A DNA stretch of 64,000 bases from Candidatus Shapirobacteria bacterium CG_4_10_14_0_8_um_filter_39_15. GTDB lineage: Bacteria > Patescibacteriota > Microgenomatia > UM-FILTER-39-15. Below the pieces are notes generated by a model. That model saw only the letters and a list, made by a program, of their open reading frames with translations. It was not told the origin of the DNA and searched no databases. The position numbers were made by a program, and so were the translations under genes. The DNA lies in contig PFLE01000011.1 of NCBI GenBank assembly GCA_002784465.1, positions 3,966 to 67,965 on the forward strand. The letters run 5' to 3'. Position 1 is the stretch's first letter. Each line of letters starts with the position of its first letter. Below, piece after piece: positions 1 through 64,000 of the stretch.

Positions 1-1775
1 CAATTAACAAAATCGCCTTGGTAAATAACACAATAAAGGAGGAAACCCTAATTTTATATTCATAAGATTGGTTGTTGATTTTACCGTTGATGGAACCAAC
101 GCCTTCCCAAATCAGTTTTTGGCTTTTAAAAGCGATCGGCAGGCTGATTGTTCCATAGGGCGGAATAACATTGAGATGTTTTTGGTTTAAAGATAGCAAG
201 GTGAATTGATCGGTTTCAATAAGAAAATCTTTATTATAAACCGCCTCTCCGCCGGTATTTTCTATTTGAATACTACCGTTGGTTTTAAATTCACTGTAAA
301 CTTTTTTAGGAAGATTGAAAATGAATTCCAGATCAAGATTGGGACCCTCTAAATATTTACCGAAAGTGATATCAATATCTCTTGTGTTCTGGTTGCTGGT
401 TTTATAAGCGCCGGCCGGAAGGGGTTTTTCGCTATCAAGGCCGTGAATTGCAAAAACAAAATGATTCAAATCCATATTATGGAAAAAATCAATCACGCCG
501 GTGGTATTTTCCCAAGTCGGATCAACTTGCTTCCAGATATTTAGACTTTCGTCCCAATATTCCGGCCAAGCGTGGAGAATATCCTGATTAAGGCTTAATG
601 GCTTGTTTTGAGGATTATCAGTATAGGAATAACCGGTTAGTTCTCTGGCCGGAATACCGGCCGCCCGCGCAAGTGCGATAAACAGATCCGAAAATTCGGT
701 ACAAATAGCCTGGTCCGGGTTATTCAGTACTGCTCTGGCTCCCATTCTCTCTCTTTTCACTTCAAGTTTTCCATAATCATATTTAAGGGTTTTAACAACA
801 TAATCGTAAATTTTTTCCGGCGTTTTTAACTGCTGGGCCAGATTAATAATTTGCTGATCATCCACTTCCCAATATTTTTGCGGTTTTAAATATTCCTGTT
901 TATCAACAAAAGGTTCATTCATCTGAAAATCGAGATTCGGTTGACTGATAATTTGAACACGGCCTTTAGCAATTACATCCAGTTTTTGACCTTTATTAAG
1001 AAAATATGTTGCCAGCCAATTACCGTCATTATCTTGTTCCACATTTATCGGTTTTGGCTCAAGGCTTTGAAAAGTCATTATTTGATAAGCCGTATCCGGA
1101 GGTAAGGCAATTTGCGTGCTGATATTAGATTTTAAGGGATTTGAGAGATGATAAATTAAGGTAAAATTAAAAATTTGAAAATTACCAAAAGCACCCAGTA
1201 TTCCGAATTGGGAAAGCTGATTTTTATTAAATTCATAAATCTGAAAGCCGTTAATTTCCATCTTGGAAAAAGGATCGAGTGAAAGATAGGCCGGTTTCCC
1301 AAAAGAAGAAGGAATCTTTAAAACTAAATGATAATTATTTATCTGGGCGGAATCGGACAATTTCGGAATCATCACTTCCCAAGCCTGGCCGGATTTTTTA
1401 ATCGAATCGACGGCATCGTAATTTAAAGTGAAAGAAAGTATTTTATCTTTGCCGACCACCGGGCGGCTGAAATTAACAGTAATCTTTGCCTGGGAATTTT
1501 GATTGGTAACCACCGCATCCAGCGGCCCGACAGAATCAAAAGCTTTGATATTAGCAGGGTTCATTCGGTCAAGAATCATGGAATAAGAAGAAGCATAAAT
1601 TTCCGAAGTGTTATTTTTTAAAGAAATATTGTAGGTAAAATGCATGGTCCGATCGGTTTTGGCTTCCGCGGTTACTTGATAATCAGAAGTGAGATTTTCG
1701 TCGGCTTTAGCCGGAGAAATTAAAAAAGCAAAGAAAAAAACCAACAGAAAAAGAATTTTTAGCAAACGATACATC
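1..1775 (-). CDS. secreted transglutaminase-like (TGc) protein; 3' end lies beyond the window start
   Basis: Minus-strand reading frame begins at ATG 1775-1773 with a signal peptide (MYRLLKILFLLVFFFAFL). The TGc core motif ICTEFSDLFIALARAAGIPARELTGY is encoded around 620-700. The frame stays open to position 1, and it is absent from the ORF track because it has no stop in the window. Confidence 0.6.
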
Positions 1776-1838
1776 CTGTTAATTTTAGGCCGAATAATGA
1801 CTCTTGACAAGAGTTTTGGGTTTTGTTAGGGTATATAT

Positions 1839-2459
1839 ATGCCGGTAACATTATACAAAAGACAAAAGCAAATCTACGATTTTATTTCCCAATACATCCA
1901 AAAATTCGGCTGCTCGCCAACCCTTCAGCAAATAGCCGACGCGATTAATGTTCATTCTCTGGCCACCATTCACGAACATTTACAGGCAATGGTCAAAAAG
2001 GGCGTCATCCGTAAATACGAAGGAACAATTCGGGGAATTGAATTGATTGACAAAAAAATGGGTGAACTGACCAAAGGGATTGAAGTGCCGATTTTGGGCT
2101 ATATTGCCGCCGGCGCACCAATAGAACCATTCACTGATCCCAATGCCACTTTGCAAGTTTCAGCCTCAATGCTTTCAGGTGGAAAATCCTCCTTTGTTTT
2201 ACAAGTTAAAGGCGAGTCAATGATTGAAGACGGCATTCTTCCGGATGATTATGTCGTGGTTGAACAGCAGGAAGTCGCCAATAACGGCGATATTGTGGTG
2301 GCGCTATTAGATAACGGCTTTGCCACTTTAAAACGATTTTATAAAGAAGCCAGCCGGATCCGTTTGGAACCAGCAAATGCTAAAATGTCTCCTATCTTTG
2401 CCACAAGAGTAAGAATTCAGGGAAAAGTGGTGGGAGTAATCAGAAAATATCAGGTTTAA
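1839..2459 (+). CDS. lexA: LexA repressor (wHTH plus S24 autopeptidase)
   Basis: 206 aa. The N-terminal wHTH is followed by the cleavage-site motif GYIAAGAPIEP. The Ser of GESM and the Lys of TLKRFY form the S24 dyad. Confidence 0.85.
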   Translation: MPVTLYKRQKQIYDFISQYIQKFGCSPTLQQIADAINVHSLATIHEHLQAMVKKGVIRKYEGTIRGIELIDKKMGELTKGIEVPILGYIAAGAPIEPFTDPNATLQVSASMLSGGKSSFVLQVKGESMIEDGILPDDYVVVEQQEVANNGDIVVALLDNGFATLKRFYKEASRIRLEPANAKMSPIFATRVRIQGKVVGVIRKYQV

Positions 2460-3145
2460 TGAATAAATTATTTTTGGTCGCTACGCCAATAGGCAATCTT
2501 CAAGATATTTCATTTCGCGCGGTAGAAACTTTGAAAACTGTCTCAATAATCGCTTGCGAAGATACCAGAAAAACAGGACAACTGCTTAAAAATTTTGATA
2601 TTCCAAACAAACGCTTGATTTCTTATTATGAAGAAAATGAAATCACCAGGATTCTGGAGATAGTTCAATTAATTAAACTGGGTAATGATGTTGCCTTAAT
2701 TTCTAACGCCGGAACACCGACAATTTCTGATCCGGGCTATAAGCTTGTTCGGGAATGTATCAAACAGGGAATTGTAGTTGAATCAATCCCCGGTCCTTCG
2801 GCTTTATTAACCGCGCTTATTTCTTCAGGATTACCAACGGATAAATTTATGTATTTGGGTTTTCTGCCGGAAAAACAAGGAAAAAAAAGGGCTCTTCTGG
2901 AAAGTTTAAAAACAATTCAACAATTTAATAATTTAACAATCATTGTTTACGAATCCCCTTACCGTTTGCAAAAAACACTGGTTCAAATATTCGAAGTATT
3001 TGGCGATATTGACATTGTTATTGCCAGAGAAATGACTAAAGTTTTCGAAGAGACCAGACGCGAAAAAGTCAGTCAGGCAATCACTCATTTTGCAAAAGTA
3101 AACCCAAAAGGAGAATTTACAATTTTATGGAAACCAGAGTTCTAA
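2459..3145 (+). CDS. rsmI: 16S rRNA (cytidine1402-2'-O)-methyltransferase RsmI (tetrapyrrole-methylase fold)
   Basis: N-terminus LFLVATPIGNLQDISFRAVETLK...ACEDTRKTGQLL is typical of RsmI. The ATG overlaps the lexA stop. Confidence 0.85.
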   Translation: MNKLFLVATPIGNLQDISFRAVETLKTVSIIACEDTRKTGQLLKNFDIPNKRLISYYEENEITRILEIVQLIKLGNDVALISNAGTPTISDPGYKLVRECIKQGIVVESIPGPSALLTALISSGLPTDKFMYLGFLPEKQGKKRALLESLKTIQQFNNLTIIVYESPYRLQKTLVQIFEVFGDIDIVIAREMTKVFEETRREKVSQAITHFAKVNPKGEFTILWKPEF

Positions 3146-3186
3146 AGCTTGATTCAATCGGAATAATTTTGTCCACATTTTCCATT

Positions 3187-3209
3187 TTCCACATCGGATG
3201 TGGAATAGC
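3187..3209. repeat. REP-A palindrome TTCCACATCGGATGTGGAA plus TAGC, left flank of RAYT-1
   Basis: Perfect 19-nt palindrome (9-bp stem, 1-nt centre) lying 37 nt upstream of the RAYT-1 start. Confidence 0.7.
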
Positions 3210-3245
3210 TTGACACATCGGGAATAAAAGGATAAATTTATTGTA

Positions 3246-3914
3246 ATGCCTTATCGATTTACTCCATTAGTGACAGGACAGTTTTATCACATCTTTAATC
3301 GTGGGATTGCTCGGCAACCAGTTTTTCTAGATAAATATGATTACCAAAGAATGATTGATACTCTTTGGTTTTATCATTTTGCTGAATCTTCTGTCAAATT
3401 TTCTCGCTATTTAACTCTTCCTTATAAACAAAAGACTTCCTTAATTAATACACTTGCACTTTCTAAAGACATCGTCTCTATTAACACTCATGCATTAATG
3501 CCCAATCATTTTCATCTTTTATTAAGTCAAGAAAAAGATGGAGGAATATCTAAGTTTATTAAGAAGGTAATTGATAGCTATACTCGTTTTTTCAATACCA
3601 AATACGAGAGAAATGGAGCCATCTTTCAAGGTCAGTTCAAAGCGAAATTAATCGAATCAGACGAACAACTTCTTCATCTTTCCAGATATATTCATCTAAA
3701 TCCCTATACCTCTCATATTGTGAATAGGTTAGAAGATATTATTAATTATCCCTGGTCTTCAATGAGTGAGTATATGAATATACGAGAGGGGATATCTAAT
3801 CCAAAATATATATTAAGTAATTTTGGGTCAAAAGAGAAATATTTAGAGTTCGTTAACGATCAGAAGAATTATCAGCGAATCTTGGGTGATATTAAGCATC
3901 TTACTTTCGAATAA
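3246..3914 (+). CDS. REP-associated tyrosine transposase-like protein (RAYT / IS200-like Y1 HuH transposase family), copy 1
   Basis: HuH motif MPNHFHLLL. The C-terminal pattern ...IFQGQFKAKLIESDEQLLHLSRYIHLNPY...INYPWSS matches E. coli RayT (IWQPRFWEHAI...YIYINPV...DWPFSS). It is a paralogue of the ORF at 57555..58214. Confidence 0.75.
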   Translation: MPYRFTPLVTGQFYHIFNRGIARQPVFLDKYDYQRMIDTLWFYHFAESSVKFSRYLTLPYKQKTSLINTLALSKDIVSINTHALMPNHFHLLLSQEKDGGISKFIKKVIDSYTRFFNTKYERNGAIFQGQFKAKLIESDEQLLHLSRYIHLNPYTSHIVNRLEDIINYPWSSMSEYMNIREGISNPKYILSNFGSKEKYLEFVNDQKNYQRILGDIKHLTFE

Positions 3915-3931
3915 TATCCCGACGTGCGAAC

Positions 3932-3953
3932 CTATTCCACATCCGATGTGGAA
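3932..3953. repeat. REP-A palindrome (CTA-TTCCACATCCGATGTGGAA), right flank of RAYT-1, inverted relative to the left copy
   Basis: Same 19-nt palindrome as the left copy with a complementary centre base. It lies 18 nt after the RAYT-1 stop. Confidence 0.7.
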
Positions 3954-3974
3954 AGGATATCCGCCGAGAAAAAA

Positions 3975-5684
3975 TTAGTATTCCTCAAGAGTTGAAGTAT
4001 CCCCCAATGGTAAGCCCAATTCTTTGGCTTTTAAATATCTTCTGACAATTTTACCCGACCTGGTTTTGGGTAATCTTTCAATAAATTCTATTTCTCTTGG
4101 ATACGCGTGGCCGGCCAAATGGGTTTTAACGTGCTGTTGAAGCATTTGAATCAGCTTATCCGAACCTTTAAACCCCGGTTTTAGAACAACAAATGCTTTA
4201 ATTATTTCACCCCGCAAAGGATCCGGCTTGCCGATTACGCCCGTCTCCGCGACTTCCTGACATTCCAAAAGCGACGATTCGACTTCAAATGGCCCGACTC
4301 TCTCTCCTGATGTTTTTATTACGTCATCCGCCCGCCCGACAAACCAGAAATAGCCGTCTTTATCTTTATAAGCCAGGTCGCCGGACAAATACCATTTTTT
4401 ACCTTTATTGGTTACAAAATATTTTTGATATTTATGAGGACGGAGCCAAATTGTTTTCATCATTGACGGCCAACCAGGCTTAATCGCCAAATTGCCGATT
4501 TGTTTTTCTTTTAAAACTTCCCCCTTATCATTCACAATATCCGCCACCACGCCGGGAATCGGTTTTCCCATTGACCCGGGTTTAATATCCAAACAGGGAT
4601 AATTGGCAATCAGAATGCCGCCGGTTTCCGTTTGCCACCAGTTGTCATGGAAAGGCAAACCAATCGCTTTTATGCCCCAAAAAACCGCTTCGGGATTTAA
4701 CGGTTCACCCACCGAGGCTAAATGGCGCAAAGACGAAAGATCATATTTTCCGACTAATTTTTTATCGGATGCCGCCAGCATCCGAATAGCCGTTGGTGCC
4801 GTATACCAAACATTTACTTTGTAGTCTTGTATTAGCTGATACCAAGTTGCCGGATCAAAACGGCCGGAATAAATTAAAGAAGAAGCCCCGTTTGACCAGG
4901 AGCCCAGGATTTCATAGGCAATGCCGGTAACCCAACCCGGATCGGCGGTGCACCAATAAACATCTTCATCGTGAATATCCAAGACCCATTTGGCAGTCAG
5001 ATGTTCGACATAAATTGCTTTATGAGAGTGGATTACCCCCTTGGGTTTACCGGTAGTACCGGAAGTATAAAGCATAAACGCCGGCTCATCCGGATCCATT
5101 TGGGCAATTTTAAAAGTATCAACCTGTTTGGCCAGTTCCAAAGCCAGATCTTCAACCAGAACAATTTTTTCCAGATGAACAAGTTTTTTTCTAATTTCAT
5201 TAACTCGCGGTAAAAGATCATTATTGGTGATTAAAATTTTGGCTTTCGAGTTGCTTAGACGATCTAAAAGAGCTTGCGGACCAAAAGCCGAAAACATTGT
5301 TCCGGCAATCGCGCCGATTTTTAGAGTACCTAAAAATCCATAATATAATTCCGGAACTCTGGGCAGAAAAAAGAAAACCCGATCTGATCTTTCAACACCT
5401 AAACTTTTTAAATAATTGGCAAAACGGTTGGATAATAAAGATAATTCCAAAAAAGTATATTTAATTTTTAAACCGGTTTCATCCTGCCAATATAAAGCGA
5501 CTTTGTTTTTTCTTTGATTTCCGGCATTGTAATCGATTGCCCAATAGGCCGCGTTCATTTTACCGCCGGGGAATTTGGGAATACCAAAATCATAAGTTTT
5601 CCAATCGAAAGTCCGATAGGTTTTTTCGTAATCCGTTAAATTCGGCGGATTTTTATACTTCTTTCTTATTTTAGTATCGTTCAT
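3975..5684 (-). CDS. AMP-forming acyl-CoA synthetase, acetyl-CoA synthetase-like
   Basis: AMP-binding signature YTSGTTGKPKGVIHSH. 569 aa, with an ACS-like N-terminal region. Confidence 0.75.
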   Translation of the reverse strand: MNDTKIRKKYKNPPNLTDYEKTYRTFDWKTYDFGIPKFPGGKMNAAYWAIDYNAGNQRKNKVALYWQDETGLKIKYTFLELSLLSNRFANYLKSLGVERSDRVFFFLPRVPELYYGFLGTLKIGAIAGTMFSAFGPQALLDRLSNSKAKILITNNDLLPRVNEIRKKLVHLEKIVLVEDLALELAKQVDTFKIAQMDPDEPAFMLYTSGTTGKPKGVIHSHKAIYVEHLTAKWVLDIHDEDVYWCTADPGWVTGIAYEILGSWSNGASSLIYSGRFDPATWYQLIQDYKVNVWYTAPTAIRMLAASDKKLVGKYDLSSLRHLASVGEPLNPEAVFWGIKAIGLPFHDNWWQTETGGILIANYPCLDIKPGSMGKPIPGVVADIVNDKGEVLKEKQIGNLAIKPGWPSMMKTIWLRPHKYQKYFVTNKGKKWYLSGDLAYKDKDGYFWFVGRADDVIKTSGERVGPFEVESSLLECQEVAETGVIGKPDPLRGEIIKAFVVLKPGFKGSDKLIQMLQQHVKTHLAGHAYPREIEFIERLPKTRSGKIVRRYLKAKELGLPLGDTSTLEEY

Positions 5685-5685
5685 A

Positions 5686-7311
5686 TTAGGGTAGCAGGCT
5701 GCATCCGGTCATTGACGAGGGAATCGGAATTTCCAGCAAAGTTAGAATTGTAGGCGCAATATCGCCCAAAATACCGGTGGGCAACACAACCGACTTGCCT
5801 TCGTATTGCTTGCCGACAATAATAATCGGAACTGGGTTGGAGGAATGTTCCGTATCGACCGCGCCGGTTTTCAAATTAATCATTTCTTCAATATTACCAT
5901 GATCGGCAGTGAGAATAAGCGTTCCGCCCAAAGCAACGACATTTTTAACCACTTTATCTAAACAAGCATCAACCGCTTCACAAGCCTTAATTCCGGCACT
6001 TAAAACGCCGGTGTGGCCGACCATATCCGGATTAGCATAATTGATTAAAATAAAATCATAGGTTTTTTGGGCCACTTTTTCCAAAATATTATTGGTTAAT
6101 TCAACGCAGGACATTTCCGGCTTTAAATCATAGGTTGCCACTTTGGGAGAAGGAATAATTATTTTTTGGGTATTGGTGAAAAAATTCTCGCGCAGGCCGT
6201 CAAAATAATAAGTGACGAATCTTTCTTTTTCCGATTCGCTGGCCCGAAGTTGCACAAGTCCTTTATCGGAAATAATCCTGCCTAAGGGCAAGTCAACATG
6301 GTTTGGAGGAAAAGCAATTTGAACCGGTAATCCGTCCTCATATTCAGTCATGGTAACAAAAAATAAGTTCTTGATTTTCGGACCGCGGGGAAAAGTTTGC
6401 TTAATGTCAGACTCATAATAACTTTTTTTGAAATATTTTTCGGCATAGGGATCAAAAGCGATTTTTTTACCAAGAAGATTATTCATATTGTCGATCACAA
6501 AAGCCTTGGTTAATTGCCGAGGCCGGTCAATCCGGAAATTATAAAAAATTGCCGCGTCGTTAGCGTTTATCCGAGGAAACATTTTACCGTCAGGACCTTT
6601 GAAAATTATTGGTTTTAAAAATTCATCGGTTTCTTTGGCTTTGTAGCGGTCAGCGACGGCCGATTTCGGATCGGAATACAGATCACCTTTGCCTTTAGTC
6701 AAGGCCTCATAGGCAATTTGGGTTCTTTCCCAGCGGTTATCCCGGTCCATGGCATAATACCGGCCGACTAAAGTGGCAATCGTTCCGACACCATCGGATT
6801 TACATAACAATTCTATTTGATCTAGCAGTATCGAAGCAGAATTGGGAGGTGAATCGCGCCCGTCAGTAAATAAATGAAGATAGACTTTTGTTAAACCTTC
6901 AAGTTTGGCCAATTTCATTAAGGCATAAAGATGTTCCATGCTGGAATGAGCCGAACCTTGACCGATTAAACCCATTAAATGCAAGTTGCTGGAATACCTT
7001 TTGCAATGATCGATCGCCCCAAGGAAAGCCGTATTTTTGTAAAAAGAACCGTCGGCCAAAGAAAGATTTATATGAGGAAGATCCTGATAGACGATTTTAC
7101 CGGCGCCTAGATTCAGATGACCGGTTTCCGAATTGCCGCAAATCCCGTGAGGCAAGCCAACCGATTCTCCGGAGGCTTGGAGCTGGCCATGAGGATAGGA
7201 AGCATAAAGATTATTAAAGGTGGGAATTTTGGCCGAAGTTACGGCATTCCCCTTGCTTGGCGGGGCAATTCCCCAACCGTCCAAAATTAGTAAAACAACT
7301 GGTTTGGTCAT
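5686..7311 (-). CDS. gpmI: 2,3-bisphosphoglycerate-independent phosphoglycerate mutase
   Basis: N-terminus VVLLILDGWGIAPPSKGNA...ETGHLNLGAG. 541 aa. Confidence 0.9.
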   Translation of the reverse strand: MTKPVVLLILDGWGIAPPSKGNAVTSAKIPTFNNLYASYPHGQLQASGESVGLPHGICGNSETGHLNLGAGKIVYQDLPHINLSLADGSFYKNTAFLGAIDHCKRYSSNLHLMGLIGQGSAHSSMEHLYALMKLAKLEGLTKVYLHLFTDGRDSPPNSASILLDQIELLCKSDGVGTIATLVGRYYAMDRDNRWERTQIAYEALTKGKGDLYSDPKSAVADRYKAKETDEFLKPIIFKGPDGKMFPRINANDAAIFYNFRIDRPRQLTKAFVIDNMNNLLGKKIAFDPYAEKYFKKSYYESDIKQTFPRGPKIKNLFFVTMTEYEDGLPVQIAFPPNHVDLPLGRIISDKGLVQLRASESEKERFVTYYFDGLRENFFTNTQKIIIPSPKVATYDLKPEMSCVELTNNILEKVAQKTYDFILINYANPDMVGHTGVLSAGIKACEAVDACLDKVVKNVVALGGTLILTADHGNIEEMINLKTGAVDTEHSSNPVPIIIVGKQYEGKSVVLPTGILGDIAPTILTLLEIPIPSSMTGCSLLP

Positions 7312-8588
7312 ATTGTTGGCGAGACAGGTTTTAATTCGGCTTCAATTTCCAATAATCGGTTGTATTTGGCAATTCTCTCGCCTCGGGCTGGCGCGCCGAA
7401 TTTAGTATAGTCCGAACCAACGCCAACCGCAAAATCGGCAATAAAATCATCATTCGTTTCCCCTGAACGGTGAGAAACAATGACCTTCCATTTGGCATCG
7501 CGGGCCTGTTTAATTACTTTTATGGTTTCCGAAATGGTTCCAATCTGATTCGGTTTAACCAGAATCGCTCCGCAGGCTTTCCTTTCAATTGCCTTTTTAA
7601 CTCTTTCGGGGTTGGTGCACAGCAGATCATCACCGACTAAAATTGTTTCCGCGGTAACTTCAGCATTCATTTTCGTCCACGAATCCCAATCTTCTTCATA
7701 TAAAGGATCTTCTAGTAAAGATAAAGGATACTGTTCAAAAAGAGACCGGTAGAAATCAATCAAGTCGGCTGTTTCCATCGGCTGGGTCCGATCGCGGATC
7801 GTATAAACGCCATTTCTGTAAAAATTACTGGCGGCGCAGTCCAAGCCTAAAAAAACATCTCTTTTGAATTCAAAACCGCGTTCTTTTATCGCTTGAACAA
7901 TCACTTCTAGGGCATCAAGATTGGTAAATAAATTCGGCGCAAAACCGCCTTCATCGCCAACAGAATGAATCGCCCCGTGCCTGATTAAAATATCTTTAAC
8001 CCCTTGATAGACTTCTTCGGCAATTTCCAGATTTTGTTGATAGCTTTTTTGAGAAGTCAAAATAATATGAAATTCCTGAAATTCCAGATTTCCGGCGCCG
8101 TGTTTTCCCCCGTTGATTAAATTAAAAGTTGGTACCGGTATTATTATCGGGCCCAAAACTAACCCAATACCGGCGGCTAACTCCCGGACATACCGGTAAG
8201 TTGGTAATCCTTTGGCCAGAGCGCCCGCCTCGCAAATCCCTTGAGAAACACTTAATATAGAATTTGATCCCAGGTTACTTTTATTAAAACTGCCATCCAG
8301 ACGAATTAAAATATCATCAATTTCGAATTGCTTTGTTGGATCAAGACCAATTAATTTTGGCCCCATTATTTGATTGACATTATTAACCGCTTTCAAAACA
8401 CCCAAACCACCATAACGATTGGGATCGTTATCTCGAAGTTCCGAGGCTTCCATCGACCCGGTAGAAGCACCGGAAGGGACAGAAGCGATCGCTTTTTGAT
8501 TATTATCCAACCAAACAGCCGTTTCCACGGTTGGATTTCCGCGGCTGTCTAAGATTTCTCGTGCTTGAATGGCTTTAATTAAACTCAT
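7308..8588 (-). CDS. eno: enolase
   Basis: MSLIKAIQAREILDSRGNPTVETAV..., 426 aa. There is a 4-nt overlap with gpmI. Confidence 0.95.
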   Translation of the reverse strand: MSLIKAIQAREILDSRGNPTVETAVWLDNNQKAIASVPSGASTGSMEASELRDNDPNRYGGLGVLKAVNNVNQIMGPKLIGLDPTKQFEIDDILIRLDGSFNKSNLGSNSILSVSQGICEAGALAKGLPTYRYVRELAAGIGLVLGPIIIPVPTFNLINGGKHGAGNLEFQEFHIILTSQKSYQQNLEIAEEVYQGVKDILIRHGAIHSVGDEGGFAPNLFTNLDALEVIVQAIKERGFEFKRDVFLGLDCAASNFYRNGVYTIRDRTQPMETADLIDFYRSLFEQYPLSLLEDPLYEEDWDSWTKMNAEVTAETILVGDDLLCTNPERVKKAIERKACGAILVKPNQIGTISETIKVIKQARDAKWKVIVSHRSGETNDDFIADFAVGVGSDYTKFGAPARGERIAKYNRLLEIEAELKPVSPTI

Positions 8589-10891
8589 GACGTTTTTTTA
8601 ATTAACCGGTTTTCGGCTTCGTAAACGGTTTGTCTGACTTGATCAATAACGTCTGGATTAACCGAGATGGAAGTAATCCCCCACTCGACTAATTTATCAA
8701 CTAAATCAGGATACATACTTGGAGCTTGACCGCAAATTGAGCAGGTAACTTGATATTTATGACAGGTTTTAATCACTTTTTCAAGCGCCCATAAAACCGC
8801 CGGATCTTTTTCGCTAAAAATCGGCGCCACTTCACTGTTATCCCGATCAATACCTAAAATTAACATTGTTAGGTCGTTTGAGCCGATCGAAACGCCATCA
8901 ATGCCGATTTTGATAAAATCCTCCAGCATTATTACATTGGAAGGAATTTCCACCATAATCCAAAGTTTAAAAGTCGGCGACCTTAATAATCCCTTGGAAG
9001 CCATAATCTTTTTAACTTGGGCTAATTCCCAGGGAATATGAATAAACGGAATCATTAAATTTAAATTATCATATTTTTCTCTGACTTTTTTAATTGCGTC
9101 CAGTTCCAATTCAAAAACGTTCGGATCGGATAGATAGCGGAAGGCGCCGCGGTAGCCAAGCAAGGGATTCGGTTCTTCGGGTTCAAAGGTTTTGCCGCCG
9201 GTTAAATTCCGGTATTCATTGGTTTTAAAATCAGTGGCACGGTAAACAACCGGACGCGGATAGAATTGCTCACAAAATTTACTCAAACCGCGAAACATGT
9301 GGTCAATGAACAAATTTTGTTTCCGTTCTTCAATGAGTTTTTTCGGATGAATTCCCAATTGAGCCACCAAAAATTCGGCGCGGGCTAAACCAATCCCGTC
9401 AACATTCTTTTGCGCAATTTCCGACGCCAAATCCGGTTCGGCCAAATTAACATAAATTTTAGTGGCGGTTCTTAAAAGATTTTGAGAATGAGAATCGCCT
9501 GAAACTAAGGGAGTCAGTATTTCTGCTTTTTCCGATTGATCATTTTTACTAAAAGGTTTATAAATTTCGCCGGTTTTACCATTAACGGTGACGAACTGCC
9601 CGGTTTTTAAGACTTTGGTCGCCGTTTGAGTTCCGACAATACAGGGAACACCCAGTTCACGTGAGACAATGGCCGCGTGAGAGGTTTGACCACCCCGATC
9701 GGTAATAATGGCAACCACGTCTCTCAAAGCCGGAACAAAATCGGGAGTGGTCATTTCGGTGACTAAAATATCGCCTTTTGTCACTTTACCGATTTCTTTT
9801 GGTGAGTGAATAATTTTTACCGGACCGGTAGCGATTCCCGGACAGGCAGAAATACCAGTAAGCAAAACAGTTTTTTTCTTATTTTCTTCCTCCAGTTCTC
9901 GCTTCCCGCCTCCCGCCTCTTTGTTCTCTAACGTGGTGATGGGTCGCGTTTGTACAAAATATAATTTCCCTTTTTCAATTGCCCATTCGCAATCCTGGGG
10001 AAAGAAATAATGAGCTTGAAGTTCTTTACCGAATTTAGCAATCTTTAAAATCATTTTGTCATCAATTTTTCTTCGATCTTGCTTACTTTGGGGAACTTTT
10101 ACTTCTTTGGTAATATGGTTAATTTGAGTCAACTGAACGGTTTGGGTATTAGTTTCCGTCCCTATTATTTTCATTTCGCTTTTATTAATTAAATAGCGGT
10201 CAGGTGTTACTTGGCCTTGAACAATCATTTCTCCTAATCCCCAAACCGCTTCGATCACCATTTCGTTTTTAGCATTGGTGACCGGATTGACAGTAAACAT
10301 CACTCCGGAAACATCAGATTGAATCATTTTTTGAACCGGAACAGCCAAACCGACTTTAAAATGATCAAAATGATTCTGTTGGCGGTAGAAAATCGCCCGC
10401 GGTTCAAAAAGAGAAGCATAGCATTCCTGTACCGCGCGGACAATATTAGCTTCACCCTTGATATTTAGAAAACTTCTTTGTTGGCCGGCAAAAGATGCCG
10501 TCGGCAAATCTTCGGCCGTGGCGGAGGAACGAACAGCAACCAAAGTATGATTAATATTGTTACCTAATTTTAAATAAGATTTCATAATTTCCAAGGCCAG
10601 ATCTCGGGGAAAAATTGCTTTTTGAAAAACCTTTTTAATTTTATCGGAAACAGCCGTATAACTTGAGGGATCATCGCGATTAACTTCAGTTAAAATACTT
10701 TTTATTTTTGGTTGAAGATTATTTTGCTCAAGAAAATAAAAATATGCTTGGGAAGAAATCACGAAACCAGGGGGAACAGGAATCCCGAAGTTATACATTT
10801 CCCCCAAATTAGCACCTTTACCGCCAACCAAAGGAATATCTTCCTTATGAATTTCTTTAAACCAGGCAATATATTTTTGGGCAGTGTTCAT
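8585..10891 (-). CDS. ppsA: phosphoenolpyruvate synthase (pyruvate, water dikinase)
   Basis: PEP-utilizing-enzyme architecture with the phosphohistidine motif GGQTSHAAIVSRELGVPCIVG. 768 aa, which fits PpsA rather than PPDK. Overlaps eno by 4 nt. Confidence 0.8.
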   Translation of the reverse strand: MNTAQKYIAWFKEIHKEDIPLVGGKGANLGEMYNFGIPVPPGFVISSQAYFYFLEQNNLQPKIKSILTEVNRDDPSSYTAVSDKIKKVFQKAIFPRDLALEIMKSYLKLGNNINHTLVAVRSSATAEDLPTASFAGQQRSFLNIKGEANIVRAVQECYASLFEPRAIFYRQQNHFDHFKVGLAVPVQKMIQSDVSGVMFTVNPVTNAKNEMVIEAVWGLGEMIVQGQVTPDRYLINKSEMKIIGTETNTQTVQLTQINHITKEVKVPQSKQDRRKIDDKMILKIAKFGKELQAHYFFPQDCEWAIEKGKLYFVQTRPITTLENKEAGGGKRELEEENKKKTVLLTGISACPGIATGPVKIIHSPKEIGKVTKGDILVTEMTTPDFVPALRDVVAIITDRGGQTSHAAIVSRELGVPCIVGTQTATKVLKTGQFVTVNGKTGEIYKPFSKNDQSEKAEILTPLVSGDSHSQNLLRTATKIYVNLAEPDLASEIAQKNVDGIGLARAEFLVAQLGIHPKKLIEERKQNLFIDHMFRGLSKFCEQFYPRPVVYRATDFKTNEYRNLTGGKTFEPEEPNPLLGYRGAFRYLSDPNVFELELDAIKKVREKYDNLNLMIPFIHIPWELAQVKKIMASKGLLRSPTFKLWIMVEIPSNVIMLEDFIKIGIDGVSIGSNDLTMLILGIDRDNSEVAPIFSEKDPAVLWALEKVIKTCHKYQVTCSICGQAPSMYPDLVDKLVEWGITSISVNPDVIDQVRQTVYEAENRLIKKTS

Positions 10892-11278
10892 TTATTTTGT
10901 CATCCCAGATTTAATCTGGGATCTATACAAATTTCTCTCTTCTTCAAATTCTGTTCCTCTTTGGTAATCATCTTCCATCCTGATCGTATTGCCAACCTCC
11001 GGGGACGAGTGTTCCACGAGATCGCAATCGGTAATGGCGGTATAACGGTGTTTTTGCATCGGATTTATCTGATAACCTTTATCAGTTTCCATATCTATCT
11101 CCTTATCATCCAAAAGGAGTCTTGCTTGTCCCCGAATTAAAGTCAGGGTTTCCGTTTTCTGGTCGTGGTATTGCAGGCTGCATCTTTTTCCGGCTTCTAC
11201 ATGAAGAATTTTACCGGTATAAGGTAAATCAGGAGTGGTCAATAATATTTCGTAACCCCAGGGTTTTTCTATTTTCAT
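10892..11278 (-). CDS. cupin-domain protein (mannose-6-phosphate-isomerase-type cupin)
   Basis: WGYE...GKILHVEAGKRCSLQYHDQKTETLTLIRG is the cupin_2 pattern. Confidence 0.6.
   Translation of the reverse strand: MKIEKPWGYEILLTTPDLPYTGKILHVEAGKRCSLQYHDQKTETLTLIRGQARLLLDDKEIDMETDKGYQINPMQKHRYTAITDCDLVEHSSPEVGNTIRMEDDYQRGTEFEEERNLYRSQIKSGMTK
10899..10931. repeat. hairpin-family element H1 (GTCATCCCAGA-TTTAA-TCTGGGATCTATACAAA)
   Basis: Member of the GTCATyCC[stem-loop-stem']GGAATCTATAyAA family. It sits 8-40 nt upstream of the ppsA start codon and overlaps the last codons of the cupin ORF. Confidence 0.55.
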
Positions 11279-12048
11279 TTTATAATTTCCAGCAATCTGT
11301 CAACTAATTCTTCCCCGCCCAAATCCAATTTTCCCAAAGTAAAATAATCCGCTTCCAGTTCTTTAGGATCGGTGGAAACGCCAATACCGGCAACAGTCAC
11401 CATATCCTTATCGTTTAGTCCGTTGCCGATGGCCATGGTTTGATTAATATTCAGACCAAGATATTCTGTCAACTTGATTAAGGATGTGCCTTTGTTAAGA
11501 TTTTTAGGAGCAATATCGTAGGCCTCGCCATTCCACCAGCAATAAAACTCATTATTGGTATCATATTTTTTGACAATTTCCTCGATCTCTGGGACGGCTT
11601 TCCAACAATGAGGCGTAATTAAAAATTGCTTGGGCTCAAAACCGCGGATATCTTTATTGGTTTTTGCCAATTGTCTGATCGCTTCTTTCATTTGCTGGAT
11701 TTTATTTAATAATTCAGGGGTAAATTTTTCCTGCTGGATTACTTGGCCATCAATTAAAATAAATATTCCATTTTCTCCCTGCAAGCTGACATTTTCCCAA
11801 AGAAGTTTTCCATACATTCGTTCCAAATAAAGTAAACTTCGACCGCTGGAAAAAGTTAAATGAAATCTCTTTTTAAGAAGGATCATTTTATTTAAAAGAC
11901 TTTCAGAAAGTACGTGGGTTTTAACAGTCAAAGAATCTTCGGTTTCTTCAATTTCCGTGCCGCGTTCCACCGTTACGCCATCGCAGTCGAAACAAATAAT
12001 TTTAATATTCTTTAATTCCTCTGAAGTTAATTCGGATATTGGTTTCAT
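11275..12048 (-). CDS. HAD-superfamily IIB (Cof-like) sugar-phosphate phosphatase
   Basis: Motif I ICFDCDGV and motif IV GNGLNDKDM. The ORF-track start is TTG at 12054, and ATG at 12048 is the likelier start. Confidence 0.65.
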   Translation of the reverse strand: MKPISELTSEELKNIKIICFDCDGVTVERGTEIEETEDSLTVKTHVLSESLLNKMILLKKRFHLTFSSGRSLLYLERMYGKLLWENVSLQGENGIFILIDGQVIQQEKFTPELLNKIQQMKEAIRQLAKTNKDIRGFEPKQFLITPHCWKAVPEIEEIVKKYDTNNEFYCWWNGEAYDIAPKNLNKGTSLIKLTEYLGLNINQTMAIGNGLNDKDMVTVAGIGVSTDPKELEADYFTLGKLDLGGEELVDRLLEIIK

Positions 12049-12056
12049 AAACAATT

Positions 12057-12088
12057 GTCATTCCCGCAAAAGCGGGAATCTATATAAA
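12057..12088. repeat. hairpin-family element H2 (GTCATTCCCGC-AAAA-GCGGGAATCTATATAAA)
   Basis: Intergenic, between the stop of 12094..12774 and the HAD start. Confidence 0.55.
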
Positions 12089-12093
12089 TTATT

Positions 12094-12774
12094 TTATAGA
12101 CTAGCAACAAAAATATCAAGGTGGGAAAGCAGATTTAAGGCGTCATTGCCGGTTTTTTGATTGTAATCAATTTGCTGAAGTTCTTGATAGATTTTTTCCA
12201 GGTAATCAGGCATAAATAATCCTGCTTGCGCTTTTAATTTCGCTCCCTGCCAAGGAGCGCCTTTATAAAGATCTTCCTTGGCTAAAATCAACTGGCGAAT
12301 TTGCCGGGTCAACATAAAAAATACCAATTCCGGCGCTTCCGTTTTCTCAAGTTCTTTGAGAATCGTCAGCGGCTTAAGAGGATTGTTTGGTTTAATTGAA
12401 TCCAGAAACTTGAACAGCTGTTTGTCTAATTCAAAGGTTTCAATCTTCAATCCGTTGGGAATTGTTCTTCGGTCAACATTCTTTCCCTCCCACAAAATAA
12501 TTTCGTTATTAAATTCTTTTTTAAAAAGATACTCGGTAATTTTTTCTTTTCTTTGAGATTTTTGCGAAGTTAACAAATTTTCAACAACGATCAGTTTATC
12601 ATTGCCAAACATTGACGAAGAGCCCGTGGCCGACCTAATTTGTTCCAAAGAAACTTTAGTGCCGTCCAAATTAACAACTTCAATCTTTTTTTGTTGGGCA
12701 TTTCTAATTTTTAACGACAATGCCTGACGGCTGGTGATTAAATTTTCACCGCAAATTATGGAAATCTTATTCAT
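12094..12774 (-). CDS. putative DNA polymerase III delta subunit (short form)
   Basis: Delta-subunit-like N-terminus (ISIICGEN...LFGNDKLIVVEN), but only 226 aa, so this is a weak assignment. Confidence 0.4.
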   Translation of the reverse strand: MNKISIICGENLITSRQALSLKIRNAQQKKIEVVNLDGTKVSLEQIRSATGSSSMFGNDKLIVVENLLTSQKSQRKEKITEYLFKKEFNNEIILWEGKNVDRRTIPNGLKIETFELDKQLFKFLDSIKPNNPLKPLTILKELEKTEAPELVFFMLTRQIRQLILAKEDLYKGAPWQGAKLKAQAGLFMPDYLEKIYQELQQIDYNQKTGNDALNLLSHLDIFVASL

Positions 12775-13126
12775 ACAATTTCTTAAGCAAAATGTTTACC
12801 TTACTCATGTTTCTGATTAAATGGGAAACCAAAGCGCCGGAAAAGTTTTTGGGAATGTGCATCAGTTCGTGAATAAGGGTATACTGTTTATCTTTCTCGG
12901 ATAATCTGTCAAATTTTTCCGAGATAACTTCAATACAGTACGCGGGTTGACAACCGAGAGCGATGAGAAAGATCCTTGGAAGACCCCAGATGCGGGCACG
13001 GGCGCGGCTAGTTGAACCATGAGAACGAAAACAGAAAATACGGCGGTGATTAAGATAATCTAGACTAAGGATTTCAATAAGGTTTTTTACTTCCTTATCA
13101 ATATCGGGCGCGGGTTGCAATTCCAT
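12767..13126 (-). CDS. HExxH metal-dependent hydrolase, DUF45/YgjP-like (possibly truncated)
   Basis: ARIWGLPRIF ... LIHELMHIPKNFSGA resembles the COG1451 pattern RWGSC...HELxHL..NHS. 119 aa. Confidence 0.4.
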   Translation of the reverse strand: MELQPAPDIDKEVKNLIEILSLDYLNHRRIFCFRSHGSTSRARARIWGLPRIFLIALGCQPAYCIEVISEKFDRLSEKDKQYTLIHELMHIPKNFSGALVSHLIRNMSKVNILLKKLYE

Positions 13127-13129
13127 TGA

Positions 13130-13384
13130 TTATTCCTTTACCAAATAAACTTCATCGCCTTCTTTAACCGCCTGATCAACTTTCATTCCGACGGCATCTC
13201 CCTTTTTGGCCGATTCTATCTGCTTGTGTTCAACCTGCATTGAAGAAACCGTTTGGGTAAATTCATTGCCGTGACCGGAAATTCTAATTGTTTCTCCATC
13301 TTTCAATGTTGCCGACAATTCCAGTACCGCTACACCAATTTTATCGTAATAATGGGTAATTTTCCCGATTTTTACGTCTGCCAT
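13130..13384 (-). CDS. small hypothetical protein (EF-Tu domain-2-like beta-barrel?)
   Basis: 84-aa ORF in the operon with no diagnostic motif. Confidence 0.3.
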   Translation of the reverse strand: MADVKIGKITHYYDKIGVAVLELSATLKDGETIRISGHGNEFTQTVSSMQVEHKQIESAKKGDAVGMKVDQAVKEGDEVYLVKE

Positions 13385-13448
13385 TATTTCTCACCTCCCT
13401 TCGCAACACAGAGATCACTGAGAATTACACTAAAACACTGATTAATAT

Positions 13449-13685
13449 TCACAAAATTATCCTCTTTATTTCCAATTTACTCTTTCCAAAATTCAAAATC
13501 AAGCCTATCTTTATGTTAGTTGCCTTTAAATAGGAAATCATTTGTCTAACATGTTCATTGTTAATTTCTTTCGTTGATTTTAGTTCAAGAATAACCTTAA
13601 TACTAACTTTAGGTTGAGATTTATGAGGTATTTGATTGACAGATAACTCTGTTAACTCTGACTCCGGATATTTATTCTCGTTCAT
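13449..13685 (-). CDS. GxxExxY-family (PD-(D/E)xK-like) protein, apparently N-terminally truncated
   Basis: C-terminus ...VILELKSTKE...ISYLKATNIKIGLILNFGKSKLEIKRI matches the GxxExxY family tail. The N-terminal GxxExxY motif is absent. Confidence 0.45.
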   Translation of the reverse strand: MNENKYPESELTELSVNQIPHKSQPKVSIKVILELKSTKEINNEHVRQMISYLKATNIKIGLILNFGKSKLEIKRIIL

Positions 13686-13688
13686 ATT

Positions 13689-14294
13689 TTAGAGTTTCGG
13701 TGTAATTTCGTTCTGTGTTTCGGTGTTCTTTTTTCTGTGATTCCGTGTCACGTGTTTCTGTTTAGTCGTTTTCTGTGTTTCAGTGTTACTAGTTTCAGTG
13801 TAACCGGTTACAGTGCGACGATGGTGACAAATAGCAACTGCCAGCGCGTCGCAAACATCATCAAAATAGGTTTTTTTATGATTAGGGGCGCGGATAGAAA
13901 GTAATTTTCTAACCGTCGCTTTCATTAAGATTTTATCCGCTTTTCCCGATCCACCAACGACAAGTTTAATACTCATTGGTGCGTAATCAAAAACCGGAAT
14001 TTTCTGTTTGGCGGCGGCTAACCTGATAACACCCAGGGATTCGGATACGGCCATCGCGGTTTTAACATTGGTGGCAAAAAATAATCGCTCAATTGCCAAA
14101 ACATCCGGTTTGTGTTTTTTCAGAATGGCCAGCATCTCTTCGTGGATCGTGACTAAGCGGTTTTCGCGCAGGGAATCTTTGTCGGTTTTTATCCATCCCC
14201 AATCAATCAGTTCGTATTTTTCCGTTTTACCGTCGGTTTTAAGCACTCCAAATCCGGTAGTAGCCGTTCCCGGATCAATTCCCAAAATAATCAT
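13689..14294 (-). CDS. ruvC: crossover junction endodeoxyribonuclease RuvC, with a low-complexity C-terminal tail
   Basis: MIILGIDPGTATTGFGVLK...; the ORF-track start at 14309 lies a little upstream. The last ~40 aa (TETSNTETQKTT...) are encoded by GTTTC(N)GTGT-type tandem repeats at 13689-13810. Confidence 0.8.
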   Translation of the reverse strand: MIILGIDPGTATTGFGVLKTDGKTEKYELIDWGWIKTDKDSLRENRLVTIHEEMLAILKKHKPDVLAIERLFFATNVKTAMAVSESLGVIRLAAAKQKIPVFDYAPMSIKLVVGGSGKADKILMKATVRKLLSIRAPNHKKTYFDDVCDALAVAICHHRRTVTGYTETSNTETQKTTKQKHVTRNHRKKNTETQNEITPKL

Positions 14295-14357
14295 AAATAA
14301 TGATAGCACATAATATATCTGGTAATACGTTCGGCTTTTTAGTATAATTCAACACGA

Positions 14358-14409
14358 GGCCCCATCGTCTAGTGGTCCAGGATGCGAGGTTTCCTGCCCG
14401 CAGTGCCAA
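14358..14409 (+). other. tRNA 5'-half-like fragment (acceptor GGCCCCA, Glu-like D-arm, aberrant 8-nt anticodon loop GTTTCCTG)
   Basis: Has no T-arm. Its acceptor strand is perfectly complementary to TGGGGTC at 14531-14537. Confidence 0.4.
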
Positions 14410-14483
14410 GCCGCCATCGTCTAGCGGCCTAGGACATCTGGTTTTCAGCCAGAGAATCGGGAGTTCGAATCTCCCTGGCGGCA
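14410..14483 (+). tRNA. tRNA-Glu (anticodon TTC)
   Basis: Full cloverleaf: acceptor GCCGCCA/TGGCGGC, anticodon stem TCTGG/CCAGA with loop TTTTCAG, and T-arm GGGAG-TTCGAAT-CTCCC. Confidence 0.8.
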
Positions 14484-14513
14484 CAGCTTTGGCAGGCGGG
14501 TCAGCCTTGCAAC

Positions 14514-14540
14514 CACGGTCCGAATCCGTGTGGGGTCACC
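14514..14540 (+). other. tRNA 3'-half-like fragment (T-arm CACGG-TCCGAAT-CCGTG plus acceptor TGGGGTC-A-CC)
   Basis: Its 3' end GGGGTCACC is identical to the tRNA-Lys 3' end at 14944-14952. It pairs with the 5' fragment at 14358. Confidence 0.35.
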
Positions 14541-14568
14541 TCGCTTGGCTCGGTGCAAGCACTTTATT

Positions 14569-14847
14569 ATGTATTGGTTTGTCTATATAGTTGAGTGTAG
14601 TGATAGTTCTCTTTATACCGGCATTAGTAACGATGTAAATAAAAGAGTCTGGAAACATAATAATGGGTTAGGTGCTAAATCCATTAAGGGAAAATTACCA
14701 GTAAAACTCGTGTACATAGAAAGGCATAATAATATGCACGAGGCGGCAATTAGAGAAAGAGAAATTAAGGGGTGGAATAGATTTAAGAAACTAAGATTAA
14801 TTAACGAAATTCCTTATAAAGGGCTTAGTCCTGGGAATAAACGATGA
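14569..14847 (+). CDS. GIY-YIG nuclease-superfamily protein (YhbQ/UPF0213-like)
   Basis: WFVYIVECSDSSLYTGISNDVNKRVWKHNNGLGAKSIKGK...EAAIREREIKGW aligns to E. coli YhbQ. The ATG at 14569 is preferred to the ORF-track start at 14530. Confidence 0.75.
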   Translation: MYWFVYIVECSDSSLYTGISNDVNKRVWKHNNGLGAKSIKGKLPVKLVYIERHNNMHEAAIREREIKGWNRFKKLRLINEIPYKGLSPGNKR

Positions 14848-14878
14848 AGGGCTTGCCCTAAGGAAGGAAATGACGAAG

Positions 14879-14953
14879 GGCCCCGTAGCTCAGCGGTAGA
14901 GCAGTTGCCTTTTAAGCAATTGGTCACAGGTTCGAGTCCTGTCGGGGTCACCA
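14879..14953 (+). tRNA. tRNA-Lys (anticodon TTT), CCA encoded
   Basis: Acceptor GGCCCCG/CGGGGTC, anticodon stem GTTGC/GCAAT with loop CTTTTAA, T-arm CACAGG-TTCGAGT-CCTGT. Confidence 0.85.
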
Positions 14954-14956
14954 TAT

Positions 14957-14995
14957 CTACGTTCACACCTTTAAGGTGAACTACGTTCACACCTT
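14957..14995. repeat. REP-B element copy a (CTACGTTCACACCTTTAAGGTGAACTACGTTCACACC)
   Basis: Direct repeat of (C/T)TACGTTCACACC around a palindromic core CACCTTTAAGGTG. It lies immediately 3' of tRNA-Lys. Confidence 0.75.
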
Positions 14996-15008
14996 GGGAA
15001 TCGAATCT

Positions 15009-15686
15009 TTAATTCTTATATACGTTATTGAAGCAATTCTGGGCTTTCTGAAAACCAGCATCCTGGGCTTCTTTTTCAGTACAAAACCAACTTTCTCCTA
15101 AATTTTTTTCTACAAAAACCGCAGTATATTCACTGCATCCTGGAAAAAAATAATGTTTAATCGTCGTATTCTTAGTGATATTTCCTTTAATCAGACATTT
15201 AGGGTTATCCGGCTTTTCGGCAAAGCAGGGCGGTTCATGAATACCTCGATTATTTGCAACCGCTTCGTCATCGGCTTTTTTTAAAATTTTCCTCTTGGAA
15301 TTTGGAGTACCATCATATCTGACGAGTCCTTCTTTTAGTAAAGCCTCGTTAACCAAAACATTATTAACATAAACCAAGGCGAGTGTTCGGTTGAAAACGT
15401 CTTCGGTATTCGCCACAATCGTCACATTTTTTCCCAAAATCATTTTTTCCAAATATTGTTTGGCTTCTATTCCCCCGCATAAATTTATTTCCGGGGCCTC
15501 AATATTACTTAATCTGATTCTTTGCCAGCCGCCGATAATAATTGTATCCCCGTCAACAACATTGGTAACTTTATTCGATTCAGCCAGCTTTTGATTTTGA
15601 GAATATTGAAAGATATTTAATCCCAAAGACCCCACCAACCCCAAAGTCCCCAAAACCCCCAAAATTCCTAATTTATTTCTCTTCAT
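15009..15686 (-). CDS. secreted thermonuclease (SNase-like) with a Cys-rich C-terminal domain
   Basis: N-terminal hydrophobic segment, then VVDGDTIIIGGWQRIRLSNIEAPE, which is the staphylococcal-nuclease motif. Confidence 0.7.
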   Translation of the reverse strand: MKRNKLGILGVLGTLGLVGSLGLNIFQYSQNQKLAESNKVTNVVDGDTIIIGGWQRIRLSNIEAPEINLCGGIEAKQYLEKMILGKNVTIVANTEDVFNRTLALVYVNNVLVNEALLKEGLVRYDGTPNSKRKILKKADDEAVANNRGIHEPPCFAEKPDNPKCLIKGNITKNTTIKHYFFPGCSEYTAVFVEKNLGESWFCTEKEAQDAGFQKAQNCFNNVYKN

Positions 15687-15721
15687 AATATTCCCTTTGT
15701 CTTCCTTTATTTTCCTTATGT

Positions 15722-15754
15722 GTCATTCCGGTCATTGAGCCGGAATCTATACAA
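15722..15754. repeat. hairpin-family element H3 (GTCATTCCGGTC-ATTGA-GCCGGAATCTATACAA)
   Basis: Intergenic, about 35 nt upstream of the thermonuclease start. Confidence 0.55.
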
Positions 15755-15956
15755 CAGGATTATTGGCCGAATAAATAGCAACAAAAATAATCAATATTGT
15801 TATTCCTAAAACGAAAATCGAAACTCCAACAAGAGTACCCTTAATAATATTTTTTAGCGATATGCTTGTATCAAAAGGATCAAGAGGATAAATTTTCGCT
15901 TTCGGGTCGTAGATAAAAGTTATTTCAACGGTAGCATCTTTAAGCGGATTCTTCAT
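15747..15956 (-). CDS. hypothetical small membrane protein
   Basis: 69 aa with a C-terminal TM helix; weak call. Confidence 0.25.
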   Translation of the reverse strand: MKNPLKDATVEITFIYDPKAKIYPLDPFDTSISLKNIIKGTLVGVSIFVLGITILIIFVAIYSANNPVV

Positions 15957-16042
15957 TGGATAATTTAGTTTAATTCAGAGGGTTTGAAAATGCAAAAAAA
16001 AGAATTTTAATCTTGTTTAAAATACTTGAATATTTTTCTCCA

Positions 16043-16421
16043 TTAATTTATCCTGCTCATTAAAAACAAATTGACCCAAAAGAAAAATTTTTCAGAAACC
16101 ATATCTAAACTATCAACATTTAATGGATCAACCCATTGAAAATCTCCTTCTTCAGATGACGGAAGAGAAATAATGTTGGGAAGATTGCCAATAAAGTTAA
16201 CATGAACCCATTCAACGCTTCCTGACGGAACTACGGATTGGGTCACCCCATATGGTCTAAGACTCTCCGGGTTCTACCTTTCCCCCAATTCCAGAATATT
16301 TGCCGGGATTAACCTTTTTTGTCATCGGTCTTTTAACCAGCAAAACTTTTCCTTGAGAAAAAACAAGGATATTAACACTTAAAATCGTCTTATAATCCAT
16401 ATACTTCTGTAAGTCACTCAT
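16043..16421 (-). pseudogene. Nudix hydrolase pseudogene (frameshifted; Nudix box lost)
   Basis: One frame gives MSDLQKYMDYKTILSVNILVFSQGKVLLVKR...PGKYSGIGGKVEPGES and then a stop. The downstream frame (ORF-track 16043..16246) continues with a Nudix-like C-terminus. REx2EE is absent. Confidence 0.45.
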
Positions 16422-16425
16422 ATCT

Positions 16426-17270
16426 TAGGGTAATTGTCAATATTTAGCACCAAATTTGTTAATTAATAATTTTAATAATCTTTCTTTTTGTTTTGTTAAA
16501 TCGTCTTTTTTATGGTTATCTCTCCAAACATATTCTCCTAAGAAAAGTGGTAAGTAAATTCTTCTGACTCCACCCTTACTTGCCAGTTTTCTTTTGAGAA
16601 AACCCCAGAAGCCTTCCAAGCCATTGATGTGATTTTTGCCCCTGACATATTCTTTTTCCCGATGTTCAACTGTTCTATGAACATATCCCATTGCTGCCAA
16701 TCCGGTGTAACTTCTGTAGGTATCAGAACAGATGCGAGATCCGGTTCTAACCTTCTTCGTTATGATCGGTATTAGGTCTTTCGCTTCCGTATCAGAAACA
16801 ACTTTGGCAAACACTTTGCCATTTCGGCAAAGGATACCAAAGACAGGCTGTTTGGTGGTTCCAAAACCACTTTTACTTTCCTTTTGTTTTCTTTTGACCT
16901 CCAAGGTGAGTTTCATCTACTTCCACTGTTCCTGAAAACATTTTAGGGATGTCTTTTAACATGACCATTCTTAACAACCTTAATGCCTTGTTTATGGTTC
17001 CCATGCTTTTCCCTGTCTTTTCCTTTATGGTTGGACTATTTACCTCCAGTAAAAACAAATCAATAATCTTGATTCAGTCTTTTCTGGAAAGATTAAAACC
17101 AGAAATAAATTTAGGTTTTGAATCCTTTCTGCAAACCCGACAACGATATTCTCCACCGGTTAATTTCCAGTACTTTTTTCCTCCACAATTCTCACATTTG
17201 TATCTCATGTGCAAATTATATCGAAAAATCGAACCGTTTTCTTATTTTAAGGTGCTAGATTTTAGATATT
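16426..17270 (-). mobile_element. degenerate IS1595-family insertion sequence (~845 bp) with ~26-bp imperfect terminal inverted repeats
   Basis: IR-L is TAGGGTAATTGTCAATATTTAGCACC (16426-16451). IR-R is GGTGCTAGATTTTAGATATTACCCTA (17243-17268). The transposase is internal and fragmented. Confidence 0.6.
16437..17207 (-). pseudogene. IS1595-family (ISXO2-like DDE) transposase split into three frames
   Basis: Zn-ribbon piece MRYKCENCGGKKYWKLTGGEYRCRVC (17207-17070, then stop). Next piece ...GTVEVDETHLGGQKKTKGK (17058..16873). C-terminal DDE piece ...HINGLEGFWGFLKRKL...LFLGEYVWRDNHK (16916..16437). Confidence 0.7.
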
Positions 17271-17361
17271 ACCCTACTATACGTAGTCTTTCCAGTTAAG
17301 ACGTAAAGCGCCTAGGTCGAAGGCGTATGGATTAGACAAATTTATCCAAGAGGGGTGTAAA

Positions 17362-17607
17362 ATGGCAGGCCCGAGAGATACAGACAAGGACGACGACAGG
17401 AACGATGATCGGGACGACGACAAGGGTAATGACAAGGACGACAGTTGGCCTTCAGGCTACGATTATATCGACAGCTCTGGCAGCCTACATGACAACGCCC
17501 GTGAGACGATCGAAGCAAACCTAAGCAAAGAGGAAGCTTGGGGTACGGGTGCTCAGTGTAGTCAGGACGCAGACAACATCGATAGTTCTGACTCCAAGGA
17601 CGACTAG
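17362..17607 (+). CDS. highly acidic Asp-rich small protein (low complexity), locally GC-rich
   Basis: 81 aa, DKDDDRNDDRDDDKGNDKDD...; good RBS (AGAGGGGTG) before the ATG. GC is clearly above the flanks. Adjacent to the IS1595 remnant. Confidence 0.35.
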   Translation: MAGPRDTDKDDDRNDDRDDDKGNDKDDSWPSGYDYIDSSGSLHDNARETIEANLSKEEAWGTGAQCSQDADNIDSSDSKDD

Positions 17608-17815
17608 CAACCGCTGGGCCAACAACTGAATAAGTGATCTAAATTAAGAAAGGGTACTCCATAATGGAGATAAGGCGTAAGATCACTACGCTAGAACATC
17701 CGTTCTACCCTTTCTTTTCTCTTTAAAAAAAATTTAAATTAAAAATTGGTTAGGCTTCTTGACATAAACAGCCTTATATGAGATTATAAATTTGGCAAAA
17801 TGAATTACAAAAACG

Positions 17816-19090
17816 ATGAATCAGGACAATAATTTTCAGACAGTTTTTTGGCCGGTAAAAGGAGTAGAAACGGTTTTGGTGAGTTTGTGGGTTAGATCCG
17901 GAGGATGGTATGAAACAAAAGTCAAAAGAGGGATTTTCCACTTCTTAGAGCATGTTTTGGCACAAGGAACAAAGAGATATTCTTCATATTTGGAGCTTTC
18001 AAAAAAACTAGAAGAGCTGGGAATCAATCCGAAAAATTCTGTCGGTGGATATTTTTCAATATACAACTGGATAATTCCAAAGGAAACATTCTCCGATTCA
18101 CTGGCTCTTCTGGCTGAATATGTTTTCAACCCTCTATTACCAAAGGAAGCGATTGAAAGAGAAAGAAAAATTATTTTACTGGAGTATTTTGATTATTGGG
18201 ATAAACCGATTAACCATTTTAATCATTCGTTGGGCGAAAGTTTTTTTGGGAAAGGACATCCATACACTTTTGATGCTTTAGGGACAAAAGAGTCAATAGA
18301 AAATATTACCAAAGATGATTTGGTTGAAGCCCATAAGCAATATTATCAACTCAACAATATGATTTTGGGGGTAGTTGGTGATTTAGAAGAAAAGTTTGTA
18401 AATCAAGAGATTAACAAGAATTTTAAAAATCAAAGAAAGGGAGAAAAAATTGTTTTAACCGACGATGTTGTTTTGGATTTTACAAGGAAAATTGTTTTCA
18501 GTAAAAAAAATGCTGACCAAGTTGATTTTTCCCTTAATTTTCCTACGATTGGTTTTAAAGAAGAAGCTTTAAAGGAAAAATATTCACTGGCAATGTTGTC
18601 TTACCTTCTTGGTCGATCAAGGGTTTCCAGATTAAACTTGCGTATTCGGGAAAAAGAACCGCTTTCCTATTCGATTGGTTCATCAGTGAAACACTTTCCT
18701 CAAAAAGGAGTTTTTACCGTCGGGTTTTTATCCTCGATAGGAAATTCTCGCAGGGCAATCGAGATAATCAAAGAAGAAATAGAAACGATCAAAAGAAATG
18801 GTATTTCTGAAGAAGAATTTAGGGGTTGTCAAAAAAGTTTTATTTATCATGTTTCGTTAAGCTTTGATACTATTTATTCAATTGCGGACAATTTAATGGA
18901 CAATCTTGGTTGCAAAGGAAGAATCTTTTTGCCGGAAGAAAAAAAGAGGGCAATCGCAGAAGTTACTAAAGAGGATTTATCTGAAATGGCTAAAAGAGTT
19001 TTTGATTTTGACAAAGCAACTATTGGATTTATGGGGAACAAAGAGAATTTGGAAGAGATAAAAAGCACGGGTATTGATAGAATTATTTAA
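17816..19090 (+). CDS. M16-family (pitrilysin-like) zinc peptidase
   Basis: Inverted zinc motif HFLEH near the N-terminus. 424 aa, two-domain size. Confidence 0.7.
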   Translation: MNQDNNFQTVFWPVKGVETVLVSLWVRSGGWYETKVKRGIFHFLEHVLAQGTKRYSSYLELSKKLEELGINPKNSVGGYFSIYNWIIPKETFSDSLALLAEYVFNPLLPKEAIERERKIILLEYFDYWDKPINHFNHSLGESFFGKGHPYTFDALGTKESIENITKDDLVEAHKQYYQLNNMILGVVGDLEEKFVNQEINKNFKNQRKGEKIVLTDDVVLDFTRKIVFSKKNADQVDFSLNFPTIGFKEEALKEKYSLAMLSYLLGRSRVSRLNLRIREKEPLSYSIGSSVKHFPQKGVFTVGFLSSIGNSRRAIEIIKEEIETIKRNGISEEEFRGCQKSFIYHVSLSFDTIYSIADNLMDNLGCKGRIFLPEEKKRAIAEVTKEDLSEMAKRVFDFDKATIGFMGNKENLEEIKSTGIDRII

Positions 19091-19143
19091 CTTTTAACGA
19101 AGTTATTGATTTACTCAAAAAGAGACAGGATTATAATCAGATT

Positions 19144-19560
19144 ATGAATAATAAAATTTTAAAAGATGTTGTAAAAACAAAAGAAGGGGAGATAACCTTT
19201 ACCTGGTATTCCGGAAAAATTATTGAGGGATTAAAAGTTCATATGGTTTACGGTTTTTGCTTAAACAAGAAAGGAAAGATCGTTCTGGTGAGGGATAAAG
19301 ACGAGAAAAGATTTACTTTACCTGGAGGTAAAATAGAAAATAATGACAGTAAAATAACCGATCATCACCAACAAGTTAGATATCTTTGCTCGATTGAAAA
19401 CCCGGGAGATTTTATTCTCGAAAAAGATGGTTTTGAAACGGTAGAGAGAATTTTTATTGATCCTGCCAAACTTCCGGATTATATTGATTGGATAAATTAT
19501 CCGACCGGAAAAGTTCAATTTGAAGAATTTCTGGATAGAAATACAAAAATTATTTCTTGA
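19144..19560 (+). CDS. hypothetical protein, Nudix-fold-like but lacking the Nudix box
   Basis: KIVLVRDKDEKRFTLPGGKIE resembles the start of the Nudix fold, but there is no REx2EE motif. Confidence 0.3.
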   Translation: MNNKILKDVVKTKEGEITFTWYSGKIIEGLKVHMVYGFCLNKKGKIVLVRDKDEKRFTLPGGKIENNDSKITDHHQQVRYLCSIENPGDFILEKDGFETVERIFIDPAKLPDYIDWINYPTGKVQFEEFLDRNTKIIS

Positions 19561-19653
19561 TTAAAACTTTACGCGGTTCGGCTCCATGGCTCGGTCCAAT
19601 AACTCCTTCAGTTTTAAGATCTTCAATAATTTTTTGGCTATCATCCATGCTAT

Positions 19654-19944
19654 TTAAAAGGGAATGTTATCGGCTGTTTTTTCTACTTTAGGACTTTCCC
19701 CTGGTGTGACTGAAGATTTTACCGCAGCTTCGTCAGAAGTATCAAATTCCTTCTTGATTTCTACAAATTCGGTTTCCGCCTTCTTAAGTCTTTCTTTGCA
19801 TTGTTTGATCAACAACAATCCACGCCGAAATTTAGCTAATCCTTCGTCCAAATTAATGTCTTCGCTTTGAAACCAGCGATTAATTTCTTCAATTTCTGCT
19901 ATGGCTTTAGCAAAATCAAAATTTGGTATATCAGTCATACTCAA
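19654..19944 (-). CDS. xseB: exodeoxyribonuclease VII small subunit
   Basis: FDFAKAIAEIEEINRWFQSEDINLDEGLAKFRRGLLLIKQC is typical of XseB. Confidence 0.85.
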   Translation of the reverse strand: MSMTDIPNFDFAKAIAEIEEINRWFQSEDINLDEGLAKFRRGLLLIKQCKERLKKAETEFVEIKKEFDTSDEAAVKSSVTPGESPKVEKTADNIPF

Positions 19945-21278
19945 TTATTTATTTTATTGACTTTAGATTTAGCCGTTCCTTGATATAATTTTAGATTAAG
20001 GGTTTGTCCTATTGATAACTGCTTAGCACTTTTAATTATTTTACCACTTTCGTTGGCAACAATACTATAACCTTGTTTTAAACGTGCTTCGGGGTTTCCT
20101 AAAGCTAATTTTTGTTCTAACTCAGACAAAAAAGTAGCAATAAACTTGCTCCAACGAAAAGATTCTCTATTAAGAAATGCTTCTTGTCTCGAAATTTCAT
20201 TTTTAATATTCGAGAGCAAATTTTGAATCACCCCCCAATTAGTAAAAAATTTCGTTTGAATTTGTTTTATTTGCGAAATTAATGTCCGGATTTGGGATTC
20301 CAACAACCTCTGTAGATCGTTTAGTTTTATTTCTTTAATACTAATTATTTTTCTGGGCAAGGCCAGAAAATAAGCTTCATTCGTGGCAACTATTTTTTTA
20401 TAATTACTGTGACTATTCATAAAAAGTGAGGTGATATTCTTTTGAGCATTTGTAATTGTTAATTCAGCATTTCTCCAATGCTCAGAAATGATTCGTGCAG
20501 CATCAGTTGGGGTAGAAGCGGAATAATCAGCTGCCAGATCCGCAAGCGTTTCATCGTTCTCGTGCCCAATACCCGTAACGATAGGAATTCTTGAACCAAT
20601 AATGGTTTTAACCATGGACTCCGAATTAAATGCTTGCAAGCTTTCTAAGCTTCCACCACCTCGAGTAATAACTAAAACTTCCACTTCCGGCAAGTTTTCA
20701 TTTAAAAATCTGATCGCCTTAGTAATTTCGTCAACGGCCATTAATCCCTCTACTCGAACACTTATAAAATTGATCTTATATCCAAAAACACCAATATGAG
20801 TTAGAAAATCATTTTTGGCATCACCAAAACCAGAAGTAATTAAACCAATTTTCTGAGGATATGGTGGGATTGGTTTCTTTCTTTCCGCCTCAAAATATCC
20901 TTCAGTCAGTAGTTGTTTTCTAAGTTTTTCAAAGGCTAATTTTAGAGCCCCTTCGCCAATTAAACCAAGATTTTCTATTTCAAAAGTAAACCGGCCGTTG
21001 GGCTTATAGATTCTGGAAAATCCCTTGACTTGAATTTCTAATCCTTCTTTAAGCTCAATCCCAAGATTATTAAGGATTCTTTGCCAAATAAAACATTTTA
21101 AAACCGCTTTTTCGTTTTTATCAAGAATTGAAAAAAATACATATCCGTTCCCGGGACTTATTTGGCTGATTTCTCCTTGAACAACTACTTTTTGTGGAGC
21201 AATTAGTGAATTAATAAAATCAAGGTATTCCGAAACTGTATATATCTTTTCTTCTGTTTTTAAATCATTCGATTTCAT
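19941..21278 (-). CDS. xseA: exodeoxyribonuclease VII large subunit
   Basis: OB-fold N-terminus (YTVSEYLDFINSLI...VVVQGEIS) and 445 aa. Overlaps xseB by 4 nt. Confidence 0.85.
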   Translation of the reverse strand: MKSNDLKTEEKIYTVSEYLDFINSLIAPQKVVVQGEISQISPGNGYVFFSILDKNEKAVLKCFIWQRILNNLGIELKEGLEIQVKGFSRIYKPNGRFTFEIENLGLIGEGALKLAFEKLRKQLLTEGYFEAERKKPIPPYPQKIGLITSGFGDAKNDFLTHIGVFGYKINFISVRVEGLMAVDEITKAIRFLNENLPEVEVLVITRGGGSLESLQAFNSESMVKTIIGSRIPIVTGIGHENDETLADLAADYSASTPTDAARIISEHWRNAELTITNAQKNITSLFMNSHSNYKKIVATNEAYFLALPRKIISIKEIKLNDLQRLLESQIRTLISQIKQIQTKFFTNWGVIQNLLSNIKNEISRQEAFLNRESFRWSKFIATFLSELEQKLALGNPEARLKQGYSIVANESGKIIKSAKQLSIGQTLNLKLYQGTAKSKVNKINN

Positions 21279-21295
21279 AACTTTTTATTATATAC

Positions 21296-21673
21296 TTATT
21301 TCTTTTCTAGAAAACGGAGCAAACAATTTCGGACAGCATTTGTTATAAATGGTTTTCTTTCTCTTATGTCTTTTCCGATTTGTAAATTAATTGGATTACT
21401 ATTATTAATAATATATTCTCTAACATAATCTCCAAGATATAAACCTTTTCCCAATATCTTTTGGTGAAATTTTGGCAAAACAAAAGTATGAGAGGGAACA
21501 CTCACTCTTAGACTATCATTAACAATTGATGTCCAGCAAAAGATTTCAAAATTTCCTTCATTATTTTTTTCGTAACTTACCTCGATTCCAATACCAAAAT
21601 CGGATTTATCTGATTTTTCGAAAGCTTTTATTGCCCGGGTTAAAGAGCCGCTTTGGGTTTCTTGAGAAGTCAA
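21296..21673 (-). CDS. hypothetical protein
   Basis: 125-aa ORF with no recognisable motif. Confidence 0.3.
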   Translation of the reverse strand: MTSQETQSGSLTRAIKAFEKSDKSDFGIGIEVSYEKNNEGNFEIFCWTSIVNDSLRVSVPSHTFVLPKFHQKILGKGLYLGDYVREYIINNSNPINLQIGKDIRERKPFITNAVRNCLLRFLEKK

Positions 21674-22206
21674 AGGTTGCTCCGAAATCCCGCTTTCGAC
21701 TGGAAAGGCTCAATAACGGCATCAATTTTTTGTTCCAATGTTCCACCAAAAGCAATTTTATAAGTGTTCATGCTATGAAGTTTAATTCAGAAACTTGGAA
21801 AATGCAAAAATATTATAATAATCCCGGACGGGGACGAAGATCCTGCAGAAGGAAAAGCGACCAATAACCCCAACGATATGAATAATTACAAACCATTATT
21901 GGATCGGGAATAATAATTACCACAGTTAATGACTTTGGATCCATATTTTTCCTCCGATTTTCTTCCCGGTCTAAGCAGGTCTTCAATTTATTTTGATAAT
22001 CTTGATATCTATTTTCGGTGTAGACGCTGTAACTTTTCAACGCAATTAACAGCACACAGATAAGAAAAATTATTACAAATCTATACCTATAAACAAGTTT
22101 CATTTATTTAAGCCTAAGGTAAACAAAATAAAAAAGCAAACGGGGTGAAAATGCTTGCACTCAAAATTAGTCTTAGGCTAATTTTCAGGGCAAAAAATCC
22201 TTCCTT

Positions 22207-22240
22207 GTCATTCCGGGCGAAGACCCGAAATCCATACAAA
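22207..22240. repeat. hairpin-family element H4, degenerate (GTCATTCCGGGC-GAAGA-CCCGAAATCCATACAAA)
   Basis: Intergenic, between the NUDIX gene stop and the small ORF 21813..22103. Confidence 0.45.
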
Positions 22241-22248
22241 TAATCCTT

Positions 22249-22707
22249 TTATTTATTCATTCTTCCGACGTATTCACCCTGAGTTGGAAAACCTTTCTTA
22301 TAATCTTCAAAGAGTTTCTGTGATAGCGGGTGAGGAAAAAGATTTGCCGGTAAATTGTCGCTATCCAACCAAGTACACCAAACCGATCCATCGGAATGTT
22401 GCGGATCTAGAAGATGCTCTAATTCTTTAGATTTATCGATATCCCCTAAAATAAATAATTCGACACTGTGTTCGTTTTCTTCCGGTAAAATAAAAGCTCT
22501 GATATAGAGAACCTTTTTAAATTCGAATTTGGCTCCGTCACATTCTTCCGCTACTTCTCTAATGGATCCTTCCATAACCGTCTCCCCATATTCCAAATGT
22601 CCGCCGATGTAGTGATAATAATCGTGTTTTTGACGATACTGAACTAATACCTTGCCGTTTTTTATAACTACAATTCTTAACCTTACATTGATCTTGTGGT
22701 TTTCCAT
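22249..22707 (-). CDS. NUDIX hydrolase
   Basis: Complete Nudix box GGHLEYGETVMEGSIREVAEECDG. Confidence 0.8.
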   Translation of the reverse strand: MENHKINVRLRIVVIKNGKVLVQYRQKHDYYHYIGGHLEYGETVMEGSIREVAEECDGAKFEFKKVLYIRAFILPEENEHSVELFILGDIDKSKELEHLLDPQHSDGSVWCTWLDSDNLPANLFPHPLSQKLFEDYKKGFPTQGEYVGRMNK

Positions 22708-22783
22708 CTTTTTGAGTTTAAATCAAACCGGGTGAAAATGCTATAGTCCTGAGCGAGTGTGGCGAGTCGAAGGACAAAAAAAC

Positions 22784-23188
22784 TTAAATTATTTTTTGAA
22801 ATATTTCATTGGGAATAAGAATTCTAACGTTATCTCCCTCGTCTCGAACGAAAATAGTCCCGTATTTATCCTGAAAGGCAGTTTCGAGAATCGTGATAAT
22901 GCCTGGTCTGTTTTTTGTTTTTGGATCTAAATGCCCAATCATTTCTGCCATATATTCTCCAGTACCTCCACTTAAAATTAGAATTTCAACACCGGCTTTT
23001 AAAGCCACATTTTCCATTCTTAACATTAATTTATTTACCCTTAGGTTGTTGTAATGAAACAGCCTGTCTCGGTAAAGAAGAGAGAAAGGATAATATTGAG
23101 TTAACCAAGTCATAAATGAACAATTTAGGCTTTTCAGTTTCCAAAAGATTGAAAAAGAAGTTTGCGGTATGATCTTTTGATCTAACAT
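22784..23188 (-). CDS. hypothetical protein, possibly a remnant of a Rossmann-fold (LOG/DprA-like) gene
   Basis: Only the C-terminal ~80 aa (VEILILSGGTGEYMAEMIGHL...) look protein-like. The N-terminal half is low quality. Confidence 0.2.
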   Translation of the reverse strand: MLDQKIIPQTSFSIFWKLKSLNCSFMTWLTQYYPFSLLYRDRLFHYNNLRVNKLMLRMENVALKAGVEILILSGGTGEYMAEMIGHLDPKTKNRPGIITILETAFQDKYGTIFVRDEGDNVRILIPNEIFQKII

Positions 23189-23242
23189 AAGACTAAATGG
23201 AGTTTAAAGCAGTCGAAAGGAAAATGCAAAAAACATTCCCCT

Positions 23243-23255
23243 TCCGATGTGGAAA
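23243..23255. repeat. half-copy of the REP-A palindrome (TCCGATGTGGAAA)
   Basis: Matches the right arm of REP-A at 3941-3954. It lies in an accessory region. Confidence 0.4.
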
Positions 23256-23382
23256 TTACGAAACTTCCTCCCAATTTTCCTTCAAGTCAAATAATTAAAG
23301 TGTTTTCGGACATCGTAACTTGTAGTTTGATTTGGGATTATTTTCATCGTTTTTATTTCACCCGATAAAGCATCGCGGGCCC

Positions 23383-23628
23383 TCATAACACACTCCTCAT
23401 TATTCCAGGAGTTTTAGAAAACGGATATTTTTTATCGTTCATAAAATCGTTGTCCAATGTAACGAGTGAATAACCCTTGCTTTTACAGTAATCAAAATAA
23501 TACTGATCTCCCTTATTCCTTAAATTAAGATCGATTGCATTGAATAACCTTACATTTTCTTTTAGATTACTATTTCTTATAGAGTTAGCCACCTCTATAT
23601 GTTTTAAGTATATTTTTTGTCTTTTCAA
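23383..23628 (-). CDS. hypothetical protein, divergent from the LexA-MTase gene
   Basis: 81-aa ORF with no motif. Confidence 0.3.
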   Translation of the reverse strand: MKRQKIYLKHIEVANSIRNSNLKENVRLFNAIDLNLRNKGDQYYFDYCKSKGYSLVTLDNDFMNDKKYPFSKTPGIMRSVL

Positions 23629-23739
23629 GATTTTTGTTTAAATAAATTAATCTTTTCTCAACTTCCGGATATTTTATTTAAGTAATTTAACCCCTTGACA
23701 ACTTTCGTATTTCTTTCGTATAGTATATCTACAATTAAA

Positions 23740-25173
23740 ATGAAAATCAAGACCCTTACACCTAAACAAAAGAAAGTACTCGATTTTATAAACAAATTCA
23801 TCAAAAAGAACGGTTATTCTCCATCCTTGGAAGAAATGGCTAGTTACCTAAAATTGAATTCGGTCTCTACGGTTCATCAATTTATAGAAATCCTAAAAAA
23901 CAAGGGTTATATTAACAAGGAAGAAAATAAACCCCGATCAATTACCTCTGGATTTACCGAAATCCCCCTTTGTGGTTATATTGCAGCAGGCGAACCAATA
24001 GAGGCAATTTCTAATCCTCAACCGTTCAAGATTCCACAGGCTATCGTTAGTAAGACTGGCTTTTATTACGCTTTAAAAGTTAGAGGAAATAGTATGGTTG
24101 AAGACTGTATATATGATGGAGATACAATAATAATTAAACATCAAGATACCGCTGAAAATGGACAAAAAGTAGTGGCTCTAATTGACAATCTTGAAGTAAC
24201 TCTCAAAAAGATTTATAAAGAGAATGGGAAAATTAGATTACAACCGGCAAATCGAAACATGAATCCTCTCTTTGTCGATCCCTCAAGAGTAATTATTCAA
24301 GGAATAGTAATAGATATTCTTAAAAATAAGTCGATCGTTTCGGAGACGCCACTTATAGATCATACCGCACGACATATAAACACTAACCCCAAAGATCTAG
24401 GTGAATTATTGAATCAGGTAATAGAAGGTGACTGTCTTGAGGTGATGAACAGTATACCAAATAAATCCATCGATATGATATTATGTGATCTCCCTTATGG
24501 AAATACTCAAAACAACTGGGATAGTGTTATTCCGTTAGATAAACTTTGGTCGCACTATGAACGAGTTATTAAAAATAACGGCGTAATCGCTTTAACCTCT
24601 CAAGGATTATTTACTGCCAAATTAATTTTGAGTAATCCAAAACTGTTTAAATATAAAATCGTTTGGATTAAATCTAAATCTACCAACTTCTTAAATGCCA
24701 AAAAACAACCATTAAGACGACATGAAGATATTTGTATTTTCTACAAAAACCAACCGTCTTATAATCCTCAAATGTCACCCGGGGAACCTTATAATAAAGG
24801 TTTCAGAAAAAATCAACTTACGGGGAGTTATGGTGATTTTAATTCAGTCGAGGTTAAAAGTGACGGCTTACGTTATCCTACAGATGTCGTTTACTACAAA
24901 ACCGCAGAAAGCGAAGGAAAAGTATTTCACCCGACCCAAAAACCAGTAGAACTGGGAAGGTATTTGATTAAAACGTTCACAAAAACAGGCGATATTGTTT
25001 TAGACAATACTTGTGGCAGTGGTAGTTTCCTTGTTGCAGCAATCTTGGAAAAAAGACGGTTTATTGGGATCGAAAAAAATCAAGAAACATTCTTACATAA
25101 AAAACAGAGGGTTAACTATATCGAAATATGCAAAGAAAGAATAGAAAAAGCTAGAAAAGAACTAAAGAAATAA
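23740..25173 (+). CDS. fusion protein: LexA-like wHTH/S24 autopeptidase (N-terminal) plus beta-class DNA N6A/N4C methyltransferase (C-terminal)
   Basis: One uninterrupted ORF (track 23695..25173; ATG at 23740 preferred). Residues 1-200 are a paralogue of lexA: CGYIAAGEPIEA cleavage motif, GNSM Ser, TLKKIY Lys. Residues ~215-477 carry DLPYG (motif IV), then HPTQKPVEL, then NTCGSGSFLVAA (motif I), which is the PF01555-type order. Confidence 0.8.
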   Translation: MKIKTLTPKQKKVLDFINKFIKKNGYSPSLEEMASYLKLNSVSTVHQFIEILKNKGYINKEENKPRSITSGFTEIPLCGYIAAGEPIEAISNPQPFKIPQAIVSKTGFYYALKVRGNSMVEDCIYDGDTIIIKHQDTAENGQKVVALIDNLEVTLKKIYKENGKIRLQPANRNMNPLFVDPSRVIIQGIVIDILKNKSIVSETPLIDHTARHINTNPKDLGELLNQVIEGDCLEVMNSIPNKSIDMILCDLPYGNTQNNWDSVIPLDKLWSHYERVIKNNGVIALTSQGLFTAKLILSNPKLFKYKIVWIKSKSTNFLNAKKQPLRRHEDICIFYKNQPSYNPQMSPGEPYNKGFRKNQLTGSYGDFNSVEVKSDGLRYPTDVVYYKTAESEGKVFHPTQKPVELGRYLIKTFTKTGDIVLDNTCGSGSFLVAAILEKRRFIGIEKNQETFLHKKQRVNYIEICKERIEKARKELKK

Positions 25174-25912
25174 CTAAAATTTGGTTAATTTTTTCGATTT
25201 CTTGATCAGTAATTTGACCTTTCTCTTTTAGCCACTGCAAGAAATGAAAATATTGATTAGGGTGCAAAATTGGTCTTACAACTTCGACTAGACCAATTTG
25301 CTCTTTAACAAAATTAAGGTGTTTTTCTTGAAGAACCCCTCGTCCTATTAAGTCATAAACAATTCTAATAGCGTCCGCAGAAGTAAGATTTAAGTCTCCT
25401 TTTCTGTTCTTATCGATTTCAACATCTTGCGAACTAATTGACAAAATGTCTTCTAAGGTATTAAAACCATTTAGGTTCTTATTATAGAATTCTATCTCTT
25501 GCCCCCGATAAGTAAACCACGTTTTTCCTTGTTCTGTTAAAGATCCTCGAGGTAAATAAACCCCTTCTCTTTCGACCCTTTCTTTCGAAACCCAACCACA
25601 AACATACAAAATCCATTTTTTCTGCTTCTTTGTTCCCGGTAATAATCTGTTGCTGGGAGTTTCTAAGTGGGTCATTAAATATATGTCTGTATCAAGCTTT
25701 TTGTCGTATACTTGTCTTGCAAAAAAGTTGTGTTTAGCCTCTCGGGGAATTTTATCACCACTTAGATATTCCTCTTTAAACGGTAAGGATCCTCCTCTGC
25801 ATTTAACATCAATCTTAACTCCGGTTGGAAGTAAAATATCATAAGCAATCGAGTGATTTTCCATTGTCATTTCTGGCAATCCTAGTTTATTTCGAAGAAC
25901 AATCTCGGCCAA
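25151..25912 (-). CDS. putative PD-(D/E)xK restriction endonuclease (partner of the methyltransferase)
   Basis: Convergent with the MTase, with a 23-bp 3' overlap. Candidate catalytic motif YDILLPTGVKIDVKCR (D-x10-D-V-K). No family-level match recognised. Confidence 0.45.
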   Translation of the reverse strand: MAEIVLRNKLGLPEMTMENHSIAYDILLPTGVKIDVKCRGGSLPFKEEYLSGDKIPREAKHNFFARQVYDKKLDTDIYLMTHLETPSNRLLPGTKKQKKWILYVCGWVSKERVEREGVYLPRGSLTEQGKTWFTYRGQEIEFYNKNLNGFNTLEDILSISSQDVEIDKNRKGDLNLTSADAIRIVYDLIGRGVLQEKHLNFVKEQIGLVEVVRPILHPNQYFHFLQWLKEKGQITDQEIEKINQILVISLVLF

Positions 25913-26233
25913 TGCTCCGAAACCTTGCTCTTCGATATTTCCTCGTTCTGCGCCTGTCTTATTCAGATTTTTCGATATAGATTGCGCAGCTTGTTCACGT
26001 AAACTAAAACCTAAATCATCCGTGAGTTTTATAACTATTGGTCTTGGGGAATAATATTTATAGATCTTTCCTATTTTAGCACTTTTTATATTCTAAAATG
26101 AAATTCATAGAAAATAGAAGAAAATTAAAAGAAGTTATTATTTATAACAACTATCACAATTTGTCCCAATTTTACTTTACTTCTCTTTTCTTCACAAGAA
26201 AGAAGGAAAGTTGAGGGAAATAATTAAAGATTC

Positions 26234-27013
26234 TTATCCTGCTCTTTGTGCTTCTTGTGTGAGAGGAGAAGAAATTGGCGTAGGAGTTTTTTCACCTGGT
26301 CGGTGAAGACTAATATCACCGCAAGCCTGCCAAATATGTTCAAGCACTGGCATTATTCGGGGATTATTAATCGCTATTACTTTATTTAAGGGAGAATAAA
26401 GAAAATTATTAAGTCCTCCTTTGGTGGAATTTTTTAACTTTGAAAATTCATGAAACCCGGCATATAAACTCTCGGGGTATTTGGGATCTGGGTTTTGGGC
26501 TATAGATCTTCCTAAATCAAGGGCATTAAGAAAATCTTTTTCTCTCATTTTTCCTTCCGGACGATCACCAATGCAATATAGATGAAAAAGAGTTTCTGCT
26601 GACAAGGTAGGAAATTCTACTACCTGCGGTGGAACACTAACGTTAATCTTTCCAAATTTAAGGGTTGCCTCACTGGGTTTAATTTCTGCAATATTATGAT
26701 AAACAGCCCCGATACTTAACGGGGTTGGATTCTCGCGTCGAACTTTAACGGCTAAATCTTTTTTTGCTTGAGAAAATAGAATATCAACGTCTCTCCAAGT
26801 TCCTTCCGGGCTCATAACCACAAAATCCTCCTTTTGTAAAACTGCATCCCTGGCAATTCCGCCAATTACCCACCACCCTTCTTTTCCACCAGCTTCTTGC
26901 TCCACTACAGTTAGAAGATTATGTAAATGAGTCAGGTAAACTTCTCTATCTTGTGGAGTGCTTTCAACAATACGAACATTTCCTCTGGTATTAATTACTC
27001 TATCCGGAAGCAA
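26234..27013 (-). CDS. nucleotidyltransferase-fold protein (pol-beta-like NTase superfamily)
   Basis: WWVIGGIARDAVLQKEDFVVMSPEGTWRDVDILF fits the hG[GS]-x9-13-DhD pattern. Confidence 0.4.
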   Translation of the reverse strand: MLPDRVINTRGNVRIVESTPQDREVYLTHLHNLLTVVEQEAGGKEGWWVIGGIARDAVLQKEDFVVMSPEGTWRDVDILFSQAKKDLAVKVRRENPTPLSIGAVYHNIAEIKPSEATLKFGKINVSVPPQVVEFPTLSAETLFHLYCIGDRPEGKMREKDFLNALDLGRSIAQNPDPKYPESLYAGFHEFSKLKNSTKGGLNNFLYSPLNKVIAINNPRIMPVLEHIWQACGDISLHRPGEKTPTPISSPLTQEAQRAG

Positions 27014-27084
27014 GCCATTTATGGATTGTTAACTAAAGCCATTGTTGGGCAAAAGTACCACCACCATATCTTCCGGCAGATGAT

Positions 27085-27309
27085 CTAACGCCAACCGCAA
27101 TTGAATTCCATAACATTAAAACTTGGATTATGCATTTGTTCCCAAGCACCCATAAATTGAATTGTGTATTTCGTAGATAACCAATTGGCAATCACAATAC
27201 CGGTTGCTTCACGATCTTTGAACTTTGCCATGTCAGTCAAAGATATATATTCTTCTTCCTTATCTTTAATTACCGATATTTTAAGTCCATGAGCGATAAT
27301 TTTCTTCAT
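27085..27309 (-). CDS. Bro-N/KilA-N-like domain fragment (phage anti-repressor N-terminal domain)
   Basis: ISVIKDKEEEYISLTDMAKF resembles Bro-N (IRVI.D..GE.WF.A.DVAKAL). Only 74 aa. Confidence 0.35.
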   Translation of the reverse strand: MKKIIAHGLKISVIKDKEEEYISLTDMAKFKDREATGIVIANWLSTKYTIQFMGAWEQMHNPSFNVMEFNCGWR

Positions 27310-27427
27310 AATTTCTATTTAATTTTACCCCTTCAAGCATTTCGAGGCAAGCCCTTTTTCCACCCTCTAGCAATAGAAATTTATTCTTTTCCAATAAAGT
27401 AATGAAGCAATCAAAGGTATTGAGTAT

Positions 27428-27661
27428 TCAGTGTTTAGTTTTCAGTTTTGAAATTACTTTTTCCCAATATCTCCCTTTAGCTTGAAAGAAGAGAAGGTAA
27501 ATAATTTCCAAAATTCCCACACTATTAAGAATGAGAATCACAGTAAACCATTGCTTTTGTTCATTTTGAGCGGCTTTCCATAAAGCCCAGCCTTTCCAGA
27601 ACAAAGACCAAATCATTAATAGCAGAAAAGGCAAACTAGAAATCATTTGATTTATATCCAT
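27428..27661 (-). CDS. small membrane protein (two TM helices)
   Basis: 77 aa with two hydrophobic helices. Confidence 0.3.
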   Translation of the reverse strand: MDINQMISSLPFLLLMIWSLFWKGWALWKAAQNEQKQWFTVILILNSVGILEIIYLLFFQAKGRYWEKVISKLKTKH

Positions 27662-27673
27662 ATTTGTATCATA

Positions 27674-28018
27674 TCACAAAGGGGAAATGTTTTTAATCAC
27701 TCGTGTTTCATTGTAATCGATGCAGACTGCGTCTATTCGAAGTTGTTCAGGAAGTTCAGGATGAAGTAATTTATAATAGTCCCCCACTCTGGCTATTTTT
27801 CTGATTTTCCAGGGAGTAATTGCTTCTTCCGGCAGACCATACCAAGAATTTGATCTTGTTTTAACTTCAACAAAGATTAAAACATTGTCATCTAAAGCAA
27901 TAATATCAATTTCCCCGATTTTACAGGAAAAATTTCTTTGAAGAATTTTGTATCCTTGTTTTCGAAGAATGTCAACGGCTAAACTTTCACCCCTTCCTCC
28001 TAAATCTTTCGAACTCAT
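27674..28018 (-). CDS. yraN: YraN-family endonuclease (UPF0102)
   Basis: GESLAVDILRKQGYKILQRNFSCKIGEIDIIALDDNVLIFVEVKTR is the UPF0102 pattern. Confidence 0.8.
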   Translation of the reverse strand: MSSKDLGGRGESLAVDILRKQGYKILQRNFSCKIGEIDIIALDDNVLIFVEVKTRSNSWYGLPEEAITPWKIRKIARVGDYYKLLHPELPEQLRIDAVCIDYNETRVIKNISPL

Positions 28019-28314
28019 TTATTCAATTTTTTAATTTCTTTTTTAGTTTGGGTTCTTAAATAATAAAGTTTGGCTCTTTTTACTTTAGAAGTTTTCTTGA
28101 CTTCGACTTTTTGAAGCAAAGGTGAAGCAACCGGAAAAACTCTTTCGATTCCGACTCCGGCCGCCCCAATCCGCCGAACCGTAAAGGATTGATTTTCCAA
28201 GCTGCCCCGAATGGCCATGAGCATCCCTTCAAAATAATTTCCTTCACCAAAATAAACGCGGATTAAATCACCGACTTTTGCTTTTATTTCTTTGAAATTT
28301 AATTGATTTGCCAT
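28015..28314 (-). CDS. rplS: 50S ribosomal protein L19
   Basis: GDLIRVYFGEG...GMLMAIRGSL...FTVRRIGAAGVGIERVFPV. Confidence 0.9.
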   Translation of the reverse strand: MANQLNFKEIKAKVGDLIRVYFGEGNYFEGMLMAIRGSLENQSFTVRRIGAAGVGIERVFPVASPLLQKVEVKKTSKVKRAKLYYLRTQTKKEIKKLNK

Positions 28315-28420
28315 TTGAAGTATTTTAGCAGATTTTAGAAGAAAATAAAAGTGCAGTACCGGAAGAATATCAAAACAACAAGAAAGTTGTACTTTTCTTA
28401 TTATTGAACCCCTCCGGTAC

Positions 28421-30403
28421 TTAGAAGTTCACAACTGGACCGTCGTATGTAATCTTACCCATATTGATGATCACAACGCGAGAAGCAGTCTTTGCCACCT
28501 GCTGGTCATGGGTAACGATTACGACGGCGATTCCTTTTTGTATCAGTGCTTGTACTAAATCTAGAACTTTGGCAATTCCGTCTGCATCAAGCCCGATGGT
28601 TGGTTCGTCTAGAATCAGGACTTGAATTCCCGCGGTTGAGGCAGAAATCGCGAGCATTTCTACTTCACTTGGATGAAGATCCAATGGACAGCTTAGTGGT
28701 TCCAAACCGGTCCAATCAATTCCTTCCGTAACGAACGCTTCAATTCTACCCGAATCCCAATGTTGTATTTTAGGACTGAACGAAAGTTCGTCATTCACTG
28801 TCATTGAGATAGTTTGAAGAGAGGCATTTTGAAAGACGTAGCCGACTCCTCCTCTCGCCTTGACATTTCCCTTGATTGGCTTAATTGCACCGGCAAGAGT
28901 CAGCATCGCAGTTGTTTTTCCGGAACCATTAGGTCCCATAACAACCACAAGTTCGCCTTCTCTTAAGTCTAGCGAGATGCCGTTAAGAATTGCTGTTCCG
29001 TCTAGCTCCACATAGACATTGTCCATTTTAGCGATAATCTCTCCCGGAATAACAGACATTGGTGGCCGGAATTCGCGTAGAAGAGAGTATCGGGAAAGCA
29101 TCTCTTCGGTGAAGAACTCTCCGGGAAGAACATCCTGCGCAATTGTTCCTTTTTCTAGGGTAACTACCCGTGTAACAAAAGGTTTTATTTCACTCCAAAA
29201 GGGATCAGCGATTATCACGGTGCAAGGATTTTGAACGAGGAAATCCTTAAGAGCACTCAAGAATTCCTGCCGTCCTTGCGGATCAAGTTCCTGCATTGGG
29301 GAATCAAAAAGAAGAATTTTTGCTGTAGAAGCGAGAATTCCGGCAAGAACAAGCCGAACTTGCTGTCCTCCCGAAAGTTTAGTTATCTCCTTTTCCCACA
29401 AATCCCCGATTCCCATTATCTCAAGGGTTCTTCGTGCACTGATTTCGTTTTCGGCGAGGAAAGTTATCTCCTGCCCAACAGTGAGTCCGTGAAACGAAGC
29501 AAAGGGATCCGGGGATATATAACGGACTGATCCGGAAAGTTTTGCTAGGGACGTATTCATCGTATTCATCCCTGATGCAGTAACGCTTCCCATGAATTCG
29601 CCCATAATTGAACTGATAATACCCCCTACTACCCTAAGGAGCGTCGTTTTTCCAGATCCCGACCTCCCTGCTAGGTAGATAAATTCTCCACCATCAACCC
29701 TTAGGTTAATTCCCGTCAATACATCCGGAAGGAGGGGCGAGTAGCGAACATGTACGTCATTCAGAATAAGATCCCCATTTCCTTCAGGCTTTGTTCGTGT
29801 ATGCGATAAGCTGGCGGCTGCTCCTTTCTGAGTGTTGTCTATCACTCGAGGAATTATCGCCATTGCAAGTGGAATGAGATTCCTAATACTGGCGATTGGC
29901 GAATCCCACTTCAGCCCACGAATGATAAGCGATTGCGTGAGAGCCACAAACTCTCTTTTGATAATCTGGACCCCTCGAAGAATTGTCAAAACCCAAGGTT
30001 CTGCAGGTTTTATCCAGGATAATCCTTCGTACATCTCTGGAAGAGAGGTAGAAAGAAGCCAGGCAAACGAGATAAGCATCGCCCCGATGATTCTTGTCCC
30101 CATCACCAATCCTCTCTCGAAACCTGCTTGGTTCACTGTGAAAACTAACCATTGCCAGCCGCCATGACCTCTAGCGGAGAAAATCACGTTATAGAAAAAC
30201 ATCATCGCCCCGGTAATGGGAGCAGCTAAAACCAACTTCCAATTCCGATTTTCGCCCACAAGATAAATTACAATTCCAACAAGAAGGAAAAGGATTGCAC
30301 CCGGAATGTTGTTAATGAAAATGTAGAGACAACCGCTGGTGAAAACGACTACCAGCCTCACTCTTGGTGATAGAAAAGACAAACCTCTCTTCCTCGTCTT
30401 CAT
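28421..30403 (-). CDS. fused ECF-transporter T component (CbiQ/EcfT) plus two ABC ATPase domains (EcfA/EcfA')
   Basis: N-terminal multi-TM EcfT-like region, then Walker A GRSGSGKTT and signature LSGGQQ, then a second Walker A GPNGSGKTT. GC is far above the genome background. Confidence 0.75.
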   Translation of the reverse strand: MKTRKRGLSFLSPRVRLVVVFTSGCLYIFINNIPGAILFLLVGIVIYLVGENRNWKLVLAAPITGAMMFFYNVIFSARGHGGWQWLVFTVNQAGFERGLVMGTRIIGAMLISFAWLLSTSLPEMYEGLSWIKPAEPWVLTILRGVQIIKREFVALTQSLIIRGLKWDSPIASIRNLIPLAMAIIPRVIDNTQKGAAASLSHTRTKPEGNGDLILNDVHVRYSPLLPDVLTGINLRVDGGEFIYLAGRSGSGKTTLLRVVGGIISSIMGEFMGSVTASGMNTMNTSLAKLSGSVRYISPDPFASFHGLTVGQEITFLAENEISARRTLEIMGIGDLWEKEITKLSGGQQVRLVLAGILASTAKILLFDSPMQELDPQGRQEFLSALKDFLVQNPCTVIIADPFWSEIKPFVTRVVTLEKGTIAQDVLPGEFFTEEMLSRYSLLREFRPPMSVIPGEIIAKMDNVYVELDGTAILNGISLDLREGELVVVMGPNGSGKTTAMLTLAGAIKPIKGNVKARGGVGYVFQNASLQTISMTVNDELSFSPKIQHWDSGRIEAFVTEGIDWTGLEPLSCPLDLHPSEVEMLAISASTAGIQVLILDEPTIGLDADGIAKVLDLVQALIQKGIAVVIVTHDQQVAKTASRVVIINMGKITYDGPVVNF

Positions 30404-30484
30404 ATCTGCCTCCTAGAATACGTGGGACCGGACAGGCCAAATTGGGAACTGTCCGATCCCACTGACTAATGGAACCCAACAATG

Positions 30485-31270
30485 TTATTCGGCAATGCCG
30501 GCCTGGCGCAGGCGAAGGGTATATAGGGGTAAGAGGAACAACCCCAAGACGGCGGAGACCGTATCCCCCACAAACCAGCCGACACCAGGATCGATTAAGG
30601 CTGCCTCGATTGGTTTGCCACCCACGTAGGCTGCGAAGGCACCGATCAGCGCACTGACTCCACAGGCAACGACGGCAATGTCCACCGCGAGAACAAAGTG
30701 ATCCATGTTCAGGTTTCTGCCAACGTTCCCCAGGATGACGGGCACGCCCACCACCAGAACGATAAGGGGCAGAGCCAGACCCCAAGGGGATGGCAAAGCC
30801 AGAACAATATTGACCAGACCCGCCGCCATGACCGCCAGAGCGAGCACGACGACGCGAACGGCCCCGTTCAGCACGTCATACGGATCTTTGCAGCCGAACG
30901 TAGGATCAAGTCTTAACATTCGGAACAGAAGGGCAGGCAGCATTGCGTTGGCAAACCCGCCGGCAATGGGATTCTGGATGATGTCCGTAATACCCCATCC
31001 GCCATACGCGAAAATACCGGCTGTATACGCACCGAGTCCGCCTGCCACCGCTCCGAGCCATGGTCCAAGCCAGATTCCCGCGACCAACTGCAAGGCCGCA
31101 GGTAACCAGATGAAGCTCGCCCCCTTCACAGAGGGTGACGAACCAACGGTTATCATGACCCAACCGATCGCGGCGATGGCCACTGCCAGAAAGCCGGCGA
31201 AGGTGTAGCGTAGAACCGGGTCACGTCGTGCAACGTACGTCTTAGAACTTGCCATTGGAATTTCCTCCAT
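30485..31270 (-). CDS. integral membrane protein, putative ECF S-component (substrate capture subunit)
   Basis: 261 aa rich in Ala/Gly/Val/Leu with multiple TM helices. It lies between the ECF T/A gene and a 5-FCL-family gene. Other ORFs overlapping this GC-rich stretch are spurious. Confidence 0.45.
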   Translation of the reverse strand: MEEIPMASSKTYVARRDPVLRYTFAGFLAVAIAAIGWVMITVGSSPSVKGASFIWLPAALQLVAGIWLGPWLGAVAGGLGAYTAGIFAYGGWGITDIIQNPIAGGFANAMLPALLFRMLRLDPTFGCKDPYDVLNGAVRVVVLALAVMAAGLVNIVLALPSPWGLALPLIVLVVGVPVILGNVGRNLNMDHFVLAVDIAVVACGVSALIGAFAAYVGGKPIEAALIDPGVGWFVGDTVSAVLGLFLLPLYTLRLRQAGIAE

Positions 31271-31284
31271 TTTACTAACTTTTT

Positions 31285-32055
31285 TTACAGCTGAGAAGAA
31301 AGCCTGGTCGGCATACCTACCACCTCCTCCTGCATCGCCTGAAGCTCCCGAAGCGGAGGGATTGACCCCAACATTCCTGGCTGGAGACTATCCCAAACCA
31401 CCCCAAGAGTGGGTTTGTGCGGCTCGTCGACCTTGATCATCCTTCTCGGAGTGCAAATCAGATCACAAGCCGTGTCGAATGGATCGGCGGAGAATTGCTC
31501 GGTGACCACCTGGCAGTCATGAACAACTGCGACTACCGGTGTTTTGGCACTGACGACGCCGATTGAATAGAACATGGCCCATTCAAGATCGAAATAGCCA
31601 TGCCCTTTACCAATACGAATCCCTCCGATTGTTACTGCCCCTGTTCCGGTCACTAACAAGTCAATTTTGCCGAATATGCTTTTGATGCTTTGGAGTGATA
31701 TGATAGCACCTTCGTTTTCCATGCCATCCAGGGTAGCGGCATAAAGGTACCGGCTTTTTGGGATACCAGGACCGAGAAGAACAAACCCCCTCCGAATTCC
31801 ATATGTAGAAACAATGATCGTTTTTTCTTGCCATAAAGCATGGTAGCGCAACCTTTCCAAACAATTATCCGGGGTGATGAAGACAGTATCTGCCTGTCTC
31901 CAAAAATCGCTCCTTATTAACCGACCCAGGGCTTGACCGCTTCCTACAAAATCCGCGATAAATTCACCCAGATCCATGTCGAATCGGCTATCGGGACGAG
32001 CAACCCCCTTCCTTAACTTCTCAAAAACTGCTTGCCTGACTTCATTCTTATCCAT
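31285..32055 (-). CDS. 5-formyltetrahydrofolate cyclo-ligase-family (MTHFS-like fold) protein
   Basis: IGKGHGYFDLEW matches the GxGxGYYD motif, and ITPDNCLERLR is N-terminal-like. 256 aa. Confidence 0.5.
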   Translation of the reverse strand: MDKNEVRQAVFEKLRKGVARPDSRFDMDLGEFIADFVGSGQALGRLIRSDFWRQADTVFITPDNCLERLRYHALWQEKTIIVSTYGIRRGFVLLGPGIPKSRYLYAATLDGMENEGAIISLQSIKSIFGKIDLLVTGTGAVTIGGIRIGKGHGYFDLEWAMFYSIGVVSAKTPVVAVVHDCQVVTEQFSADPFDTACDLICTPRRMIKVDEPHKPTLGVVWDSLQPGMLGSIPPLRELQAMQEEVVGMPTRLSSQL

Positions 32056-32175
32056 TACTCCTCCTTCATAAAATTAATACATTTCACAGGCTAGCTCTCT
32101 ACCTCTGAACAACTTTTCGGATGCAGAGCGCTAACCTGTATATTTGTTAAAGTACAATGTTTTTATCCACCAAAA

Positions 32176-32207
32176 AAGCGCCTCTTATTGGCGCTTCCTA
32201 GTAAACA
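32176..32207 (-). terminator. Rho-independent terminator downstream of purF (bidirectional hairpin AAGCGCC-tcttatt-GGCGCTT flanked by A6/T6)
   Basis: On the minus strand, a 7-bp GC-rich stem followed by TTTTTT. Confidence 0.5.
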
Positions 32208-32437
32208 AAAACCTAATTAAAGGAAATTTTTCAACTGAAAAAAAATTTCGAACGGCCAATTTATGTATTTTCATCTTGCGGCCGGACAGTTTACAAGAAT
32301 TATTATTCTGACAATTACAAACTATAACACTGTGAAAAAGTTGTCAAGGGGCAATTATGCCCCTAGCCGTAACCATCCCCGAATTTTTGTCTCCAGATTT
32401 TTATCTGTTAATCTTTTTTTTTGATTATTTTCATTTT

Positions 32438-33853
32438 CTAGTCAAATTTATTCTTATTGGCTGTAAAAGAAGAAACAGGATATTTTCCGGTCGCGCACCC
32501 TAAACATAAACCATATTCTTTTTTAACCGTTTCGTTAACAACTTGGGAAAATTCCTCAACTGAAAGATAATTTAGCGAATCAACCTCTAGAGATTTGGCA
32601 ACTTGATTTATTTTAACCATTTCTTTTGCTATTAGCTTGTCACTGTCATTAATGTCTGTCCCTAATGGACAATAACCAATAACCGGCGGGAAAATAATTC
32701 TAAGATGTATTTTTTTAGCTCCACCATTCCGTAAATCTCCAATCCTTCTTCTTATCGTTTGCACAACCCCCCTGGTCGTTGTTCCGCGAATAATCGAATC
32801 GTCAACGATGGCGATTTCTTTCCCTTGAACAATATCGAAGGGGTGATAATTTCCATTGGCAACTTCTTTTCTCGTCTCATGGTTGGGATTAATAAAACCG
32901 CGAATTGCTCCATTGATGCTTCCGTAACGATTTTTCAACATTGACGTTTTTAAATCTATGGGTTTCCCCCAAAGTTCTGATAACCCTTGGGTAAAACCTT
33001 CTGATGCTGATTTTGCTGATTCAGCAATATAGGTCACAAAATCAATCGTTTTTGGAGGAGGATATAGTTCTACCAATTTTTTCCCAAGATTTCTTCTAAG
33101 TTTGTTAAAAATAATCATTTCGCCGGGTTTAACCTCTCTTTTATAGGAAATCTCTAAATTATTAAACGCTGATGATTCCGAAGATATGGCATAACCAGTT
33201 ATTTTATCTTGGGTAAATTCGGCATACGATAACGGACGATTACCGTATTTATCCCTAATGGCAATGATTGAATTTTTGGTAGCAAAAATTAAACAAAAGG
33301 ATCCCTCTAGTACGGGAAGACACTTCTCAATTTTGGTAATTAGACTTTTACCCGGTAAAGATAGAATTAAAGAACCAATAATTTCACTATCAGTTGTGCT
33401 AGAAAAAGAAAACCTCTTTTTTACAAGGATTTCTTTTAGCTGCGGGGCGTTTGTTATGTTTCCATTATGGGCAACAGCAAACGATCCTTTTGGTGAATCA
33501 AATAAAAAAGGAGCGGCATTTTTTAATGAAGACGAACCCGTTGTTGAATATCGGGTATGGGAAACAGCTAAATACCCCTTTAAATTTTGCTTAATATTTT
33601 CTTCACTCTCCAAATAAGTATTATATAAATTTCGTACTAAACCCATTCTTTTGAAAACCGCTGATAATTTTCGGCCATCACCAACAACAATTCCCGCCGA
33701 TTCCTCACCTCGGTGTTGCAAGGCCAATAATCCGGAAAGAGTAGAAGTTACGATCGTGTTTGAAAAATCCGGGTGAGGAAAAAATATACCAAATACCCCA
33801 CATTCTTCATGCGGATGATCAATATAAATTTTATTTGAATATAATATCTTCAT
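32438..33853 (-). CDS. purF: amidophosphoribosyltransferase
   Basis: Ntn-type Cys in CGVFGIF after a short leader. PRTase motif IAIVDDSIIRGTTTRG. 471 aa. Confidence 0.9.
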   Translation of the reverse strand: MKILYSNKIYIDHPHEECGVFGIFFPHPDFSNTIVTSTLSGLLALQHRGEESAGIVVGDGRKLSAVFKRMGLVRNLYNTYLESEENIKQNLKGYLAVSHTRYSTTGSSSLKNAAPFLFDSPKGSFAVAHNGNITNAPQLKEILVKKRFSFSSTTDSEIIGSLILSLPGKSLITKIEKCLPVLEGSFCLIFATKNSIIAIRDKYGNRPLSYAEFTQDKITGYAISSESSAFNNLEISYKREVKPGEMIIFNKLRRNLGKKLVELYPPPKTIDFVTYIAESAKSASEGFTQGLSELWGKPIDLKTSMLKNRYGSINGAIRGFINPNHETRKEVANGNYHPFDIVQGKEIAIVDDSIIRGTTTRGVVQTIRRRIGDLRNGGAKKIHLRIIFPPVIGYCPLGTDINDSDKLIAKEMVKINQVAKSLEVDSLNYLSVEEFSQVVNETVKKEYGLCLGCATGKYPVSSFTANKNKFD

Positions 33854-33880
33854 AAAACCCGAGTGCTAAAATTCGGTGGG

Positions 33881-34411
33881 TCAAGTACCAAATAAGGGAA
33901 GTTTGCCTAATGAATAAAAAGAAATCGTAATTTCCACCTTTTCTTCACCTTGCTTTAATACGGCCACGACTCCAACGACCCGGGCGTTGACTTCTTTCAT
34001 CAAATCATCTACCACTTTTATGGTTTTTCCGGTGGAAACAACATCATCAACAATCAGGACTTTTTTTCCTTTTATCAACTCGGCATCCGGTCCGTTTAAA
34101 ACCATCCCTGGTTTAGTTTTACTGGAAATCGGATGAGTCATATAACCCATGATGTTTTTTCTTAGGATTATATAACGAGGTTTTTTTAAAAGATTGGACA
34201 ATTCTTGCATTAAAGGGACAACTTTTACTTCCGGACCAACCAAATAATCAAAATCCAAATCCTTTATTTTTTCGGCCAGAGATTCGGCCACTTTTTTGAC
34301 CAATTCTCCATCACCAAGAAGGTTAAATGAAGCAATTTTCAAAAGAGGTCCTATGCTGACGATAGGAAGCTCTCTTTCCAAACCGCATATGTTTAATTTA
34401 TAAACATTCAT
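33881..34411 (-). CDS. type I phosphoribosyltransferase-family protein (PyrE/Apt-like)
   Basis: PRPP-binding motif VLIVDDVVSTGKT. Start uncertain: ORF-track 34543, with the internal ATG at 34411 more plausible. Confidence 0.55.
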   Translation of the reverse strand: MNVYKLNICGLERELPIVSIGPLLKIASFNLLGDGELVKKVAESLAEKIKDLDFDYLVGPEVKVVPLMQELSNLLKKPRYIILRKNIMGYMTHPISSKTKPGMVLNGPDAELIKGKKVLIVDDVVSTGKTIKVVDDLMKEVNARVVGVVAVLKQGEEKVEITISFYSLGKLPLFGT

Positions 34412-34533
34412 AAAATTATGATAACAGAATTGCCTTTTTTTGTTAAACTTTATATGAGCAATCAGACTGATTCGTGGTTTAGGAGGAAGATTGGTTGGTC
34501 TCGCCTGTGTTTGTAATTTGGGAAACATCACAA

Positions 34534-34592
34534 CTACGTTCACACCTTAAAGGTGAATTAGCTTCACACCTCGGGTATTTGTTCACTTACGA
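34534..34592. repeat. REP-B element copy b with a 25-nt tail (…GAATTAGCTTCACACCTCGGGTATTTGTTCACTTACGAG)
   Basis: Same core as copy a. Its tail is shared with copy c. Confidence 0.7.
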
Positions 34593-34664
34593 GATGTTTT
34601 TGAATAAGACTTTCTAAAAAATGCCAATAATCACTTTTGCCCCGATCTATTCCTATAATGTTTA

Positions 34665-35855
34665 TTACTTATACCAATTCCTAAAATTCGGATATGGTCT
34701 ATCGAACATGCAACAAAGCAGTGCCATTCGTACGTCTACTCCATTTCCTACTTGGCGAAAATAAGCCGCCCTTGGGTCACTATCCACTCGAGGGTCTATT
34801 TCTCCTCTTCTGGGCAGAGGATGGATTAATGTTAAATCTTTCTTTGCTTCTTTCATAATTTCCGGCGTTATTCTATAGAGATTTTCGTAACGCCTACATT
34901 CATCAAGATCTTTAAATCTTTCATTTTGAATTCTTGTAACATACAAAACATCAAGTGATGGCAATACTTCCGCCAAATCGCCAGTAACGACTACCTCACT
35001 TTGTCCTCCCCGTGTTAAAGATTCAATAATTGGTTGAGGCATTGATAGTTGTTCAGGAGAAATAAAATAGAACACCGCCGGTCCGCCCATACAGTTCAAC
35101 GATTTAGTCAGCGAATGTACCGTCCTTCCGTGTTTTAAATCCCCCAACATTCCTATATGCAACCTATGTAAATCATTAGCATTTTTGAGTCTTTTTTCCC
35201 AAATAATTGTGGTAATATCCAAAAGAGCTTGACTTGGGTGTTCACCTATTCCATCTCCCGCATTTATGACTCGCGGTTTTGTTCCATCACACCTAGTCAT
35301 AGATTGAAGGGCAAAAGCGGCTATTGCTGCCGCCCCGACTTCAGGGTGCCTTTGAACAATGACTGGAGAAATTTCCCCCATGACAATGGCATTGTCGGCT
35401 ACCGTTTCTCCCTTCGAAAAAGAAGACATTCTTATCATATCAGGGTTAGAAACAACGTCTAATCCCAATATTTGAGCTGCCGCTTCAAAAGACGTCCTTG
35501 TTCTGGTGCTTGGCTCGTAAAATGCAGTTTGCATGGAAAGAGGAAAAAGCCAACTTTTCAACTCAAATAACGCTCGCTGCTCCTTAGACATCCTTGTATC
35601 TCTAATTCTTGTTGCCATATTCACAATTTCAGCAAAATCATTAGCGGTTAACTGTTCCACACTAATAAAACTTTTGTTTCCCCACTCTCCCTCAATTTTT
35701 GGAGGACGCCAATGCTCGGGCATTCCAATTCTTTCCGCCTCTTCCTTCATACTTAACGATCCCTCTCTTTTATTAGTGCTTAATTCGCTCGAATTAGGCT
35801 CAATGATTCTGGTAATATCTGGAATTATTTCAAACCGTTCAACACTGGCAAACAT
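34665..35855 (-). CDS. pyrB: aspartate carbamoyltransferase catalytic-chain-like protein with an N-terminal extension
   Basis: FYEPSTRTRTSFE, HPSQALLD, GDLKHGRTVHSL. Bracketed by direct REP-B copies b and c. Confidence 0.65.
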   Translation of the reverse strand: MFASVERFEIIPDITRIIEPNSSELSTNKREGSLSMKEEAERIGMPEHWRPPKIEGEWGNKSFISVEQLTANDFAEIVNMATRIRDTRMSKEQRALFELKSWLFPLSMQTAFYEPSTRTRTSFEAAAQILGLDVVSNPDMIRMSSFSKGETVADNAIVMGEISPVIVQRHPEVGAAAIAAFALQSMTRCDGTKPRVINAGDGIGEHPSQALLDITTIIWEKRLKNANDLHRLHIGMLGDLKHGRTVHSLTKSLNCMGGPAVFYFISPEQLSMPQPIIESLTRGGQSEVVVTGDLAEVLPSLDVLYVTRIQNERFKDLDECRRYENLYRITPEIMKEAKKDLTLIHPLPRRGEIDPRVDSDPRAAYFRQVGNGVDVRMALLCCMFDRPYPNFRNWYK

Positions 35856-36025
35856 ATTATTAAACTATTCCCTCTCATCGGTGGTTGAAATTTTCTAACA
35901 ATAACTTCTTATTGTGATATCTTCTCATGTTCTTCTTAATAAAGTTTTTGGCTCTAGGAAATTATTATAAAGACAATTTACCCCGGATCAAGTCCCACTT
36001 TAACTTCATACAACAGGTGTCAATG

Positions 36026-36081
36026 TTACCCACCTTAAAGGTGAATTAGCTTCACACCTCGGGTATTTGTTCACTTACGAG
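36026..36081. repeat. REP-B element copy c (same subtype and tail as b)
   Basis: CCACCTTAAAGGTGAATTAGCTTCACACCTCGGGTATTTGTTCACTTACGAG. It contains the dnaE stop codon. Confidence 0.7.
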
Positions 36082-39000
36082 TAATTTTTGAATCTCTTTT
36101 TCTAAATTTTTATTATAATTTACCCCAAAATTCAAAACCAACTTCTTGGTATTGCCATTATTTTCAAAAACCAAAACCCCATTATTTTCACCCGGATTGT
36201 CTTTCAAAATTTTATTCAGTTCAACCAGTATTTCCGGCGCGGTTCCTTTGGGAATATTAACGGTAAAATCATAATGTGTGCCATTCCCGTTGGTTTTTAA
36301 AGTTGAAAGCGAAACTGCTTTTTCCGCAATAATCGAAATTCGATCGTCTCTGATTTCCAGTTTTCCTTCAACAATCACGATTTGATCTTTTACCCAGTTT
36401 GACTTAGACTCGGCATATACTTTAGGAAATACTATTACCTCTATCTTACCGGTTTGGTCTTCAAGCGTGGCAAAAACCATTTCCGAATTGGTTTTTTTGG
36501 TAAAAGTAGTCCGTAAAGCCGATATTATTCCTCCAATTTTAACCTTATCGATTGGTTCATATAAATCGGTTAATTCGCCGATTTTATGGCTAACTTCGTT
36601 TGTCAACAAGGCCAGAACAGCTGTCAGAGGATGCTCGGTTAAATAAAAGCCTAATAAATCTTTTTCCAAAGTGAGCAATTCATTTCTTGAAAATTCTTCA
36701 ATTTTTGGTAAATTATCCTTGCTTTCAATTTTATTCTGATTATCCTCGTCGTTGTTAAACAAATTTCCCTGACCGGAGATTATATTCTTCTGACTATTCT
36801 CGCATCCGAGCCGGATCTTATCTAATCCTGCCAATTGGGCGGCCCGAGATCCGAAGTGATCCATCGCCCCCACTTTAATCAACGATTCTAAAACTTTTTT
36901 ATTGACTTTCTGGCCATTCACCCGCCCGCAAAAATCCGTTAATGTTTTGAAATCGCCATTTTTTGATCTAGCTTCTAAAATCGCTCCAATGGCCGCTTCG
37001 CCGACATTTTTAATGGCCGAAAGTCCAAACCGAATAGCTTTGTCTTCCCGCGAACCAGTATCTCTTTCAATCGTAAAACCAACATCTGATTTGTTAATAT
37101 CCGGCGGTAGAACTTTTATTCCCATATGGTTACATTCCTGAATTCCTTCGGTCACCTTATCCGTATCACCAGATTCCGCTGTTAATAAAGCCGTCATGTA
37201 TTCATCCGGATAATGAGCTTTTAAATAAGCGGTCTGATAAGAAACAAAGCCATAGGATGCCGCGTGAGCTTTGTTAAATCCATACCCTTGAAAAGGAACA
37301 AATAATTCCCAAAGTTTTTCCGCTTCCTTTTTGGAGATGTTGGAAAATTTCTGGCAACCTTCCACAAAAATTTCGTGCTGTTTCGCCATTTCCGCCGGAA
37401 TTTTTTTACCGATCGCGACTCGCAGCTTATCAACCGATTCCCAGTTATAACCGGCCAATTCCATGGCCGTAAACAAAATGTCCTCCTGATAAACTAAAAT
37501 GCCGTAGGATTTGTCGAGAAATTTTTCCATTTTCGGATGAAGATAGGTAACTTTATTCCTCCCGTGTTTTCGGGCAATGAATTCCGGAATATTTGCCATT
37601 GGTCCGGGACGGAATAAGGCAATCATTACCATTAAATCTTCAATTCGGTTTGGTTTAAGATCAATCAACCATTTAGTCATCCCCGATCCGCCCAATTGAA
37701 AAGTTCCCATAGTTTCCCCCCTTGCCAACATATCGAAGGTCTTTTTATCATCAAGAGGTATTTTACCCAAATCAATTTTTTCGCCGATTGCCTTTTCGAT
37801 AATTTCTAAGGCCGATGTTAATATCGAAAGATTTCTTATTCCCAAAATATCAAACTTAACCAGACCAACTTCTTCGCAAGCATGCATTTCGTATTGAGTA
37901 ATTATTTTTATGCCTTCAGGCTCAAGTTGCAAGGGAGTAAAATTCGTCATTTCTTCCGGAGCAACAACGACACCGGCCGCATGAACAGAAGAATGGCGGG
38001 CATTGCCTTCAATTTCCTGTGCCACGTCTAAAACGCGTTTTGCGTCGGGTTCATTGATGTACATCGTTTTTAATTCGGGGGAGATTTCAATCGCGTGTTT
38101 AATCGTCATCGGGAAACCCTGCGACCCCATCGGAATTAATTTGGAAATTTTATCCGGAAAAGAATAAGGATGACCTAAAACTCGGCCAACGTCTCTAACA
38201 GCAGCGCGAGCTAACATCCTACCAAAAGTACAAATTTGAGCAACTTTATTAGCCCCGTATTTTTGAACAATATATGTGATCAATTCGTCTCTGCGATTAT
38301 CGGCAATATCTAAATCTATATCCGGCGGTTTAGGCCGGAAAGGATTTAAAAATCTTTCAAAGGGCAAGGCGTATTTAATCGGATCAACCGAAGTGATTCC
38401 TAAAACATAAGAAACGATCGAACCGGCGGCTGAACCTCTGGTATTTGTAACAATCCCCCGATTGGTACACCAGTTAACCATATCGGCCATTATTAAAAAA
38501 TATGAAGCATAACCCTTATTGATAATTACCTCCAGCTCATAATCGAGTCTTTTTTTTGTTTCTTCGACTGCTTGAGGATATTTTTCCGGAAAACCGGCGG
38601 AAGCCAATTCTTTTAAATAATCTGGCTCTGTTTTACCTTCCGGAAGATCAAATTTTGGAAACAGCCATTTTCCTAGTTCCATTTGCAAATCAACCATTTT
38701 GCTGATTTTAACCGTATTTTTTAAGGCGTCCGGAACATCGGCAAAAAGACTTTTCATTTCTTGCGGTGTTCGAAGATGAAAGGTTGGGTTGTCAACGTAC
38801 CGCAACCTGTCAATATCAGAAACTAATTTCCCCGTTGACACGCAAACCAAAACATCCTGTGCAAAAGCATCCGATTGCTTGAGATAATGAACGTCATTCG
38901 TCGCCACCAAGGGAATCCCTAATTCACGGCTCAATTTTACCGTATCTCTTACCCAAATATCCTCACTCCTTTGCATTTCCGTTAACCTGGTTATGATTTT

Positions 39001-39570
39001 TGCGTCTTTTGTTTTATCCAAATATTGAGAATATTGGTGCCGTTGAATTTCCAAATAATAATTATCTTCACCAAACAAATTTTCATACCATAAGACCGTT
39101 TCTTTAGCCTTCTGGTAATTATTTTCGATTAATAGCTGGCCAATTTCTCCTTTGGGACAAGCAGTCAAACAGATTAAACCTTCGTGATATTTTTTTAAAA
39201 CTTCTTTGTCAAAACGCGGACGGTAATAAAAACCTTCCAATTGGGCAATGGTAGAAATTTTCATCAGGTTTTTATAACCTTCTAAATTTTTGGCAATCAA
39301 AACCAGGTGGTTGTTTTCTTTGTCGCTTTTTCCTTCTTTTTTCCGAAGGTCACCATTGACGATATACCCTTCCATCCCAATCAACGGTTTAATTTCTTGA
39401 TCTAAACATTCTTTATAAAATTCAATTGCCCCATACATAACTCCATGATCGGTTAATGCCACTGAATCCATACCAAGATTCTTTACATAAGAAACAAGAT
39501 TTTTTATCTTAGGAAGTCCGTCTAAAAGGGAATATTCGCTGTGAACATGAAGATGAACAAAATCAGCCAT
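36052..39570 (-). CDS. dnaE: DNA polymerase III alpha subunit
   Basis: PHP domain start MADFVHLHVHSEYSLLDG (preferred start 39570; ORF-track 39600). About 1170 aa with polymerase, HhH and OB regions. Confidence 0.9.
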   Translation of the reverse strand: MADFVHLHVHSEYSLLDGLPKIKNLVSYVKNLGMDSVALTDHGVMYGAIEFYKECLDQEIKPLIGMEGYIVNGDLRKKEGKSDKENNHLVLIAKNLEGYKNLMKISTIAQLEGFYYRPRFDKEVLKKYHEGLICLTACPKGEIGQLLIENNYQKAKETVLWYENLFGEDNYYLEIQRHQYSQYLDKTKDAKIITRLTEMQRSEDIWVRDTVKLSRELGIPLVATNDVHYLKQSDAFAQDVLVCVSTGKLVSDIDRLRYVDNPTFHLRTPQEMKSLFADVPDALKNTVKISKMVDLQMELGKWLFPKFDLPEGKTEPDYLKELASAGFPEKYPQAVEETKKRLDYELEVIINKGYASYFLIMADMVNWCTNRGIVTNTRGSAAGSIVSYVLGITSVDPIKYALPFERFLNPFRPKPPDIDLDIADNRRDELITYIVQKYGANKVAQICTFGRMLARAAVRDVGRVLGHPYSFPDKISKLIPMGSQGFPMTIKHAIEISPELKTMYINEPDAKRVLDVAQEIEGNARHSSVHAAGVVVAPEEMTNFTPLQLEPEGIKIITQYEMHACEEVGLVKFDILGIRNLSILTSALEIIEKAIGEKIDLGKIPLDDKKTFDMLARGETMGTFQLGGSGMTKWLIDLKPNRIEDLMVMIALFRPGPMANIPEFIARKHGRNKVTYLHPKMEKFLDKSYGILVYQEDILFTAMELAGYNWESVDKLRVAIGKKIPAEMAKQHEIFVEGCQKFSNISKKEAEKLWELFVPFQGYGFNKAHAASYGFVSYQTAYLKAHYPDEYMTALLTAESGDTDKVTEGIQECNHMGIKVLPPDINKSDVGFTIERDTGSREDKAIRFGLSAIKNVGEAAIGAILEARSKNGDFKTLTDFCGRVNGQKVNKKVLESLIKVGAMDHFGSRAAQLAGLDKIRLGCENSQKNIISGQGNLFNNDEDNQNKIESKDNLPKIEEFSRNELLTLEKDLLGFYLTEHPLTAVLALLTNEVSHKIGELTDLYEPIDKVKIGGIISALRTTFTKKTNSEMVFATLEDQTGKIEVIVFPKVYAESKSNWVKDQIVIVEGKLEIRDDRISIIAEKAVSLSTLKTNGNGTHYDFTVNIPKGTAPEILVELNKILKDNPGENNGVLVFENNGNTKKLVLNFGVNYNKNLEKEIQKLLVSEQIPEV

Positions 39571-40156
39571 TTTGACTCCTGTGTTGTTCCCGTTCTCCAT
39601 CAGAAGCTCTTTGCCATAAATGTTGAAAGACTTCTCCCGGTGTTCCTTTCTGATCGTCTGTCAATTCGTCTAAACTGCTTATTCCCAGGGTGAAAGAAAT
39701 TTTGCCTTCTGCCTTTGCGGCTTTCCAGGGAATTCCTATGGTTTGAATATCCTGTAAAGACGTAACGCCTTCTTTGCCGTGTTCGCCGACGAAAAGAACT
39801 CCAAATTCGTCTCCCACAGAATGAGAACGCATGGCTAAACCATTCGAACCGGCAAGTTTTCCTAATTTGGCCGCCACGGTTTTCAGAACTTCATCTCCGG
39901 TAGCATGATTGAATGCATTATTAACATCTCGAAATTTGGTTAAATCCACGACGGCGACGACCACATTATCCCCAACTGTTTGCGCTTCTTGCATCCTTTC
40001 AAGAATCACTTTTCTTCCAAATTCACTGGTTTTGAATAAACCGGTCAGCTCATCAAAGGTCAAAAGAGATGTTAATCTGGCGTTATCTAAACGTAATTCA
40101 GTATTTTCTTGTTGAAGTAAATCAACTGAAGATAAATTCTCGCCTGCCTCTGCCAT
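39563..40156 (-). CDS. GGDEF-domain protein with a degenerate active-site motif (SVGDEF)
   Basis: DELTGLFKTSEF...VVVAVVDLTKFRDVNNAFNHATGDEVL...RSHSVGDEFGVLF...SFTLGIS. Confidence 0.55.
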   Translation of the reverse strand: MAEAGENLSSVDLLQQENTELRLDNARLTSLLTFDELTGLFKTSEFGRKVILERMQEAQTVGDNVVVAVVDLTKFRDVNNAFNHATGDEVLKTVAAKLGKLAGSNGLAMRSHSVGDEFGVLFVGEHGKEGVTSLQDIQTIGIPWKAAKAEGKISFTLGISSLDELTDDQKGTPGEVFQHLWQRASDGEREQHRSQNG

Positions 40157-40171
40157 AAATCTATAATAAAC

Positions 40172-41548
40172 TTAATTCTTTAACTTTTCTACCAGAATAT
40201 TTCTCACTAAATTCGGGCCAGCCTGACCTTTGGTCAATCTGGCAACTTGTCCAATAAGATATTCTAAAACCGGTGTTTTTCCGCCTTTATAATCCGCTAC
40301 CGGCTTAGGATTGTCAGCTAGTACTTGTTCTATCATCTTTTTCAGATTAGATTCTGTAAGAGAGATTGCGGATTTTTTAGTGGCCAATAACTTGATGATT
40401 TGATCCGGATCCAAGGTTTCTGAATCCACCTTTTTATTAATTATGGCGTTAGCAATTTCCAAAGGTTCCAGACGATCAGATTGTCCCAGTTTAACGCATT
40501 TTTCAAAATATTCCGCTTTTTCTTTTGTTTCGGTGAGAATAATAGCGTTTGTTTCAGTAAGTCCAAGCTCTTTTATGTATCGTTTTATCTTTGTATCAGG
40601 TAATTCTATTTTTTGAATTTCGAATTTCGAATTTCGAATTTCCGTTTCAGTCCACTGAAACGGAGGGATATCCGGTTCCGGAAAATACCGATAATCTTCG
40701 GCCTCTTCTTTTGTTCTTTGCAAAAAAGTCTTCTGCTTGACTTCATCCCAGCCCCTGGTTGTTTTGTTACCAGATTGTTTTTCTTGCCCTGTTTTTTCAA
40801 ATTCCTCCAATTGCCGTTGAATTTCATAATCAATCGCTTTTTGAGCGAATTTGAATGAGTTAATATTCTTAATCTCAACCAGAGGTGTATACACCATCTC
40901 GCCTTCCTGCTCTCCTGCCTTCTCGCACTCCAAATTCACGGTTGGTTCGCATCTCATTTGTCCCTTTTCCATATCCGCATCCGATATTCCCAAATAGCGG
41001 ATAATTTGCTGGAGTTTTTGTAAATACTCTTTTACTTGTTCTGTTGAAGTAAAGTCAGGTTCGGTAACAATTTCTACCAGCGGTACTCCGCTTCGGTTAA
41101 AATCAATCAAGGTCGCGTTTTCTCCATGTATTAATTTTGCCGTATCTTCTTCTAAATGTACTCTTCTAATTCTCACAATTTTGTCATTGCGAGGAGCCGA
41201 AGGCGACGTGGCAATCTCTTTAATGACAAGAGAACCGTTAATTGCCAGAGGCATATCATATTGAGAAATCTGGTACCCTTTTGGCAAATCAGGGTAAAAG
41301 TAATTTTTCCGGTCAAATTTTGAGATTTCTGGAATCTGGCACCCTAAAGCCAACCCCAGAAGAATCGTCCATTCAATTGCCTTTTGATTGGGGACTGGCA
41401 AAGCCCCGGGTAATCCTAAACAAACCGGGCAAGTGTGGGAGTTTGGTTCAGTTCCAAAATATTCGGCCGAACATGGGCAAAACATTTTCGAAGAAGTTTT
41501 TAATTCAACATGAACTTCTAAACCGATAATTGTTTTAAAATTGATCAT
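40172..41548 (-). CDS. gatB: Asp-tRNA(Asn)/Glu-tRNA(Gln) amidotransferase subunit B
   Basis: MINFKTIIGLEVHVEL...CPCS...CPVCLGLPGALP. Contains the in-frame GAATTTC x3 repeat at 40615-40636. Confidence 0.9.
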   Translation of the reverse strand: MINFKTIIGLEVHVELKTSSKMFCPCSAEYFGTEPNSHTCPVCLGLPGALPVPNQKAIEWTILLGLALGCQIPEISKFDRKNYFYPDLPKGYQISQYDMPLAINGSLVIKEIATSPSAPRNDKIVRIRRVHLEEDTAKLIHGENATLIDFNRSGVPLVEIVTEPDFTSTEQVKEYLQKLQQIIRYLGISDADMEKGQMRCEPTVNLECEKAGEQEGEMVYTPLVEIKNINSFKFAQKAIDYEIQRQLEEFEKTGQEKQSGNKTTRGWDEVKQKTFLQRTKEEAEDYRYFPEPDIPPFQWTETEIRNSKFEIQKIELPDTKIKRYIKELGLTETNAIILTETKEKAEYFEKCVKLGQSDRLEPLEIANAIINKKVDSETLDPDQIIKLLATKKSAISLTESNLKKMIEQVLADNPKPVADYKGGKTPVLEYLIGQVARLTKGQAGPNLVRNILVEKLKN

Positions 41549-42758
41549 TTTTATTGAATACATAGTAACCAAAACCAAAAGCACCAATAGCAACTAACAA
41601 TAAAATGTAGCCTACTCCTATTAAATCAGCAATCGCCCCGGCAAAAAGGACCGGCGGCAAAGATCCTAAAATTACCAAAAAACCTAATGTCCCAAAAACT
41701 CGAGCCCTAAAATTTTCAGGAGTTTGCTCCTGTAAAAAAGTTTGAGTAGGAATAATAAACATCACCGCTCCTGCTCCCAACAACATCATTATTAAGCTGG
41801 CAAGAATCGTAACCTCGTGAAAAAATCCTACGATTATCGCCAGGATAATTAAACTAAAGGAAGAAATAAAAGCGCCGTAGGTGATCATTTTCCGTTTCCG
41901 CCAATTTCCAGCTAGACGATTGACTAAAATTGCGCCGCCGATCGTTCCTAAAGCCAAAGGAATAATCAGTAACGGACCGGCATCGCGGATATCTATTCGA
42001 AGAACATCAACCGCGTATGAAGGTAAAATAACCGTAAAAAGACTGATCACTACTTGAACGGAAATAAGAATTAATAATGGCGCAAGAATATTTCGATGTT
42101 GACTAATATAATGATACCCTTCTCTTAGTTTACCAATCACCATTAAGAATCTTTTGGTATTGATTTTAAGAATTTTATCATTGGGTAATCGGGAAACCAG
42201 CAAGGATGCCAAAATAAGTAAAATCGAGGTAATTAAAAACGGAATTTTTGGACCAGCAATTCTTAATAATGGACCGGATAAGCCGAAACCAATCAGAAAG
42301 GCGGAGTATTGGGTAAAAAGAAAAATAGTATTGGCCGCCGGTAAAAGAGTCTTTGAAACAATCGAAGGTAAAGTCGCCGCTTCCGCCGGAAAGTAAAGTT
42401 GATTGATAATTGAATATAGAAAAATAATAGCATAGACCGCATAAATTTTATTACCAATAAGAAGAAAGCCCAACACCACAACGCTATTGAGAAGCGTGGT
42501 TATTATTAACGTTTTCTTCCTAGAAATCATGTCCACCAAAGCGCCGCTAAATGGACCTAAAATAATGGCTGGTAAGGAATAAAAAATCCAGACTAAAGAA
42601 ACAGAAGTGGTGGAGTGCGTCCGCTCAAAAATATTAATAATAATAATAAAATTAATCATTTGTAAGGTCACTTGAGAAAAAATCTGCGAACCCCAGATTT
42701 TTTGAAAATTTTTAATTTTTAGAATCTCAATGAGTGGATTGTTCATATATTTTTCCAA
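41535..42758 (-). CDS. MFS transporter
   Basis: 12-TM profile with an MFS N-terminal motif region. It sits between gatA and gatB. Confidence 0.75.
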   Translation of the reverse strand: MEKYMNNPLIEILKIKNFQKIWGSQIFSQVTLQMINFIIIINIFERTHSTTSVSLVWIFYSLPAIILGPFSGALVDMISRKKTLIITTLLNSVVVLGFLLIGNKIYAVYAIIFLYSIINQLYFPAEAATLPSIVSKTLLPAANTIFLFTQYSAFLIGFGLSGPLLRIAGPKIPFLITSILLILASLLVSRLPNDKILKINTKRFLMVIGKLREGYHYISQHRNILAPLLILISVQVVISLFTVILPSYAVDVLRIDIRDAGPLLIIPLALGTIGGAILVNRLAGNWRKRKMITYGAFISSFSLIILAIIVGFFHEVTILASLIMMLLGAGAVMFIIPTQTFLQEQTPENFRARVFGTLGFLVILGSLPPVLFAGAIADLIGVGYILLLVAIGAFGFGYYVFNKNDQF

Positions 42759-44112
42759 CTTGGAAAAGCATTTTTTCAGAAAACTGCGGTCCTAAGATTT
42801 GCATTCCTACCGGCAAACCGTCAACGAAACCAGCAGGGATGGATAAACCCGGAATTCCGGCCAAATTGGCGGTTACCGTATAAATATCAGCCAAATACAT
42901 TTGCATTGGGTCATTAACTTTTTCACCAAGTTTAAAAGGCGGATTAGGAGAAACAGGAGAAATCAAAACATCAACCTTTTTAAAAACCTCATTAAAATCC
43001 CTTTTAATTAAGGTTCTCACTTTCATGGCCTTAAGATAATATGCATCGTAATAACCAGCCGACAAAATATAAGTCCCTAGCATTATTCGCCTTTTGGCTT
43101 CATCGCCAAATTTATCCCGATCATTTCCAAATCTTATCCCGTCGTATCTGGCCAAGTTTGACGATACTTCCGCCGGCTGAATAATATAATAAGCGGCTAG
43201 TGCGTATTTTGTATGCGGCAAGGAAACCTCGATAATCTTAGCCCCCAAATCCTCCAAAACCCCTAAAGCCCCCAAGATTTTCTCTTTTATTCTCGCGTCT
43301 AGTCCTTCACCAAAATATTCTTTCGGCAAGCCGATTCTAATCCTTCTTGTCCCCCTATTCCCTCTAATTCCTTCCAAGTAATCTTCTACAGGCTTATTGG
43401 AACTCGTGGCATCCTTGGGATCAAAACCAGCCGTTACTCCTAAAATTAAAGCGCTGTCTTCAACCGTTTTTGTCAGATGTCCCATACAATCTAAAGAAGA
43501 AGCCATCGCCACTACCCCATATCGTGAAACTCGACCATAAGTTGGTTTTAAACCAACGACATTGCAAAAAGAAGCCGGCAAACGGACTGAACCGCCGGTA
43601 TCGGTTCCCATCGCTGCCAGACATTCATCTGCGGCCGCGGCAACGGCTGATCCACTGGAAGAACCGCCGGGGGTTCGTTCCAAATTCCAGGGATTGCGCG
43701 TTGGACCAAAATCAGAATTTTCTCCTGAAGCTCCATGAGCCCATGCGTCGCAATTGGTTTTGCCAATAATAATTGCCCCAGCATTTTTTAATTTGTCAAC
43801 CACGGTCGCATCGTAAACCGGAATATAATTTTCTAAAACTTTTGAACCGGCGGTTGTCTTAATTCCTTTTGTGCAATAAAGATCTTTTAAGGCAATCGGT
43901 ATTCCCAATAAAGGTTTTCTTTCCCTAAATCCCCTATCTATTTCTACCGCTTTTTCTGTTGCTTCTTCCTCGCAAACCGTAATAAAACTGTTTAATTTAG
44001 AATTAGTTTTATTTATCTGTTCCAAACAGGATTTTACTAACTCCAAACAGGAGAATTGCTTTTTTTTTAATCCTTCCCTGGCTTCTTTTATCGTTAATTC
44101 ATTTAACTTCAT
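42727..44112 (-). CDS. gatA: Glu-tRNA(Gln) amidotransferase subunit A
   Basis: Amidase signature GGSSSGSAVAAAA. 461 aa. Confidence 0.9.
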   Translation of the reverse strand: MKLNELTIKEAREGLKKKQFSCLELVKSCLEQINKTNSKLNSFITVCEEEATEKAVEIDRGFRERKPLLGIPIALKDLYCTKGIKTTAGSKVLENYIPVYDATVVDKLKNAGAIIIGKTNCDAWAHGASGENSDFGPTRNPWNLERTPGGSSSGSAVAAAADECLAAMGTDTGGSVRLPASFCNVVGLKPTYGRVSRYGVVAMASSLDCMGHLTKTVEDSALILGVTAGFDPKDATSSNKPVEDYLEGIRGNRGTRRIRIGLPKEYFGEGLDARIKEKILGALGVLEDLGAKIIEVSLPHTKYALAAYYIIQPAEVSSNLARYDGIRFGNDRDKFGDEAKRRIMLGTYILSAGYYDAYYLKAMKVRTLIKRDFNEVFKKVDVLISPVSPNPPFKLGEKVNDPMQMYLADIYTVTANLAGIPGLSIPAGFVDGLPVGMQILGPQFSEKMLFQVGKIYEQSTH

Positions 44113-44146
44113 ATTTATACATTGTTAATTCATTAAGTTTCATAAA

Positions 44147-44193
44147 CTACGTTCACACCTTAAAGGTGAATTACGTTCACACCTTCGTTATTC
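44147..44193. repeat. REP-B element copy d (AACTACGTTCACACCTTAAAGGTGAATTACGTTCACACCTTCG)
   Basis: Intergenic between gatC and gatA. Confidence 0.75.
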
Positions 44194-44472
44194 TATCAAC
44201 CGTTTAACTTTAAACATATCTTTTTCCTTTTGGGCAGCTCCCAACAACGCTTCTTTTTGTGTTTGACAAGGTCTAACCTTGTCAGTTCGAAAAACATTAG
44301 TTAAACCTGTCACGTGGCTGGTTGGCTCAATTCCACTCGTGTTAACTTCCTCCAGAATATTAAAATAATCAAAAACCTCCGAAAGTTGTTTTTGAAATTT
44401 TTCGACTTCAGCATCGGAAATCTCTAATTTAGCTAATTTCGCGACGTGTTTAATTTGTTCTTCGGTTAACAT
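44188..44472 (-). CDS. gatC: Glu-tRNA(Gln) amidotransferase subunit C
   Basis: MLTEEQIKHVAKLAKLEISDAEVEKFQKQLSEVFDYF. Confidence 0.85.
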   Translation of the reverse strand: MLTEEQIKHVAKLAKLEISDAEVEKFQKQLSEVFDYFNILEEVNTSGIEPTSHVTGLTNVFRTDKVRPCQTQKEALLGAAQKEKDMFKVKRLIE

Positions 44473-44473
44473 T

Positions 44474-45367
44474 TTATTCCATTTCTTTTAAGGCTTTAAT
44501 TCTTTCCTGAATGGGCGGATGAGTATTAAATAAACTGGAAATGTTTTTTCCTTTAAACGGATTAACAATATATAAATGAGCCGTGGCCCGATTGGCTGCT
44601 TCCAAAGGTTCTTGATCAGCGGAAATCTTTTCCAAAGCGGATATTAACCCTTCCGGATATTTAGTAATCAAGACCCCGGAGGCATCGGCTAAAAACTCTC
44701 TTCTTCTGGAAATCGCCAGTTGTATTAATTGAGCGATAATCGGCGAAAGTATTGCTAGAATTATTCCGATTAAAAAAAGAATTGCTCCCATATTTCCCCT
44801 CTCTTCCCGATTATCCCGATTACCCCTAAACAATGATCCCCTGATTAACCAGTCCGCTAGTAAAGCTAACATTCCAACCAGGATCGCGACAATTGCCATT
44901 AATCGCGTATCGTAATTTCTAACATGGGATAATTCGTGGGCAACTACCCCTTCCAGTTCCGTCCGGCTTAGCTTGCTTAGCAAACCGGTGGTAGCGCAAA
45001 CAACTGCATGTTGTGGATCACGGCCGGTGGCAAAAGCGTTAGGCGCTGTATCGTCAATCACAAATAATTTAGGCATTGGCATATCGGCTCCCAGACAAAG
45101 ATTTTCCGTTACCGTGTAAAAATTGAAAAAATCCTTGCGGTTGGCCGGTTTTGCCCCGGAGATTGTCAAAATTATTTTATCGCCGTACCAATAACTGGCA
45201 AAACTCATTACGCCGGCAAATATTAAGGCAAAACCTACCATATCCAATCCATAACCAAACGCCATCGATAATGTCCAAGTCACAAAAACAATAAACGCGA
45301 TAAAAATCACGATAATAAATAAACTCCGTCGTTTATTTTGATCTACCTGCTCGTAAACGTTTATCAT
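44474..45367 (-). CDS. htpX: M48 protease HtpX homologue
   Basis: N-terminal TM helices and HELSHV (HExxH). Confidence 0.8.
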   Translation of the reverse strand: MINVYEQVDQNKRRSLFIIVIFIAFIVFVTWTLSMAFGYGLDMVGFALIFAGVMSFASYWYGDKIILTISGAKPANRKDFFNFYTVTENLCLGADMPMPKLFVIDDTAPNAFATGRDPQHAVVCATTGLLSKLSRTELEGVVAHELSHVRNYDTRLMAIVAILVGMLALLADWLIRGSLFRGNRDNREERGNMGAILFLIGIILAILSPIIAQLIQLAISRRREFLADASGVLITKYPEGLISALEKISADQEPLEAANRATAHLYIVNPFKGKNISSLFNTHPPIQERIKALKEME

Positions 45368-45954
45368 TTTTCCAGATCAACTTTAGGAGTCGTTAAATCT
45401 TCTTTAGAAACTTCCAAAGCTTCTGATTCTTCTTCGGGCAACATTAAACCCGGTTCAGCCTTAAATCCAAACATATTGGCGACAAAGTTTGAAGGGAAAG
45501 TGACGATCTTGATATTGTAATCGGCGGTCAGGTCAATCAAAGTCCGGCGCGAATACATCACTTTATCGGCCGTATCCGTAAGTTCACTCATTAGTTGACC
45601 GGTCGGACCAGCGGCTTGCAATTGAGGAGTTGATTCAAAAACGGCTCTAATCGGCCCTAAAGCGGTTTGCAATTTTTGACTCGCGTCCACTAATTTTTGG
45701 GCTTGTCCGGATTCTAAAGCACCGGCTACAGATTTTCTTGCCTCGGTAAGCTTGTCAAAAATATCCTTCTCATGCTTCATGTAGCCTTTAACCGATTCGA
45801 TTAAGTTAGGAATAAGATCGGTTTGTCTTTTCAGTTGATTGCCGATTTCCTGAATCGAAGCTTTGATCCTTGTTTTAGTTGTCTGCAAGCTATTGTAAAC
45901 AGAAACTAAATATCCAGCCACGATTAAAATAAGAATAATTGGTAAAAATATCAT
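45364..45954 (-). CDS. lemA: LemA-family protein
   Basis: N-terminal TM helix then the LemA pattern (YNSLQTTKTRIKASIQEI...). Confidence 0.8.
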   Translation of the reverse strand: MIFLPIILILIVAGYLVSVYNSLQTTKTRIKASIQEIGNQLKRQTDLIPNLIESVKGYMKHEKDIFDKLTEARKSVAGALESGQAQKLVDASQKLQTALGPIRAVFESTPQLQAAGPTGQLMSELTDTADKVMYSRRTLIDLTADYNIKIVTFPSNFVANMFGFKAEPGLMLPEEESEALEVSKEDLTTPKVDLEK

Positions 45955-45985
45955 ATATTTAACTCTTCACCTCCTCTCGTTTTTC

Positions 45986-46018
45986 GTCATTCCAGGCTTG
46001 ACCTGGAATCTATATAAT
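45986..46018. repeat. hairpin-family element H5 (GTCATTCCAGGC-TTGA-CCTGGAATCTATATAATAA)
   Basis: Intergenic, about 30 nt upstream of the lemA start, just after the polX stop. Confidence 0.55.
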
Positions 46019-46021
46019 AAT

Positions 46022-47845
46022 TTATTTATCTAACTCATCCATAAAACGATTCAAATTTAGTGTGTTGATTATATCATTCTTTTCCGCCCATCCTCTTCGG
46101 GCAACCGCCACCCCATACTTCATCATCTTCAATTGATCAACCTGATGGCTGTCGGTATTAATAATTATTTTAACACCTTTTTTTATTGCTTGAAGAACTA
46201 AATTATCCGGTAAATCCAATCTTTCCGGCCAGCAATTTATTTCCAGCCATTTGTTATTTTTTAAGCAAAAATCGAAAATTACCTCCCAGTCGAGTTCGTA
46301 GCCCTCCCGCCGATTCAACATTCGGCCGGTAGGATGACCAAAAATTTTAATTTTTGAGTGAGAAAGTGCCTTAAGAACTCGATCTGTCATTCTCGCACGG
46401 CTTAAGTTAAAACTGGAATGGATTGAAACAATGGCATAATCCAGGTATTTAAAAGCCCCTTCTGGTAGAGCTAATTTTCCGCTTGGTTGGATGTCAATTT
46501 CTAAGCCGTTTAATATCTTTATGGGTAAATTATTTGTTCTTTTTTCACTAGAGTAATTTATTTGATCAATTAAGGCTTTTTTCTTCTTTATTATGGTAAT
46601 AATTTCATTTTCTCGGTGTTGAGAGATACTCGGGTTATGTTCGCTTAAACCTACATACTCATAACCTAACCCCTCGCACTTCCTGACAATCTCTTCTATA
46701 CTGCTCCCTCCTTCATCGTGACTGGTCTCGATCGGGAAATCTGAATGAAGATGTAAATCGCCTTTTATGTCTTTCGGTTCAATAAGCTTTGGTAGACGAT
46801 GCTGCACCGCAGCCGTAATTTCTCCCTGATCCTCTCTCAATTCCGGCGGAATCCAATCTAACCCCAAAAAATCATAAAATGATTCTTCTTTTTCAAATTG
46901 GTAAATTTTTAATTTTGAATTGTAATTTTGACCTTTGAATTTTGATTTTTGACTTAAAATCTTTATTCCATGCTCTGATAGTGACATTTCATTTTTCAAA
47001 GCAAACTCTCGTAAGCTAATATTGTGTGATTTGCTTCCGGTAAAATATTGAAGCATTGCCCCATACGATTCCGGCGTTTGCAACCGAAGATCAATTTGCT
47101 TTCCGTTATCCAAAATCACTCTGACTAATGATTGCTGGCCTTGATCAAGAACTTTTCTCACCTTTGGATATCTAGTAAACCAATCAATAACTTTTTTTGG
47201 GTCGGTTGTTTCCACCGCGATGTCAATATCTCCAATGGTGCTGACCATCCGCCTTAAGCTGCCAAGGGCATCTCCCCGAATTACCGCCGGACATTGTTCC
47301 AAATAATCCAATACTTCGTGGGCCAAGGAATCGGCTACCGGCAATAACATCCGTTTTTCTTTTGTCTGGCCTTTCCTAAACCTCACAATGCCTTCCAAGA
47401 TATCTTTTTCAGTCTTTTCCCCAAATCCCTCAATTTCCCTTATCTTTCCCTTCTTTCCCATATTTTCCAAGTCGACGATCTCTTTACCTTGTCTTAGCTT
47501 TAATTCCCCGGCCAATTGATACGCTGTTTTCGGCCCTATTCCTGGAATGGCAAGCAAAACAAACATCGCTTTAGGTAGATCTTTTTTAACTTCGTCAAAA
47601 TGAGTGACCTTACCAGTCTTAAATAGCTCGTCCAGGTAAGAAGCAATGTTGGGACCAACTCCAGCCAATTGGTCTAATTTACGGTCGTCCCAAAGATCCT
47701 TTACGTCGCTGGTGGCGTGCTCGATACTGGCAGCGGCATTTTCATAAGCCATGATTTTAAATCGGTCTTCATTTTTAACAATATAGGCGGCAGCAATCTC
47801 TCGAAGCAATTCGGCAATTTCCTGATTAGTAAAAGTTTTTTTCAT
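46022..47845 (-). CDS. polX: family X DNA polymerase with C-terminal PHP domain (PolX)
   Basis: N-terminal pol-beta-like HhH region and C-terminal PHP (HLHSDFPIETSHDEGGS). 607 aa. Confidence 0.85.
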   Translation of the reverse strand: MKKTFTNQEIAELLREIAAAYIVKNEDRFKIMAYENAAASIEHATSDVKDLWDDRKLDQLAGVGPNIASYLDELFKTGKVTHFDEVKKDLPKAMFVLLAIPGIGPKTAYQLAGELKLRQGKEIVDLENMGKKGKIREIEGFGEKTEKDILEGIVRFRKGQTKEKRMLLPVADSLAHEVLDYLEQCPAVIRGDALGSLRRMVSTIGDIDIAVETTDPKKVIDWFTRYPKVRKVLDQGQQSLVRVILDNGKQIDLRLQTPESYGAMLQYFTGSKSHNISLREFALKNEMSLSEHGIKILSQKSKFKGQNYNSKLKIYQFEKEESFYDFLGLDWIPPELREDQGEITAAVQHRLPKLIEPKDIKGDLHLHSDFPIETSHDEGGSSIEEIVRKCEGLGYEYVGLSEHNPSISQHRENEIITIIKKKKALIDQINYSSEKRTNNLPIKILNGLEIDIQPSGKLALPEGAFKYLDYAIVSIHSSFNLSRARMTDRVLKALSHSKIKIFGHPTGRMLNRREGYELDWEVIFDFCLKNNKWLEINCWPERLDLPDNLVLQAIKKGVKIIINTDSHQVDQLKMMKYGVAVARRGWAEKNDIINTLNLNRFMDELDK

Positions 47846-47923
47846 TATAGCAGTCTATCATTATAACAATATGCTATCAAAAGATTGATTCTTCCTCAAG
47901 CGTATGCTATATTTTAGGCGCAA

Positions 47924-47996
47924 GGATCCGTAGTGTAATGGTTAACACATCGCCCTGTCACGGCGAAAATTACCGGTTCGAGCCCGGCCGGGTCCG
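47924..47996 (+). tRNA. tRNA-Asp (anticodon GTC)
   Basis: Acceptor GGATCCG/CGGGTCC, D-stem GTGT/ACAC, anticodon stem TCGCC/GGCGA with loop CTGTCAC, T-loop TTCGAGC. Confidence 0.85.
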
Positions 47997-48029
47997 CATC
48001 TTCTGCCCAAAGGAGGTGATATTGGGCAA

Positions 48030-48593
48030 ATGACATTAAAATCGTTTTTAAAAAATCTTAAAAAATCGGAACAGACAATTAATACTATTTTGGGAGCCTT
48101 GGTTGTTATTATAATTGGCGTTCTAATCTTTAATTATCTTCACTCGCGATCCGCAAACAATCCTGAAAGCAACTTAAGTGTTTCCGAAGAACAGCAAGGC
48201 AATCAATCGTTGAAAGAATTGCCTCAAGTTCATCAGGTTAAGACCGGTGAAAGATTGTGGGATATTGCAATTCAATATTATGGTTCCGGCTACAATTGGG
48301 TTGATATTGCTAAAGCCAATAATTTAACTAATCCGAACGTGATTACTGTTGACCAAAAATTGGTGATTCCGGCGGTTGCTGAAAAAACATTGATTTCCAC
48401 CAATACGACAACTATCCAAGGTACAACACAAATTACGAGTGATAATTATACCGTTATTCGAGGCGATAGTCTTTGGAAAATCGCAGTTAGGGCTTATGGC
48501 GACGGCTATAAATGGGTGGAAATTGCCAAAACCAATAAATTGGTTAATCCGGGAATAATTCATCCGGGCAATGTTTTGGTTTTACCAAGGTAA
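48030..48593 (+). CDS. membrane-anchored protein with two LysM peptidoglycan-binding domains
   Basis: Two LysM repeats (ERLWDIAIQYYGSGYNWVDIAKANNL..., DSLWKIAVRAYGDGYKWVEIAKTNKL...). Confidence 0.75.
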   Translation: MTLKSFLKNLKKSEQTINTILGALVVIIIGVLIFNYLHSRSANNPESNLSVSEEQQGNQSLKELPQVHQVKTGERLWDIAIQYYGSGYNWVDIAKANNLTNPNVITVDQKLVIPAVAEKTLISTNTTTIQGTTQITSDNYTVIRGDSLWKIAVRAYGDGYKWVEIAKTNKLVNPGIIHPGNVLVLPR

Positions 48594-48626
48594 ACTACAG
48601 ATCTGATATAATTACCGTGTAACAAT

Positions 48627-48701
48627 GCGGTAGTAGTTCAGTGGTAGAATGTCTCCTTCCCAAGGAGAAGGTCGCCGGTTCGAGTCCGGTCTACCGCTCC
48701 A
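48627..48701 (+). tRNA. tRNA-Gly (anticodon CCC), CCA encoded
   Basis: Acceptor GCGGTAG/CTACCGC, anticodon stem TCTCC/GGAGA with loop TTCCCAA. Confidence 0.85.
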
Positions 48702-48773
48702 GCCAATGTAGCTCAGTGGTAGAGCAGCTGTTTCGTAAACAGCAGGTCGTGGGTTCAATTCCCACCGTTGGCT
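48702..48773 (+). tRNA. tRNA-Thr (anticodon CGT)
   Basis: Acceptor GCCAATG/CGTTGGC, anticodon stem GCTGT/ACAGC with loop TTCGTAA, T-arm GTGGG-TTCAATT-CCCAC. Confidence 0.85.
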
Positions 48774-48776
48774 CAG

Positions 48777-49490
48777 ATGAAAAGATTTTATTCCCGTTTG
48801 GCTCGAAAAGAAGAAACCCGAAGCCGCCGGCAAATATTTATTTATGGTGGTTTGTCCGTTATTTTTCTCATTTGCTTGGTTATTTTTGGTATTCCGTTAT
48901 TAACAAAACTCGCTTTTGTTTTTTCTTCAAAACAAAATTCGTCGGTCACGGAAAATAGTTTACCGTTATCGGCGCCGGTTCTTAATTCCGTTCCCCAAGC
49001 AACCAATAGCGCTTCTATTTCTTTTTCCGGTATGTCCTCTGACAAAACCCAAGTGGAAATTTTCCTTAACAACGCTTTATATACGACCGTTCCGGTTAAT
49101 AATGGGTCTTTCCAGGCACAAAATATTCAACTTAATGAAGGCAACAATACTTTTTATTCTCAAGCAATTAATTCTTCCGGGGGAAAAAGCCAGCCTTCGG
49201 ATACTCTGAACATTCTTCTTAAAACCACTCTGCCTACACTAATTATCGATAAACCGGCGGATAATTCGCAATTTAGCGGTTCAAATCAGCGCAATTTGTC
49301 AATCTCTGGCAAAACCGACCCCGATTGCACGATTTCGCTTAATGATCACTTGGCTATCATGGGAAAAGACGGTAATTTTTCTTATACTTTTACTCTGAAT
49401 GAAGGCGATAATGCTTTAAAAATTGTGGCAACTGATCAAGCGGGTAACCAAACCGAAAAGGATTTAACTATTAATTATTCTTCTAATTGA
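48777..49490 (+). CDS. membrane-anchored secreted protein with Ig-like (Big) repeats
   Basis: N-terminal TM helix then two Thr/Ser/Asn-rich beta-type repeats ending ...GNNTFYSQA / ...GDNALKIVATDQAGN. Confidence 0.4.
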   Translation: MKRFYSRLARKEETRSRRQIFIYGGLSVIFLICLVIFGIPLLTKLAFVFSSKQNSSVTENSLPLSAPVLNSVPQATNSASISFSGMSSDKTQVEIFLNNALYTTVPVNNGSFQAQNIQLNEGNNTFYSQAINSSGGKSQPSDTLNILLKTTLPTLIIDKPADNSQFSGSNQRNLSISGKTDPDCTISLNDHLAIMGKDGNFSYTFTLNEGDNALKIVATDQAGNQTEKDLTINYSSN

Positions 49491-49504
49491 GTTTCTTTTT
49501 TTAA

Positions 49505-49554
49505 TCTACGTTCACACCTTAAAGGTGATCTAGCTTCGCACCTCGGGATTTTTC
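49505..49554. repeat. REP-B element copy e (TCTACGTTCACACCTTAAAGGTGATCTAGCTTCGCACCTCGGGATTTTTC)
   Basis: Same subtype as copies b and c. It supplies the last codons and the stop of the ORF 49519..50763. Confidence 0.7.
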
Positions 49555-50763
49555 ATTTATTCCAAGCAAAATCCACCACCATCCCATTATCCACGGATAA
49601 AAAAGCGTATTGGTAAAGCAGGAGTGAATAAGCAAAGCAATTAAACTGGAACGGATAATTATATCTCCTTCCCGCCAAGCAACCCTCAAAATCCCCAAAT
49701 ACCCTAACAATCCTAAAACTCCTGTGGTTGCCAAAACAAATAATAAACTCGAATCAACCCCAGCCGCCGAATGGGCCGAATCTTCGCTGATTCTTTCTTC
49801 AATAAATCCATATTTTCCCTGGGCATAGCGGTAGCTATTGAAACCAACACCCAACAATAAGTGATCGCGGGAAATCGTTAGGGCGTGTTCCCAATTAATT
49901 ATTCGGTAACGAATTGTGCTGTCGCGTTCTAGTCTTACCCCCTCTCCGCCAGGTCTTGGTAAAATTAATAATGTAATAAACAGTAATCCAACGATTTTAA
50001 AAATAAACCTTGGTTTCTTTTTAATTAACCCTAACATTCCCAAACCCCCTAAAAACCCTAAATAACTAGCTCTTGAATATGTTAAGGCCAATGCCACGTA
50101 TGTAATGATCCAGACAATGATCAGAATTTTCTTTTTATCCTGCCAAATTTTTTCCGTTAATAAAATTAAGGTTAAAACAAGAATTATTCCCAAAAATCCC
50201 GGATCAAGAAATGTGCCAATCAACCGATAATAGTGCGGGTCCCATCCGAATTGGGCCAAGAAACGGGTATCGGGCAGAAAAATATACTGAACCAAGCCCA
50301 AAATTCCGCAAACAACTCCGGCTGCTATCAATCCACTTATCACCCTGATTTTCCCCGATACTTTCCCAATATCCCTGACAACAAAATATAGTCCGGCGTA
50401 AACTATCCATCGGAAAAGATAAAGAAAAGAAATTCCAAATTGCTTCGTGGTTAAAGAAGAATAATTAACCAGCAAAGAAAATAGGCCTAAACCAAAAAAA
50501 ATTAATATCGGTTTGGTCAAAGAGGTTGAAACTCCTCTTTTTTCCCTTATCCTCCTCATCACCCACATCACCCCTACTAGTCCTACGATCACATCCGTTA
50601 AGTAAAAATGAACCAGCGAAAGTTGCGTTGACTGTGGCGGAATCCGTAACAACTGTCCAAGTGGAAATAGAAAAAGATAAAGGTATAGCAATATAAGAAC
50701 CTTGCTTTCAGCAAGAACCTTGTTTTTCGCTTCGCTCAAAATAGCAATATATTTTTTGTTCAT
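49519..50763 (-). CDS. O-antigen ligase/polymerase-like (Wzy_C) polytopic membrane protein
   Basis: About 10-12 TM helices, with a TYSRASYLGFLGGLG region typical of the O-antigen ligase family. Confidence 0.5.
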   Translation of the reverse strand: MNKKYIAILSEAKNKVLAESKVLILLYLYLFLFPLGQLLRIPPQSTQLSLVHFYLTDVIVGLVGVMWVMRRIREKRGVSTSLTKPILIFFGLGLFSLLVNYSSLTTKQFGISFLYLFRWIVYAGLYFVVRDIGKVSGKIRVISGLIAAGVVCGILGLVQYIFLPDTRFLAQFGWDPHYYRLIGTFLDPGFLGIILVLTLILLTEKIWQDKKKILIIVWIITYVALALTYSRASYLGFLGGLGMLGLIKKKPRFIFKIVGLLFITLLILPRPGGEGVRLERDSTIRYRIINWEHALTISRDHLLLGVGFNSYRYAQGKYGFIEERISEDSAHSAAGVDSSLLFVLATTGVLGLLGYLGILRVAWREGDIIIRSSLIALLIHSCFTNTLFYPWIMGWWWILLGINEKSRGAKLDHL

Positions 50764-52385
50764 ATTTTTCCTCCAAATAAATATACCTTAACTTTTGTTT
50801 GAGAATTTTGATAAAGCAATATTTTGTTTCCAAACTTTGCCGGCAATTTTTCATTGTTTCCCACCAAAATATGAGTAAAACTGGTGCCAGGCTTAGCCCA
50901 CGATTCGTGAACATAAGGAAAATCTAAATAGTATAGATTATGAATTCCATAAACCAAAACCAGATCGTCTTTTTGAATATTGTTTTTAAACCAGCCGTCA
51001 ACATCATAAAAATCTCCATAAGAAAAGTTTAAATTACGGTTTAAAAATTCGGTTTTCGTTTCTTTTCCCAATAAGTAAGGAACAAATTTTCTGGCCGCTA
51101 ACATTCTGCTTCCCATGTTTAATCCAGCAGTAAATATGACCAATGAGACGAATAAGACTAATTTATCTTTCTGTTTTTCTAATATGGAAAAAGTTACTAA
51201 GGTTAAAGCTGGTAAATAGGGAAGAAGATAACGGTTCGATTGGGTCGGTGCCAAGAAAATTGCGAGCAAAAAATATAACGCCGTAATTTTGATAGGAGCA
51301 GATTGTTTCCAAATAAAAATTAATACCAATGGTAAAAAGATCAGATAAATTGGTGAAATAATATCATCGGGTTTTAAGGTTGCCTGCCAAAGAAAAAAAG
51401 GAGCGGTTATAAAATTTTTAATAAGATCCACAATATTAGGTAGAAGCGATGGTCCAGACGAACCAGTGCAGCCGAAAGAAAACAGGAACCAGGGGCTAAC
51501 GATTAATAAAGCTAATCCGATAAATTTCCCTGCTCTCCCAACAATCCCAACTATCCCTTCTTCCTTTAATAAAAATATTAAAATTCCAAAAGCCCCCAAT
51601 GTCCCCAATGCTAAAATCTTAGTCGCCATTACCAACCCCACCATTACCGCTGATTCCCATAACCAGACATCTTTCTTGGTCTCGTTCCATCTTAAAAATA
51701 AATCCAGGGCCAAAATTTCAAAAAAGGTTCGGGCCAAATCAACATAGGTCGTCGTTGATTGCCAACCAACAATCAGCATCGTATAGAAAGTCAGAACTCC
51801 CAACAAAGCAAATCTTAAGGTTAAATATCTCCTTAACAAACCAAATAACGCCAAAAGCCCTAATAACCCAAAGAAGAAATGAATTAGTTTAGCGGCAATT
51901 TCGTTGGAAAAAAGCAGAGCCGCCGTGTAATACATTTCCGTTAAACGGGGGAGATTGGCCGGCCACATAAGCCAGCCCGGGAAAGAAAAAATCTGGTGAT
52001 GTTCAATATATAATCTCGCCGAAGTTAAGTGATACCAAAGAGCGTCAAAAGAAAGTTCCGGTGAAATCGCGCCCAGGAAGTTTATTAAAATCTGAATTCC
52101 AAGTAAACCGAGTATTACTATTATTAATTTATCTTTTTTAATTTCGGTGATAACCCTGATTTCCCCGATTTCCCTAATCACCCTGATTATCCTAAATAAA
52201 CCATAAACTAAAAAGGGGATTGTTATTAAAAAAATTTCTACTTTTCCTAATCTTCCCAAAATTCCTAATGAGAAGACCAAATATCCATAGATTCCTAAAA
52301 TTATTCCCAACTCTACCATAATCCGCCCCTTTCCCCGAGCATTAGAATATATTTTCCCATTACTAATAAAACCCATATAACCCAC
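50760..52385 (-). CDS. GT39/ArnT-like polytopic membrane glycosyltransferase
   Basis: 541 aa and highly hydrophobic. Contains the in-frame EIR-type repeat at 52154-52192. Confidence 0.4.
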   Translation of the reverse strand: MGYMGFISNGKIYSNARGKGRIMVELGIILGIYGYLVFSLGILGRLGKVEIFLITIPFLVYGLFRIIRVIREIGEIRVITEIKKDKLIIVILGLLGIQILINFLGAISPELSFDALWYHLTSARLYIEHHQIFSFPGWLMWPANLPRLTEMYYTAALLFSNEIAAKLIHFFFGLLGLLALFGLLRRYLTLRFALLGVLTFYTMLIVGWQSTTTYVDLARTFFEILALDLFLRWNETKKDVWLWESAVMVGLVMATKILALGTLGAFGILIFLLKEEGIVGIVGRAGKFIGLALLIVSPWFLFSFGCTGSSGPSLLPNIVDLIKNFITAPFFLWQATLKPDDIISPIYLIFLPLVLIFIWKQSAPIKITALYFLLAIFLAPTQSNRYLLPYLPALTLVTFSILEKQKDKLVLFVSLVIFTAGLNMGSRMLAARKFVPYLLGKETKTEFLNRNLNFSYGDFYDVDGWFKNNIQKDDLVLVYGIHNLYYLDFPYVHESWAKPGTSFTHILVGNNEKLPAKFGNKILLYQNSQTKVKVYLFGGKI

Positions 52386-52401
52386 CCTACCCTCAACACC
52401 C

Positions 52402-53175
52402 TCATTTTCCCTGCTTCCATAATAAATATAATTTAGACCTGACTAAAAATGAATGAAAACTCATTAATAAGGCAACCGCAAATCCCGGCATTCCATCCAT
52501 AAATCCCAACCGGAAAATCCAGTTTTGAAAAAACTTTCCTAACGGAAAACAAATAATTTCCAGCAAATTTGTCTTTTTGCCTTGATCATATAATTCTTTC
52601 GCCCGTAAAGTGGAATAAAAATTAACCTCTTCCAGAAATTCCGTCATGGTGGGGTGGGGGAGATGCACTAAAGGATTTTCCAATTCTCCCAAATCCTTTA
52701 CGCCTATTTCCCATCTTTCGTGGACTTTTCCTTCCCATTTCCCCGCCTCTTTTCTTCCTAGTCTCAATAATTTCACACTTCCCGCTTCTCCATGCTTTAA
52801 TTCCCTACCCCAGATCATATCCAGCCGTTTTAAATAAAAACCCGTAACTAAGGGAGATTTATAGGAAGTAACTGATTCAATTTCTCTTCTCAATTCAGGT
52901 GAAACTCTTTCATCCGCATCCACAAATAAAATCCAGTCCCCTTTCGCCTTTTCCAATCCAAAATTTCTCTGCCTGGCAAAATCCCCATCAAGTGATCTTG
53001 AAAAAATTTTTATTTTCTCGCATCCCGCTTCCCGCATCTCGCTTCTGACTATCTCCAAGGTTTTATCGTCGGAACAATCATCCACCAGCACAATCTCATC
53101 CGCCCATTTAACTGATTCCAGGCATTCCTCAATATTCCTTTCCTCATTTTTAGTAAGAATTACAACAGAAAGCAT
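52402..53175 (-). CDS. family 2 glycosyltransferase
   Basis: MLSVVILTKNEERNIEECLESV...EIVLVDDCSDDKT. Confidence 0.8.
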   Translation of the reverse strand: MLSVVILTKNEERNIEECLESVKWADEIVLVDDCSDDKTLEIVRSEMREAGCEKIKIFSRSLDGDFARQRNFGLEKAKGDWILFVDADERVSPELRREIESVTSYKSPLVTGFYLKRLDMIWGRELKHGEAGSVKLLRLGRKEAGKWEGKVHERWEIGVKDLGELENPLVHLPHPTMTEFLEEVNFYSTLRAKELYDQGKKTNLLEIICFPLGKFFQNWIFRLGFMDGMPGFAVALLMSFHSFLVRSKLYLLWKQGK

Positions 53176-53190
53176 CAGGTAGATTTTACA

Positions 53191-53991
53191 TCAATCGCGG
53201 AAAGATGCCAAAAGTTGGTTGCAAATTACCTTAATTACCAAAAGCCCCCAATATCCCCAAGCGATCGGCCTCTTAAACCAAATAATATTTTTATTTATAA
53301 AAAGCAAGTTGCTTCGTAAATTATGGCAAAGAGTAATCTTGGAATTACGGCCCGAAGTTGCACCAAGTTTATGAAAAAAAATTGATTTCGGTTCTAATTT
53401 GACAATAAACCCCGCCTTCTTTGCTCGATAACAAAAATCAGCATCTTCGTAATATAAAAAAAATCTTTCATCAAACAATCCTATCTTTTCAAAAACTTCC
53501 CGCTTAATTAAAATTACAGCACCAGAAACATAATCAAGATTTCTTGCTTTTATTTTGTTTCTTACTGTCGTTTCTTCATGATAAGTCCTTCCCGTAAATT
53601 TATTAAAATGACCCCCAAAATCATAAACGGTCTCCCCGTTCCTCTCAAATTGAAGTACCGGTCCAACAATATTTCCCTCGCTGTTTATCAAAGCTCTAAA
53701 GCTTTTTGGGGTAAATTCAATATCGTTATTTAAAAGAAGTATCTTTTCTGCACCTTTTTCTAAAGCATATTTAATTCCTACGTTCATCCCTTTAGAAAAT
53801 CCTAAGTTTTGTTTATTTTCAATAATTTTTATTTTGGGATAGTTACCAGAAATCGCATTAACTGAATTATCCTGCGAACCATTGTCAATAACAATTATGT
53901 TTTTTAGATAATCAGGTTTGTTAAATAATTTTAAACATTTTAAAGTTTCTTTTTTTCTATTATAATTTAAAATAAGAATAAAAATATTCAT
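53191..53991 (-). CDS. family 2 glycosyltransferase
   Basis: FILILNYNRKKETLKCLKL...IIVIDNGSQDNS...NLGFSKGMNVG. Confidence 0.8.
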   Translation of the reverse strand: MNIFILILNYNRKKETLKCLKLFNKPDYLKNIIVIDNGSQDNSVNAISGNYPKIKIIENKQNLGFSKGMNVGIKYALEKGAEKILLLNNDIEFTPKSFRALINSEGNIVGPVLQFERNGETVYDFGGHFNKFTGRTYHEETTVRNKIKARNLDYVSGAVILIKREVFEKIGLFDERFFLYYEDADFCYRAKKAGFIVKLEPKSIFFHKLGATSGRNSKITLCHNLRSNLLFINKNIIWFKRPIAWGYWGLLVIKVICNQLLASFRD

Positions 53992-54068
53992 ATATAAGGA
54001 TTTTATCAGAATATTCTCATATTTGCCTCTTGACAATATTATTCTACATAAATTAAGTTATATTTGTA

Positions 54069-56531
54069 ATGAAAATTATACTAAAATCTTTTCTTCTATT
54101 TTTCATCATTTTACTTTTTAATTACCATAATTGTTTTGCCCTAACTCTGCTAGAAGATAATTTTAGTGGCGTTAGTCAAATGGATGGAAAACCCGTGAGT
54201 TGGGAAGAGCATTTAGGAGATATCGGTTCTTGGAATATCATTAATGGAGAATATATTGGAAAAGTCACAAAAGATACTTCCCAGGATTTATCTACATATT
54301 CTATAGCGGGTAACAATTCCTGGGATAACTATCGCTTTACTGTACGAATTAAAGGTGATATTGGTCTAGATAAAGTTATTCTTTTTAGATATCACTCTTT
54401 AAATGAAACTTATGCAATAAAGCTGATAAGCTCTTGGTGGGATACTTACGGAGATAAAATTACCCTGCTCAAAAATGATCTAACACAGTGGTGGGGAGCA
54501 AGTGCTGATTACGTTAATAGTCTTGGAATTTGGTACACATTATCTGTAGAGGTAAATAACAATAACATAAAGGTTTTTATCAATAACTCCACAACCCCCA
54601 TATTGGATTACACCGACACTAAAACTGAAACTAACAATCCTATTTTGAATGGAAAAATAGGATTAATGGCTTGGCCTGGATTTTATAACAATTATGGCAG
54701 CGTAACGCAGGTAAGTTTTGATGATGTCCTGGTAACTACCCTTGAATCTCCCTTACCCACCCTTACACCAACGCCTGCACCCTTACCCCCAATAGTAATC
54801 CTGCCCGGCTTGGGTTCCAGTTGGAATTCTGATGCCTTGCTTTTGGGACAGAATAAACCCCAAAGCGAATGGAAAGCAATGTTTGGTTTTACCCTTTATG
54901 AACCCTTAATCCAAACCCTTAAAAACGCCGGTTATGAGGATAATGGTCCTAACCAAAATCTTTTTCTTTTCTTTTACGACTGGACAAAACCGATTTCCCA
55001 AATCTCCGATGATTTAAAAATTTTTATCGCCAATGTTGTCAAGCCGCCGCCTAATAATAAAGTTGATTTAATTGGCCATAGTCTTGGAGGAATGGTAGGC
55101 AGAACTTATTTGCAGAATAATCCAGGCAATCCGGTTGATAAATTAATAACTTTAAGCTCTCCCCATCAAGGTGCGCCTTCGGCTTATTATGCCTGGGAAG
55201 GCGGTCAATTGGATAAACTTTTGGGGCCTTTTGAAAGAATCGGCGCCGGTCTTTTTCTCTATGGCAGAAATTTGACGCAAAATTCTCCATCGCAAGCTAA
55301 AGAAATTCAAACACTTTTTCCCGTCATTAAGGACTTACTGCCAACTTTTAATTATCTTAAGAAAGATCATTCGGAAGTCAATTTGGATCAAATGTCTCAA
55401 AAAAATATTTGGCTTATTAATCTAAATTCTTTCCTTCCGGATTATCTCACTTTACACCTCAATGCTTTTGTTGGCAATATTCCCAACAGCGTGATTGAAT
55501 GGATTCCGGTTACCTATCAGACCTGGCTTGATAAAATTTTAGGTCTTTGGCCTGATGGCAAACCAACTGACAATAATATTCTTGGGGCCGGGGATAAAAT
55601 TGCCTTGGCAAAAAGCAGCCAACTGGGAGGAGCAAATGTCTATGAAATTAATGGCGCCGATCACAGCACGATTGTTTCCGGTCCGGATTCGCTGCAAAAA
55701 GTCTTGGAAGTTCTCGGTCTGCCTTCCCAGCAATTTAACCCTTCGACTCCGCTCAGGGCAAGCAATTATTTAGTTTTTTACTTGGGTTCTCCGGCGAATA
55801 TCACTGGTATTTTTGATGGTAATCATCAACCGATTGGTAGTTTTGAAGGTAAAATGGGAATTGTTCCCGATCCTCTACCGGGCAAATATCAGGTGCAAAT
55901 TACCGGAACAGGAACGGGAAGTTATCGCTTATTTGTTGGGCAAATTAATCAAAATGGTCAGGATTTTTGGACCGATATTTCCGGAATGATAACTTTAAAT
56001 CAGGTCAAGTCCCATTTCCTTTCTTTCTCCTCTAATAATCCTCTAACTTTCCTTTATCCTGACGATTATTCGAATAGCGTTAAAACCAAACTGAATGACC
56101 TCAATATCAGCAGTACATACAAAACCGCTTTCCTTCTACTTTTTAATAAACAAAAATACGAGGACGCGATTAAATTTCTTTATGGTGTTCGTATCTTAAC
56201 CAAAGATTTTCCCACTAAAAATAAAATTCAGGAAATTATTGACCAATGCGAATTGCTTTATCTGTCGCAAAATTTAAACAAGCCTCTATATAATTCCGTT
56301 AAATTAGCTTCGGAATTAAAATCCAGCCGGTCGGTTTTTAATCAAATGGAAAGTTTGTTAAAAATAAAAGGTGCGCAGGGAAAAACGATTCCCGAATACG
56401 GTCAGCTTTATTTGCTGGCTCAAGATAAACTGAATCAAGCTTTGACAGCTAAATCTTATGAATCTCATATAAATGCCCTTGGCTCAAAAATGCTTTCCAC
56501 TGAACTAAATTATCTTCTTTCCAAAAACTAA
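54069..56531 (+). CDS. large secreted protein with an N-terminal lectin/LamG-like region and an alpha/beta-hydrolase (lipase/PGAP1-like) core
   Basis: Signal peptide and nucleophile elbow VDLIGHSLGGMVGRTYL (GxSxG). 820 aa. Confidence 0.5.
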   Translation: MKIILKSFLLFFIILLFNYHNCFALTLLEDNFSGVSQMDGKPVSWEEHLGDIGSWNIINGEYIGKVTKDTSQDLSTYSIAGNNSWDNYRFTVRIKGDIGLDKVILFRYHSLNETYAIKLISSWWDTYGDKITLLKNDLTQWWGASADYVNSLGIWYTLSVEVNNNNIKVFINNSTTPILDYTDTKTETNNPILNGKIGLMAWPGFYNNYGSVTQVSFDDVLVTTLESPLPTLTPTPAPLPPIVILPGLGSSWNSDALLLGQNKPQSEWKAMFGFTLYEPLIQTLKNAGYEDNGPNQNLFLFFYDWTKPISQISDDLKIFIANVVKPPPNNKVDLIGHSLGGMVGRTYLQNNPGNPVDKLITLSSPHQGAPSAYYAWEGGQLDKLLGPFERIGAGLFLYGRNLTQNSPSQAKEIQTLFPVIKDLLPTFNYLKKDHSEVNLDQMSQKNIWLINLNSFLPDYLTLHLNAFVGNIPNSVIEWIPVTYQTWLDKILGLWPDGKPTDNNILGAGDKIALAKSSQLGGANVYEINGADHSTIVSGPDSLQKVLEVLGLPSQQFNPSTPLRASNYLVFYLGSPANITGIFDGNHQPIGSFEGKMGIVPDPLPGKYQVQITGTGTGSYRLFVGQINQNGQDFWTDISGMITLNQVKSHFLSFSSNNPLTFLYPDDYSNSVKTKLNDLNISSTYKTAFLLLFNKQKYEDAIKFLYGVRILTKDFPTKNKIQEIIDQCELLYLSQNLNKPLYNSVKLASELKSSRSVFNQMESLLKIKGAQGKTIPEYGQLYLLAQDKLNQALTAKSYESHINALGSKMLSTELNYLLSKN

Positions 56532-56533
56532 TC

Positions 56534-56560
56534 GTCATCCTGAACGAAGTGAAGGATCTT
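56534..56560. repeat. hairpin-family element H6, divergent (GTCATCCTGAAC-GAAGTGAAGGATCTTC), followed by a T-run
   Basis: Starts 3 nt after the stop of 54069..56531. It may act as that gene's terminator. Confidence 0.4.
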
Positions 56561-56576
56561 CTTTTTCCCCGCGCCC

Positions 56577-56604
56577 TTGACAAGCTATCACCATTTGATA
56601 TAAT
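56577..56604 (+). promoter_or_regulatory. near-consensus sigma70 promoter (TTGACA, 16-nt spacer, TGaTATAAT extended -10)
   Basis: TTGACAagctatcaccatttgaTATAAT, giving a predicted start near 56611. Confidence 0.6.
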
Positions 56605-56610
56605 CTTTTC

Positions 56611-57472
56611 TTACGAATCACAAATTGGTGATGCAGTTTGAAAAAGGAGGTTCTTAACTAATTGACAGCAAACAGTCAGACAGTATGGAGATTCAATTCA
56701 CCCTGCCTGGACTGTTAGCCTACACCACTACGGCACACGGAGAGTACACGTTACTGAGGGGTCACGTTCTTGGGTGTTAGCTCCACAATTTCACGCACAT
56801 GTTGGGTATCACGGTGTGTGCCGTAAAGGGGAAGGTTTGGGTTCGGCGGAGCTTATGGTTGGGCTGTGATGCTGATCTCGCCTTTTCCTTGGATCCCGTC
56901 CGGCGGGATCCTGCTCAGACTCGGGAGGGTTTTTGTGGTGGAATCCCCCTGAGTCACAATCGACATGGCTCGGGTAAAGACCAAAAGGAGGTAGTATGGC
57001 AGTAGAAATCTTCCTGATTTCCTGGCTCGGCAAGGTTGCCAATCGCCAGTGCCAAGCGAATCCCTGTCAGGTCATGGTACCCCGAGCCGACTCCAACTCC
57101 CTCGGTTGTCATTTAGGATGGAGCCGTCTTGGGCCTGTCTAGTTTTGTTCGGGATCGGATTCGTCGGGAGTTGTCTTCGTTTTACGCCGTCGAGCTGTTG
57201 TATCTGATCAAGGTAAATCACCTTGCGTGATGCGTCAAACAGTTACGGTAATATTTACAGCGACAACTCTCTAATCGTTGTTCACAACCGGTCTAAATAG
57301 GAGGTAACATGCCTCTGTACAAATCCGGTATTTGTCGGCACAAGGTTCTGGGCCTTGTAAGCTGACTCGGTGAATCCGGGAAAATGAATGGCGTTCGTCA
57401 GCTCCGGCGGAGATGAAAACACAAGGTTACCAAACCTGTGCCACCATCATCTCTTCCGGAGCTCTTTTTTTA
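56611..57472 (+). ncRNA. candidate large structured non-coding RNA of unknown class (GC-rich, about 860 nt, no long ORF)
   Basis: GC about 50 % against about 36 % in the flanks. Longest ORF about 77 codons. An 8-bp/5-nt hairpin GGATCCCG-TCCGG-CGGGATCC lies at 56892-56912. Terminator-like CCGGAGCTC plus T7 at 57455-57472. Motif-level resemblance to RNase P P4 and to tmRNA only. Confidence 0.3.
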
Positions 57473-57473
57473 T

Positions 57474-57515
57474 AACTACGTTCACACCTTAAAGGTGAAT
57501 TACGTTCGCACCTCC
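57474..57515. repeat. REP-B element copy f (AACTACGTTCACACCTTAAAGGTGAATTACGTTCGCACCTCC), left flank of RAYT-2
   Basis: Lies 40 nt upstream of the RAYT-2 start. Confidence 0.75.
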
Positions 57516-57554
57516 TACTTTACATTCTTATTTAATTATTTTATAGTAATAATT

Positions 57555-58214
57555 ATGCCAGGGAGAAATCCAATTTTAGCTACAGGTGAAATTTATCATG
57601 TTTTTAATCGAGGTGTTGAACATCGTCAAATCTTTCATGATGTTTATGACTATCAAAGAGCAATTGGAGCAATTAATTTCTATCAACACAATCCAGAACT
57701 TAAATTTTCAGATTTTCTTAATCTCCCAATCGATCAAAAGCAACAAATTCTAAAAGATATTGATAAATTACCAAAAATTGTCGAAATACTCTGCGAATGT
57801 TTAATGCCTAATCATTTCCATTTCCTTCTTGAGCAATTAACCGATCAAGGAATTTCTATTTTTTTGAGTAAATTTACAAATAGCTATACTAAATATTTTA
57901 ATACAAGAGATAACCGTGACGGAAGTTTGTTTGGAGGTCCATTTAAGGCAGTTCGCATCGATACAACTGAACAGCTACTTCAGGTTTCTCGATATGTCCA
58001 CTTAAACCCTGTTGTTTCTTTTTTAATTAAACCCGAGGAAATAATAAATTATCAATGGTCTTCATTGAAAGAATTATTAGAAAAACCTACGACTGCTCAA
58101 AAGGAATTAATTCTTTCATCATTCCAAACTCCAGCAAAATATCAGGAATTTGTCATGGATCAAGTTAACTATGCAAAATCGCTGGAAAATTTAAAAGACA
58201 AATTTTTTGAATAA
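57555..58214 (+). CDS. REP-associated tyrosine transposase-like protein (RAYT / Y1 HuH), copy 2
   Basis: HuH LMPNHFHFLL and ...GGPFKAVRIDTTEQLLQVSRYVHLNPV...INYQWSS. About 45 % identical to copy 1. ATG at 57555 is preferred to the ORF-track start at 57438. Confidence 0.75.
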   Translation: MPGRNPILATGEIYHVFNRGVEHRQIFHDVYDYQRAIGAINFYQHNPELKFSDFLNLPIDQKQQILKDIDKLPKIVEILCECLMPNHFHFLLEQLTDQGISIFLSKFTNSYTKYFNTRDNRDGSLFGGPFKAVRIDTTEQLLQVSRYVHLNPVVSFLIKPEEIINYQWSSLKELLEKPTTAQKELILSSFQTPAKYQEFVMDQVNYAKSLENLKDKFFE

Positions 58215-58222
58215 AACGAAAG

Positions 58223-58250
58223 GTGTGAACCTAGTTCACCTTAAAGGTGG
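58223..58250. repeat. REP-B element copy g, truncated and inverted (GGTGTGAACCTAGTTCACCTTAAAGGTG)
   Basis: Lies 9 nt after the RAYT-2 stop and abuts or overlaps the tRNA-Val 3' end. Confidence 0.65.
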
Positions 58251-58321
58251 GTACGGAAGGACTTGAACCTTCGGCCTCCTGAATGTGAATCAGGCGCTCC
58301 AGCCGCTGAGCTACGTACCCA
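58249..58321 (-). tRNA. tRNA-Val (anticodon CAC)
   Basis: Minus strand: D-stem GCTC/GAGC, anticodon stem CCTGA/TCAGG with loop TTCACAT, T-arm GAAGG-TTCAAGT-CCTTC, acceptor 3' CGTACCC. Position 1 is T, giving a T1:C72 mismatch. Confidence 0.7.
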
Positions 58322-58425
58322 ATAAAATTTGTGCGGGTGCGGGTAAACCAACTGGGCCGCACAAGCTTCTTAACTTTTCCTTCTTGCTTCCATTATACCA
58401 AATACGGTAAAATTTATTAAAGATT

Positions 58426-59013
58426 ATGAATGAATTAACTAAACGAATTGGCGGATTTTTTCTTGATATTATTCAAACTATTGTTTTAGCCCTTTCCCTA
58501 TTTGTTGTTTGCTATTTGTTTTTATTCCAAGTTCATGTGGTTAAAGGAAGTTCAATGTTCCCCAATTTCCATGATGGAGATTTAATTTTAACCGATAAAA
58601 TTTCTTACCGCTTCAATCTTCCCCAAAGATTTGACGTGGTAGTCCTTAAGGCGCCTTCTTCCGAACCGTGCTCTGAACAAAATTGCGAATATATTAAAAG
58701 AATTATTGGTTTACCAAATGATAGAATCCGCCTCCTTAATAATCAAATATTTGTTGATGAATCGATTATTGCTGAACCTTTTTTGTCTTCAGACATCGTT
58801 ACCATGGGCAGCTCGGCGTTACATGAAGGAGAAACAAAAACTTTAGAAAGTGAAGAATATTTGGTGATGGGTGATAATCGAACATACTCCCGTGATGGCC
58901 GAGAATTTGGTCCGATCAAAAGAAATGCCATTATCGGAAAAGCGTGGTGGAGAGTTTGGCCTGTAAGCGACTTTGGTTTAGTTAAACACTATTCTTTGCA
59001 AACTGCTTTGTAA
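58426..59013 (+). CDS. lepB: signal peptidase I
   Basis: S26 motifs KGSSMFPNF and RIIGLPND with an N-terminal TM helix. Confidence 0.85.
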   Translation: MNELTKRIGGFFLDIIQTIVLALSLFVVCYLFLFQVHVVKGSSMFPNFHDGDLILTDKISYRFNLPQRFDVVVLKAPSSEPCSEQNCEYIKRIIGLPNDRIRLLNNQIFVDESIIAEPFLSSDIVTMGSSALHEGETKTLESEEYLVMGDNRTYSRDGREFGPIKRNAIIGKAWWRVWPVSDFGLVKHYSLQTAL

Positions 59014-59822
59014 ATTTTCAGAAGCGTTCCGTCGGTATCTTCCAACCCGCCCTTCAAAGTGAATGTTATTTTTGTTTCTGCCCTTGACCGGGTAATTTTA
59101 ACTTTTGCTTTCGCCCCATCATCCACCAGCTTTTTTTCCATTTCGTTTCTCATCCGATCCGCTTCCTCGTGAACCAAAAAAACTTGAACTTTGTTTCTCT
59201 TGGCCTCCTCGCCAACACTGTATTTCATTCTTCGGGCGATATCTTCCGCACGTCTCACCGAAGCGGCTTCCTTCAAAATTATCTTATAAGCTTCAATCAT
59301 TACCCTTGGATCCTCAATCGCGGCTAATGCTCTAGCATGACCTTCGCTGATTAAACCCGACAATAAACCGTCTTTCAAAGCATCCGGCAATGTCAGGATA
59401 CGCAATGAGTTGGAAACATAGGCCTGGCTTTTACCAATGCGGCGGGAAATTTCCGACGTTCCTAAACTAAATTCCTCAATTAATCTTTGAAACGCTTTAG
59501 CCCTCTCAATCGGATTCAAATCAACCCGCTGAACATTTTCCACAATGGCCATTTCCAACATCCCTCGGGGTGTGGTTTCCTTAATAATTACCGGTACGTA
59601 AGCTAATCCGGCAATCTTGGCTGCCCGCCATCGCCGTTCACCGGCAACTAGTTGATATCCGGCCGGTGTTTTAGCAACAACCAGAGGTTCTAAAATTCCG
59701 TGCTGTTTAATTGAGTCAACTAAATCAACTAACGATTCCGGAGTAATCACGCCTCGCGGTTGAAGAGGATTGCCCTGCAATTCGTTTATATCAAGCTGAA
59801 TAACCTGTTGATTTTCTGCCAT
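58989..59822 (-). CDS. parB: chromosome partitioning protein ParB/Spo0J
   Basis: ParB N-terminal box (IQLDINELQGNPLQPR...GILEPLVV...LVAGERRWRAAKIAGL) plus an HTH region. Confidence 0.85.
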   Translation of the reverse strand: MAENQQVIQLDINELQGNPLQPRGVITPESLVDLVDSIKQHGILEPLVVAKTPAGYQLVAGERRWRAAKIAGLAYVPVIIKETTPRGMLEMAIVENVQRVDLNPIERAKAFQRLIEEFSLGTSEISRRIGKSQAYVSNSLRILTLPDALKDGLLSGLISEGHARALAAIEDPRVMIEAYKIILKEAASVRRAEDIARRMKYSVGEEAKRNKVQVFLVHEEADRMRNEMEKKLVDDGAKAKVKITRSRAETKITFTLKGGLEDTDGTLLKIYKAVCKE

Positions 59823-59824
59823 TT

Positions 59825-60070
59825 TTAAATGACATTAACAAAAACATCACTTTTATTCTTTTTGAAAACTACCGACCCTTCCTTAAGGGCAAAAATCGTA
59901 TAATCACGACCCATACCGACGCCTTCTCCCGGATGATATTTTGTCCCTTTTTGCCGAACCAAAATCATGCCGTTTTTAACTTTTTGACCACCAGAAATTT
60001 TTAAGCCTAAACGGCGGCCGACGCGATTGGTTTTTTGACTGACTTTTCCGCCTGCTTTTGTTTTTGACAT
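59825..60070 (-). CDS. rpmA: 50S ribosomal protein L27
   Basis: [24 protein letters not shown]... Confidence 0.9.
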
Positions 60071-60165
60071 CTTAAAAAGAGTTTAAGCCATTTTTTCACG
60101 CGAGTCAAGCCCTGAAAATAAACGATTTATTTTTAGTGTTCTACTGGGGGTCAAGAGGAATTAAA

Positions 60166-60483
60166 TCAAACAGAAGAAATCTTTTCTATCGTAACTTGGG
60201 TATAAGAATGCCTATAACCAACAACTTTATGGTATCTTGATTTTGCTTTAAATTTCGCGGTTCTGACTTTTTGACCCTTAACCGCTCCTTTAACTTTTGC
60301 CTTAACAACCGTTTTTTCGATTATTGGTTGACCAATTTTTATTTTGTCTTCATCAACCAATAGCAATACCTGATCAAAATCGACTTCCTTGCCTTCTTCT
60401 AAGGATAAATTGTCTACCAAAAGGTCTTCTCCTTCGAAAACTTTATATTGACGGCCGCCATTTTTAATCACCGCGTATTTCAT
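60166..60483 (-). CDS. rplU: 50S ribosomal protein L21
   Basis: MKYAVIKNGGRQYKVFEGEDL... Confidence 0.9.
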   Translation of the reverse strand: MKYAVIKNGGRQYKVFEGEDLLVDNLSLEEGKEVDFDQVLLLVDEDKIKIGQPIIEKTVVKAKVKGAVKGQKVRTAKFKAKSRYHKVVGYRHSYTQVTIEKISSV

Positions 60484-60506
60484 TTTATGGATTATATCAA
60501 ATAATG

Positions 60507-61583
60507 TTACTTGATTTCAACCACCTCTTGATTTTTCTCAAATTTTCCGGCGGCTTCTACCAAACCGAAACAAATCATTGTTGCTAAAGCCGACGATCCG
60601 CCATAGGAAACGAACGGAAGCGGAATTCCGGTAATCGGCATTATTCCCATATTCATCCCGATATTGACGAAAATCTGGAAAAAAAGCATGGAAAAAACGC
60701 CTAAGCAAACAAGACTCGCAAATTTTGAATGACTATTTTGGGCATGTTTAAGAACGCGAAACAAAAGAATCAGATAACACATTATGACAATTGCTGCACC
60801 CACCAACCCAAATTCTTCGCTTAAAGACGCAAACATAAAATCCGTGTGCCTTTCCGGCAAAAAAGCCAAATGCGATTGGGTTCCCCTTCCCAGACCCCGG
60901 CCGAATAATTCACCGGAACCAACGGCAATAACCGCCTGAATCAAGTTATATCCCGAACCAAGAGGATCGTTATAAGGATTTAGAAAACTCAAAAAACGGC
61001 TTTTTTGGTAATCATGAAGAAAAAACCAAAAAGCAGGAATAATCATCAATATCAGAACAAAAAAACCGGCGATTGGTTTTTTCGTGATTCCTCCTCCAAG
61101 TAAAATGCCGGTCAAAACCGCCGCAATAATTAAACTGCTGCCTAAATCCGGCTGTTTAAAGATTAAAACAAGAGGGATGAGTGCCAATAAAAAAATCGCT
61201 GCTAAATGAGGAATTTTTAGCTTGTCCCATCCGGCGATTAACGAAGCAAAAAAAATAATCAGTAATGGTTTGACCATCTCCGACGGCTGAATCGAGTAAT
61301 TACCAATCGGTATCCAGCGAATCGAACCCCTCGTGACTTCACCTAAAATAAAAGTTAGAAAAAGGAAAAAAATGGAAAATAGATAGATAATTTTACTAAA
61401 ATTTTGAAAAATTCTAATATCAAATCCGGAAACAATGAAAAAAAGTAATAAGCCGACCAATAGAAAAACCAATTGCTGGTTAAAAAGCGAGGGAGTTAAA
61501 CTCCATACCATTACTAAACCAAAAGTGGAAACTATCAAAATCGAGAAGAGAATGACAAAATCAAAATTTTTGAAATATTTCAT
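60507..61583 (-). CDS. SEDS-family peptidoglycan glycosyltransferase (FtsW/RodA)
   Basis: 10-TM SEDS pattern with the C-terminal ...VSYGGSSALATMICFGL motif. Confidence 0.8.
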   Translation of the reverse strand: MKYFKNFDFVILFSILIVSTFGLVMVWSLTPSLFNQQLVFLLVGLLLFFIVSGFDIRIFQNFSKIIYLFSIFFLFLTFILGEVTRGSIRWIPIGNYSIQPSEMVKPLLIIFFASLIAGWDKLKIPHLAAIFLLALIPLVLIFKQPDLGSSLIIAAVLTGILLGGGITKKPIAGFFVLILMIIPAFWFFLHDYQKSRFLSFLNPYNDPLGSGYNLIQAVIAVGSGELFGRGLGRGTQSHLAFLPERHTDFMFASLSEEFGLVGAAIVIMCYLILLFRVLKHAQNSHSKFASLVCLGVFSMLFFQIFVNIGMNMGIMPITGIPLPFVSYGGSSALATMICFGLVEAAGKFEKNQEVVEIK

Positions 61584-64000
61584 TCGTTCAAACGTTTGAT
61601 CGAAAGAGTCTCGCCTTCATGAATCTCCGAAGCCAATGTTTGTTTCTTAATAAAATCTTCAAAAGCTTTTTGTACATTTGGAATATATACAATGACTTTT
61701 TCGTCTAGTAAACAGCCGGCAGTTTTCCTCAACTCTTGAATTTGCCGAATCAGATCTCTAACCTCGCCCTCAATCTTCAGTTCTTCGTTTATATTTGTGT
61801 CCAACTCAACTTTCAGCTCACCCTTTCCTTGTAAAACTTCTACCTTCTTTACGTTCAATTCATCTTCGATCAATTTCAATAATTCATTATCTAACTTCTC
61901 GTTTCCCTGCCTCGCCGCAAGGCGGGCCACTTCCAACTTCAATTTTTGTAAGGGTTGTCTCACCTTAATTCCTGCCTCTTTTCTTTTTGCGTGTCCCATC
62001 TCGCATATTTCCCTCACCATCCTCATCTCCCGCACCAACCCCATATCGATTTTCCCCACCGCAGGCCAATCAGACAGATGAACCGATTCCTCTTTCGTTA
62101 AATTTCGATAAATATCCTCCGCCAAGAAAGGTGTAAACGGCCCTAACAGCCGTGCCAGACTAACCAAGACTTCCCAAAGAGTTTCGTAGCATGAATCCTT
62201 GTCTTCCTGATTTGCTGTCGATGGACCGATCCGATCCCGTGATCTACGAATATACCAAGTTGACAAATCCGAGACGAAATCTTCAATCGCATGACTGGCG
62301 GTATAGGCGTCATATTTTTCTAACGATTCGGTCACAGTCTTTACCAGTTCATTCAATCTCGCCATTATCCATCTATCCAAAATGTTTCTCGCTTCCCGCT
62401 TCTCACCTCCCATTTCCCACTGGTCAATATTTGCATAGGTAACAAAGAAATTGTATATGTTCCAGAGAATCAAGTGAAATTTCCTTCTGGTTTCATCGGC
62501 CACATGATAACCAAAATTTAAATTGATTTCGGGATTTTGCGTCACGTACATCCACCGCATCACATCCACCCCGATTTTTTCGGCTGCCTCATCAAACCAG
62601 ATCGCGTTCCCCTTACTTTTGTGCATCTCTTCACCCTTTTCGTCCATCACGGTGGCATAGCCGAATAACGACTTAAAAGGATTGGTGTCTTCCATAACCG
62701 TTGACATCACTAATAATGAATAAAACCAGTTCTTAAACTGTCCCGGAAAGGATTCGGTCACAAAATCGGCCGGAAACCAATCTTTCGGCAAAGTTGAGAA
62801 AGGCACAATTCCGGCATCAAGCCAGGGATTTCCCACGTCTTTAATTCGGTTCATTAATTTTCCACACTTCGGACATTTTATTTTAACTTTATCGACCCAA
62901 GGACGATGTGGTGAATGATCCCAAAATCCTTTACCCTGAGCATCAGCGAAGGGCTCAACGGTCTTTTCTTTTAGCTCTTTCTTACTGCCGATTACCTCGA
63001 AATATCCGCATTCGCACTCCCAAATGGGTAAAGCCAGTCCCCAATATCTTTTTTTGGAAATTAACCAATCGTGCATATTTTTTATCCAATCAAGTTCCTG
63101 ATCCTTGCCCCAAGAAGGAATCCAGGTGATTTTTTCAACCACTTTTCGCATCGGATCACGCAGCGGATCCATTTTTATATACCATTCATCAACCACCCGC
63201 CAAACCAATTCGGTTTTACATCGCCAACACTGGGGATAACGATGAGTATATTTTTCAAGTTTAAATAAAAATTTCCCGTTATCTTTTTCTTTCAGAAAAC
63301 CAAATATCAATCCCGGGTCGTCTTTAGCATTTTTACCGGTTAAATCTCCATAACCATCAACATAGTTTGCGGCTTCATCTATTACCTCCACAATTGGTAG
63401 TTTCTCTCTTACGCCAAGTTGGAAATCCTCCGTACCGGCGCCGGGAACGATATGAACAATACCCGTACCTTCTTCGGCCGTCACTAAATCCTTTTCCAAA
63501 AAAACAAGATGATAAGTTTCCGGATAATCTTTTTTTGCCTGAATATTAATCGGTAGGTCGTCAAACGGCGCCGTATAATGTTCTCCTGCCAACTCAATTC
63601 CCCTGATTTCCCTGATTAACCTGATTTCCCTGATTCCAAACACTTTCGGTGCCAGATCTTTTGCCAAGATTAAAGTTTCTTTCTCTCCTTCTACTTCAAA
63701 TTCCCCATAGGTAAAGGTCGGGTTAACCGCTAAAGCAATATCGGCCGGAATTGTCCAGGGAGTGGTCGTCCAGACCAAAAATGCGGATGGATGATCAGAA
63801 TTTAAACGGTGACACTTAAAATAAACGGAAGTATGGGTTATTTCTTTATATTCTTCTGTTAAAATCTCGTGTTGAGAAATAGCCGTGCCGCAACGCGGAC
63901 ACCAGGGAACGCTGTCTCTACCTTTATACAACCAACCATTTTCGTGACACTGACGAAGGAAGTGCCAAATCATATAATTATTTTCATCAGACATTGTGTA
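61580..64000 (-). CDS. ileS: isoleucyl-tRNA synthetase, N-terminus beyond the window end
   Basis: ...MIWHFLRQCHENGWLYKGRDSVPWCPRCGTAISQHE..., KMSKS-type region, C-terminal Zn-finger-like. Contains the in-frame CCTGATTTC-type repeat at 63601-63637. The ORF-track Met at 63994 is internal. Confidence 0.9.
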   Translation of the reverse strand, partial: YTMSDENNYMIWHFLRQCHENGWLYKGRDSVPWCPRCGTAISQHEILTEEYKEITHTSVYFKCHRLNSDHPSAFLVWTTTPWTIPADIALAVNPTFTYGEFEVEGEKETLILAKDLAPKVFGIREIRLIREIRGIELAGEHYTAPFDDLPINIQAKKDYPETYHLVFLEKDLVTAEEGTGIVHIVPGAGTEDFQLGVREKLPIVEVIDEAANYVDGYGDLTGKNAKDDPGLIFGFLKEKDNGKFLFKLEKYTHRYPQCWRCKTELVWRVVDEWYIKMDPLRDPMRKVVEKITWIPSWGKDQELDWIKNMHDWLISKKRYWGLALPIWECECGYFEVIGSKKELKEKTVEPFADAQGKGFWDHSPHRPWVDKVKIKCPKCGKLMNRIKDVGNPWLDAGIVPFSTLPKDWFPADFVTESFPGQFKNWFYSLLVMSTVMEDTNPFKSLFGYATVMDEKGEEMHKSKGNAIWFDEAAEKIGVDVMRWMYVTQNPEINLNFGYHVADETRRKFHLILWNIYNFFVTYANIDQWEMGGEKREARNILDRWIMARLNELVKTVTESLEKYDAYTASHAIEDFVSDLSTWYIRRSRDRIGPSTANQEDKDSCYETLWEVLVSLARLLGPFTPFLAEDIYRNLTKEESVHLSDWPAVGKIDMGLVREMRMVREICEMGHAKRKEAGIKVRQPLQKLKLEVARLAARQGNEKLDNELLKLIEDELNVKKVEVLQGKGELKVELDTNINEELKIEGEVRDLIRQIQELRKTAGCLLDEKVIVYIPNVQKAFEDFIKKQTLASEIHEGETLSIKRLNE

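What the first reader, a model, noticed from the sequence alone, without database searches (positions are those of the whole stretch)
3187..3953. Canonical REP/RAYT unit 1: a Y1 HuH transposase gene bracketed by inverted copies of a 19-nt perfect palindrome
The 222-aa protein has the HuH motif (MPNHFHLLL). Its C-terminal pattern (...RYIHLNPY...INYPWSS) aligns to E. coli RayT (YafM) rather than to short IS200 TnpA.

It is flanked at -37 nt by TTCCACATCGGATGTGGAA-TAGC and at +18 nt by CTA-TTCCACATCCGATGTGGAA. These are the same hairpin in opposite orientation.

REP/RAYT systems are best known from Proteobacteria. A clean pair in a low-GC, CPR-like genome, inserted between rsmI and an acs-like gene, is unusual and suggests a domesticated or recently active element.
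Basis: partly seen in the sequence, partly recalled or inferred. Interest (0 to 1): 0.6.

Follow-up and report, generated by a model that had tools for sequence, protein, structure and literature searches.

The report
RAYT-like gene bracketed by inverted hairpins
A small DNA-cutting enzyme gene in a tiny-genome (CPR) bacterium sits between two mirror-image copies of its own hairpin sequence; this is the known "REP-associated transposase" layout, here from a very large, apparently undescribed branch common in these bacteria.

Summary
A 222-aa HUH/Y1 gene (3246-3914) is bracketed by inverted copies of a 19-nt palindrome (3187-3205, 3935-3953). Each palindrome is part of a ~40-nt module: hairpin, TA-containing tag, then a repeat of the hairpin arm.

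The protein is RAYT-like rather than IS200-like. It has a YIHLNP motif, its best fold match is E. coli TnpA-REP (4er8), and RAYT is its only NCBIfam hit, though below cutoff. "Canonical" overstates it:
- there is no GTAG tag;
- the motif signature resembles subclass 2.1 (TIRYT), but the HTH tail is missing and there is an extra ~30-aa insertion;
- this unit's module has only one decayed extra copy in the 64 kb.

The layout is family-wide. In 45 of 72 homologous loci the same hairpin is on both flanks, and hairpin types largely track protein clusters. The family has 1,665 50%-identity clusters at E<=1e-30, and the few source-named members are Patescibacteria.

A second paralog (57555-58214) has its own module, with five solo extragenic copies in the window, a REP-like density.

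Close orthologs share only the hairpin-to-hairpin block. One relative lacks the unit at the rsmI/acs junction and another keeps it there.

Verdict: a new member of the RAYT/TIRYT kind, of moderate interest.

The parts
2459..3145 (+). Left neighbour: rsmI (16S rRNA C1402 2'-O-methyltransferase type)
   Evidence: ORF. Pfam TP_methylase and source names.
3185..3225 (+). Left module of unit 1: hairpin, then TAGC tag, then arm repeat. It contains the 19-nt palindrome 3187-3205, the tag 3206-3209 and the arm repeat CACATCGGGA at 3214-3223.
   Evidence: Sequence. Exact pattern match. 38-nt inverted repeat. Covariance-model hit of 46.1 bits. ssDNA fold of -6.4 kcal/mol.
3210..3238 (+). Promoter-like site TTGACA-17-TAAATT. 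The -35 hexamer overlaps the arm repeat, and the -10 hexamer ends 7 nt before the ATG.
   Evidence: Best promoter match in the region, 10 of 12 positions. TTGACAC recurs at the same place upstream of many homologs. A consensus match only; function is inferred.
3246..3914 (+). 222-aa Y1 HUH endonuclease gene of the RAYT-like class 2. HuH is at H88/H90, the putative catalytic Tyr is Y148 (YIHLNP), and WSS is at 170-172.
   Evidence: AlphaFold model with pLDDT 90.9. Best PDB fold match 4er8_A.
3915..3955 (-). Right module of unit 1, an inverted copy of the left one. It contains the arm repeat TCCCGACGTG at 3917-3926, the tag CCTA at 3931-3934 and the palindrome at 3935-3953.
   Evidence: Covariance-model hit of 40.4 bits. 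Fold of -8.7 kcal/mol, z -3.5.
3956..3979 (+). 24-nt remnant resembling the 3' coding region of a relative's rsmI, directly outside the right hairpin
   Evidence: 22 of 24 identical to L104 1083-1106. Unexplained.
3975..5684 (-). Right neighbour: AMP-binding (acs-like) gene, convergent with rsmI
   Evidence: 80-90% amino-acid identity over the BLASTP segments to the L104 ortholog.
23236..23254 (.). Decayed solo copy of the unit-1 palindrome (2-3 mismatches), which no longer folds
   Evidence: No ORF of 50 aa or more covers it.
57480..57520 (+). Left module of unit 2 (type-2 hairpin GTTCACACCTTAAAGGTGAA)
57555..58214 (+). Second Y1 paralog, 219 aa, 45% identical to the unit-1 protein
   Evidence: tblastn. 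Pfam Y1_Tnp.
58214..58254 (-). Right module of unit 2. Its outer arm overlaps the 3' end of tRNA-Val (58246-58320, minus strand).
14961..15001 (+). Solo type-2 module, 8 nt after tRNA-Lys
34538..34578 (+). Solo type-2 module, intergenic
36008..36066 (.). Solo type-2 composite: two modules back to back sharing one hairpin, at the 3' end of the dnaE-like ORF
44151..44191 (+). Solo type-2 module, intergenic, overlapping a stop codon
49510..49550 (+). Solo type-2 module between convergent genes

Best explanation
Unit 1 (3185-3955) is a REPtron/TIRtron-type unit. It is a single gene for a class-2 Y1 HUH endonuclease, RAYT-like and closest in motifs to subclass 2.1 / TIRYT. The gene is bracketed by inverted copies of its own ~40-nt recognition module.

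Inferred mechanism, by analogy with E. coli TnpA-REP and IS608/ISDra2 TnpA:
1. When DNA is single-stranded, for example on the lagging-strand template, the palindrome folds into a hairpin.
2. The protein binds the hairpin together with the adjacent TA-containing tag.
3. Using H88/H90 with a metal ion and Tyr148, it cuts nearby and rejoins ssDNA through a 5'-phosphotyrosine link.
4. This can copy or move modules, producing solo copies, and only rarely moves the whole hairpin-bounded block.

The -35-like TTGACA embedded in the upstream module suggests the protein also represses its own promoter.

What is shown: the anatomy, the fold and motifs, the family-wide flanking hairpins, the co-variation, the solo copies, and the block boundaries. 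What is inferred: binding, cleavage, strand preference and autoregulation.
For: Protein:
- Pfam Y1_Tnp above cutoff.
- The only NCBIfam hit is REP_Tyr_transpos.
- H88, H90 and Y148 are invariant and N152 nearly invariant across 22 homologs.
- The Y---NP motif defines class 2 and Y---Q defines IS200 (PMC6006769, Table 1).
- The AlphaFold model has pLDDT 90.9. Its best PDB match is 4er8_A, RAYT bound to a REP hairpin, at E 1.7e-6, TMt 0.68 and 181 aligned columns. IS608/ISDra2 TnpA matches reach only TMq 0.33-0.40.

DNA of unit 1:
- Exact inverted palindromes within a 38-nt inverted repeat at 89%.

Family-wide pattern:
- 41 of 73 homologous loci exceed the 99th percentile of a mismatched-flank null for inverted repeats.
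- 61-65% of flanks hold a hairpin scoring at least 7, against 6-10% of shuffled flanks. The same hairpin is on both flanks in 45 of 72 loci, against 5 of 349 for the null.
- The hairpin helix is 86.5% paired, with covariation 0.544 against 0.199 for shuffles. The arm repeat co-varies with the hairpin arm, 0.334 against 0.189.
- Hairpin types largely follow protein clusters.

Dispersal:
- The paralog's module has 5 solo extragenic sites in the window.
- The exact unit-1 19-mer occurs at about 14 Patescibacteria sites in the genome collection. By my own calculation about 4 matches are expected by chance in the whole 596-Gb collection. Most of these sites are intergenic solos carrying the same extended module.
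- A solo composite folds into a ~25-bp hairpin at -20.1 kcal/mol, z -7.6.

Discreteness of the block:
- Orthologs L101 and L102 (86% and 77% amino-acid identity) and L105 (77% nucleotide identity) match the window only from hairpin to hairpin.
- L104 has rsmI and acs overlapping with no unit between them.
- L105 keeps the unit after rsmI.
Against: - No biochemistry was done. All activity is inferred from homology at about 15% identity to solved relatives.
- The NCBIfam RAYT score is below cutoff (48.5 against 80).
- There is no GTAG tag.
- Unit 1's own module has no intact solo copy in 64 kb, only a relic.
- The covariance model found no solos in the ~6-kb flanks of the other 80 loci, so amplification is patchy.
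- The same palindrome flanks proteins only 46% and 31% identical (L003, L014), which does not fit simple co-evolution.
- Across the whole family the arm repeat matches its own hairpin arm at 7 of 8 or better in only 15% of loci, against 2% for the null.
- The hairpins used in the covariation test were picked as palindromes, so the pairing of the main helix is partly by construction.
- The filled site is not a clean insertion into the L104-type empty site, because of the rsmI remnant at 3956-3979.
Confidence: 0.75

Rival explanations
1. It is an autonomous minimal insertion sequence, tnpA only and IS200-like. The whole hairpin-to-hairpin block transposes as a unit, and the solo modules are leftovers or miniature derivatives.
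For: - Homology with L101 and L102 stops exactly at the outer hairpin feet, and their flanks are unrelated.
- L104 lacks the unit at the rsmI/acs junction but carries a copy's left end ~460 nt upstream of rsmI in the opposite orientation.
- Many homologs lie on ~1-2 kb contigs, and the L104 contig breaks inside a module.
- Subclass 2.1 / group 1 is the most IS-like RAYT group (PMC5581495).
Against: - The ends are inverted, whereas IS200/IS605 ends are asymmetric on one strand.
- The motif is Y---NP, not Y---Q.
- There is no near-identical second copy in the window. The two paralogs are 45% identical and each has a different module.
- The unit sits at the same rsmI-adjacent site in the window and in L105, although only 72-77% nucleotide identity remains between them. 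That points to long vertical persistence.
- The type-2 solos are single ~40-nt modules (one back-to-back pair), not end-to-end pairs of both element termini.
Confidence: 0.15
2. The hairpins are ordinary regulatory or structural elements of a domesticated gene, such as an operator, a terminator or an mRNA stabiliser, and are not recombination substrates. The dispersed copies serve host functions unrelated to the protein.
For: - A -35-like TTGACA lies inside the upstream module and is conserved in homologs.
- The solos sit at or overlap the 3' ends of genes, as known REPs do (PMC3733652).
Against: - There is no T-run after the hairpins. The terminator scan found none at these sites.
- The same module is on both sides of the gene in inverted orientation in most family members, and its sequence tracks protein clusters.
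- The catalytic HuH and Tyr residues are invariant across the 22 aligned homologs.
Confidence: 0.07
3. The pair of palindromes is a chance or assembly artefact.
For: None found.
Against: - 0.01 matches are expected by chance in the window.
- An independent JGI contig is 99.95% identical over 4,190 bases that include the whole unit.
- Orthologs from other samples carry the same ends.
Confidence: 0.01

Closest known systems
E. coli TnpA-REP (RAYT, YafM) and its REPtron (subclass 2.2 / group 2; PDB 4er8)
   Same: - Y1 HUH fold, and the best structural match.
- Y---NP motif.
- A single gene bracketed by inverted copies of its cognate palindrome.
- Divergent single-copy paralogs, each with its own repeat.
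- Solo extragenic copies, shown here for the paralog in this window.
   Different: - About 15% identity, and below the NCBIfam RAYT cutoff.
- 222 aa against 165 aa, with an extra ~30-aa insertion after helix A and a longer C-terminal tail.
- The unit-1 hairpin is a perfect 9-bp palindrome without a bulge.
- The tag is CCTA/GCTA rather than GTAG.
- Copy number is far lower. E. coli K-12 has 584 REPs (PMC3333891).
TIRYT / TIRtron (Di Nocera 2013), equivalent to TnpA-Y1 subclass 2.1 (Quentin 2018) and group 1 RAYT (Bertels 2017)
   Same: - Motif signature NH[YF]H, FQ, Y[IV]HLNP and SS, and a length of ~220-240 aa.
- Flanked by terminal inverted repeats that can be self-complementary.
- Repeat families of only modest size.
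- About 2 divergent copies per genome.
- The nearest non-CPR relatives found (30-33% identity) include a Sporomusa protein with the subclass-2.1 DnaA_C-like tail.
   Different: - No distal HTH/DnaA_C-like domain. The protein ends at residue 222.
- A family-specific insertion at about residues 43-75.
- The flanks lack the GGGGWSAS motif.
- Here the flanks are true hairpins with a REP-like tag and arm repeat.
- The host group is Patescibacteria with ~1-Mb genomes (my general knowledge). Published class-2 genes are enriched in large genomes.
IS200/IS605 TnpA (IS608, ISDra2; subclass 1.1)
   Same: HUH/Y1 catalytic core. Hairpin-containing ends. ssDNA chemistry is expected.
   Different: - Y---Q motif and a ~150-aa core only.
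- Ends are asymmetric on one strand.
- Multi-copy and near-identical.
- Often accompanied by tnpB.
- None of these holds here.
REPIN / BIME (inverted REP doublets)
   Same: The solo composites consist of arm repeat, hairpin and arm repeat. Examples are window 36008-36066 and L013. They fold into one long hairpin.
   Different: The two halves share one central palindrome rather than being two REPs joined by a linker. Copy numbers are low.

Membership tests
RAYT / TnpA-REP (REPtron) | Y1 HUH core: HuH motif plus a single catalytic Tyr | tested here: met
   Pfam Y1_Tnp at 33.5 bits against a cutoff of 23. H88, H90 and Y148 are invariant in 22 homologs.
RAYT / TnpA-REP (REPtron) | Class-2 tyrosine motif Y-x-x-x-N-P (IS200 has Y-x-x-x-Q) | tested here: met
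   YIHLNP at 148-153. The criterion comes from PMC6006769, Table 1.
RAYT / TnpA-REP (REPtron) | Reaches the curated NCBIfam REP_Tyr_transpos (NF047646) cutoff | tested here: not met
   48.5 bits against a cutoff of 80. It is nevertheless the only NCBIfam hit.
RAYT / TnpA-REP (REPtron) | Fold closest to solved TnpA-REP | tested here: met
   4er8_A ranks first at E 1.7e-6 and TMt 0.68. IS608/ISDra2 rank lower.
RAYT / TnpA-REP (REPtron) | Gene flanked by inverted copies of a cognate palindrome | tested here: met
   Family-wide.
RAYT / TnpA-REP (REPtron) | The flanking palindrome belongs to an abundant dispersed extragenic family in the same genome | tested here: inconclusive
   - Unit 1 has one decayed relic in 64 kb.
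- The rest of the genome is not available, because the genome is absent from the scanned collection.
- Unit 2 has 5 solo sites in 64 kb.
- Unit-1-type solos exist in other Patescibacteria.
RAYT / TnpA-REP (REPtron) | Conserved GTAG tetranucleotide 5' of the hairpin foot | tested here: not met
   - Unit 1 has CCTA/GCTA.
- Among 33 aligned arms, 16 carry GCTA, CCTA, CGTA or TCTA at that position.
- An exact GTAG occurs in one type-2 solo, at 14961.
RAYT / TnpA-REP (REPtron) | Low copy number, with divergent paralogs each having its own repeat | tested here: met
   Two paralogs in the window, 45% identical, with different modules.
RAYT / TnpA-REP (REPtron) | Binds and cleaves the folded single-stranded repeat | not testable with these tools
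   Requires purified protein and oligonucleotides.
TIRYT / TnpA-Y1 subclass 2.1 (group 1 RAYT) | Motif signature NH[YF]H, FQ, Y[IV]HLNP and SS | tested here: met
   NHFH (87-90), FQ (128-129), YIHLNP (148-153) and WSS (170-172), compared with Table 1 of PMC6006769.
TIRYT / TnpA-Y1 subclass 2.1 (group 1 RAYT) | Distal C-terminal HTH-like domain (Bac_DnaA_C, HTH_23 or HTH_28) | tested here: not met
   No such Pfam hit at E<=0.1. The alignment ends where the Sporomusa relative's DnaA_C tail begins.
TIRYT / TnpA-Y1 subclass 2.1 (group 1 RAYT) | Flanking terminal inverted repeats, commonly with GGGGWSAS | tested here: inconclusive
   An inverted repeat is present, 38 nt at 89%. GGGGWSAS is absent from unit 1. 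GGGGTG-type arms occur in some relatives.
TIRYT / TnpA-Y1 subclass 2.1 (group 1 RAYT) | Phylogenetic or profile placement within subclass 2.1 | not tested
Only 30-33% identity to two plasmid-borne relatives was measured.
IS200/IS605 TnpA (subclass 1.1) | Y---Q motif, a ~150-aa core, and asymmetric subterminal hairpins on one strand | tested here: not met
   YIHLNP, 222 aa, and inverted ends.
IS200/IS605 TnpA (subclass 1.1) | Multiple near-identical copies, often with tnpB inside the element | tested here: not met
   There is no second copy above 46% identity in the window. The hairpins lie 40 nt and 20 nt from the gene ends, which leaves no room for tnpB.

The most novel reading that the evidence does not exclude
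The window samples a Patescibacteria-wide, previously unclassified subclass of RAYT-like Y1 enzymes. The subclass would have these features:
- more than 1,600 50%-identity clusters;
- a private ~30-aa insertion and no HTH tail;
- a three-part recognition module (arm, arm complement, tag, arm repeat) that carries the gene's own promoter;
- a REP-like repeat population, co-oriented with replication, in some ~1-Mb genomes.

If so, it is a vertically kept, domesticated hairpin-processing system in the smallest bacterial genomes. That is where published surveys, which found class-2 genes enriched in large genomes, would least predict one.
Probability: 0.3. Interest if true: 0.55.

Novelty: new member of a known kind. 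Interest (0 to 1): 0.4.

Why it matters
How REP-type repeats spread, and what RAYT-like enzymes do for their hosts, is still unsettled. Published surveys covered mostly Proteobacteria, Cyanobacteria and Bacteroidetes, and found class-2 Y1 genes enriched in large genomes (PMC6006769).

This window shows two such units within 64 kb of a Candidatus Shapirobacteria (CPR) genome, a group I know to have ~1-Mb genomes. One unit has a live-looking repeat family and the other has none. The family behind them has 1,665 50%-identity clusters at E<=1e-30.

The short perfect palindromes, and the side-by-side contrast of an amplified and a non-amplified unit, make a compact system for in vitro tests of hairpin recognition. 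For genome annotation, these genes are better labelled RAYT/TIRYT-like than IS200 'transposase', and the ~40-nt modules explain some contig breaks.

Tried and rejected
- **Single-sequence search of solved structures:** only a weak ISDra2 match at E 0.75. A profile search gave weak hits to both ISDra2 (E 1e-3 over 50 aa) and 4er8 (E 6e-3 over residues 42-173). This does not decide by score, so I used a fold search instead.
- **Genome-wide count in the window's own genome:** impossible, because the genome is not among the 185,579 species representatives.
- **First scan for solo copies:** it chose an AT-rich pseudo-hairpin as the probe for unit 2 and wrongly reported no solos. The covariance model corrected this.
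- **Arm repeat as a family-wide copy of the hairpin arm:** only a weak effect across all loci, 15% against 2%. It is clearer in the closer clade.
- **Covariance model on 100 other loci:** no solos at E<=0.001 with default filters. Dispersal is therefore not general.
- **Plasmid search:** only relatives at 31% identity or less.
- **Rfam:** only tRNAs.
- **Literature searches for RAYT/REP in Patescibacteria:** no description of this family.
- **Terminator reading of the hairpins:** rejected, because there is no T-run.
- **Clean empty-site/filled-site comparison:** not achieved, because of the rsmI remnant.
Full report
**1. The observation**

The sequence is as described. The 19-nt perfect palindrome TTCCACATCGGATGTGGAA lies at 3187-3205, and its reverse complement (centre C) lies at 3935-3953. 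With up to three mismatches, 0.01 matches are expected in the window. Three sites were found, the third being a decayed copy at 23236-23254.

Between the two intact copies lies ORF 3246-3914 (+), 222 aa, containing MPNHFHLLL, RYIHLNPY and INYPWSS. The inverted repeat extends inward to 38 nt at 89% complementarity, 3186-3223 against 3917-3954.

The distances need small corrections. The left palindrome ends 40 nt before the ATG. The right palindrome starts 20 nt after the stop.

The neighbours are a TP_methylase (RsmI-type) gene and a convergent AMP-binding gene. The protein is 100% identical to one that NCBI names as from Candidatus Shapirobacteria bacterium CG08_land. An independent JGI contig is 99.95% identical over 4,190 bases that include the whole unit.

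**2. The protein**

- It passes Pfam Y1_Tnp.
- Its only NCBIfam hit is REP_Tyr_transpos, at 48.5 bits against a cutoff of 80.
- In 22 homologs, H88, H90 and Y148 are invariant and N152 is nearly invariant.
- The Y-x-x-x-N-P motif marks class 2 (RAYT-like) Y1 proteins. IS200 TnpA has Y-x-x-x-Q (PMC6006769, Table 1).
- The full signature (NHFH, FQ, YIHLNP, SS) matches subclass 2.1, which is Bertels' group 1 and largely Di Nocera's TIRYT.

An AlphaFold model with pLDDT 90.9 matches E. coli TnpA-REP bound to a REP hairpin (4er8_A) best, at E 1.7e-6 and TMt 0.68. IS608/ISDra2 TnpA matches follow at TMq 0.33-0.40.

The nearest non-CPR relatives found are plasmid-borne and 30-33% identical. One of them, from Sporomusa, has the DnaA_C-like tail typical of subclass 2.1. 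The CPR protein lacks that tail and has an extra insertion at about residues 43-75.

The family is large. 1,665 50%-identity cluster representatives score E<=1e-30. Nearly all of the best hits are 210-230 aa, and the few source names given are Patescibacteria lineages.

**3. The DNA module**

Oriented copies show more than a palindrome. Each has a hairpin, a short TA-containing tag (TAGC in the left copy and TAGG in the oriented right copy, which read as GCTA and CCTA on the other strand), and a repeat of the hairpin's 5' arm (CACATCGGGA at 3214-3223, mirrored at 3917-3926).

The upstream repeat overlaps the best promoter-like site in the region, TTGACA-17-TAAATT at 3210-3238, which ends 7 nt before the ATG. 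TTGACAC recurs at this position in many homologs.

**4. Relatives**

Eighty metagenome loci encoding homologs were fetched.
- 41 of 73 loci have a flank inverted repeat above the 99th percentile of a mismatched-flank null.
- 61-65% of flanks hold a hairpin scoring at least 7, against 6-10% of shuffled flanks.
- The same hairpin is on both sides in 45 of 72 loci, against 5 of 349 for the null.
- The median distances are 40 nt upstream and 21 nt downstream.

Hairpin sequences differ between loci (CACCT-, AACACC-, ACGATCC- and TCAAAGC-types) and mostly follow protein clusters. On 33 aligned arms the hairpin helix is 86.5% paired, with covariation 0.544 against 0.199 for shuffles. The independently located arm repeat co-varies with the hairpin's 3' arm, 0.334 against 0.189. 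One caveat applies: the hairpins were selected as palindromes.

A direct example comes from ortholog L105. It has TTCCACCTCGGAGGTGGAA, a compensatory double change relative to the window's hairpin.

**5. Dispersal**

For the unit-1 palindrome, the window holds only the relic at 23236. In one genome per species, however, the exact 19-mer gave 20 loci. My own calculation gives about 4 chance matches for the whole 596-Gb collection.

About 14 of the loci are in Patescibacteria. Most are intergenic solos with the same extended module, including four in one 1.02-Mb Gottesmanbacteria contig. Two flank Y1 genes. A solo composite folds as a ~25-bp hairpin at -20.1 kcal/mol, z -7.6.

A covariance model built from the arms then revealed the second paralog's module in the window. 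That paralog lies at 57555-58214, is 45% identical to unit 1, and has its own inverted modules at 57480-57520 and 58214-58254. Its module occurs at five further extragenic sites: 14961, 34538, 36008-36066, 44151 and 49510.

- All five sit at or next to the 3' ends of genes or tRNAs.
- All five have the same orientation.
- The + strand has negative GC skew throughout the window. The tag-5'-hairpin sense therefore lies on the G-rich strand.
- This fits action on the lagging-strand template, but it is confounded with gene orientation.

No solos were found in the flanks of the other loci, so amplification is patchy.

**6. Mobility**

Orthologs L101 and L102 (86% and 77% amino-acid identity) and L105 (77% nucleotide identity) align with the window only from about 3185 to about 3955, that is, from hairpin to hairpin. 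L101 and L102 have unrelated flanks.

L105 keeps the unit after lexA and rsmI, although only 72-77% nucleotide identity remains. That indicates long vertical retention.

L104's acs-like protein is 80-90% identical over the BLASTP segments. In L104, rsmI and acs overlap with no unit between them. Its contig nevertheless begins with the left end of a copy, inverted, about 460 nt upstream of rsmI.

The block is therefore discrete and has moved or been lost. The history at this site is not a simple insertion: window 3956-3979 is a 22-of-24 remnant of the L104-type rsmI 3' region.

**7. Interpretation**

The best reading is a REPtron/TIRtron-type unit. It is a RAYT-like Y1 endonuclease with its cognate hairpin modules.

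By analogy with E. coli TnpA-REP, I infer that the protein recognises the folded single-stranded hairpin plus tag, and cuts and rejoins nearby through Tyr148. E. coli TnpA-REP acts on ssDNA only, needs the hairpin plus a tetranucleotide, and cleaves at C|T sites (PMC3333891, PMC8266576). Autorepression through the module-embedded -35 hexamer is also inferred.

An autonomous IS200-like element is the main rival. The inverted ends, the Y---NP motif, the absence of near-identical copies and the syntenic retention argue against it.

**8. Comparison and verdict**

In kind, this is a known system (RAYT/TIRYT). It fails three membership tests of the narrower families: the NCBIfam RAYT cutoff, the GTAG tag, and the subclass-2.1 HTH tail. 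I therefore file it as RAYT-like class 2, nearest to subclass 2.1, with the subclass unassigned.

No paper found describes this family in Patescibacteria. 'Canonical' and 'unusual for CPR' do not.

Noticed in passing
window 57480-58254, plus solos at 14961-15001, 34538-34578, 36008-36066, 44151-44191 and 49510-49550: A second Y1 paralog has its own inverted modules, and five solo extragenic copies of that module lie in the window, all in the same orientation. This is the REP-like repeat family that unit 1 lacks here.
   Followed up: yes
window 58246-58320 (tRNA-Val, minus strand) and 14879-14953 (tRNA-Lys): Unit 2's right hairpin uses the last bases of tRNA-Val (CCACC) as its outer arm. A solo module starts 8 nt after tRNA-Lys. 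tRNA 3' ends may mimic the arm and so act as targets.
   Followed up: partly
window 3956-3979, compared with L104 1083-1106: A 24-nt remnant (22 of 24 identical) of a relative's rsmI 3' coding region lies just outside the right hairpin, although a complete and more divergent rsmI lies to the left of the unit. This suggests recombination or replacement at the unit.
   Followed up: partly
window 3172-3186; L105 1995-2007; L102 and L101 outer flanks: Degenerate partial copies of the adjacent hairpin arm lie just outside the hairpins, and they change along with the arm (CCACAT in the window, CCACCTC in L105). They could be footprints, slippage products or target mimicry.
   Followed up: partly
L104 1155-4043: The relative's acs-like gene carries an intein (Intein_splicing, with a faint LAGLIDADG hit). 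The window's ortholog lacks it.
   Followed up: no
L003 and L014: The same CACATC-type palindrome flanks Y1 proteins only 46% and 31% identical to the window protein, whereas relatives at 50-55% identity use CACCT-type hairpins. Hairpin type does not always follow the protein tree.
   Followed up: partly
window 1-64000: GC skew on the + strand is negative across the whole window (about -0.01 to -0.15). The window therefore lies within one replichore, with the minus strand G-rich.
   Followed up: partly
window 1839-2459 and 2459-3145: A LexA-like gene (LexA_DNA_bind plus Peptidase_S24) ends where rsmI starts: position 2459 closes the LexA-like stop codon and opens the rsmI ATG. L105 keeps lexA and rsmI with a VTT-domain gene inserted between them.
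   Followed up: no
L047 (two Y1 genes on opposite strands, about 3 kb apart): Another metagenome contig carries two divergent paralogs of this family close together, each with its own hairpins.
   Followed up: no

What the first reader, a model, noticed from the sequence alone, without database searches (positions are those of the whole stretch)
10899..56560. Second family of ~33-nt intergenic hairpins with fixed flanks and compensatory stem changes (GTCATTCC-[stem/loop/stem']-GGAATCTATAyAA)
There are six copies: 10899, 12057, 15722, 22207, 45986 and a divergent one at 56534.

All share the outer flanks GTCATyCC and GGAATCTATA(C/T)AA(A). The inner stems differ but stay complementary: CCAGA/TCTGG, CGC/GCG, GGTC/GCC(G), AGGC/CCTG, GGGC/CCCG. 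The loops are 4-5 nt.

In simple copied repeats the stem would be identical between copies. Flank conservation with stem covariation instead argues for selection on a structure, either an RNA hairpin or a protein-recognised cruciform.

Five copies lie between tandem minus-strand genes, 10-40 nt upstream of start codons (ppsA, HAD, nuclease, lemA). The sixth is a terminator-like element after a plus-strand gene.

The TTCC...GGAA architecture echoes REP-A (TTCC-ACATC-G-GATGT-GGAA), so these may be relatives recognised by RAYT-1.
Basis: seen in the sequence. Interest (0 to 1): 0.6.

Follow-up and report, generated by a model that had tools for sequence, protein, structure and literature searches.

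The report
NTS/SRM-type single-strand-nuclease hairpin repeats
The five hairpins are real. They belong to a repeat family described in 2025 (NTS/SRM hairpins, the single-stranded-DNA target sites of small GIY-YIG "Ssn" nucleases), seen here in a tiny-genome candidate-phyla bacterium, where copies have recently been inserted between genes.

Summary
Five copies of GTC-[ATTCC-xxx-loop-xxx-GGAAT]-CTATAYAA lie at 10899, 12057, 15722, 22207 and 45986, against 0 expected by chance. A covariance model finds exactly these five. The "fixed flanks" ATTCC/GGAAT are the outer stem, and the inner 3-4 pairs covary.

They are not a new class and not RAYT REPs. They match the Neisseria NTS/dRS3 element and the "Ssn-related motifs" (SRM) of Chenal et al. 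2025. Those hairpins are bound and cut, only as ssDNA, by small GIY-YIG nucleases. Copy 2 matches the NTS consensus at 25 of 28 positions and is an exact dRS3.

The same motif occurs in at least 120 genomes of many phyla. In 8 of those 120 loci an Ssn-type GIY-YIG gene is present, directly adjacent in at least five. A related Shapirobacteria MAG has the full SRM-ssn-SRM arrangement.

Orientation relative to genes across phyla is 32:30, which argues against an RNA role. Close relatives have empty or differently filled sites, so the copies are recent insertions.

Open point: the window encodes only a UPF0213-like GIY-YIG (14569-14847), not an Ssn-type one. The cognate nuclease is therefore not identified.

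The parts
10899..10930 (+). SRM/NTS-type hairpin, copy 1: GTC ATCCCAGAT-tta-ATCTGGGAT CTATACAA. It lies inside the last 13 codons of the cupin ORF (tail NLYRSQIKSGMTK*), 7 nt from the ppsA start codon.
   Evidence: model 20.8 bits; DNA fold -8 kcal/mol, z -3.7. The cupin tail is unique among 120 homologues. The site is empty in L211, L525 and L526.
12057..12087 (+). SRM/NTS-type hairpin, copy 2: GTC ATTCCCGC-aaaa-GCGGGAAT CTATATAA. It is an exact dRS3 (ATTCCC-N8-GGGAAT), matches the NTS consensus at 25 of 28 positions, and fills the 45-nt spacer between the holA-like and HAD genes.
   Evidence: It is the only copy that matches the published SRM degenerate pattern. Model 47.8 bits; DNA fold -9 kcal/mol, z -4.8.
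15722..15754 (+). SRM/NTS-type hairpin, copy 3: GTC ATTCCGGT-cattga-GCCGGAAT CTATACAA. Its tail supplies the TAG stop (15747-15749) of a 69-aa ORF. It lies 35 nt upstream of the SNase-like gene and 875 nt from the GIY-YIG gene.
   Evidence: model 32.2 bits; DNA fold z -2.5.
22207..22239 (+). SRM/NTS-type hairpin, copy 4, degenerate: GTC ATTCCGGG-cgaaga-CCCGAAAT CCATACAA. It has a C/A mismatch in the outer stem and a T-to-C change in the tail. It begins 9 nt after the NUDIX stop codon.
   Evidence: model 14.6 bits, E 0.04; DNA fold z -0.35.
45986..46017 (+). SRM/NTS-type hairpin, copy 5: GTC ATTCCAGG-cttga-CCTGGAAT CTATATAA. It begins 4 nt after the PolX stop codon and lies 31 nt before the LemA start. 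The CTTGA loop is also the commonest 5-nt loop in the copies from other phyla.
   Evidence: model 30.1 bits; DNA fold z -5.1.
56534..56558 (+). It begins 2 nt after the stop of the + strand gene 54069-56531.
   Evidence: Not found by model R1. Near-identical 25-mers occur in 74 viral-contig stretches. The same type flanks an Ssn-type GIY-YIG gene in L524.
41183..41216 (+). Third SRM-like subfamily: GTCATTGCGAGGAGCCGAAGGCGACGTGGCAATC. It is inserted in frame inside gatB (minus strand) and encodes EIATSPSAPRND in a variable loop.
   Evidence: The type is widespread. The same type sits at the cupin-ppsA junction of L212.
14569..14847 (+). The only GIY-YIG nuclease gene in the window (92 aa, single domain), between tRNA-Glu and tRNA-Lys. 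It is a candidate partner, but of a UPF0213-like subfamily rather than the Ssn type.
   Evidence: Pfam PF01541, E 3e-17. Nearest solved structure is UPF0213 BH0048. 35% identity to an element-adjacent Ssn-type protein. HMM scores 140.8 (own subfamily) against 62.5 (Ssn type).
3246..3914 (+). RAYT-like Y1 transposase with its own flanking palindromes, REP-A (3187-3205 and 3935-3953).

Best explanation
**What they are.** The five elements are members of the NTS/SRM family of oriented hairpin repeats (dRS3-like core ATTCC(C)...(G)GGAAT). The host is a Candidatus Shapirobacteria (candidate phyla radiation) genome.

**How the family works, as established in Neisseria.**
- When the strand carrying GTC-hairpin-C becomes single-stranded, it folds into the hairpin.
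- A small single-domain GIY-YIG nuclease of the Ssn family binds the hairpin. Binding needs the palindrome and the C just 3' of it.
- The nuclease nicks the ssDNA a few nucleotides upstream. Cleavage needs the GTC just 5' of the palindrome.
- dsDNA, RNA and the reverse strand are not substrates.

**What is shown here.**
- Sequence and structure identity with that family.
- Covariation of the stem.
- Lack of transcription-linked polarity.
- Physical linkage of the same motif to Ssn-type GIY-YIG genes in other genomes, including another Shapirobacteria MAG.
- Recent gain of copies at gene junctions, where they overwrite C-terminal tails or supply stop codons.

**What is inferred.**
- That a GIY-YIG nuclease of this organism still recognises them.
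- That the nuclease, or the SRM-ssn-SRM unit, drives their spread.
- That in this compact genome the copies are largely tolerated passengers filling intergenic spacers, rather than regulators.
For: **Identity with the known family**
- Copy 2 equals the NTS consensus CGTCATTCCCGCGMAVGCGGGAATCYRG at 25 of 28 positions, is an exact dRS3, and matches the published SRM pattern.
- All five keep GTC immediately 5' and C immediately 3' of the palindrome. These are the positions that mutagenesis showed to control cleavage and binding (PMC11893778).

**Distribution**
- GTCATTCC-N8-16-GGAATCTATA occurs in at least 120 genome stretches from many bacterial phyla, including 11 candidate-phyla loci.

**Linkage to the nuclease**
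- 8 of those 120 loci hold an Ssn-type small GIY-YIG ORF. In at least five it lies directly next to the element, and in one it is about 800 nt away.
- In L524 (Shapirobacteria MAG GCA_043817235.1) an Ssn-type gene is flanked on each side by three SRM variants.

**Structure under selection**
- Covariation holds across phyla.

**Not an RNA signal**
- Orientation relative to co-directional genes is 32 sense to 30 antisense.
- The copies give no promoter or terminator signal.

**Insertion polymorphism**
- The cupin-ppsA junction is filled in the window, filled by a different SRM subfamily in L212, and empty in L211, L525 and L526.
- The HAD-cupin junction is filled in L212 and empty in the window.

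**Local clustering**
- A GIY-YIG gene lies among four of the five copies, at -3.6, -2.5, +0.9 and +7.4 kb.
Against: **No Ssn-type gene found.** None is present in the window or in about 16 kb of extra flank.

**The local GIY-YIG is a different subfamily.**
- It is UPF0213-like.
- It is flanked by tRNA genes, not by SRMs.
- Among 80 loci carrying relatives of it, only 5 have GTCAT hairpins within 6 kb, one of which is the window's own sequence, and only 2 have them adjacent.

**Imperfect match to published definitions.**
- Only copy 2 fits the published degenerate SRM pattern.
- The CTATAYAA tail differs from the usual YRG tail and is rare in an unbiased sample.

**Not demonstrated here.**
- No biochemical data exist for this organism.
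- The mechanism of spread of SRMs is not established anywhere.

**Unexplained strand bias.** All eight SRM-like elements in about 80 kb lie on one DNA strand. The model does not predict this, and it is not seen across phyla.
Confidence: 0.8

Rival explanations
1. REP elements mobilised by the RAYT (Y1 HUH transposase) encoded at 3246-3914. The RAYT would bind the hairpin in ssDNA and cut at a flanking tetranucleotide.
For: - A RAYT-like gene is present (Pfam Y1_Tnp), and a second one lies just beyond the window.
- Both REP-A and this family have TTCC...GGAA arms.
- REPs are also intergenic ssDNA hairpins.
Against: - Each RAYT is flanked by its own distinct palindrome: REP-A TTCCACATCSGATGTGGAA, and REP-B CTACGTTCCCACTTGACAAGTGGGAAC. 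Neither has the GTC or C-TATA flanks.
- None of the five copies flanks a RAYT.
- In other phyla the identical motif sits next to GIY-YIG genes.
- The REP hallmark GTAG/CTAC tetranucleotide is absent.
Confidence: 0.05
2. An RNA-level intercistronic element. Transcribed as 5'-UUGUAUAGAUUCC...GGAAUGAC-3' within operons, the hairpin would protect the upstream mRNA from 3' exonucleases, or act as a processing or attenuation site. This could coexist with the DNA-level role.
For: - All five copies lie between co-directional genes, in one orientation relative to them. They start 0-9 nt after a stop codon, or within the last codons of the upstream ORF, and end 7-103 nt before the next start.
- The stems would form equally well in RNA.
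- E. coli REPs have such a secondary effect (established knowledge).
Against: - Across 62 co-directional gene pairs in other genomes, orientation is 32 sense to 30 antisense.
- No U-run follows the hairpin in either orientation, and there are no terminator or promoter hits at the copies.
- Rfam has no matching family.
- Syntenic relatives manage without any element at the same junctions.
- SsnA does not bind the RNA form (PMC11893778).
Confidence: 0.1
3. A palindromic operator for a dimeric dsDNA-binding transcription factor (half-sites ATTCC / GGAAT).
For: The arms are invariant and the copies lie upstream of genes.
Against: - The inner stem covaries, which an operator does not require.
- The distance between the arms varies (inner stem plus loop is 10-13 nt in the window, 8-16 nt in other phyla).
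- The flanks are asymmetric.
- The same sequence occurs in many phyla with no fixed position relative to genes.
- One copy lies inside an ORF's 3' end.
Confidence: 0.02
4. Integration targets for an IS110/Piv-type recombinase or filamentous phage, as dRS3 is in Neisseria. This is a use made of the repeats rather than their origin.
For: dRS3 is a documented phage integration target (cited in PMC11893778), and copy 2 is an exact dRS3.
Against: No IS110-family or phage integrase gene was seen next to any copy in the window. The only transposase-like genes are two RAYTs and an IS1595 fragment.
Confidence: 0.03

Closest known systems
Neisseria Transformation Sequence (NTS) / Ssn-related motifs (SRM), targets of the Ssn GIY-YIG ssDNA nucleases (Chenal et al., Nat Commun 2025, PMC11893778)
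   Same: - Oriented element: GTC, then the palindrome ATTCC(C)-inner stem-loop-(G)GGAAT, then C.
- About 30 nt, multi-copy, almost always outside genes.
- Hairpin conserved through covariation.
- The identical motif lies next to small GIY-YIG genes in other genomes.
- Copy 2 matches the NTS consensus at 25 of 28 positions.
   Different: - The host is a candidate-phyla (Shapirobacteria) MAG, a group not mentioned in the main text of that paper.
- The tail is CTATAYAA instead of YRG.
- Inner stems and loops are more varied, so only 1 of 5 copies fits the published degenerate pattern.
- No Ssn-type (cd10448-like) gene lies in the 64-kb window, only a UPF0213-like GIY-YIG.
- No functional data.
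dRS3 repeats / Neisseria intergenic mosaic elements
   Same: The 20-bp core ATTCCC-N8-GGGAAT. Copy 2 is an exact match.
   Different: - The other four copies have ATTCC or ATCCC arms and different spacing.
- There are no RS blocks between pairs of copies.
- The copies are single and fill short operon spacers.
REP/REPIN elements with RAYT transposases
   Same: They work alike: short intergenic ssDNA hairpins with an asymmetric flank, recognised by a dedicated nuclease whose gene is flanked by the repeats, and spreading within a genome.
   Different: - The enzyme class differs (HUH Y1 transposase against GIY-YIG).
- The conserved flank differs (GTAG against GTC...C).
- The RAYTs here have their own REPs.
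Rickettsia palindromic elements (RPE)
   Same: Hairpin repeats that can sit in frame inside protein-coding genes. Here this is the gatB loop insert and the cupin C-terminal tail.
   Different: RPEs are 100-150 bp and unrelated in sequence. Here the inserts are 30-40 nt, and most copies are intergenic.

Membership tests
NTS/SRM hairpin repeats (Ssn-related motifs) | Conserved GTC(W)(Y) immediately 5' of the palindrome, which gives the element its orientation and is needed for cleavage | tested here: met
   All five copies have GTC directly before the first paired base. The requirement is described in PMC11893778.
NTS/SRM hairpin repeats (Ssn-related motifs) | Hairpin-forming semi-palindrome of about 20-50 nt | tested here: met
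   Stems are 8-9 bp. DNA folds have z -2.5 to -5.1 for four copies, and copy 4 is degenerate. Covariation is seen across phyla.
NTS/SRM hairpin repeats (Ssn-related motifs) | C immediately 3' of the palindrome (the critical position for binding), followed by Y-N-B | tested here: met
   5 of 5 have ...AT-C-TAT or C-CAT.
NTS/SRM hairpin repeats (Ssn-related motifs) | Match to the published degenerate SRM pattern HGTCWYN(0-2)YYVSBRHN(0-5)WNVSBRGN(0-2)RNCYNB | tested here: inconclusive
   Only copy 2 matches; shuffles give a mean of 0.085 matches. The other four fail on inner-stem or loop letters. A covariance model built from NTS-type copies of other phyla finds all five.
NTS/SRM hairpin repeats (Ssn-related motifs) | Many copies per genome, rarely inside genes | tested here: met
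   There are 5 copies in 64 kb, plus 3 of related subfamilies in about 80 kb. Four are intergenic, one is in the last codons of an ORF, and one related copy is in frame in gatB.
NTS/SRM hairpin repeats (Ssn-related motifs) | Spatial association with a gene for a small single-domain GIY-YIG nuclease of the Ssn clade (cd10448) | tested here: inconclusive
   **Window**
- A 92-aa GIY-YIG gene lies within 0.9-3.6 kb of three copies. It is UPF0213-like, not Ssn-type.
- CDD assignment could not be run.

**Elsewhere**
- 8 of 120 loci with the motif hold an Ssn-type ORF, directly adjacent in at least five.
- L524 shows the SRM-ssn-SRM arrangement in the same class of bacteria.
NTS/SRM hairpin repeats (Ssn-related motifs) | Bound and cleaved by the nuclease only as ssDNA and only in the forward orientation | not testable with these tools
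   Needs purified protein and oligonucleotides.
dRS3 | ATTCCC-N8-GGGAAT | tested here: inconclusive
   Copy 2 is an exact match (ATTCCC GCAAAAGC GGGAAT). The other four are not.
REP / RAYT system | The RAYT gene is flanked by copies of the repeat it mobilises | tested here: not met
   RAYT-1 is flanked by REP-A and RAYT-2 by REP-B, neither of this family.
REP / RAYT system | Conserved GTAG-type tetranucleotide at the 5' end of the palindrome | tested here: not met
   The flank is GTC-AT. A CTAC tetranucleotide is seen only in REP-B and in the repeat after tRNA-Lys.
Intrinsic terminator | G+C-rich hairpin followed by a U-run, in the direction of transcription | tested here: not met
   No terminator-like hit at any of the five copies on either strand. 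Only the variant at 56534 is followed by a T-run.

The most novel reading that the evidence does not exclude
In this candidate-phyla lineage the NTS/SRM hairpins may be served not by a canonical Ssn (cd10448) enzyme but by the UPF0213-like GIY-YIG encoded among them (14569-14847).

- That would extend sequence-specific ssDNA nuclease activity to a second, very widespread and uncharacterised GIY-YIG subfamily (YhbQ/UPF0213).
- The hairpins would then be actively mobile units that land at stop codons and in tolerant protein loops, rewriting C-terminal tails. The cupin tail, the HAD stop codon and the gatB loop are the examples seen here.
Probability: 0.15. Interest if true: 0.6.

Novelty: new member of a known kind. 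Interest (0 to 1): 0.35.

Why it matters
**For the scan.** A striking "covarying intergenic hairpin" that looks like a structured RNA is in fact a DNA-level repeat of a family described in 2025. It should not be pursued as a new riboregulator or as a RAYT REP.

**For the Ssn/SRM field.**
- The family is present in candidate-phyla bacteria with roughly 1-Mb genomes.
- Filled and empty orthologous sites between close relatives give direct comparative evidence that these hairpins are gained at gene junctions. The original paper only hypothesised this.
- Related subfamilies can sit in frame inside essential genes such as gatB, and can supply stop codons or C-terminal tails.

**For biotechnology.** If the local UPF0213-like GIY-YIG turned out to be the partner, the repertoire of site-specific ssDNA nucleases would widen. 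That repertoire has biotechnological interest.

Tried and rejected
- **Rfam, whole window:** only tRNAs were found.
- **Promoter or terminator reading:** no hits at the copies, and the tail word is not enriched elsewhere.
- **RAYT link:** rejected, because each RAYT has its own REP.
- **Published SRM pattern as a detector:** too strict here, matching 1 of 5 copies.
- **Relaxed 'GTC + hairpin + C' scan:** high background of about 10 hits per shuffle. It was useful only for spotting the variants at 41183 and 56534.
- **Strand-bias idea** (forward strand kept off the ssDNA-exposed template): all 8 elements in about 80 kb are on the + strand, which has negative GC skew. Across 105 loci of other genomes the skew on the forward strand is not negative (mean +0.012, p 0.08), so I make no general claim.
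- **Association of the window-type GIY-YIG with SRMs:** tested on 80 metagenome loci. It is weak, with 5 loci holding hairpins within 6 kb (one being the window's own sequence) and 2 adjacent, and is not significant.
- **Search for an Ssn-type gene in the source genome:** only about 80 kb was reachable and none was found. One look-up failed on ORF boundaries.
- **Viral-contig loci for the two variant subfamilies:** they contain no GIY-YIG ORFs, so their link to Ssn rests on L524 alone.
- **Shared gene neighbours (gatB, LemA) between the window and the cross-phylum loci:** consistent with chance overall.
- **Supplementary data of the Ssn paper:** not held.

Full report

Yes. Reading the six coordinates and searching GTCATYC-N8-30-ATCYATAYAA gives exactly five matches, all on the + strand. 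They lie at 10899, 12057, 15722, 22207 and 45986. No match appears in any of 100 dinucleotide shuffles.

Neither half of the motif is enriched on its own beyond these copies. The tail is therefore not a general promoter word.

What is truly unpaired and conserved is GTC on the 5' side and C-TATAYAA on the 3' side. The inner pairs differ between copies and remain complementary.

Folded as DNA, copies 1, 2, 3 and 5 are far more stable than shuffles (z -2.5 to -5.1). Copy 4 has a C/A mismatch and looks decayed.

A covariance model built from relatives in other phyla recovers the same five and nothing else.

The 'sixth copy' at 56534 (GTCATCCTGAACGAAGTGAAGGATC) is not found by that model and belongs to a different subfamily.

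**2. Context**

The window is from Candidatus Shapirobacteria bacterium CG08_land_8_20_14_0_20_39_18, a member of the candidate phyla radiation.

All five copies sit between co-directional minus-strand genes in very short spacers.

| Copy | Position of tail end | Distance from GTC end to next start codon |
|---|---|---|
| 1 | Inside the last 13 codons of the cupin ORF | 7 nt |
| 2 | 6 nt after the holA-like stop codon | 8 nt |
| 3 | Tail supplies the TAG stop of a 69-aa ORF | 35 nt |
| 4 | 9 nt after the NUDIX stop codon | 103 nt |
| 5 | 4 nt after the PolX stop codon | 31 nt |

None of the copies scores as promoter-like or terminator-like on either strand. Rfam finds only tRNAs in the window.

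**3. What it is**

The hosts include Ignavibacteria, Bacteroidota, Planctomycetota, Desulfobacterota, Rickettsiales, Spirochaetes, Chloroflexi, many candidate-phyla groups and others. A 30-nt hairpin conserved at sequence level across phyla points to a common reader protein or a promiscuous mobile unit.

*The published family.* A full-text search for the sequence found Chenal et al. 2025 (PMC11893778). They report the following.
- The Neisseria dRS3 repeat (ATTCCC-N8-GGGAAT) is the core of a 28-nt oriented element, NTS: CGTCATTCCCGCGMAVGCGGGAATCYRG.
- NTS-like 'Ssn-related motifs' (SRM) occur across bacteria, next to genes for small single-domain GIY-YIG proteins (SsnA, CDD cd10448).
- SsnA binds and cuts the element only as ssDNA and only in the forward orientation.
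- Binding depends on the palindrome and most of all on the C just after it. Cleavage depends on the three bases just before it.

*Match to the window.* Copy 2 equals the NTS consensus at 25 of 28 positions, is an exact dRS3, and matches the published SRM pattern. All five copies keep the GTC and the C.

*Independent test of the linkage.* In 8 of my 120 cross-phylum loci, an ORF of the type YILASKRNGTLYIGVT...GFTKKY...REKQLKKWNR is present. In at least five loci it lies directly next to the element, and in one it is about 800 nt away.

*Same class of bacteria.* In L524, from another Shapirobacteria MAG, such a gene is flanked by three SRM variants on each side. One of them is GTCATCCTGAGCGTAGCCGAAGGATC.

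**4. Structure selection**

Of the 120 foreign copies, 92 have at least three Watson-Crick pairs directly inside the fixed arms; chance would give about 2%.

On 32 distinct sequences with a 4-nt loop:
- 96.9% of cells pair.
- There are 26 double-sided changes, against 6.3 +/- 2.2 in shuffles (0 of 500 shuffles reach this).
- Pairing collapses when partners are slid by 1-3 columns.

**5. DNA or RNA?**

The element has a clear polarity. Yet between co-directional genes in other genomes it is sense in 32 loci and antisense in 30. An RNA signal should follow transcription, so a reader of single-stranded DNA fits better. The paper also reports that the RNA form is not bound.

In the window, all five copies, the two variant copies, and an eighth element just past the window's end are on the + strand. 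That is 8 of 8, two-sided p about 0.008. This strand also has negative GC skew throughout.

I tested whether this reflects avoidance of the ssDNA-exposed strand in general. It does not: across 105 loci the skew on the forward strand is slightly positive, p 0.08. The local bias stays unexplained.

**6. Are the copies mobile?**

*Cupin-ppsA junction.*
- The cupin homologue family has conserved C-terminal tails (...PNRGWxx or ...K[IV]Y[LT]G).
- The window's tail, NLYRSQIKSGMTK, is unique and is encoded by copy 1.
- L211 (82% identical cupin) has the ancestral tail and a 1-nt spacer to ppsA. This is an empty site.
- L212 (also 82% identical) carries a different SRM subfamily at the same junction, the reverse complement of GTCATTGCGAGAAGCTTCAGCGACGAAGCAATC.

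*HAD-cupin junction.* L212 has an ATTCC/CTATATACAA copy here whose tail supplies the HAD stop codon. In the window these two genes overlap by ATGA, with no element.

*More distant relatives.* The syntenic loci L525 and L526 have no copy anywhere in 20 kb and 12.5 kb.

The copies are therefore recent, lineage-specific insertions at gene ends. The paper proposed an IS-like history for NTS-ssnA-NTS but gave no such site comparisons in its main text.

**7. The partner nuclease here**

*What the window encodes.*
- The window has one GIY-YIG gene (14569-14847, 92 aa, Pfam E 3e-17), lying between tRNA-Glu and tRNA-Lys.
- Four of the five copies lie within 8 kb of it. No further copy is found in about 16 kb of added flank. 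This is a post-hoc observation.

*Why it may not be the partner.*
- Its nearest solved relatives are UPF0213 proteins.
- It scores 140.8 bits on a profile of its own candidate-phyla subfamily, against 62.5 on a profile of the element-adjacent Ssn-type proteins.
- It is 35% identical to one of those Ssn-type proteins.
- Among 80 metagenome loci with relatives of it (505 kb), only five carry GTCAT hairpins, one of them being the window's own sequence. Only two have them next to the gene.
- Shapirobacteria can carry a separate Ssn-type paralogue with the classical flanking repeats (L524).

The more likely situation is that the cognate enzyme is encoded outside the roughly 80 kb I could reach, or has been lost. 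The local gene remains a minority candidate.

**8. RAYT hypothesis**

- RAYT-1 (3246-3914; Pfam Y1_Tnp) is bracketed by REP-A at 3187 and 3935. A third REP-A-like site lies at 23236.
- A second RAYT beyond the window's end is bracketed by REP-B.
- Neither REP has the GTC or C-TATA flanks, and no SRM copy flanks a RAYT.
- The shared TTCC/GGAA is a superficial resemblance.

**9. Verdict**

The finding is a correct and careful observation of a real, non-random, structure-constrained repeat. It belongs to a family that is already described, with a known mechanism in Neisseria. I rate it a new member of a known kind and score interest at 0.35.

The modest added value is threefold:
- presence in a candidate-phyla genome;
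- filled and empty sites showing recent insertion;
- in-frame or tail-rewriting insertions.

What stays open is the identity of the nuclease in this organism and the one-strand bias.

Noticed in passing
window 41183-41216 (+), inside gatB 40172-41548 (-): - An SRM-like hairpin of another subfamily (GTCATTGCGAGGAGCCGAAGGCGACGTGGCAATC) sits in frame in a variable loop of GatB and encodes EIATSPSAPRND.
- That segment of the alignment is 43 aa here, against 34 or 37 aa in most of 120 homologues.
- Homologues P0120, P0142 and P0154 carry 'VIA[SR]..KQS ... ARND' peptides at the same loop. These look like independent insertions of the same element type.
   Followed up: partly
window 56534-56558 (+): - The variant hairpin GTCATCCTGAACGAAGTGAAGGATC has tandem G.A mismatches.
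- It begins 2 nt after the stop of gene 54069-56531 and is followed by a T-run.
- Next comes a perfect TTGACA-N17-TATAAT promoter, at about 56568-56602.
- The same type flanks an Ssn-type GIY-YIG gene in L524.
   Followed up: partly
L210 7028-7071 (-), equivalent to about 500 nt beyond the window's end, + strand: - An eighth SRM-like element, GTCATTCTGGA-[20-nt loop]-TCCAGAATCTATG, lies between a second RAYT gene and ileS.
- With it, all eight SRM-like elements in about 80 kb lie on the same DNA strand, the one with negative GC skew.
- No such bias is seen across phyla.
   Followed up: partly
window 3187-3205, 3935-3953, 23236-23254; L210 6262-6288 and 6981-7005: There are two RAYT-like Y1 transposase genes, each bracketed by its own palindrome. 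REP-A is TTCCACATCSGATGTGGAA and REP-B is CTACGTTCCCACTTGACAAGTGGGAAC. This compact genome therefore carries at least two REP/RAYT systems besides the SRM families.
   Followed up: partly
window 14956-15005: Directly after tRNA-Lys, CTACGTTCACACCTT occurs twice, and the first copy forms GTTCACACCTT/AAGGTGAAC. It resembles REP-B, including the CTAC tetranucleotide.
   Followed up: no
window 14358-14408: A tRNA-like 5' fragment (GGCCCCATCGTCTAGTGGTCCAGGATGCGAGG...) lies just upstream of tRNA-Glu. The GIY-YIG gene is wedged between tRNA-Glu and tRNA-Lys. A relative in L168 is likewise followed by a tRNA and then two SRMs, which suggests the GIY-YIG gene is itself an insertion at a tRNA cluster.
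   Followed up: no
window 23695-25173 (+): An ORF of about 480 aa combines LexA DNA-binding and S24 peptidase domains with an N6/N4 DNA methyltransferase domain, according to precomputed Pfam hits on the identical metagenome gene. This is an unusual fusion. A second, ordinary LexA-like gene lies at 1839-2459.
   Followed up: no
window 28001-32000: G+C is 0.48 here, against 0.34-0.42 in the rest of the window. This may be a foreign segment, and it contains several overlapping long ORFs on both strands.
   Followed up: no
L524 1660-2260 and 9240-9350: A Shapirobacteria MAG has dense mosaics of three or more SRM subfamilies in both orientations around an Ssn-type GIY-YIG gene and next to the ribosomal protein L10/L12 operon. 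The arrangement resembles Neisseria NIME or E. coli BIME arrays.
   Followed up: partly
cross-phylum loci L013, L064, L065, L079: The same element with identical flanks of at least 12-14 nt on each side (ACTCCAAAATTC...GAATCAACCACTTA) appears in a Bathyarchaeota MAG. Near-identical flanks appear in an Oceanospirillum MAG from the same study and in a Chromatiales MAG. This points to a larger shared mobile unit or to bin contamination.
   Followed up: no

What the first reader, a model, noticed from the sequence alone, without database searches (positions are those of the whole stretch)
14358..14955. A tRNA apparently split into 5' and 3' halves around an intact tRNA-Glu, next to a GIY-YIG nuclease gene and tRNA-Lys
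Positions 14358-14409 look like the acceptor, D and anticodon arms of a Glu-type tRNA (acceptor GGCCCCA), but there is no T-arm. An intact tRNA-Glu(TTC) follows immediately.

Thirty nt later comes a T-arm plus acceptor 3' strand (CACGG-TCCGAAT-CCGTG-TGGGGTC-A-CC). Its acceptor strand pairs perfectly, 7/7 with one G-U, with the orphan 5' half.

The 3' fragment also shares GGGGTCACC with the end of tRNA-Lys 400 bp downstream. The interval between them encodes a YhbQ-like GIY-YIG protein.

Possible readings are a tRNA disrupted by insertion of another tRNA, a tRNA-targeted integration that duplicated att-like 3' ends (GIY-YIG cargo), or a non-canonical split or intron-containing tRNA. The orphan anticodon loop is 8 nt (GTTTCCTG), which argues against a functional mature tRNA.
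Basis: seen in the sequence. Interest (0 to 1): 0.5.

Follow-up and report, generated by a model that had tools for sequence, protein, structure and literature searches.

The report
A tRNA gene nested inside another
A complete glutamate tRNA gene sits inside the anticodon loop of a second glutamate tRNA gene; this arrangement recurs, up to three layers deep, in many ultra-small (CPR) bacteria, and I found no description of it or of a way bacteria could process it.

Summary
Positions 14358-14392 and 14501-14538 are the two parts of one tRNA-Glu(UUC) gene. It is split between anticodon-loop nucleotides 34 and 35 by a 108-nt insert (14393-14500): an intact tRNA-Glu(UUC) with 17 nt of partly complementary sequence on each side.

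Removing the insert in silico gives a cloverleaf that ARAGORN calls tRNA-Glu(ttc). Two independent assemblies carry the identical sequence. Relatives have an uninterrupted tRNA-Glu(UUC) with the same ends and trailer at the same place, upstream of the GIY-YIG gene and tRNA-Lys. The outer gene is therefore the native one and the insert is derived.

Pattern scans found about 25 distinct Glu-in-Glu nests, almost all in CPR bacteria, one of them three layers deep. Outer stems covary. About two thirds of outers have nonetheless lost something a decoding tRNA needs, and the window's own has C55.

Best reading (0.55): a DNA-level insertion. The inner tRNA does the work. The outer halves are a co-transcribed, tRNA-shaped leader and trailer, kept foldable but not spliced.

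Main rival (0.22): a true, spliced, non-group-I bacterial tRNA intron.

The att-duplication reading is rejected.

The parts
14343..14348 (+). Perfect -10 hexamer TATAAT, 9 nt upstream of the outer tRNA's first base
   Evidence: Read directly. The strict sigma-70 scan found no full promoter because there is no good -35. A TATAAT-like hexamer lies at the same distance upstream of the OUTER 5' end in L025, L027, L029 and L009. It is never found before the inner tRNA.
14358..14392 (+). Outer tRNA-Glu(UUC), 5' part (nt 1-34): acceptor 14358-14364, D arm 14367-14383, anticodon-stem 5' strand CGAGG 14385-14389, loop nt 32-34 TTT 14390-14392
   Evidence: Position 34 is T here and C in relatives L034, L051 and L035, which carry a near-identical insert (identical flanks in L034). 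That places the junction at 34|35.
14393..14409 (+). 5' flank of the insert (CCTGCCCGCAGTGCCAA), acting as leader of the inner tRNA; pairs with 14484-14500
   Evidence: MFE fold. Identical in L034; 2/17 and 4/17 differences in L051 and L026.
14410..14483 (+). Inner, intact tRNA-Glu(UUC), acceptor GCCGCCA/TGGCGGC, discriminator A; CCA not encoded
   Evidence: ARAGORN; Rfam RF00005 59.9 bits, E = 4e-12; 74/74 identical to the inner tRNA of L026.
14484..14500 (+). 3' flank of the insert (CAGCTTTGGCAGGCGGG), acting as trailer of the inner tRNA; pairs with 14393-14409
14501..14540 (+). Outer tRNA-Glu(UUC), 3' part: loop nt 35-38 TCAG 14501-14504, anticodon-stem 3' strand CCTTG 14505-14509, variable loop CAAC, T arm 14514-14530 (T loop TCCGAAT, C55), acceptor 3' strand 14531-14537, discriminator A 14538, encoded CC 14539-14540
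   Evidence: Of the 17 outers aligned, only the window's has C55. The T stem differs from L034 by a compensatory C50-G64 to A50-T64 change.
14543..14570 (+). Terminator-like hairpin GCTTGGCTCGGTGCAAGC followed by a T-rich tail, directly after the outer 3' end; it overlaps the conserved sequence found upstream of GIY-YIG genes in relatives
   Evidence: Homologous trailer TCGCTT(C/G)GCTCGGTG(T/C)AA(A/G)CAC after the uninterrupted tRNA-Glu of L069 and L062.
14569..14847 (+). 92-aa GIY-YIG nuclease gene (catalytic domain only), between the nest and tRNA-Lys
   Evidence: Pfam PF01541, E = 2.2e-17. Every homologue whose context was fetched lies between tRNA genes. A GIY-YIG gene abuts four other tRNA-Glu loci: the nests L035, L039 and L051, and the tandem pseudo-copy locus L013.
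14879..14953 (+). tRNA-Lys(UUU), CCA encoded; syntenic neighbour, not part of the nest

Best explanation
What it is. The two 'halves' are the lineage's native tRNA-Glu(UUC) gene. It was cut at the DNA level between anticodon-loop nucleotides 34 and 35 by a 108-bp insert. The insert is a second, complete tRNA-Glu(UUC) gene of a different sequence type (acceptor GCCGCCA), with 17 nt of its own leader and 17 nt of its own trailer. Leader and trailer pair with each other.

How it works. Architecture and origin are shown; the processing steps are inferred.
- The 181-nt nest is one transcription unit: -10 box at 14343, hairpin plus T tail at 14543.
- In the transcript the outer anticodon stem continues into the leader/trailer stem, which carries the inner tRNA at its tip.
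- RNase P and RNase Z (plus CCA addition) release the inner tRNA. It supplies the cell's tRNA-Glu(UUC).
- The outer halves stay base-paired as a nicked, tRNA-shaped by-product. They are not rejoined and do not decode.

Why the outer persists. Selection keeps the outer foldable on itself, so that its Glu-like halves do not mispair with the inner tRNA and so that the transcript's ends are processed cleanly. Selection no longer protects the nucleotides needed for decoding, hence C55 here.

How it arose. The nest came from break repair or gene conversion in a tRNA cluster. A resident free-standing GIY-YIG nuclease gene may keep such clusters in flux.
For: Architecture and origin (confidence about 0.9):
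- The insert is precise. All 7 loop nucleotides are kept, nothing is duplicated, and the in-silico deletion is called tRNA-Glu(ttc).
- An uninterrupted orthologue sits at the syntenic site in L062 and L069/L070.
- L072 and L073 are identical independent assemblies.
- The -10 box and the terminator-like hairpin bracket the whole nest, not the inner gene.
- Leader/trailer motifs (TGCCAA before, GCTT(T)GGC after) also flank stand-alone tRNA-Glu genes of relatives.

Outer not decoding (confidence about 0.6):
- Of about 30 distinct outers, roughly one third are flawless.
- Some have no anticodon loop at all, with the stem running straight into the flank stem, yet 17/17 other pairs intact (L039, L028, L036).
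- Some have 2 extra loop nucleotides, giving cta/tta anticodons (L010, L021-B, L047).
- One has C36T (L026), one a 1-nt stem deletion (L055), and the window has C55.
- Some have extra GC-hairpins in the T arm (L006, L010, L056, L007, L036).
- Some have lost or degraded the 3' half (L023, L027, L029, L059, L060). In L030 the 3' half is deleted relative to L029, which is otherwise near-identical over the stretches compared.
- In the triple nest L021 the outermost layer is the most decayed.
- The outer wobble base equals the inner one in 17 of 19 nests. The clear exception (L009, outer CUC, inner UUC) is the harmless direction. This is expected if the inner must replace the outer.
- Summed over four pairwise comparisons, outers changed 30 times and inners 8 times. 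W vs L026: 19/73 vs 0/74. L034 vs L035: 9/73 vs 1/74.
- No Rfam ribozyme or intron family matches at E <= 10.
- No bulge-helix-bulge motif is present (by inspection).
- No RtcB, EndA or RNA-ligase domain occurs among the 55 window ORFs scanned against Pfam.

Structural constraint on the outer:
- 99.7% of 357 stem cells are paired, and 14 of 21 pairs show changes on both sides.
- W vs L026 has five double changes; four keep the pair.

Nuclease link.
Against: - Some outers are as conserved as working tRNAs. L025 vs L052 shows 0/74 differences, while 200 nt upstream differ by 21% and 1257 nt downstream by 14.7%. L034 vs L051 shows 2/73 for the outer against 5/74 for the inner.
- The insertion keeps every anticodon-loop nucleotide.
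- Nine of 20 outers encode CC or CCA after the discriminator.
- Compensatory changes maintain even the acceptor stem, whose strands lie 170 nt apart.
- The flanks of the insert are identical between the UUC nest (window) and a CUC nest (L034), although both tRNAs differ. That hints at sequence-specific recognition of the flanks.

All of this is also what a spliced, functional (if redundant) tRNA would show.

Further limits:
- Gene conversion from the inner copy occurs (L027, L017). It could explain both the matching wobble bases and part of the conservation.
- There are no expression data.
- The GIY-YIG protein has only a catalytic domain and no demonstrated target.
- The mechanism of insertion is not established.
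Confidence: 0.55

Rival explanations
1. True intron. The 108-nt insert is removed from the transcript at 34|35 and the outer exons are ligated into a second working tRNA-Glu(UUC). The pathway would not be group I self-splicing. It could use an unknown endonuclease that recognises the GC-rich helix closing the two junctions (C-Y-N-G-C-C / G-G-C-N-R-G), plus an RNA ligase. The inner tRNA would be an intron-encoded passenger.
For: - The insertion is precise, and TTY|TCAN is retained in at least 12 lineages.
- Spliced products of 12 nests are called tRNA-Glu at default thresholds.
- Outers are conserved: L025/L052 0/74 with flanks 15-21% diverged; L034/L051 2/73.
- CC(A) is encoded after 9 of 20 outers.
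- Insert termini are conserved across lineages whose tRNAs differ. The window type has CCTGCCCGC...GGCAGGCGGG. The second type has CCCGCCTGCC...GGCGGGCAGG.
- The W to L026 changes (C2T, G-3A) keep a 6-bp helix that abuts both junctions.
- Similar GC-hairpins sit at TTC| in T loops (L010, L056).
Against: - No bacterial machinery for this is known.
- No BHB motif, and no Rfam intron or ribozyme hit.
- About two thirds of outers could not yield a decoding tRNA even if spliced.
- The wobble base of outer and inner matches (17/19), which splicing would not require.
- T-arm hairpins were seen only in outers or orphan halves, never in an inner tRNA.
- The window's own outer has C55.
- The outermost layer of the triple nest is degraded.
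Confidence: 0.22
2. Functional two-piece tRNA-like RNA. After the inner tRNA is excised, the two outer pieces stay paired and have a use of their own that needs the acceptor/T-arm body but not an anticodon. Examples would be a decoy, a substrate for an acceptor-end enzyme, or a processing platform. This would be analogous to two-piece tmRNA.
For: - Outers with no anticodon loop at all keep 17/17 pairs, covary with each other (L028, L036, L039), and one encodes CCA (L039).
- Stems are maintained by compensatory change while decoding positions drift.
Against: - Many lineages lose or degrade the 3' half without replacement (L023, L029/L030, L060).
- No candidate partner or function has been identified.
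- The constraint is equally explained by the need to avoid misfolding with the inner tRNA.
Confidence: 0.1
3. Integration scar. A mobile element carrying the GIY-YIG gene integrated into a tRNA and duplicated its 3' end. The 3' fragment at 14514-14540 and the end of tRNA-Lys would be att-like repeats.
For: A 24-nt stretch is 75% identical between 14517-14540 and 14929-14952, including GGGGTCACC.
Against: - The similarity is between T arm and acceptor of two different tRNAs (Glu-type and Lys).
- The 3' fragment pairs 7/7 with the 5' half upstream, not with tRNA-Lys's partner.
- The order tRNA-Glu (ending TGGGGTCACC), GIY-YIG, tRNA-Lys is conserved in relatives without any nest.
- No integrase is present.
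- Nests occur without a neighbouring GIY-YIG gene (L025, L034).
Confidence: 0.02
4. Chance resemblance or assembly artefact.
For: None beyond the general frequency of tRNA-like fragments. Several pattern hits elsewhere were indeed assembly junk containing N runs (L012, L016, L018, L046, L061).
Against: - The sequence is identical in three independent assemblies.
- The same 181-nt architecture occurs in diverged relatives, with covariation.
- Fold z-score is -4.29.
Confidence: 0.01

Closest known systems
Archaeal intron-containing and split tRNA genes (bulge-helix-bulge introns; Nanoarchaeum equitans split tRNAs, including split tRNA-Glu)
   Same: A tRNA body is interrupted in the anticodon loop. 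GC-rich complementary sequences next to the break hold the pieces together. Both halves keep a perfect cloverleaf.
   Different: - The organism is bacterial: RuvC is 100% identical to Candidatus Shapirobacteria.
- No BHB motif at the junctions.
- The junction is at 34|35.
- The halves are co-transcribed around another tRNA, not encoded at separate loci.
- No splicing endonuclease is known in the group.
- Many outers are decayed.
Group I introns in bacterial tRNA anticodon loops, including those reported in Patescibacteria tRNA-Asn/Asp at 35/36 (PMC13011429)
   Same: The same phylum, the same kind of site (anticodon loop), precise interruption of an otherwise normal tRNA gene, and invisibility to standard tRNA finders.
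   Different: - The insert is 108 nt, of which 74 are a tRNA, so there is no room for a group I core.
- No Rfam group I hit.
- Relatives have C rather than U before the 5' junction.
- That paper does not mention tRNA-Glu or nesting.
Free-standing GIY-YIG homing endonucleases in tRNA gene clusters (phage T4 SegB, PMC2330249), and 'collaborative homing' of endonuclease-less introns (the latter recalled from my own knowledge)
   Same: A small GIY-YIG gene sits between tRNA genes. Neighbouring tRNA genes show duplications, fragments and insertions, as expected from repeated break repair. An insertion that splits a target site would confer immunity.
   Different: - The protein here is 92 aa, a catalytic domain only, with no DNA-binding domain.
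- No cleavage site is known.
- The gene lies outside the nest.
- Many nests have no GIY-YIG gene within the fetched flanks.
Nested mobile elements (twintrons; transposons inserted into copies of themselves)
   Same: Layers of the same unit lie inside each other (L021: three tRNA-Glu layers with near-identical flanks), with the innermost intact and the outermost most decayed.
   Different: The repeated unit is a tRNA gene with short paired flanks. It is not an intron or a transposon with a known mobility enzyme.
Intervening sequences of bacterial rRNA removed without religation, and two-piece tmRNA from permuted ssrA genes (own knowledge)
   Same: An internal segment is excised from a structured RNA, and the remaining pieces stay together by base pairing.
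   Different: There the fragmented RNA is the functional product. Here the excised segment (the inner tRNA) is the evident product, and a function for the remaining pieces is unproven.

Membership tests
BHB-type (archaeal/eukaryal) tRNA intron | Bulge-helix-bulge motif (two 3-nt bulges separated by a 4-bp helix) carrying both splice sites | tested here: not met
   Inspection of the junctions and of the MFE folds. There is an internal loop of 3 x 4 nt next to a 6-9 bp GC helix, or shifted registers with a 4-nt linker. No paired 3-nt bulges appear in the window or in either main type of relative.
BHB-type (archaeal/eukaryal) tRNA intron | Splicing endonuclease (EndA) and RtcB-type ligase encoded by the organism | tested here: inconclusive
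   None found among the 55 window ORFs scanned against Pfam. Only 64 kb of the genome is available.
Group I intron in a bacterial tRNA | Conserved catalytic core (P3-P9), length of roughly 200 nt or more | tested here: not met
   No Rfam group I match at E <= 10 in 13900-15300. The insert is 108 nt, 74 of them a canonical tRNA.
Group I intron in a bacterial tRNA | U before the 5' splice site and G as the last intron base | tested here: not met
   The window has U34 and a terminal G. Relatives with a near-identical insert have C34 (L034, L051, L035), and some types end in A (L056, L059).
Split tRNA (Nanoarchaeum type) | Halves encoded at separate loci with their own promoters, joined in trans through complementary GC-rich extensions | tested here: not met
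   Complementary extensions are present. However, both halves lie in one 181-nt unit with a single upstream -10 box and a single downstream hairpin.
Functional (decoding) tRNA-Glu, for the outer gene | Continuous 7-nt anticodon loop, canonical T loop (T54-U55-C56), all four stems paired | tested here: not met
   Stems are 21/21 paired and the loop nucleotides are all present. However, the loop is interrupted by 108 nt, and the T loop reads TCCGAAT, with C55. This is unique among the 17 outers aligned and is present in three independent assemblies. Maturation by splicing cannot be tested here.
Functional tRNA-Glu, for the inner gene | Canonical cloverleaf, Glu-type D arm, UUC anticodon, scores above curated thresholds | tested here: met
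   ARAGORN; Rfam 59.9 bits against a gathering score of 29; 74/74 identical in L026 although the surrounding outer differs at 19/73.
Integrative element in a tRNA gene (att duplication) | Direct repeat of the tRNA 3' part at the far end of an element that encodes an integrase | tested here: not met
   No integrase. The 'repeat' is Glu-versus-Lys acceptor similarity. The same gene order occurs without a nest in L062 and L069.
Free-standing GIY-YIG homing endonuclease cassette (SegB-like) | GIY-YIG catalytic domain | tested here: met
   PF01541, E = 2.2e-17, residues 2-74.
Free-standing GIY-YIG homing endonuclease cassette (SegB-like) | Gene located between the genes it helps to spread (tRNA cluster); variable presence among relatives | tested here: met
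   All 14 fetched contexts of homologues (8 distinct) lie between tRNA genes (Glu, Lys, Arg, Ser, Gln). The gene abuts a tRNA-Glu locus in the window, the nests L035, L039 and L051, and the pseudo-copy locus L013. It is absent near other nests.
Free-standing GIY-YIG homing endonuclease cassette (SegB-like) | Separate DNA-binding domain and site-specific cleavage of the endonuclease-free allele | tested here: not met
   The protein is 92 aa and consists of the catalytic domain only. Cleavage cannot be tested with these tools.
REP/REPIN elements mobilised by a RAYT transposase | Many copies of a GC-rich palindrome in the genome plus a RAYT gene | tested here: inconclusive
   A RAYT-like ORF exists at 3246-3914 (Pfam Y1_Tnp, E = 5e-8; NCBIfam REP_Tyr_transpos 48.5 bits, below the cut-off of 80; HUH and Tyr motifs present). 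Only two hairpins of the CCYGCC/CCCGC kind occur in 64 kb, and 15 small ones in 506 kb of loci.

The most novel reading that the evidence does not exclude
CPR bacteria may have a pathway, unrelated to group I self-splicing, that matures interrupted tRNA genes. The GC-rich helix closing the 34|35 junction, and the similar hairpins at TTC| in T loops, would be recognised and cut. The outer exons would then be ligated, or would work as a two-piece tRNA. One transcript would thus yield two tRNA-Glu molecules. This would be the first protein-dependent or otherwise non-group-I tRNA splicing in Bacteria, and a bacterial counterpart of archaeal split and intron-containing tRNAs.
Probability: 0.2. Interest if true: 0.95.

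Novelty: new variant of a known kind. Interest (0 to 1): 0.7.

Why it matters
Disrupted tRNA genes (intron-containing, split, permuted) are textbook features of archaea and eukaryotes. In bacteria the only accepted tRNA introns are self-splicing ones. Here a bacterial tRNA gene is interrupted by another complete tRNA gene. The arrangement recurs across CPR lineages, is stacked up to three deep, and has outer stems that keep covarying.

If the outers are dead, this is a new way for a tRNA gene to be replaced in place. The insert brings its own substitute, so it can sit in an essential single-copy gene of a minimal genome. The relic is then reshaped into an inert, self-folding leader and trailer.

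If the outers are matured, bacteria have an unknown tRNA splicing or split-tRNA system.

Either way there are practical consequences:
- Standard tRNA annotation misses the outer genes.
- tRNA-Glu clusters with small GIY-YIG nucleases emerge as hot spots of rearrangement in CPR genomes.
- The question can be tested directly with small-RNA data.

Tried and rejected
- Synteny through the neighbouring RuvC gene. RuvC relatives keep the genes on RuvC's far side but have no tRNAs on the near side, so this route gave no comparison.
- ARAGORN intron mode. With -i0 it reports only the inner tRNA. With -i10,300 it does call an intron-containing tRNA at exactly 14358-14540. The same mode also fuses neighbouring tandem tRNAs into false intron-tRNAs, and its anticodon assignments are arbitrary. 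I therefore did not use it as evidence on its own.
- Rfam at E <= 10 over 13900-15300. Only the two tRNAs and noise; no intron, ribozyme or tRNA-like family.
- BHB motif, sought by hand in three pairing registers for both main types. Not found.
- The idea that the CCTG at the insert's 5' end is a relic of an anticodon-stem strand. Rejected, because the same CCTGCCCCG...CGGGG hairpin sits in the T arm of other 3' halves (L007, L036).
- att-duplication reading. Rejected.
- REP/RAYT mobilisation. A RAYT-like gene exists, but no repeat family is visible in the window.
- Viral contigs. One hit, an N-containing tandem artefact.
- Pfam on the 55 window ORFs scanned. No RtcB, EndA or RNA ligase.
- Literature. 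Full-text searches for nested, split or interrupted tRNAs in CPR found nothing describing this. The Patescibacteria tRNA-intron paper does not mention tRNA-Glu.
Full report
**Organism and setting.** The RuvC-like ORF next to the feature (13689-14294, minus strand) is 100% identical to a protein of Candidatus Shapirobacteria bacterium CG08_land_8. That is a CPR/Patescibacteria (Microgenomates) bacterium. The window has 39% G+C and ordinary bacterial genes: DnaE, GatA/GatB, enolase, IleRS-like and others.

ARAGORN finds an intact tRNA-Glu(UUC) at 14410-14484 and tRNA-Lys(UUU) at 14879-14953. Rfam agrees, at 59.9 and 74.4 bits. Upstream of the tRNA-Glu lies a Glu-type acceptor strand plus D arm (14358-14383). 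Thirty nt downstream lie a T arm and an acceptor 3' strand (14514-14537) that pair 7/7 with it.

The 5' anticodon-stem strand CGAGG (14385-14389) pairs with CCTTG at 14505-14509, not with the nearby CCCGC. The loop is not 8 nt. It is TTT (14390-14392) plus TCAG (14501-14504), together TTTTCAG, the same loop as in the inner tRNA. Between them lie exactly 108 nt (14393-14500):
- 17 nt, CCTGCCCGCAGTGCCAA;
- the 74-nt inner tRNA;
- 17 nt, CAGCTTTGGCAGGCGGG.

The two 17-mers pair with each other. In the predicted fold the outer anticodon stem therefore continues as a long stem that carries the inner cloverleaf at its tip. The outer acceptor stem closes the whole structure (-87 kcal/mol; z = -4.29; 0/200 shuffles fold as well). 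Deleting the 108 nt gives a 73-nt sequence that ARAGORN calls tRNA-Glu(ttc) at default settings. Two independent assemblies (L072 from JGI, L073 from ENA) carry the identical sequence.

**Where the junction is.** Relatives L034, L051 and L035 have near-identical insert flanks (identical in L034). Their outer 5' part ends GGTTC instead of GGTTT, and their 3' part starts TCAT. The only variable base at the junction is thus position 34, the wobble base (UUC versus CUC), and TCA is U35-C36-A37. The junction is 34|35.

**One transcription unit.** A perfect TATAAT lies 9 nt upstream of the outer 5' end. A hairpin with a T-rich tail starts 3 nt after the outer CC. Similar -10 boxes precede the outer, never the inner, tRNA in L025, L027, L029 and L009. 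The strict promoter scan found no -35 match, so transcription from this site is an inference.

**It is a family.** I scanned 185,579 species-representative genomes for two Glu-type D arms only 25-55 nt apart, too close for two tandem complete genes. This gave 16 loci. Six are true nests:
- Yanofskybacteria;
- Minisyncoccales;
- Levyibacteriota;
- Saccharibacteria;
- Gottesmanbacteria;
- one MAG labelled Elusimicrobia.

The same scan of JGI metagenomes gave 39 loci:
- about 20 nests with both halves;
- 9 partly decayed nests;
- one partial tandem duplication;
- 9 unrelated repeats or N-containing artefacts.

L021 is a triple nest, A(B(C)B)A, with near-identical flanks around each layer. The outermost layer is degraded. 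The pattern only finds Glu-in-Glu nests, so other combinations would have been missed.

Seventeen in-silico joined outers were aligned (A1). In them, 99.7% of 357 stem cells are paired. Fourteen of 21 pairs show changes on both sides, and no shuffle out of 500 reaches this. Caveat: my parser chose 3' halves partly by complementarity, and the lineages are related to one another.

**Origin.** Homologues of the neighbouring GIY-YIG protein (Pfam PF01541) were traced to their contigs. In L062 and L069/L070 the gene order matches the window: tRNA-Glu(UUC), conserved trailer (TCGCTT.GCTCGGTG.AA.CAC), GIY-YIG, tRNA-Lys(UUU). There the tRNA-Glu is uninterrupted and has the outer-type ends (GGCCCCA...TGGGGTCACC). 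L064-L066 and L071 also have an intact GGCCCCA-type tRNA-Glu(UUC). So the outer gene is the clade's native tRNA-Glu(UUC), and the insert is derived. Motifs of the insert's flanks (TGCCAA before, GCTT(T)GGC after) also occur around stand-alone tRNA-Glu genes in these relatives. That suggests the insert is a tRNA-Glu gene taken with its own paired leader and trailer.

**Is the outer still a tRNA? Evidence for.**
- Many outers are flawless, and 12 joined products are called tRNA-Glu.
- Nine of 20 encode CC or CCA after the discriminator, whereas inners never do.
- L025 and L052 differ by 21% in the 200 nt upstream and by 14.7% over 1257 nt downstream, but by 0/74 in the outer, 2/74 in the inner and 1/32 in the flanks.
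- L034 vs L051: outer 2/73, inner 5/74.
- W vs L026 has five double changes in stems, four of which keep the pair, including A7-T66 to G7-C66.

**Is the outer still a tRNA? Evidence against.** About two thirds of the distinct outers lack something a decoder needs:
- no anticodon loop at all, with the stem running into the flank stem, though all other stems are perfect (L039, L028, L036);
- two surplus loop nucleotides, giving cta/tta anticodons (L010, L021-B, L047);
- C36T plus a T-stem mismatch (L026);
- a 1-nt stem deletion (L055);
- GC-hairpins inserted in the T arm (L006, L010, L056, L007, L036);
- 3' halves partly overwritten by the inner copy (L027);
- 3' halves lost or degraded (L023, L029, L059, L060) or deleted as a polymorphism (L030 versus L029);
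- in the window itself, C55 in place of the near-universal U55 (own knowledge), the only such case among the 17 aligned.

Other points against:
- Summed over four comparisons, outers changed 30 times and inners 8 times. The window's own lineage is the extreme: W vs L026, outer 19/73, flanks 7/34, inner 0/74.
- The outer wobble base equals the inner one in 17 of 19 nests. The clear exception (L009: outer CUC, inner UUC) is the direction in which loss of the outer is harmless (own knowledge: a UUC anticodon can also read GAG). This is expected if the inner must replace the outer.
- Gene conversion between the copies is visible in L027 and L017. It could also contribute to the matching wobble bases.
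- Inner and outer similarities are discordant. L034 is closest to L035 by inner but to L051 by outer. This hints at exchange of inserts, though the numbers are small.

**Most likely mechanism.** Shown:
- the architecture;
- the single -10 box and single downstream hairpin bracketing the nest;
- the derived nature of the insert;
- structural constraint on the outer combined with frequent loss of decoding features.

Inferred:
- the nest is transcribed as one RNA;
- RNase P and RNase Z release the inner tRNA, and CCA is added afterwards because it is not encoded;
- the outer halves remain as a nicked, self-paired, tRNA-shaped by-product;
- selection keeps the outer folding on itself, because its halves closely resemble the inner tRNA and would otherwise misfold with it;
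- with time the leftover anticodon loop is zipped into a continuous helix, hairpins accumulate, and pieces are lost.

The insertion itself probably reflects break repair or gene conversion in tRNA clusters. Every GIY-YIG homologue examined lies between tRNA genes. Around these genes I saw truncated 5' copies of tRNA-Glu and tRNA-Lys (L062, L069, L071). In L057 there is a dead tRNA-Gln copy, with its anticodon loop replaced by a CCCGCC-TTCG-GGCGGG hairpin and two hairpins in its T loop. It is followed by a GIY-YIG gene and then a live tRNA-Gln. This resembles T4 SegB, a GIY-YIG homing endonuclease in a tRNA cluster (PMC2330249). The protein here is a bare 92-aa catalytic domain, and its role is a hypothesis.

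**Rivals.** A genuine, spliced, non-group-I intron remains possible (0.22).
- The insert termini are strikingly conserved and come in two mirror-image types: CCTGCCCGC...GGCAGGCGGG and CCCGCCTGCC...GGCGGGCAGG.
- A 6-bp helix abutting both junctions is preserved between W and L026.
- Similar hairpins sit at TTC| in T loops.
- Against it: no BHB motif, no ribozyme family, no candidate enzyme in the window, and the decay pattern does not fit.

A functional two-piece tRNA-like RNA (0.10) would explain the loop-less but otherwise perfect outers. The att-duplication idea and chance or artefact are rejected.

**Known or new.** Full-text searches found no description of tRNA-in-tRNA nesting or of interrupted tRNA-Glu genes in CPR. 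[quoted passage not shown] I class the finding as a new variant of a known kind: a disrupted tRNA gene, or insertion carrying its own replacement. There is a 0.2 chance that it marks a categorically new bacterial tRNA maturation route.

**Limits.**
- There are no RNA data.
- Only 64 kb of the genome is available.
- The scans were restricted to Glu-type D arms.
- Comparisons rest on few and related sequences.
- Several parses of decayed loci were made by eye.

Noticed in passing
window 15048-15066 (minus strand), inside the 3' end of the SNase-like ORF 15009-15686(-): The minus strand reads CCAGGATGCTGGTTTTCAG. This is a near copy of the uninterrupted tRNA-Glu segment from the D-stem 3' strand through the anticodon loop, and it spans the 34|35 site without an insert (I4/I8, 57). 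It could be chance, or a relic of a tRNA-Glu fragment in reverse orientation.
   Followed up: partly
window 14553-14563 and about 14848-14858, flanking the GIY-YIG ORF: The ORF is bracketed by an inverted repeat, GGTGCAAGCAC ... GGGCTTGCCC. In relatives the same two places read GGTGTAAACAC ... GGGTTTACCC. The two arms therefore covary across about 300 nt. This could be a cassette boundary or an RNA processing stem around the ORF.
   Followed up: partly
L057 7122-7549: A dead tRNA-Gln copy has its anticodon loop replaced by a CCCGCC-TTCG-GGCGGG hairpin and two GC hairpins in its T loop. It is followed by a GIY-YIG gene (possibly with an internal stop) and then a live tRNA-Gln(CUG).
   Followed up: partly
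L062 about 1250-1360; L069 about 1320-1390; L071 about 1840-1950: Short 5' fragments of a tRNA lie 50-100 nt upstream of the complete gene, next to GIY-YIG genes. The fragments are 14 nt of tRNA-Glu (GGCCCCATCGTCTA) and 20 nt of tRNA-Lys. In L062 the promoter-proximal segment is tandemly duplicated.
   Followed up: no
L013 5499-5584(-), L011 4209-4294(+), L060, L022: One or two upstream tRNA-Glu-like copies have the anticodon loop shrunk to 3-5 nt (for example TCAGC-CTTC-GCTGA) and a truncated T arm, directly before the real tRNA-Glu. These are tandem 'neutralised' copies rather than nests.
   Followed up: no
window 3246-3914 (+): A 222-aa ORF with an IS200-like Y1 transposase domain has REP-associated tyrosine transposase as its best NCBIfam match. 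The score is below the cut-off, but the HUH motif (HFH) and the catalytic Tyr region are present. No matching repeat family was seen in the window.
   Followed up: partly
window 13449-13685 (-), 15009-15686 (-), 16437-16916 (-): Three genes lie within 2.5 kb of the nest: a C-terminal fragment of a PD-(D/E)XK_3 nuclease, a staphylococcal-nuclease homologue, and the C-terminal part of an IS1595-type transposase. The neighbourhood is rich in nuclease and mobile-element remnants, and synteny with RuvC relatives breaks exactly here.
   Followed up: no
window 14957-14995: The direct repeat CTACGTTCACACCTT occurs twice, 24 nt apart, just after tRNA-Lys, around a short palindrome (D3).
   Followed up: no
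window 48627-48774: tRNA-Gly(CCC) and tRNA-Thr(CGU) abut with no spacer: 48701 is the last base of one and 48702 the first base of the next.
   Followed up: no
window 23695-25173 (+) and 1839-2459 (+): There are two LexA-like proteins. One is fused to an N6/N4 DNA methylase domain.
   Followed up: no
L035 about 340-430: A 74-nt extra segment is inserted in the 3' flank of the insert, with duplication of the GGGTGGG end. The nest is otherwise intact.
   Followed up: no
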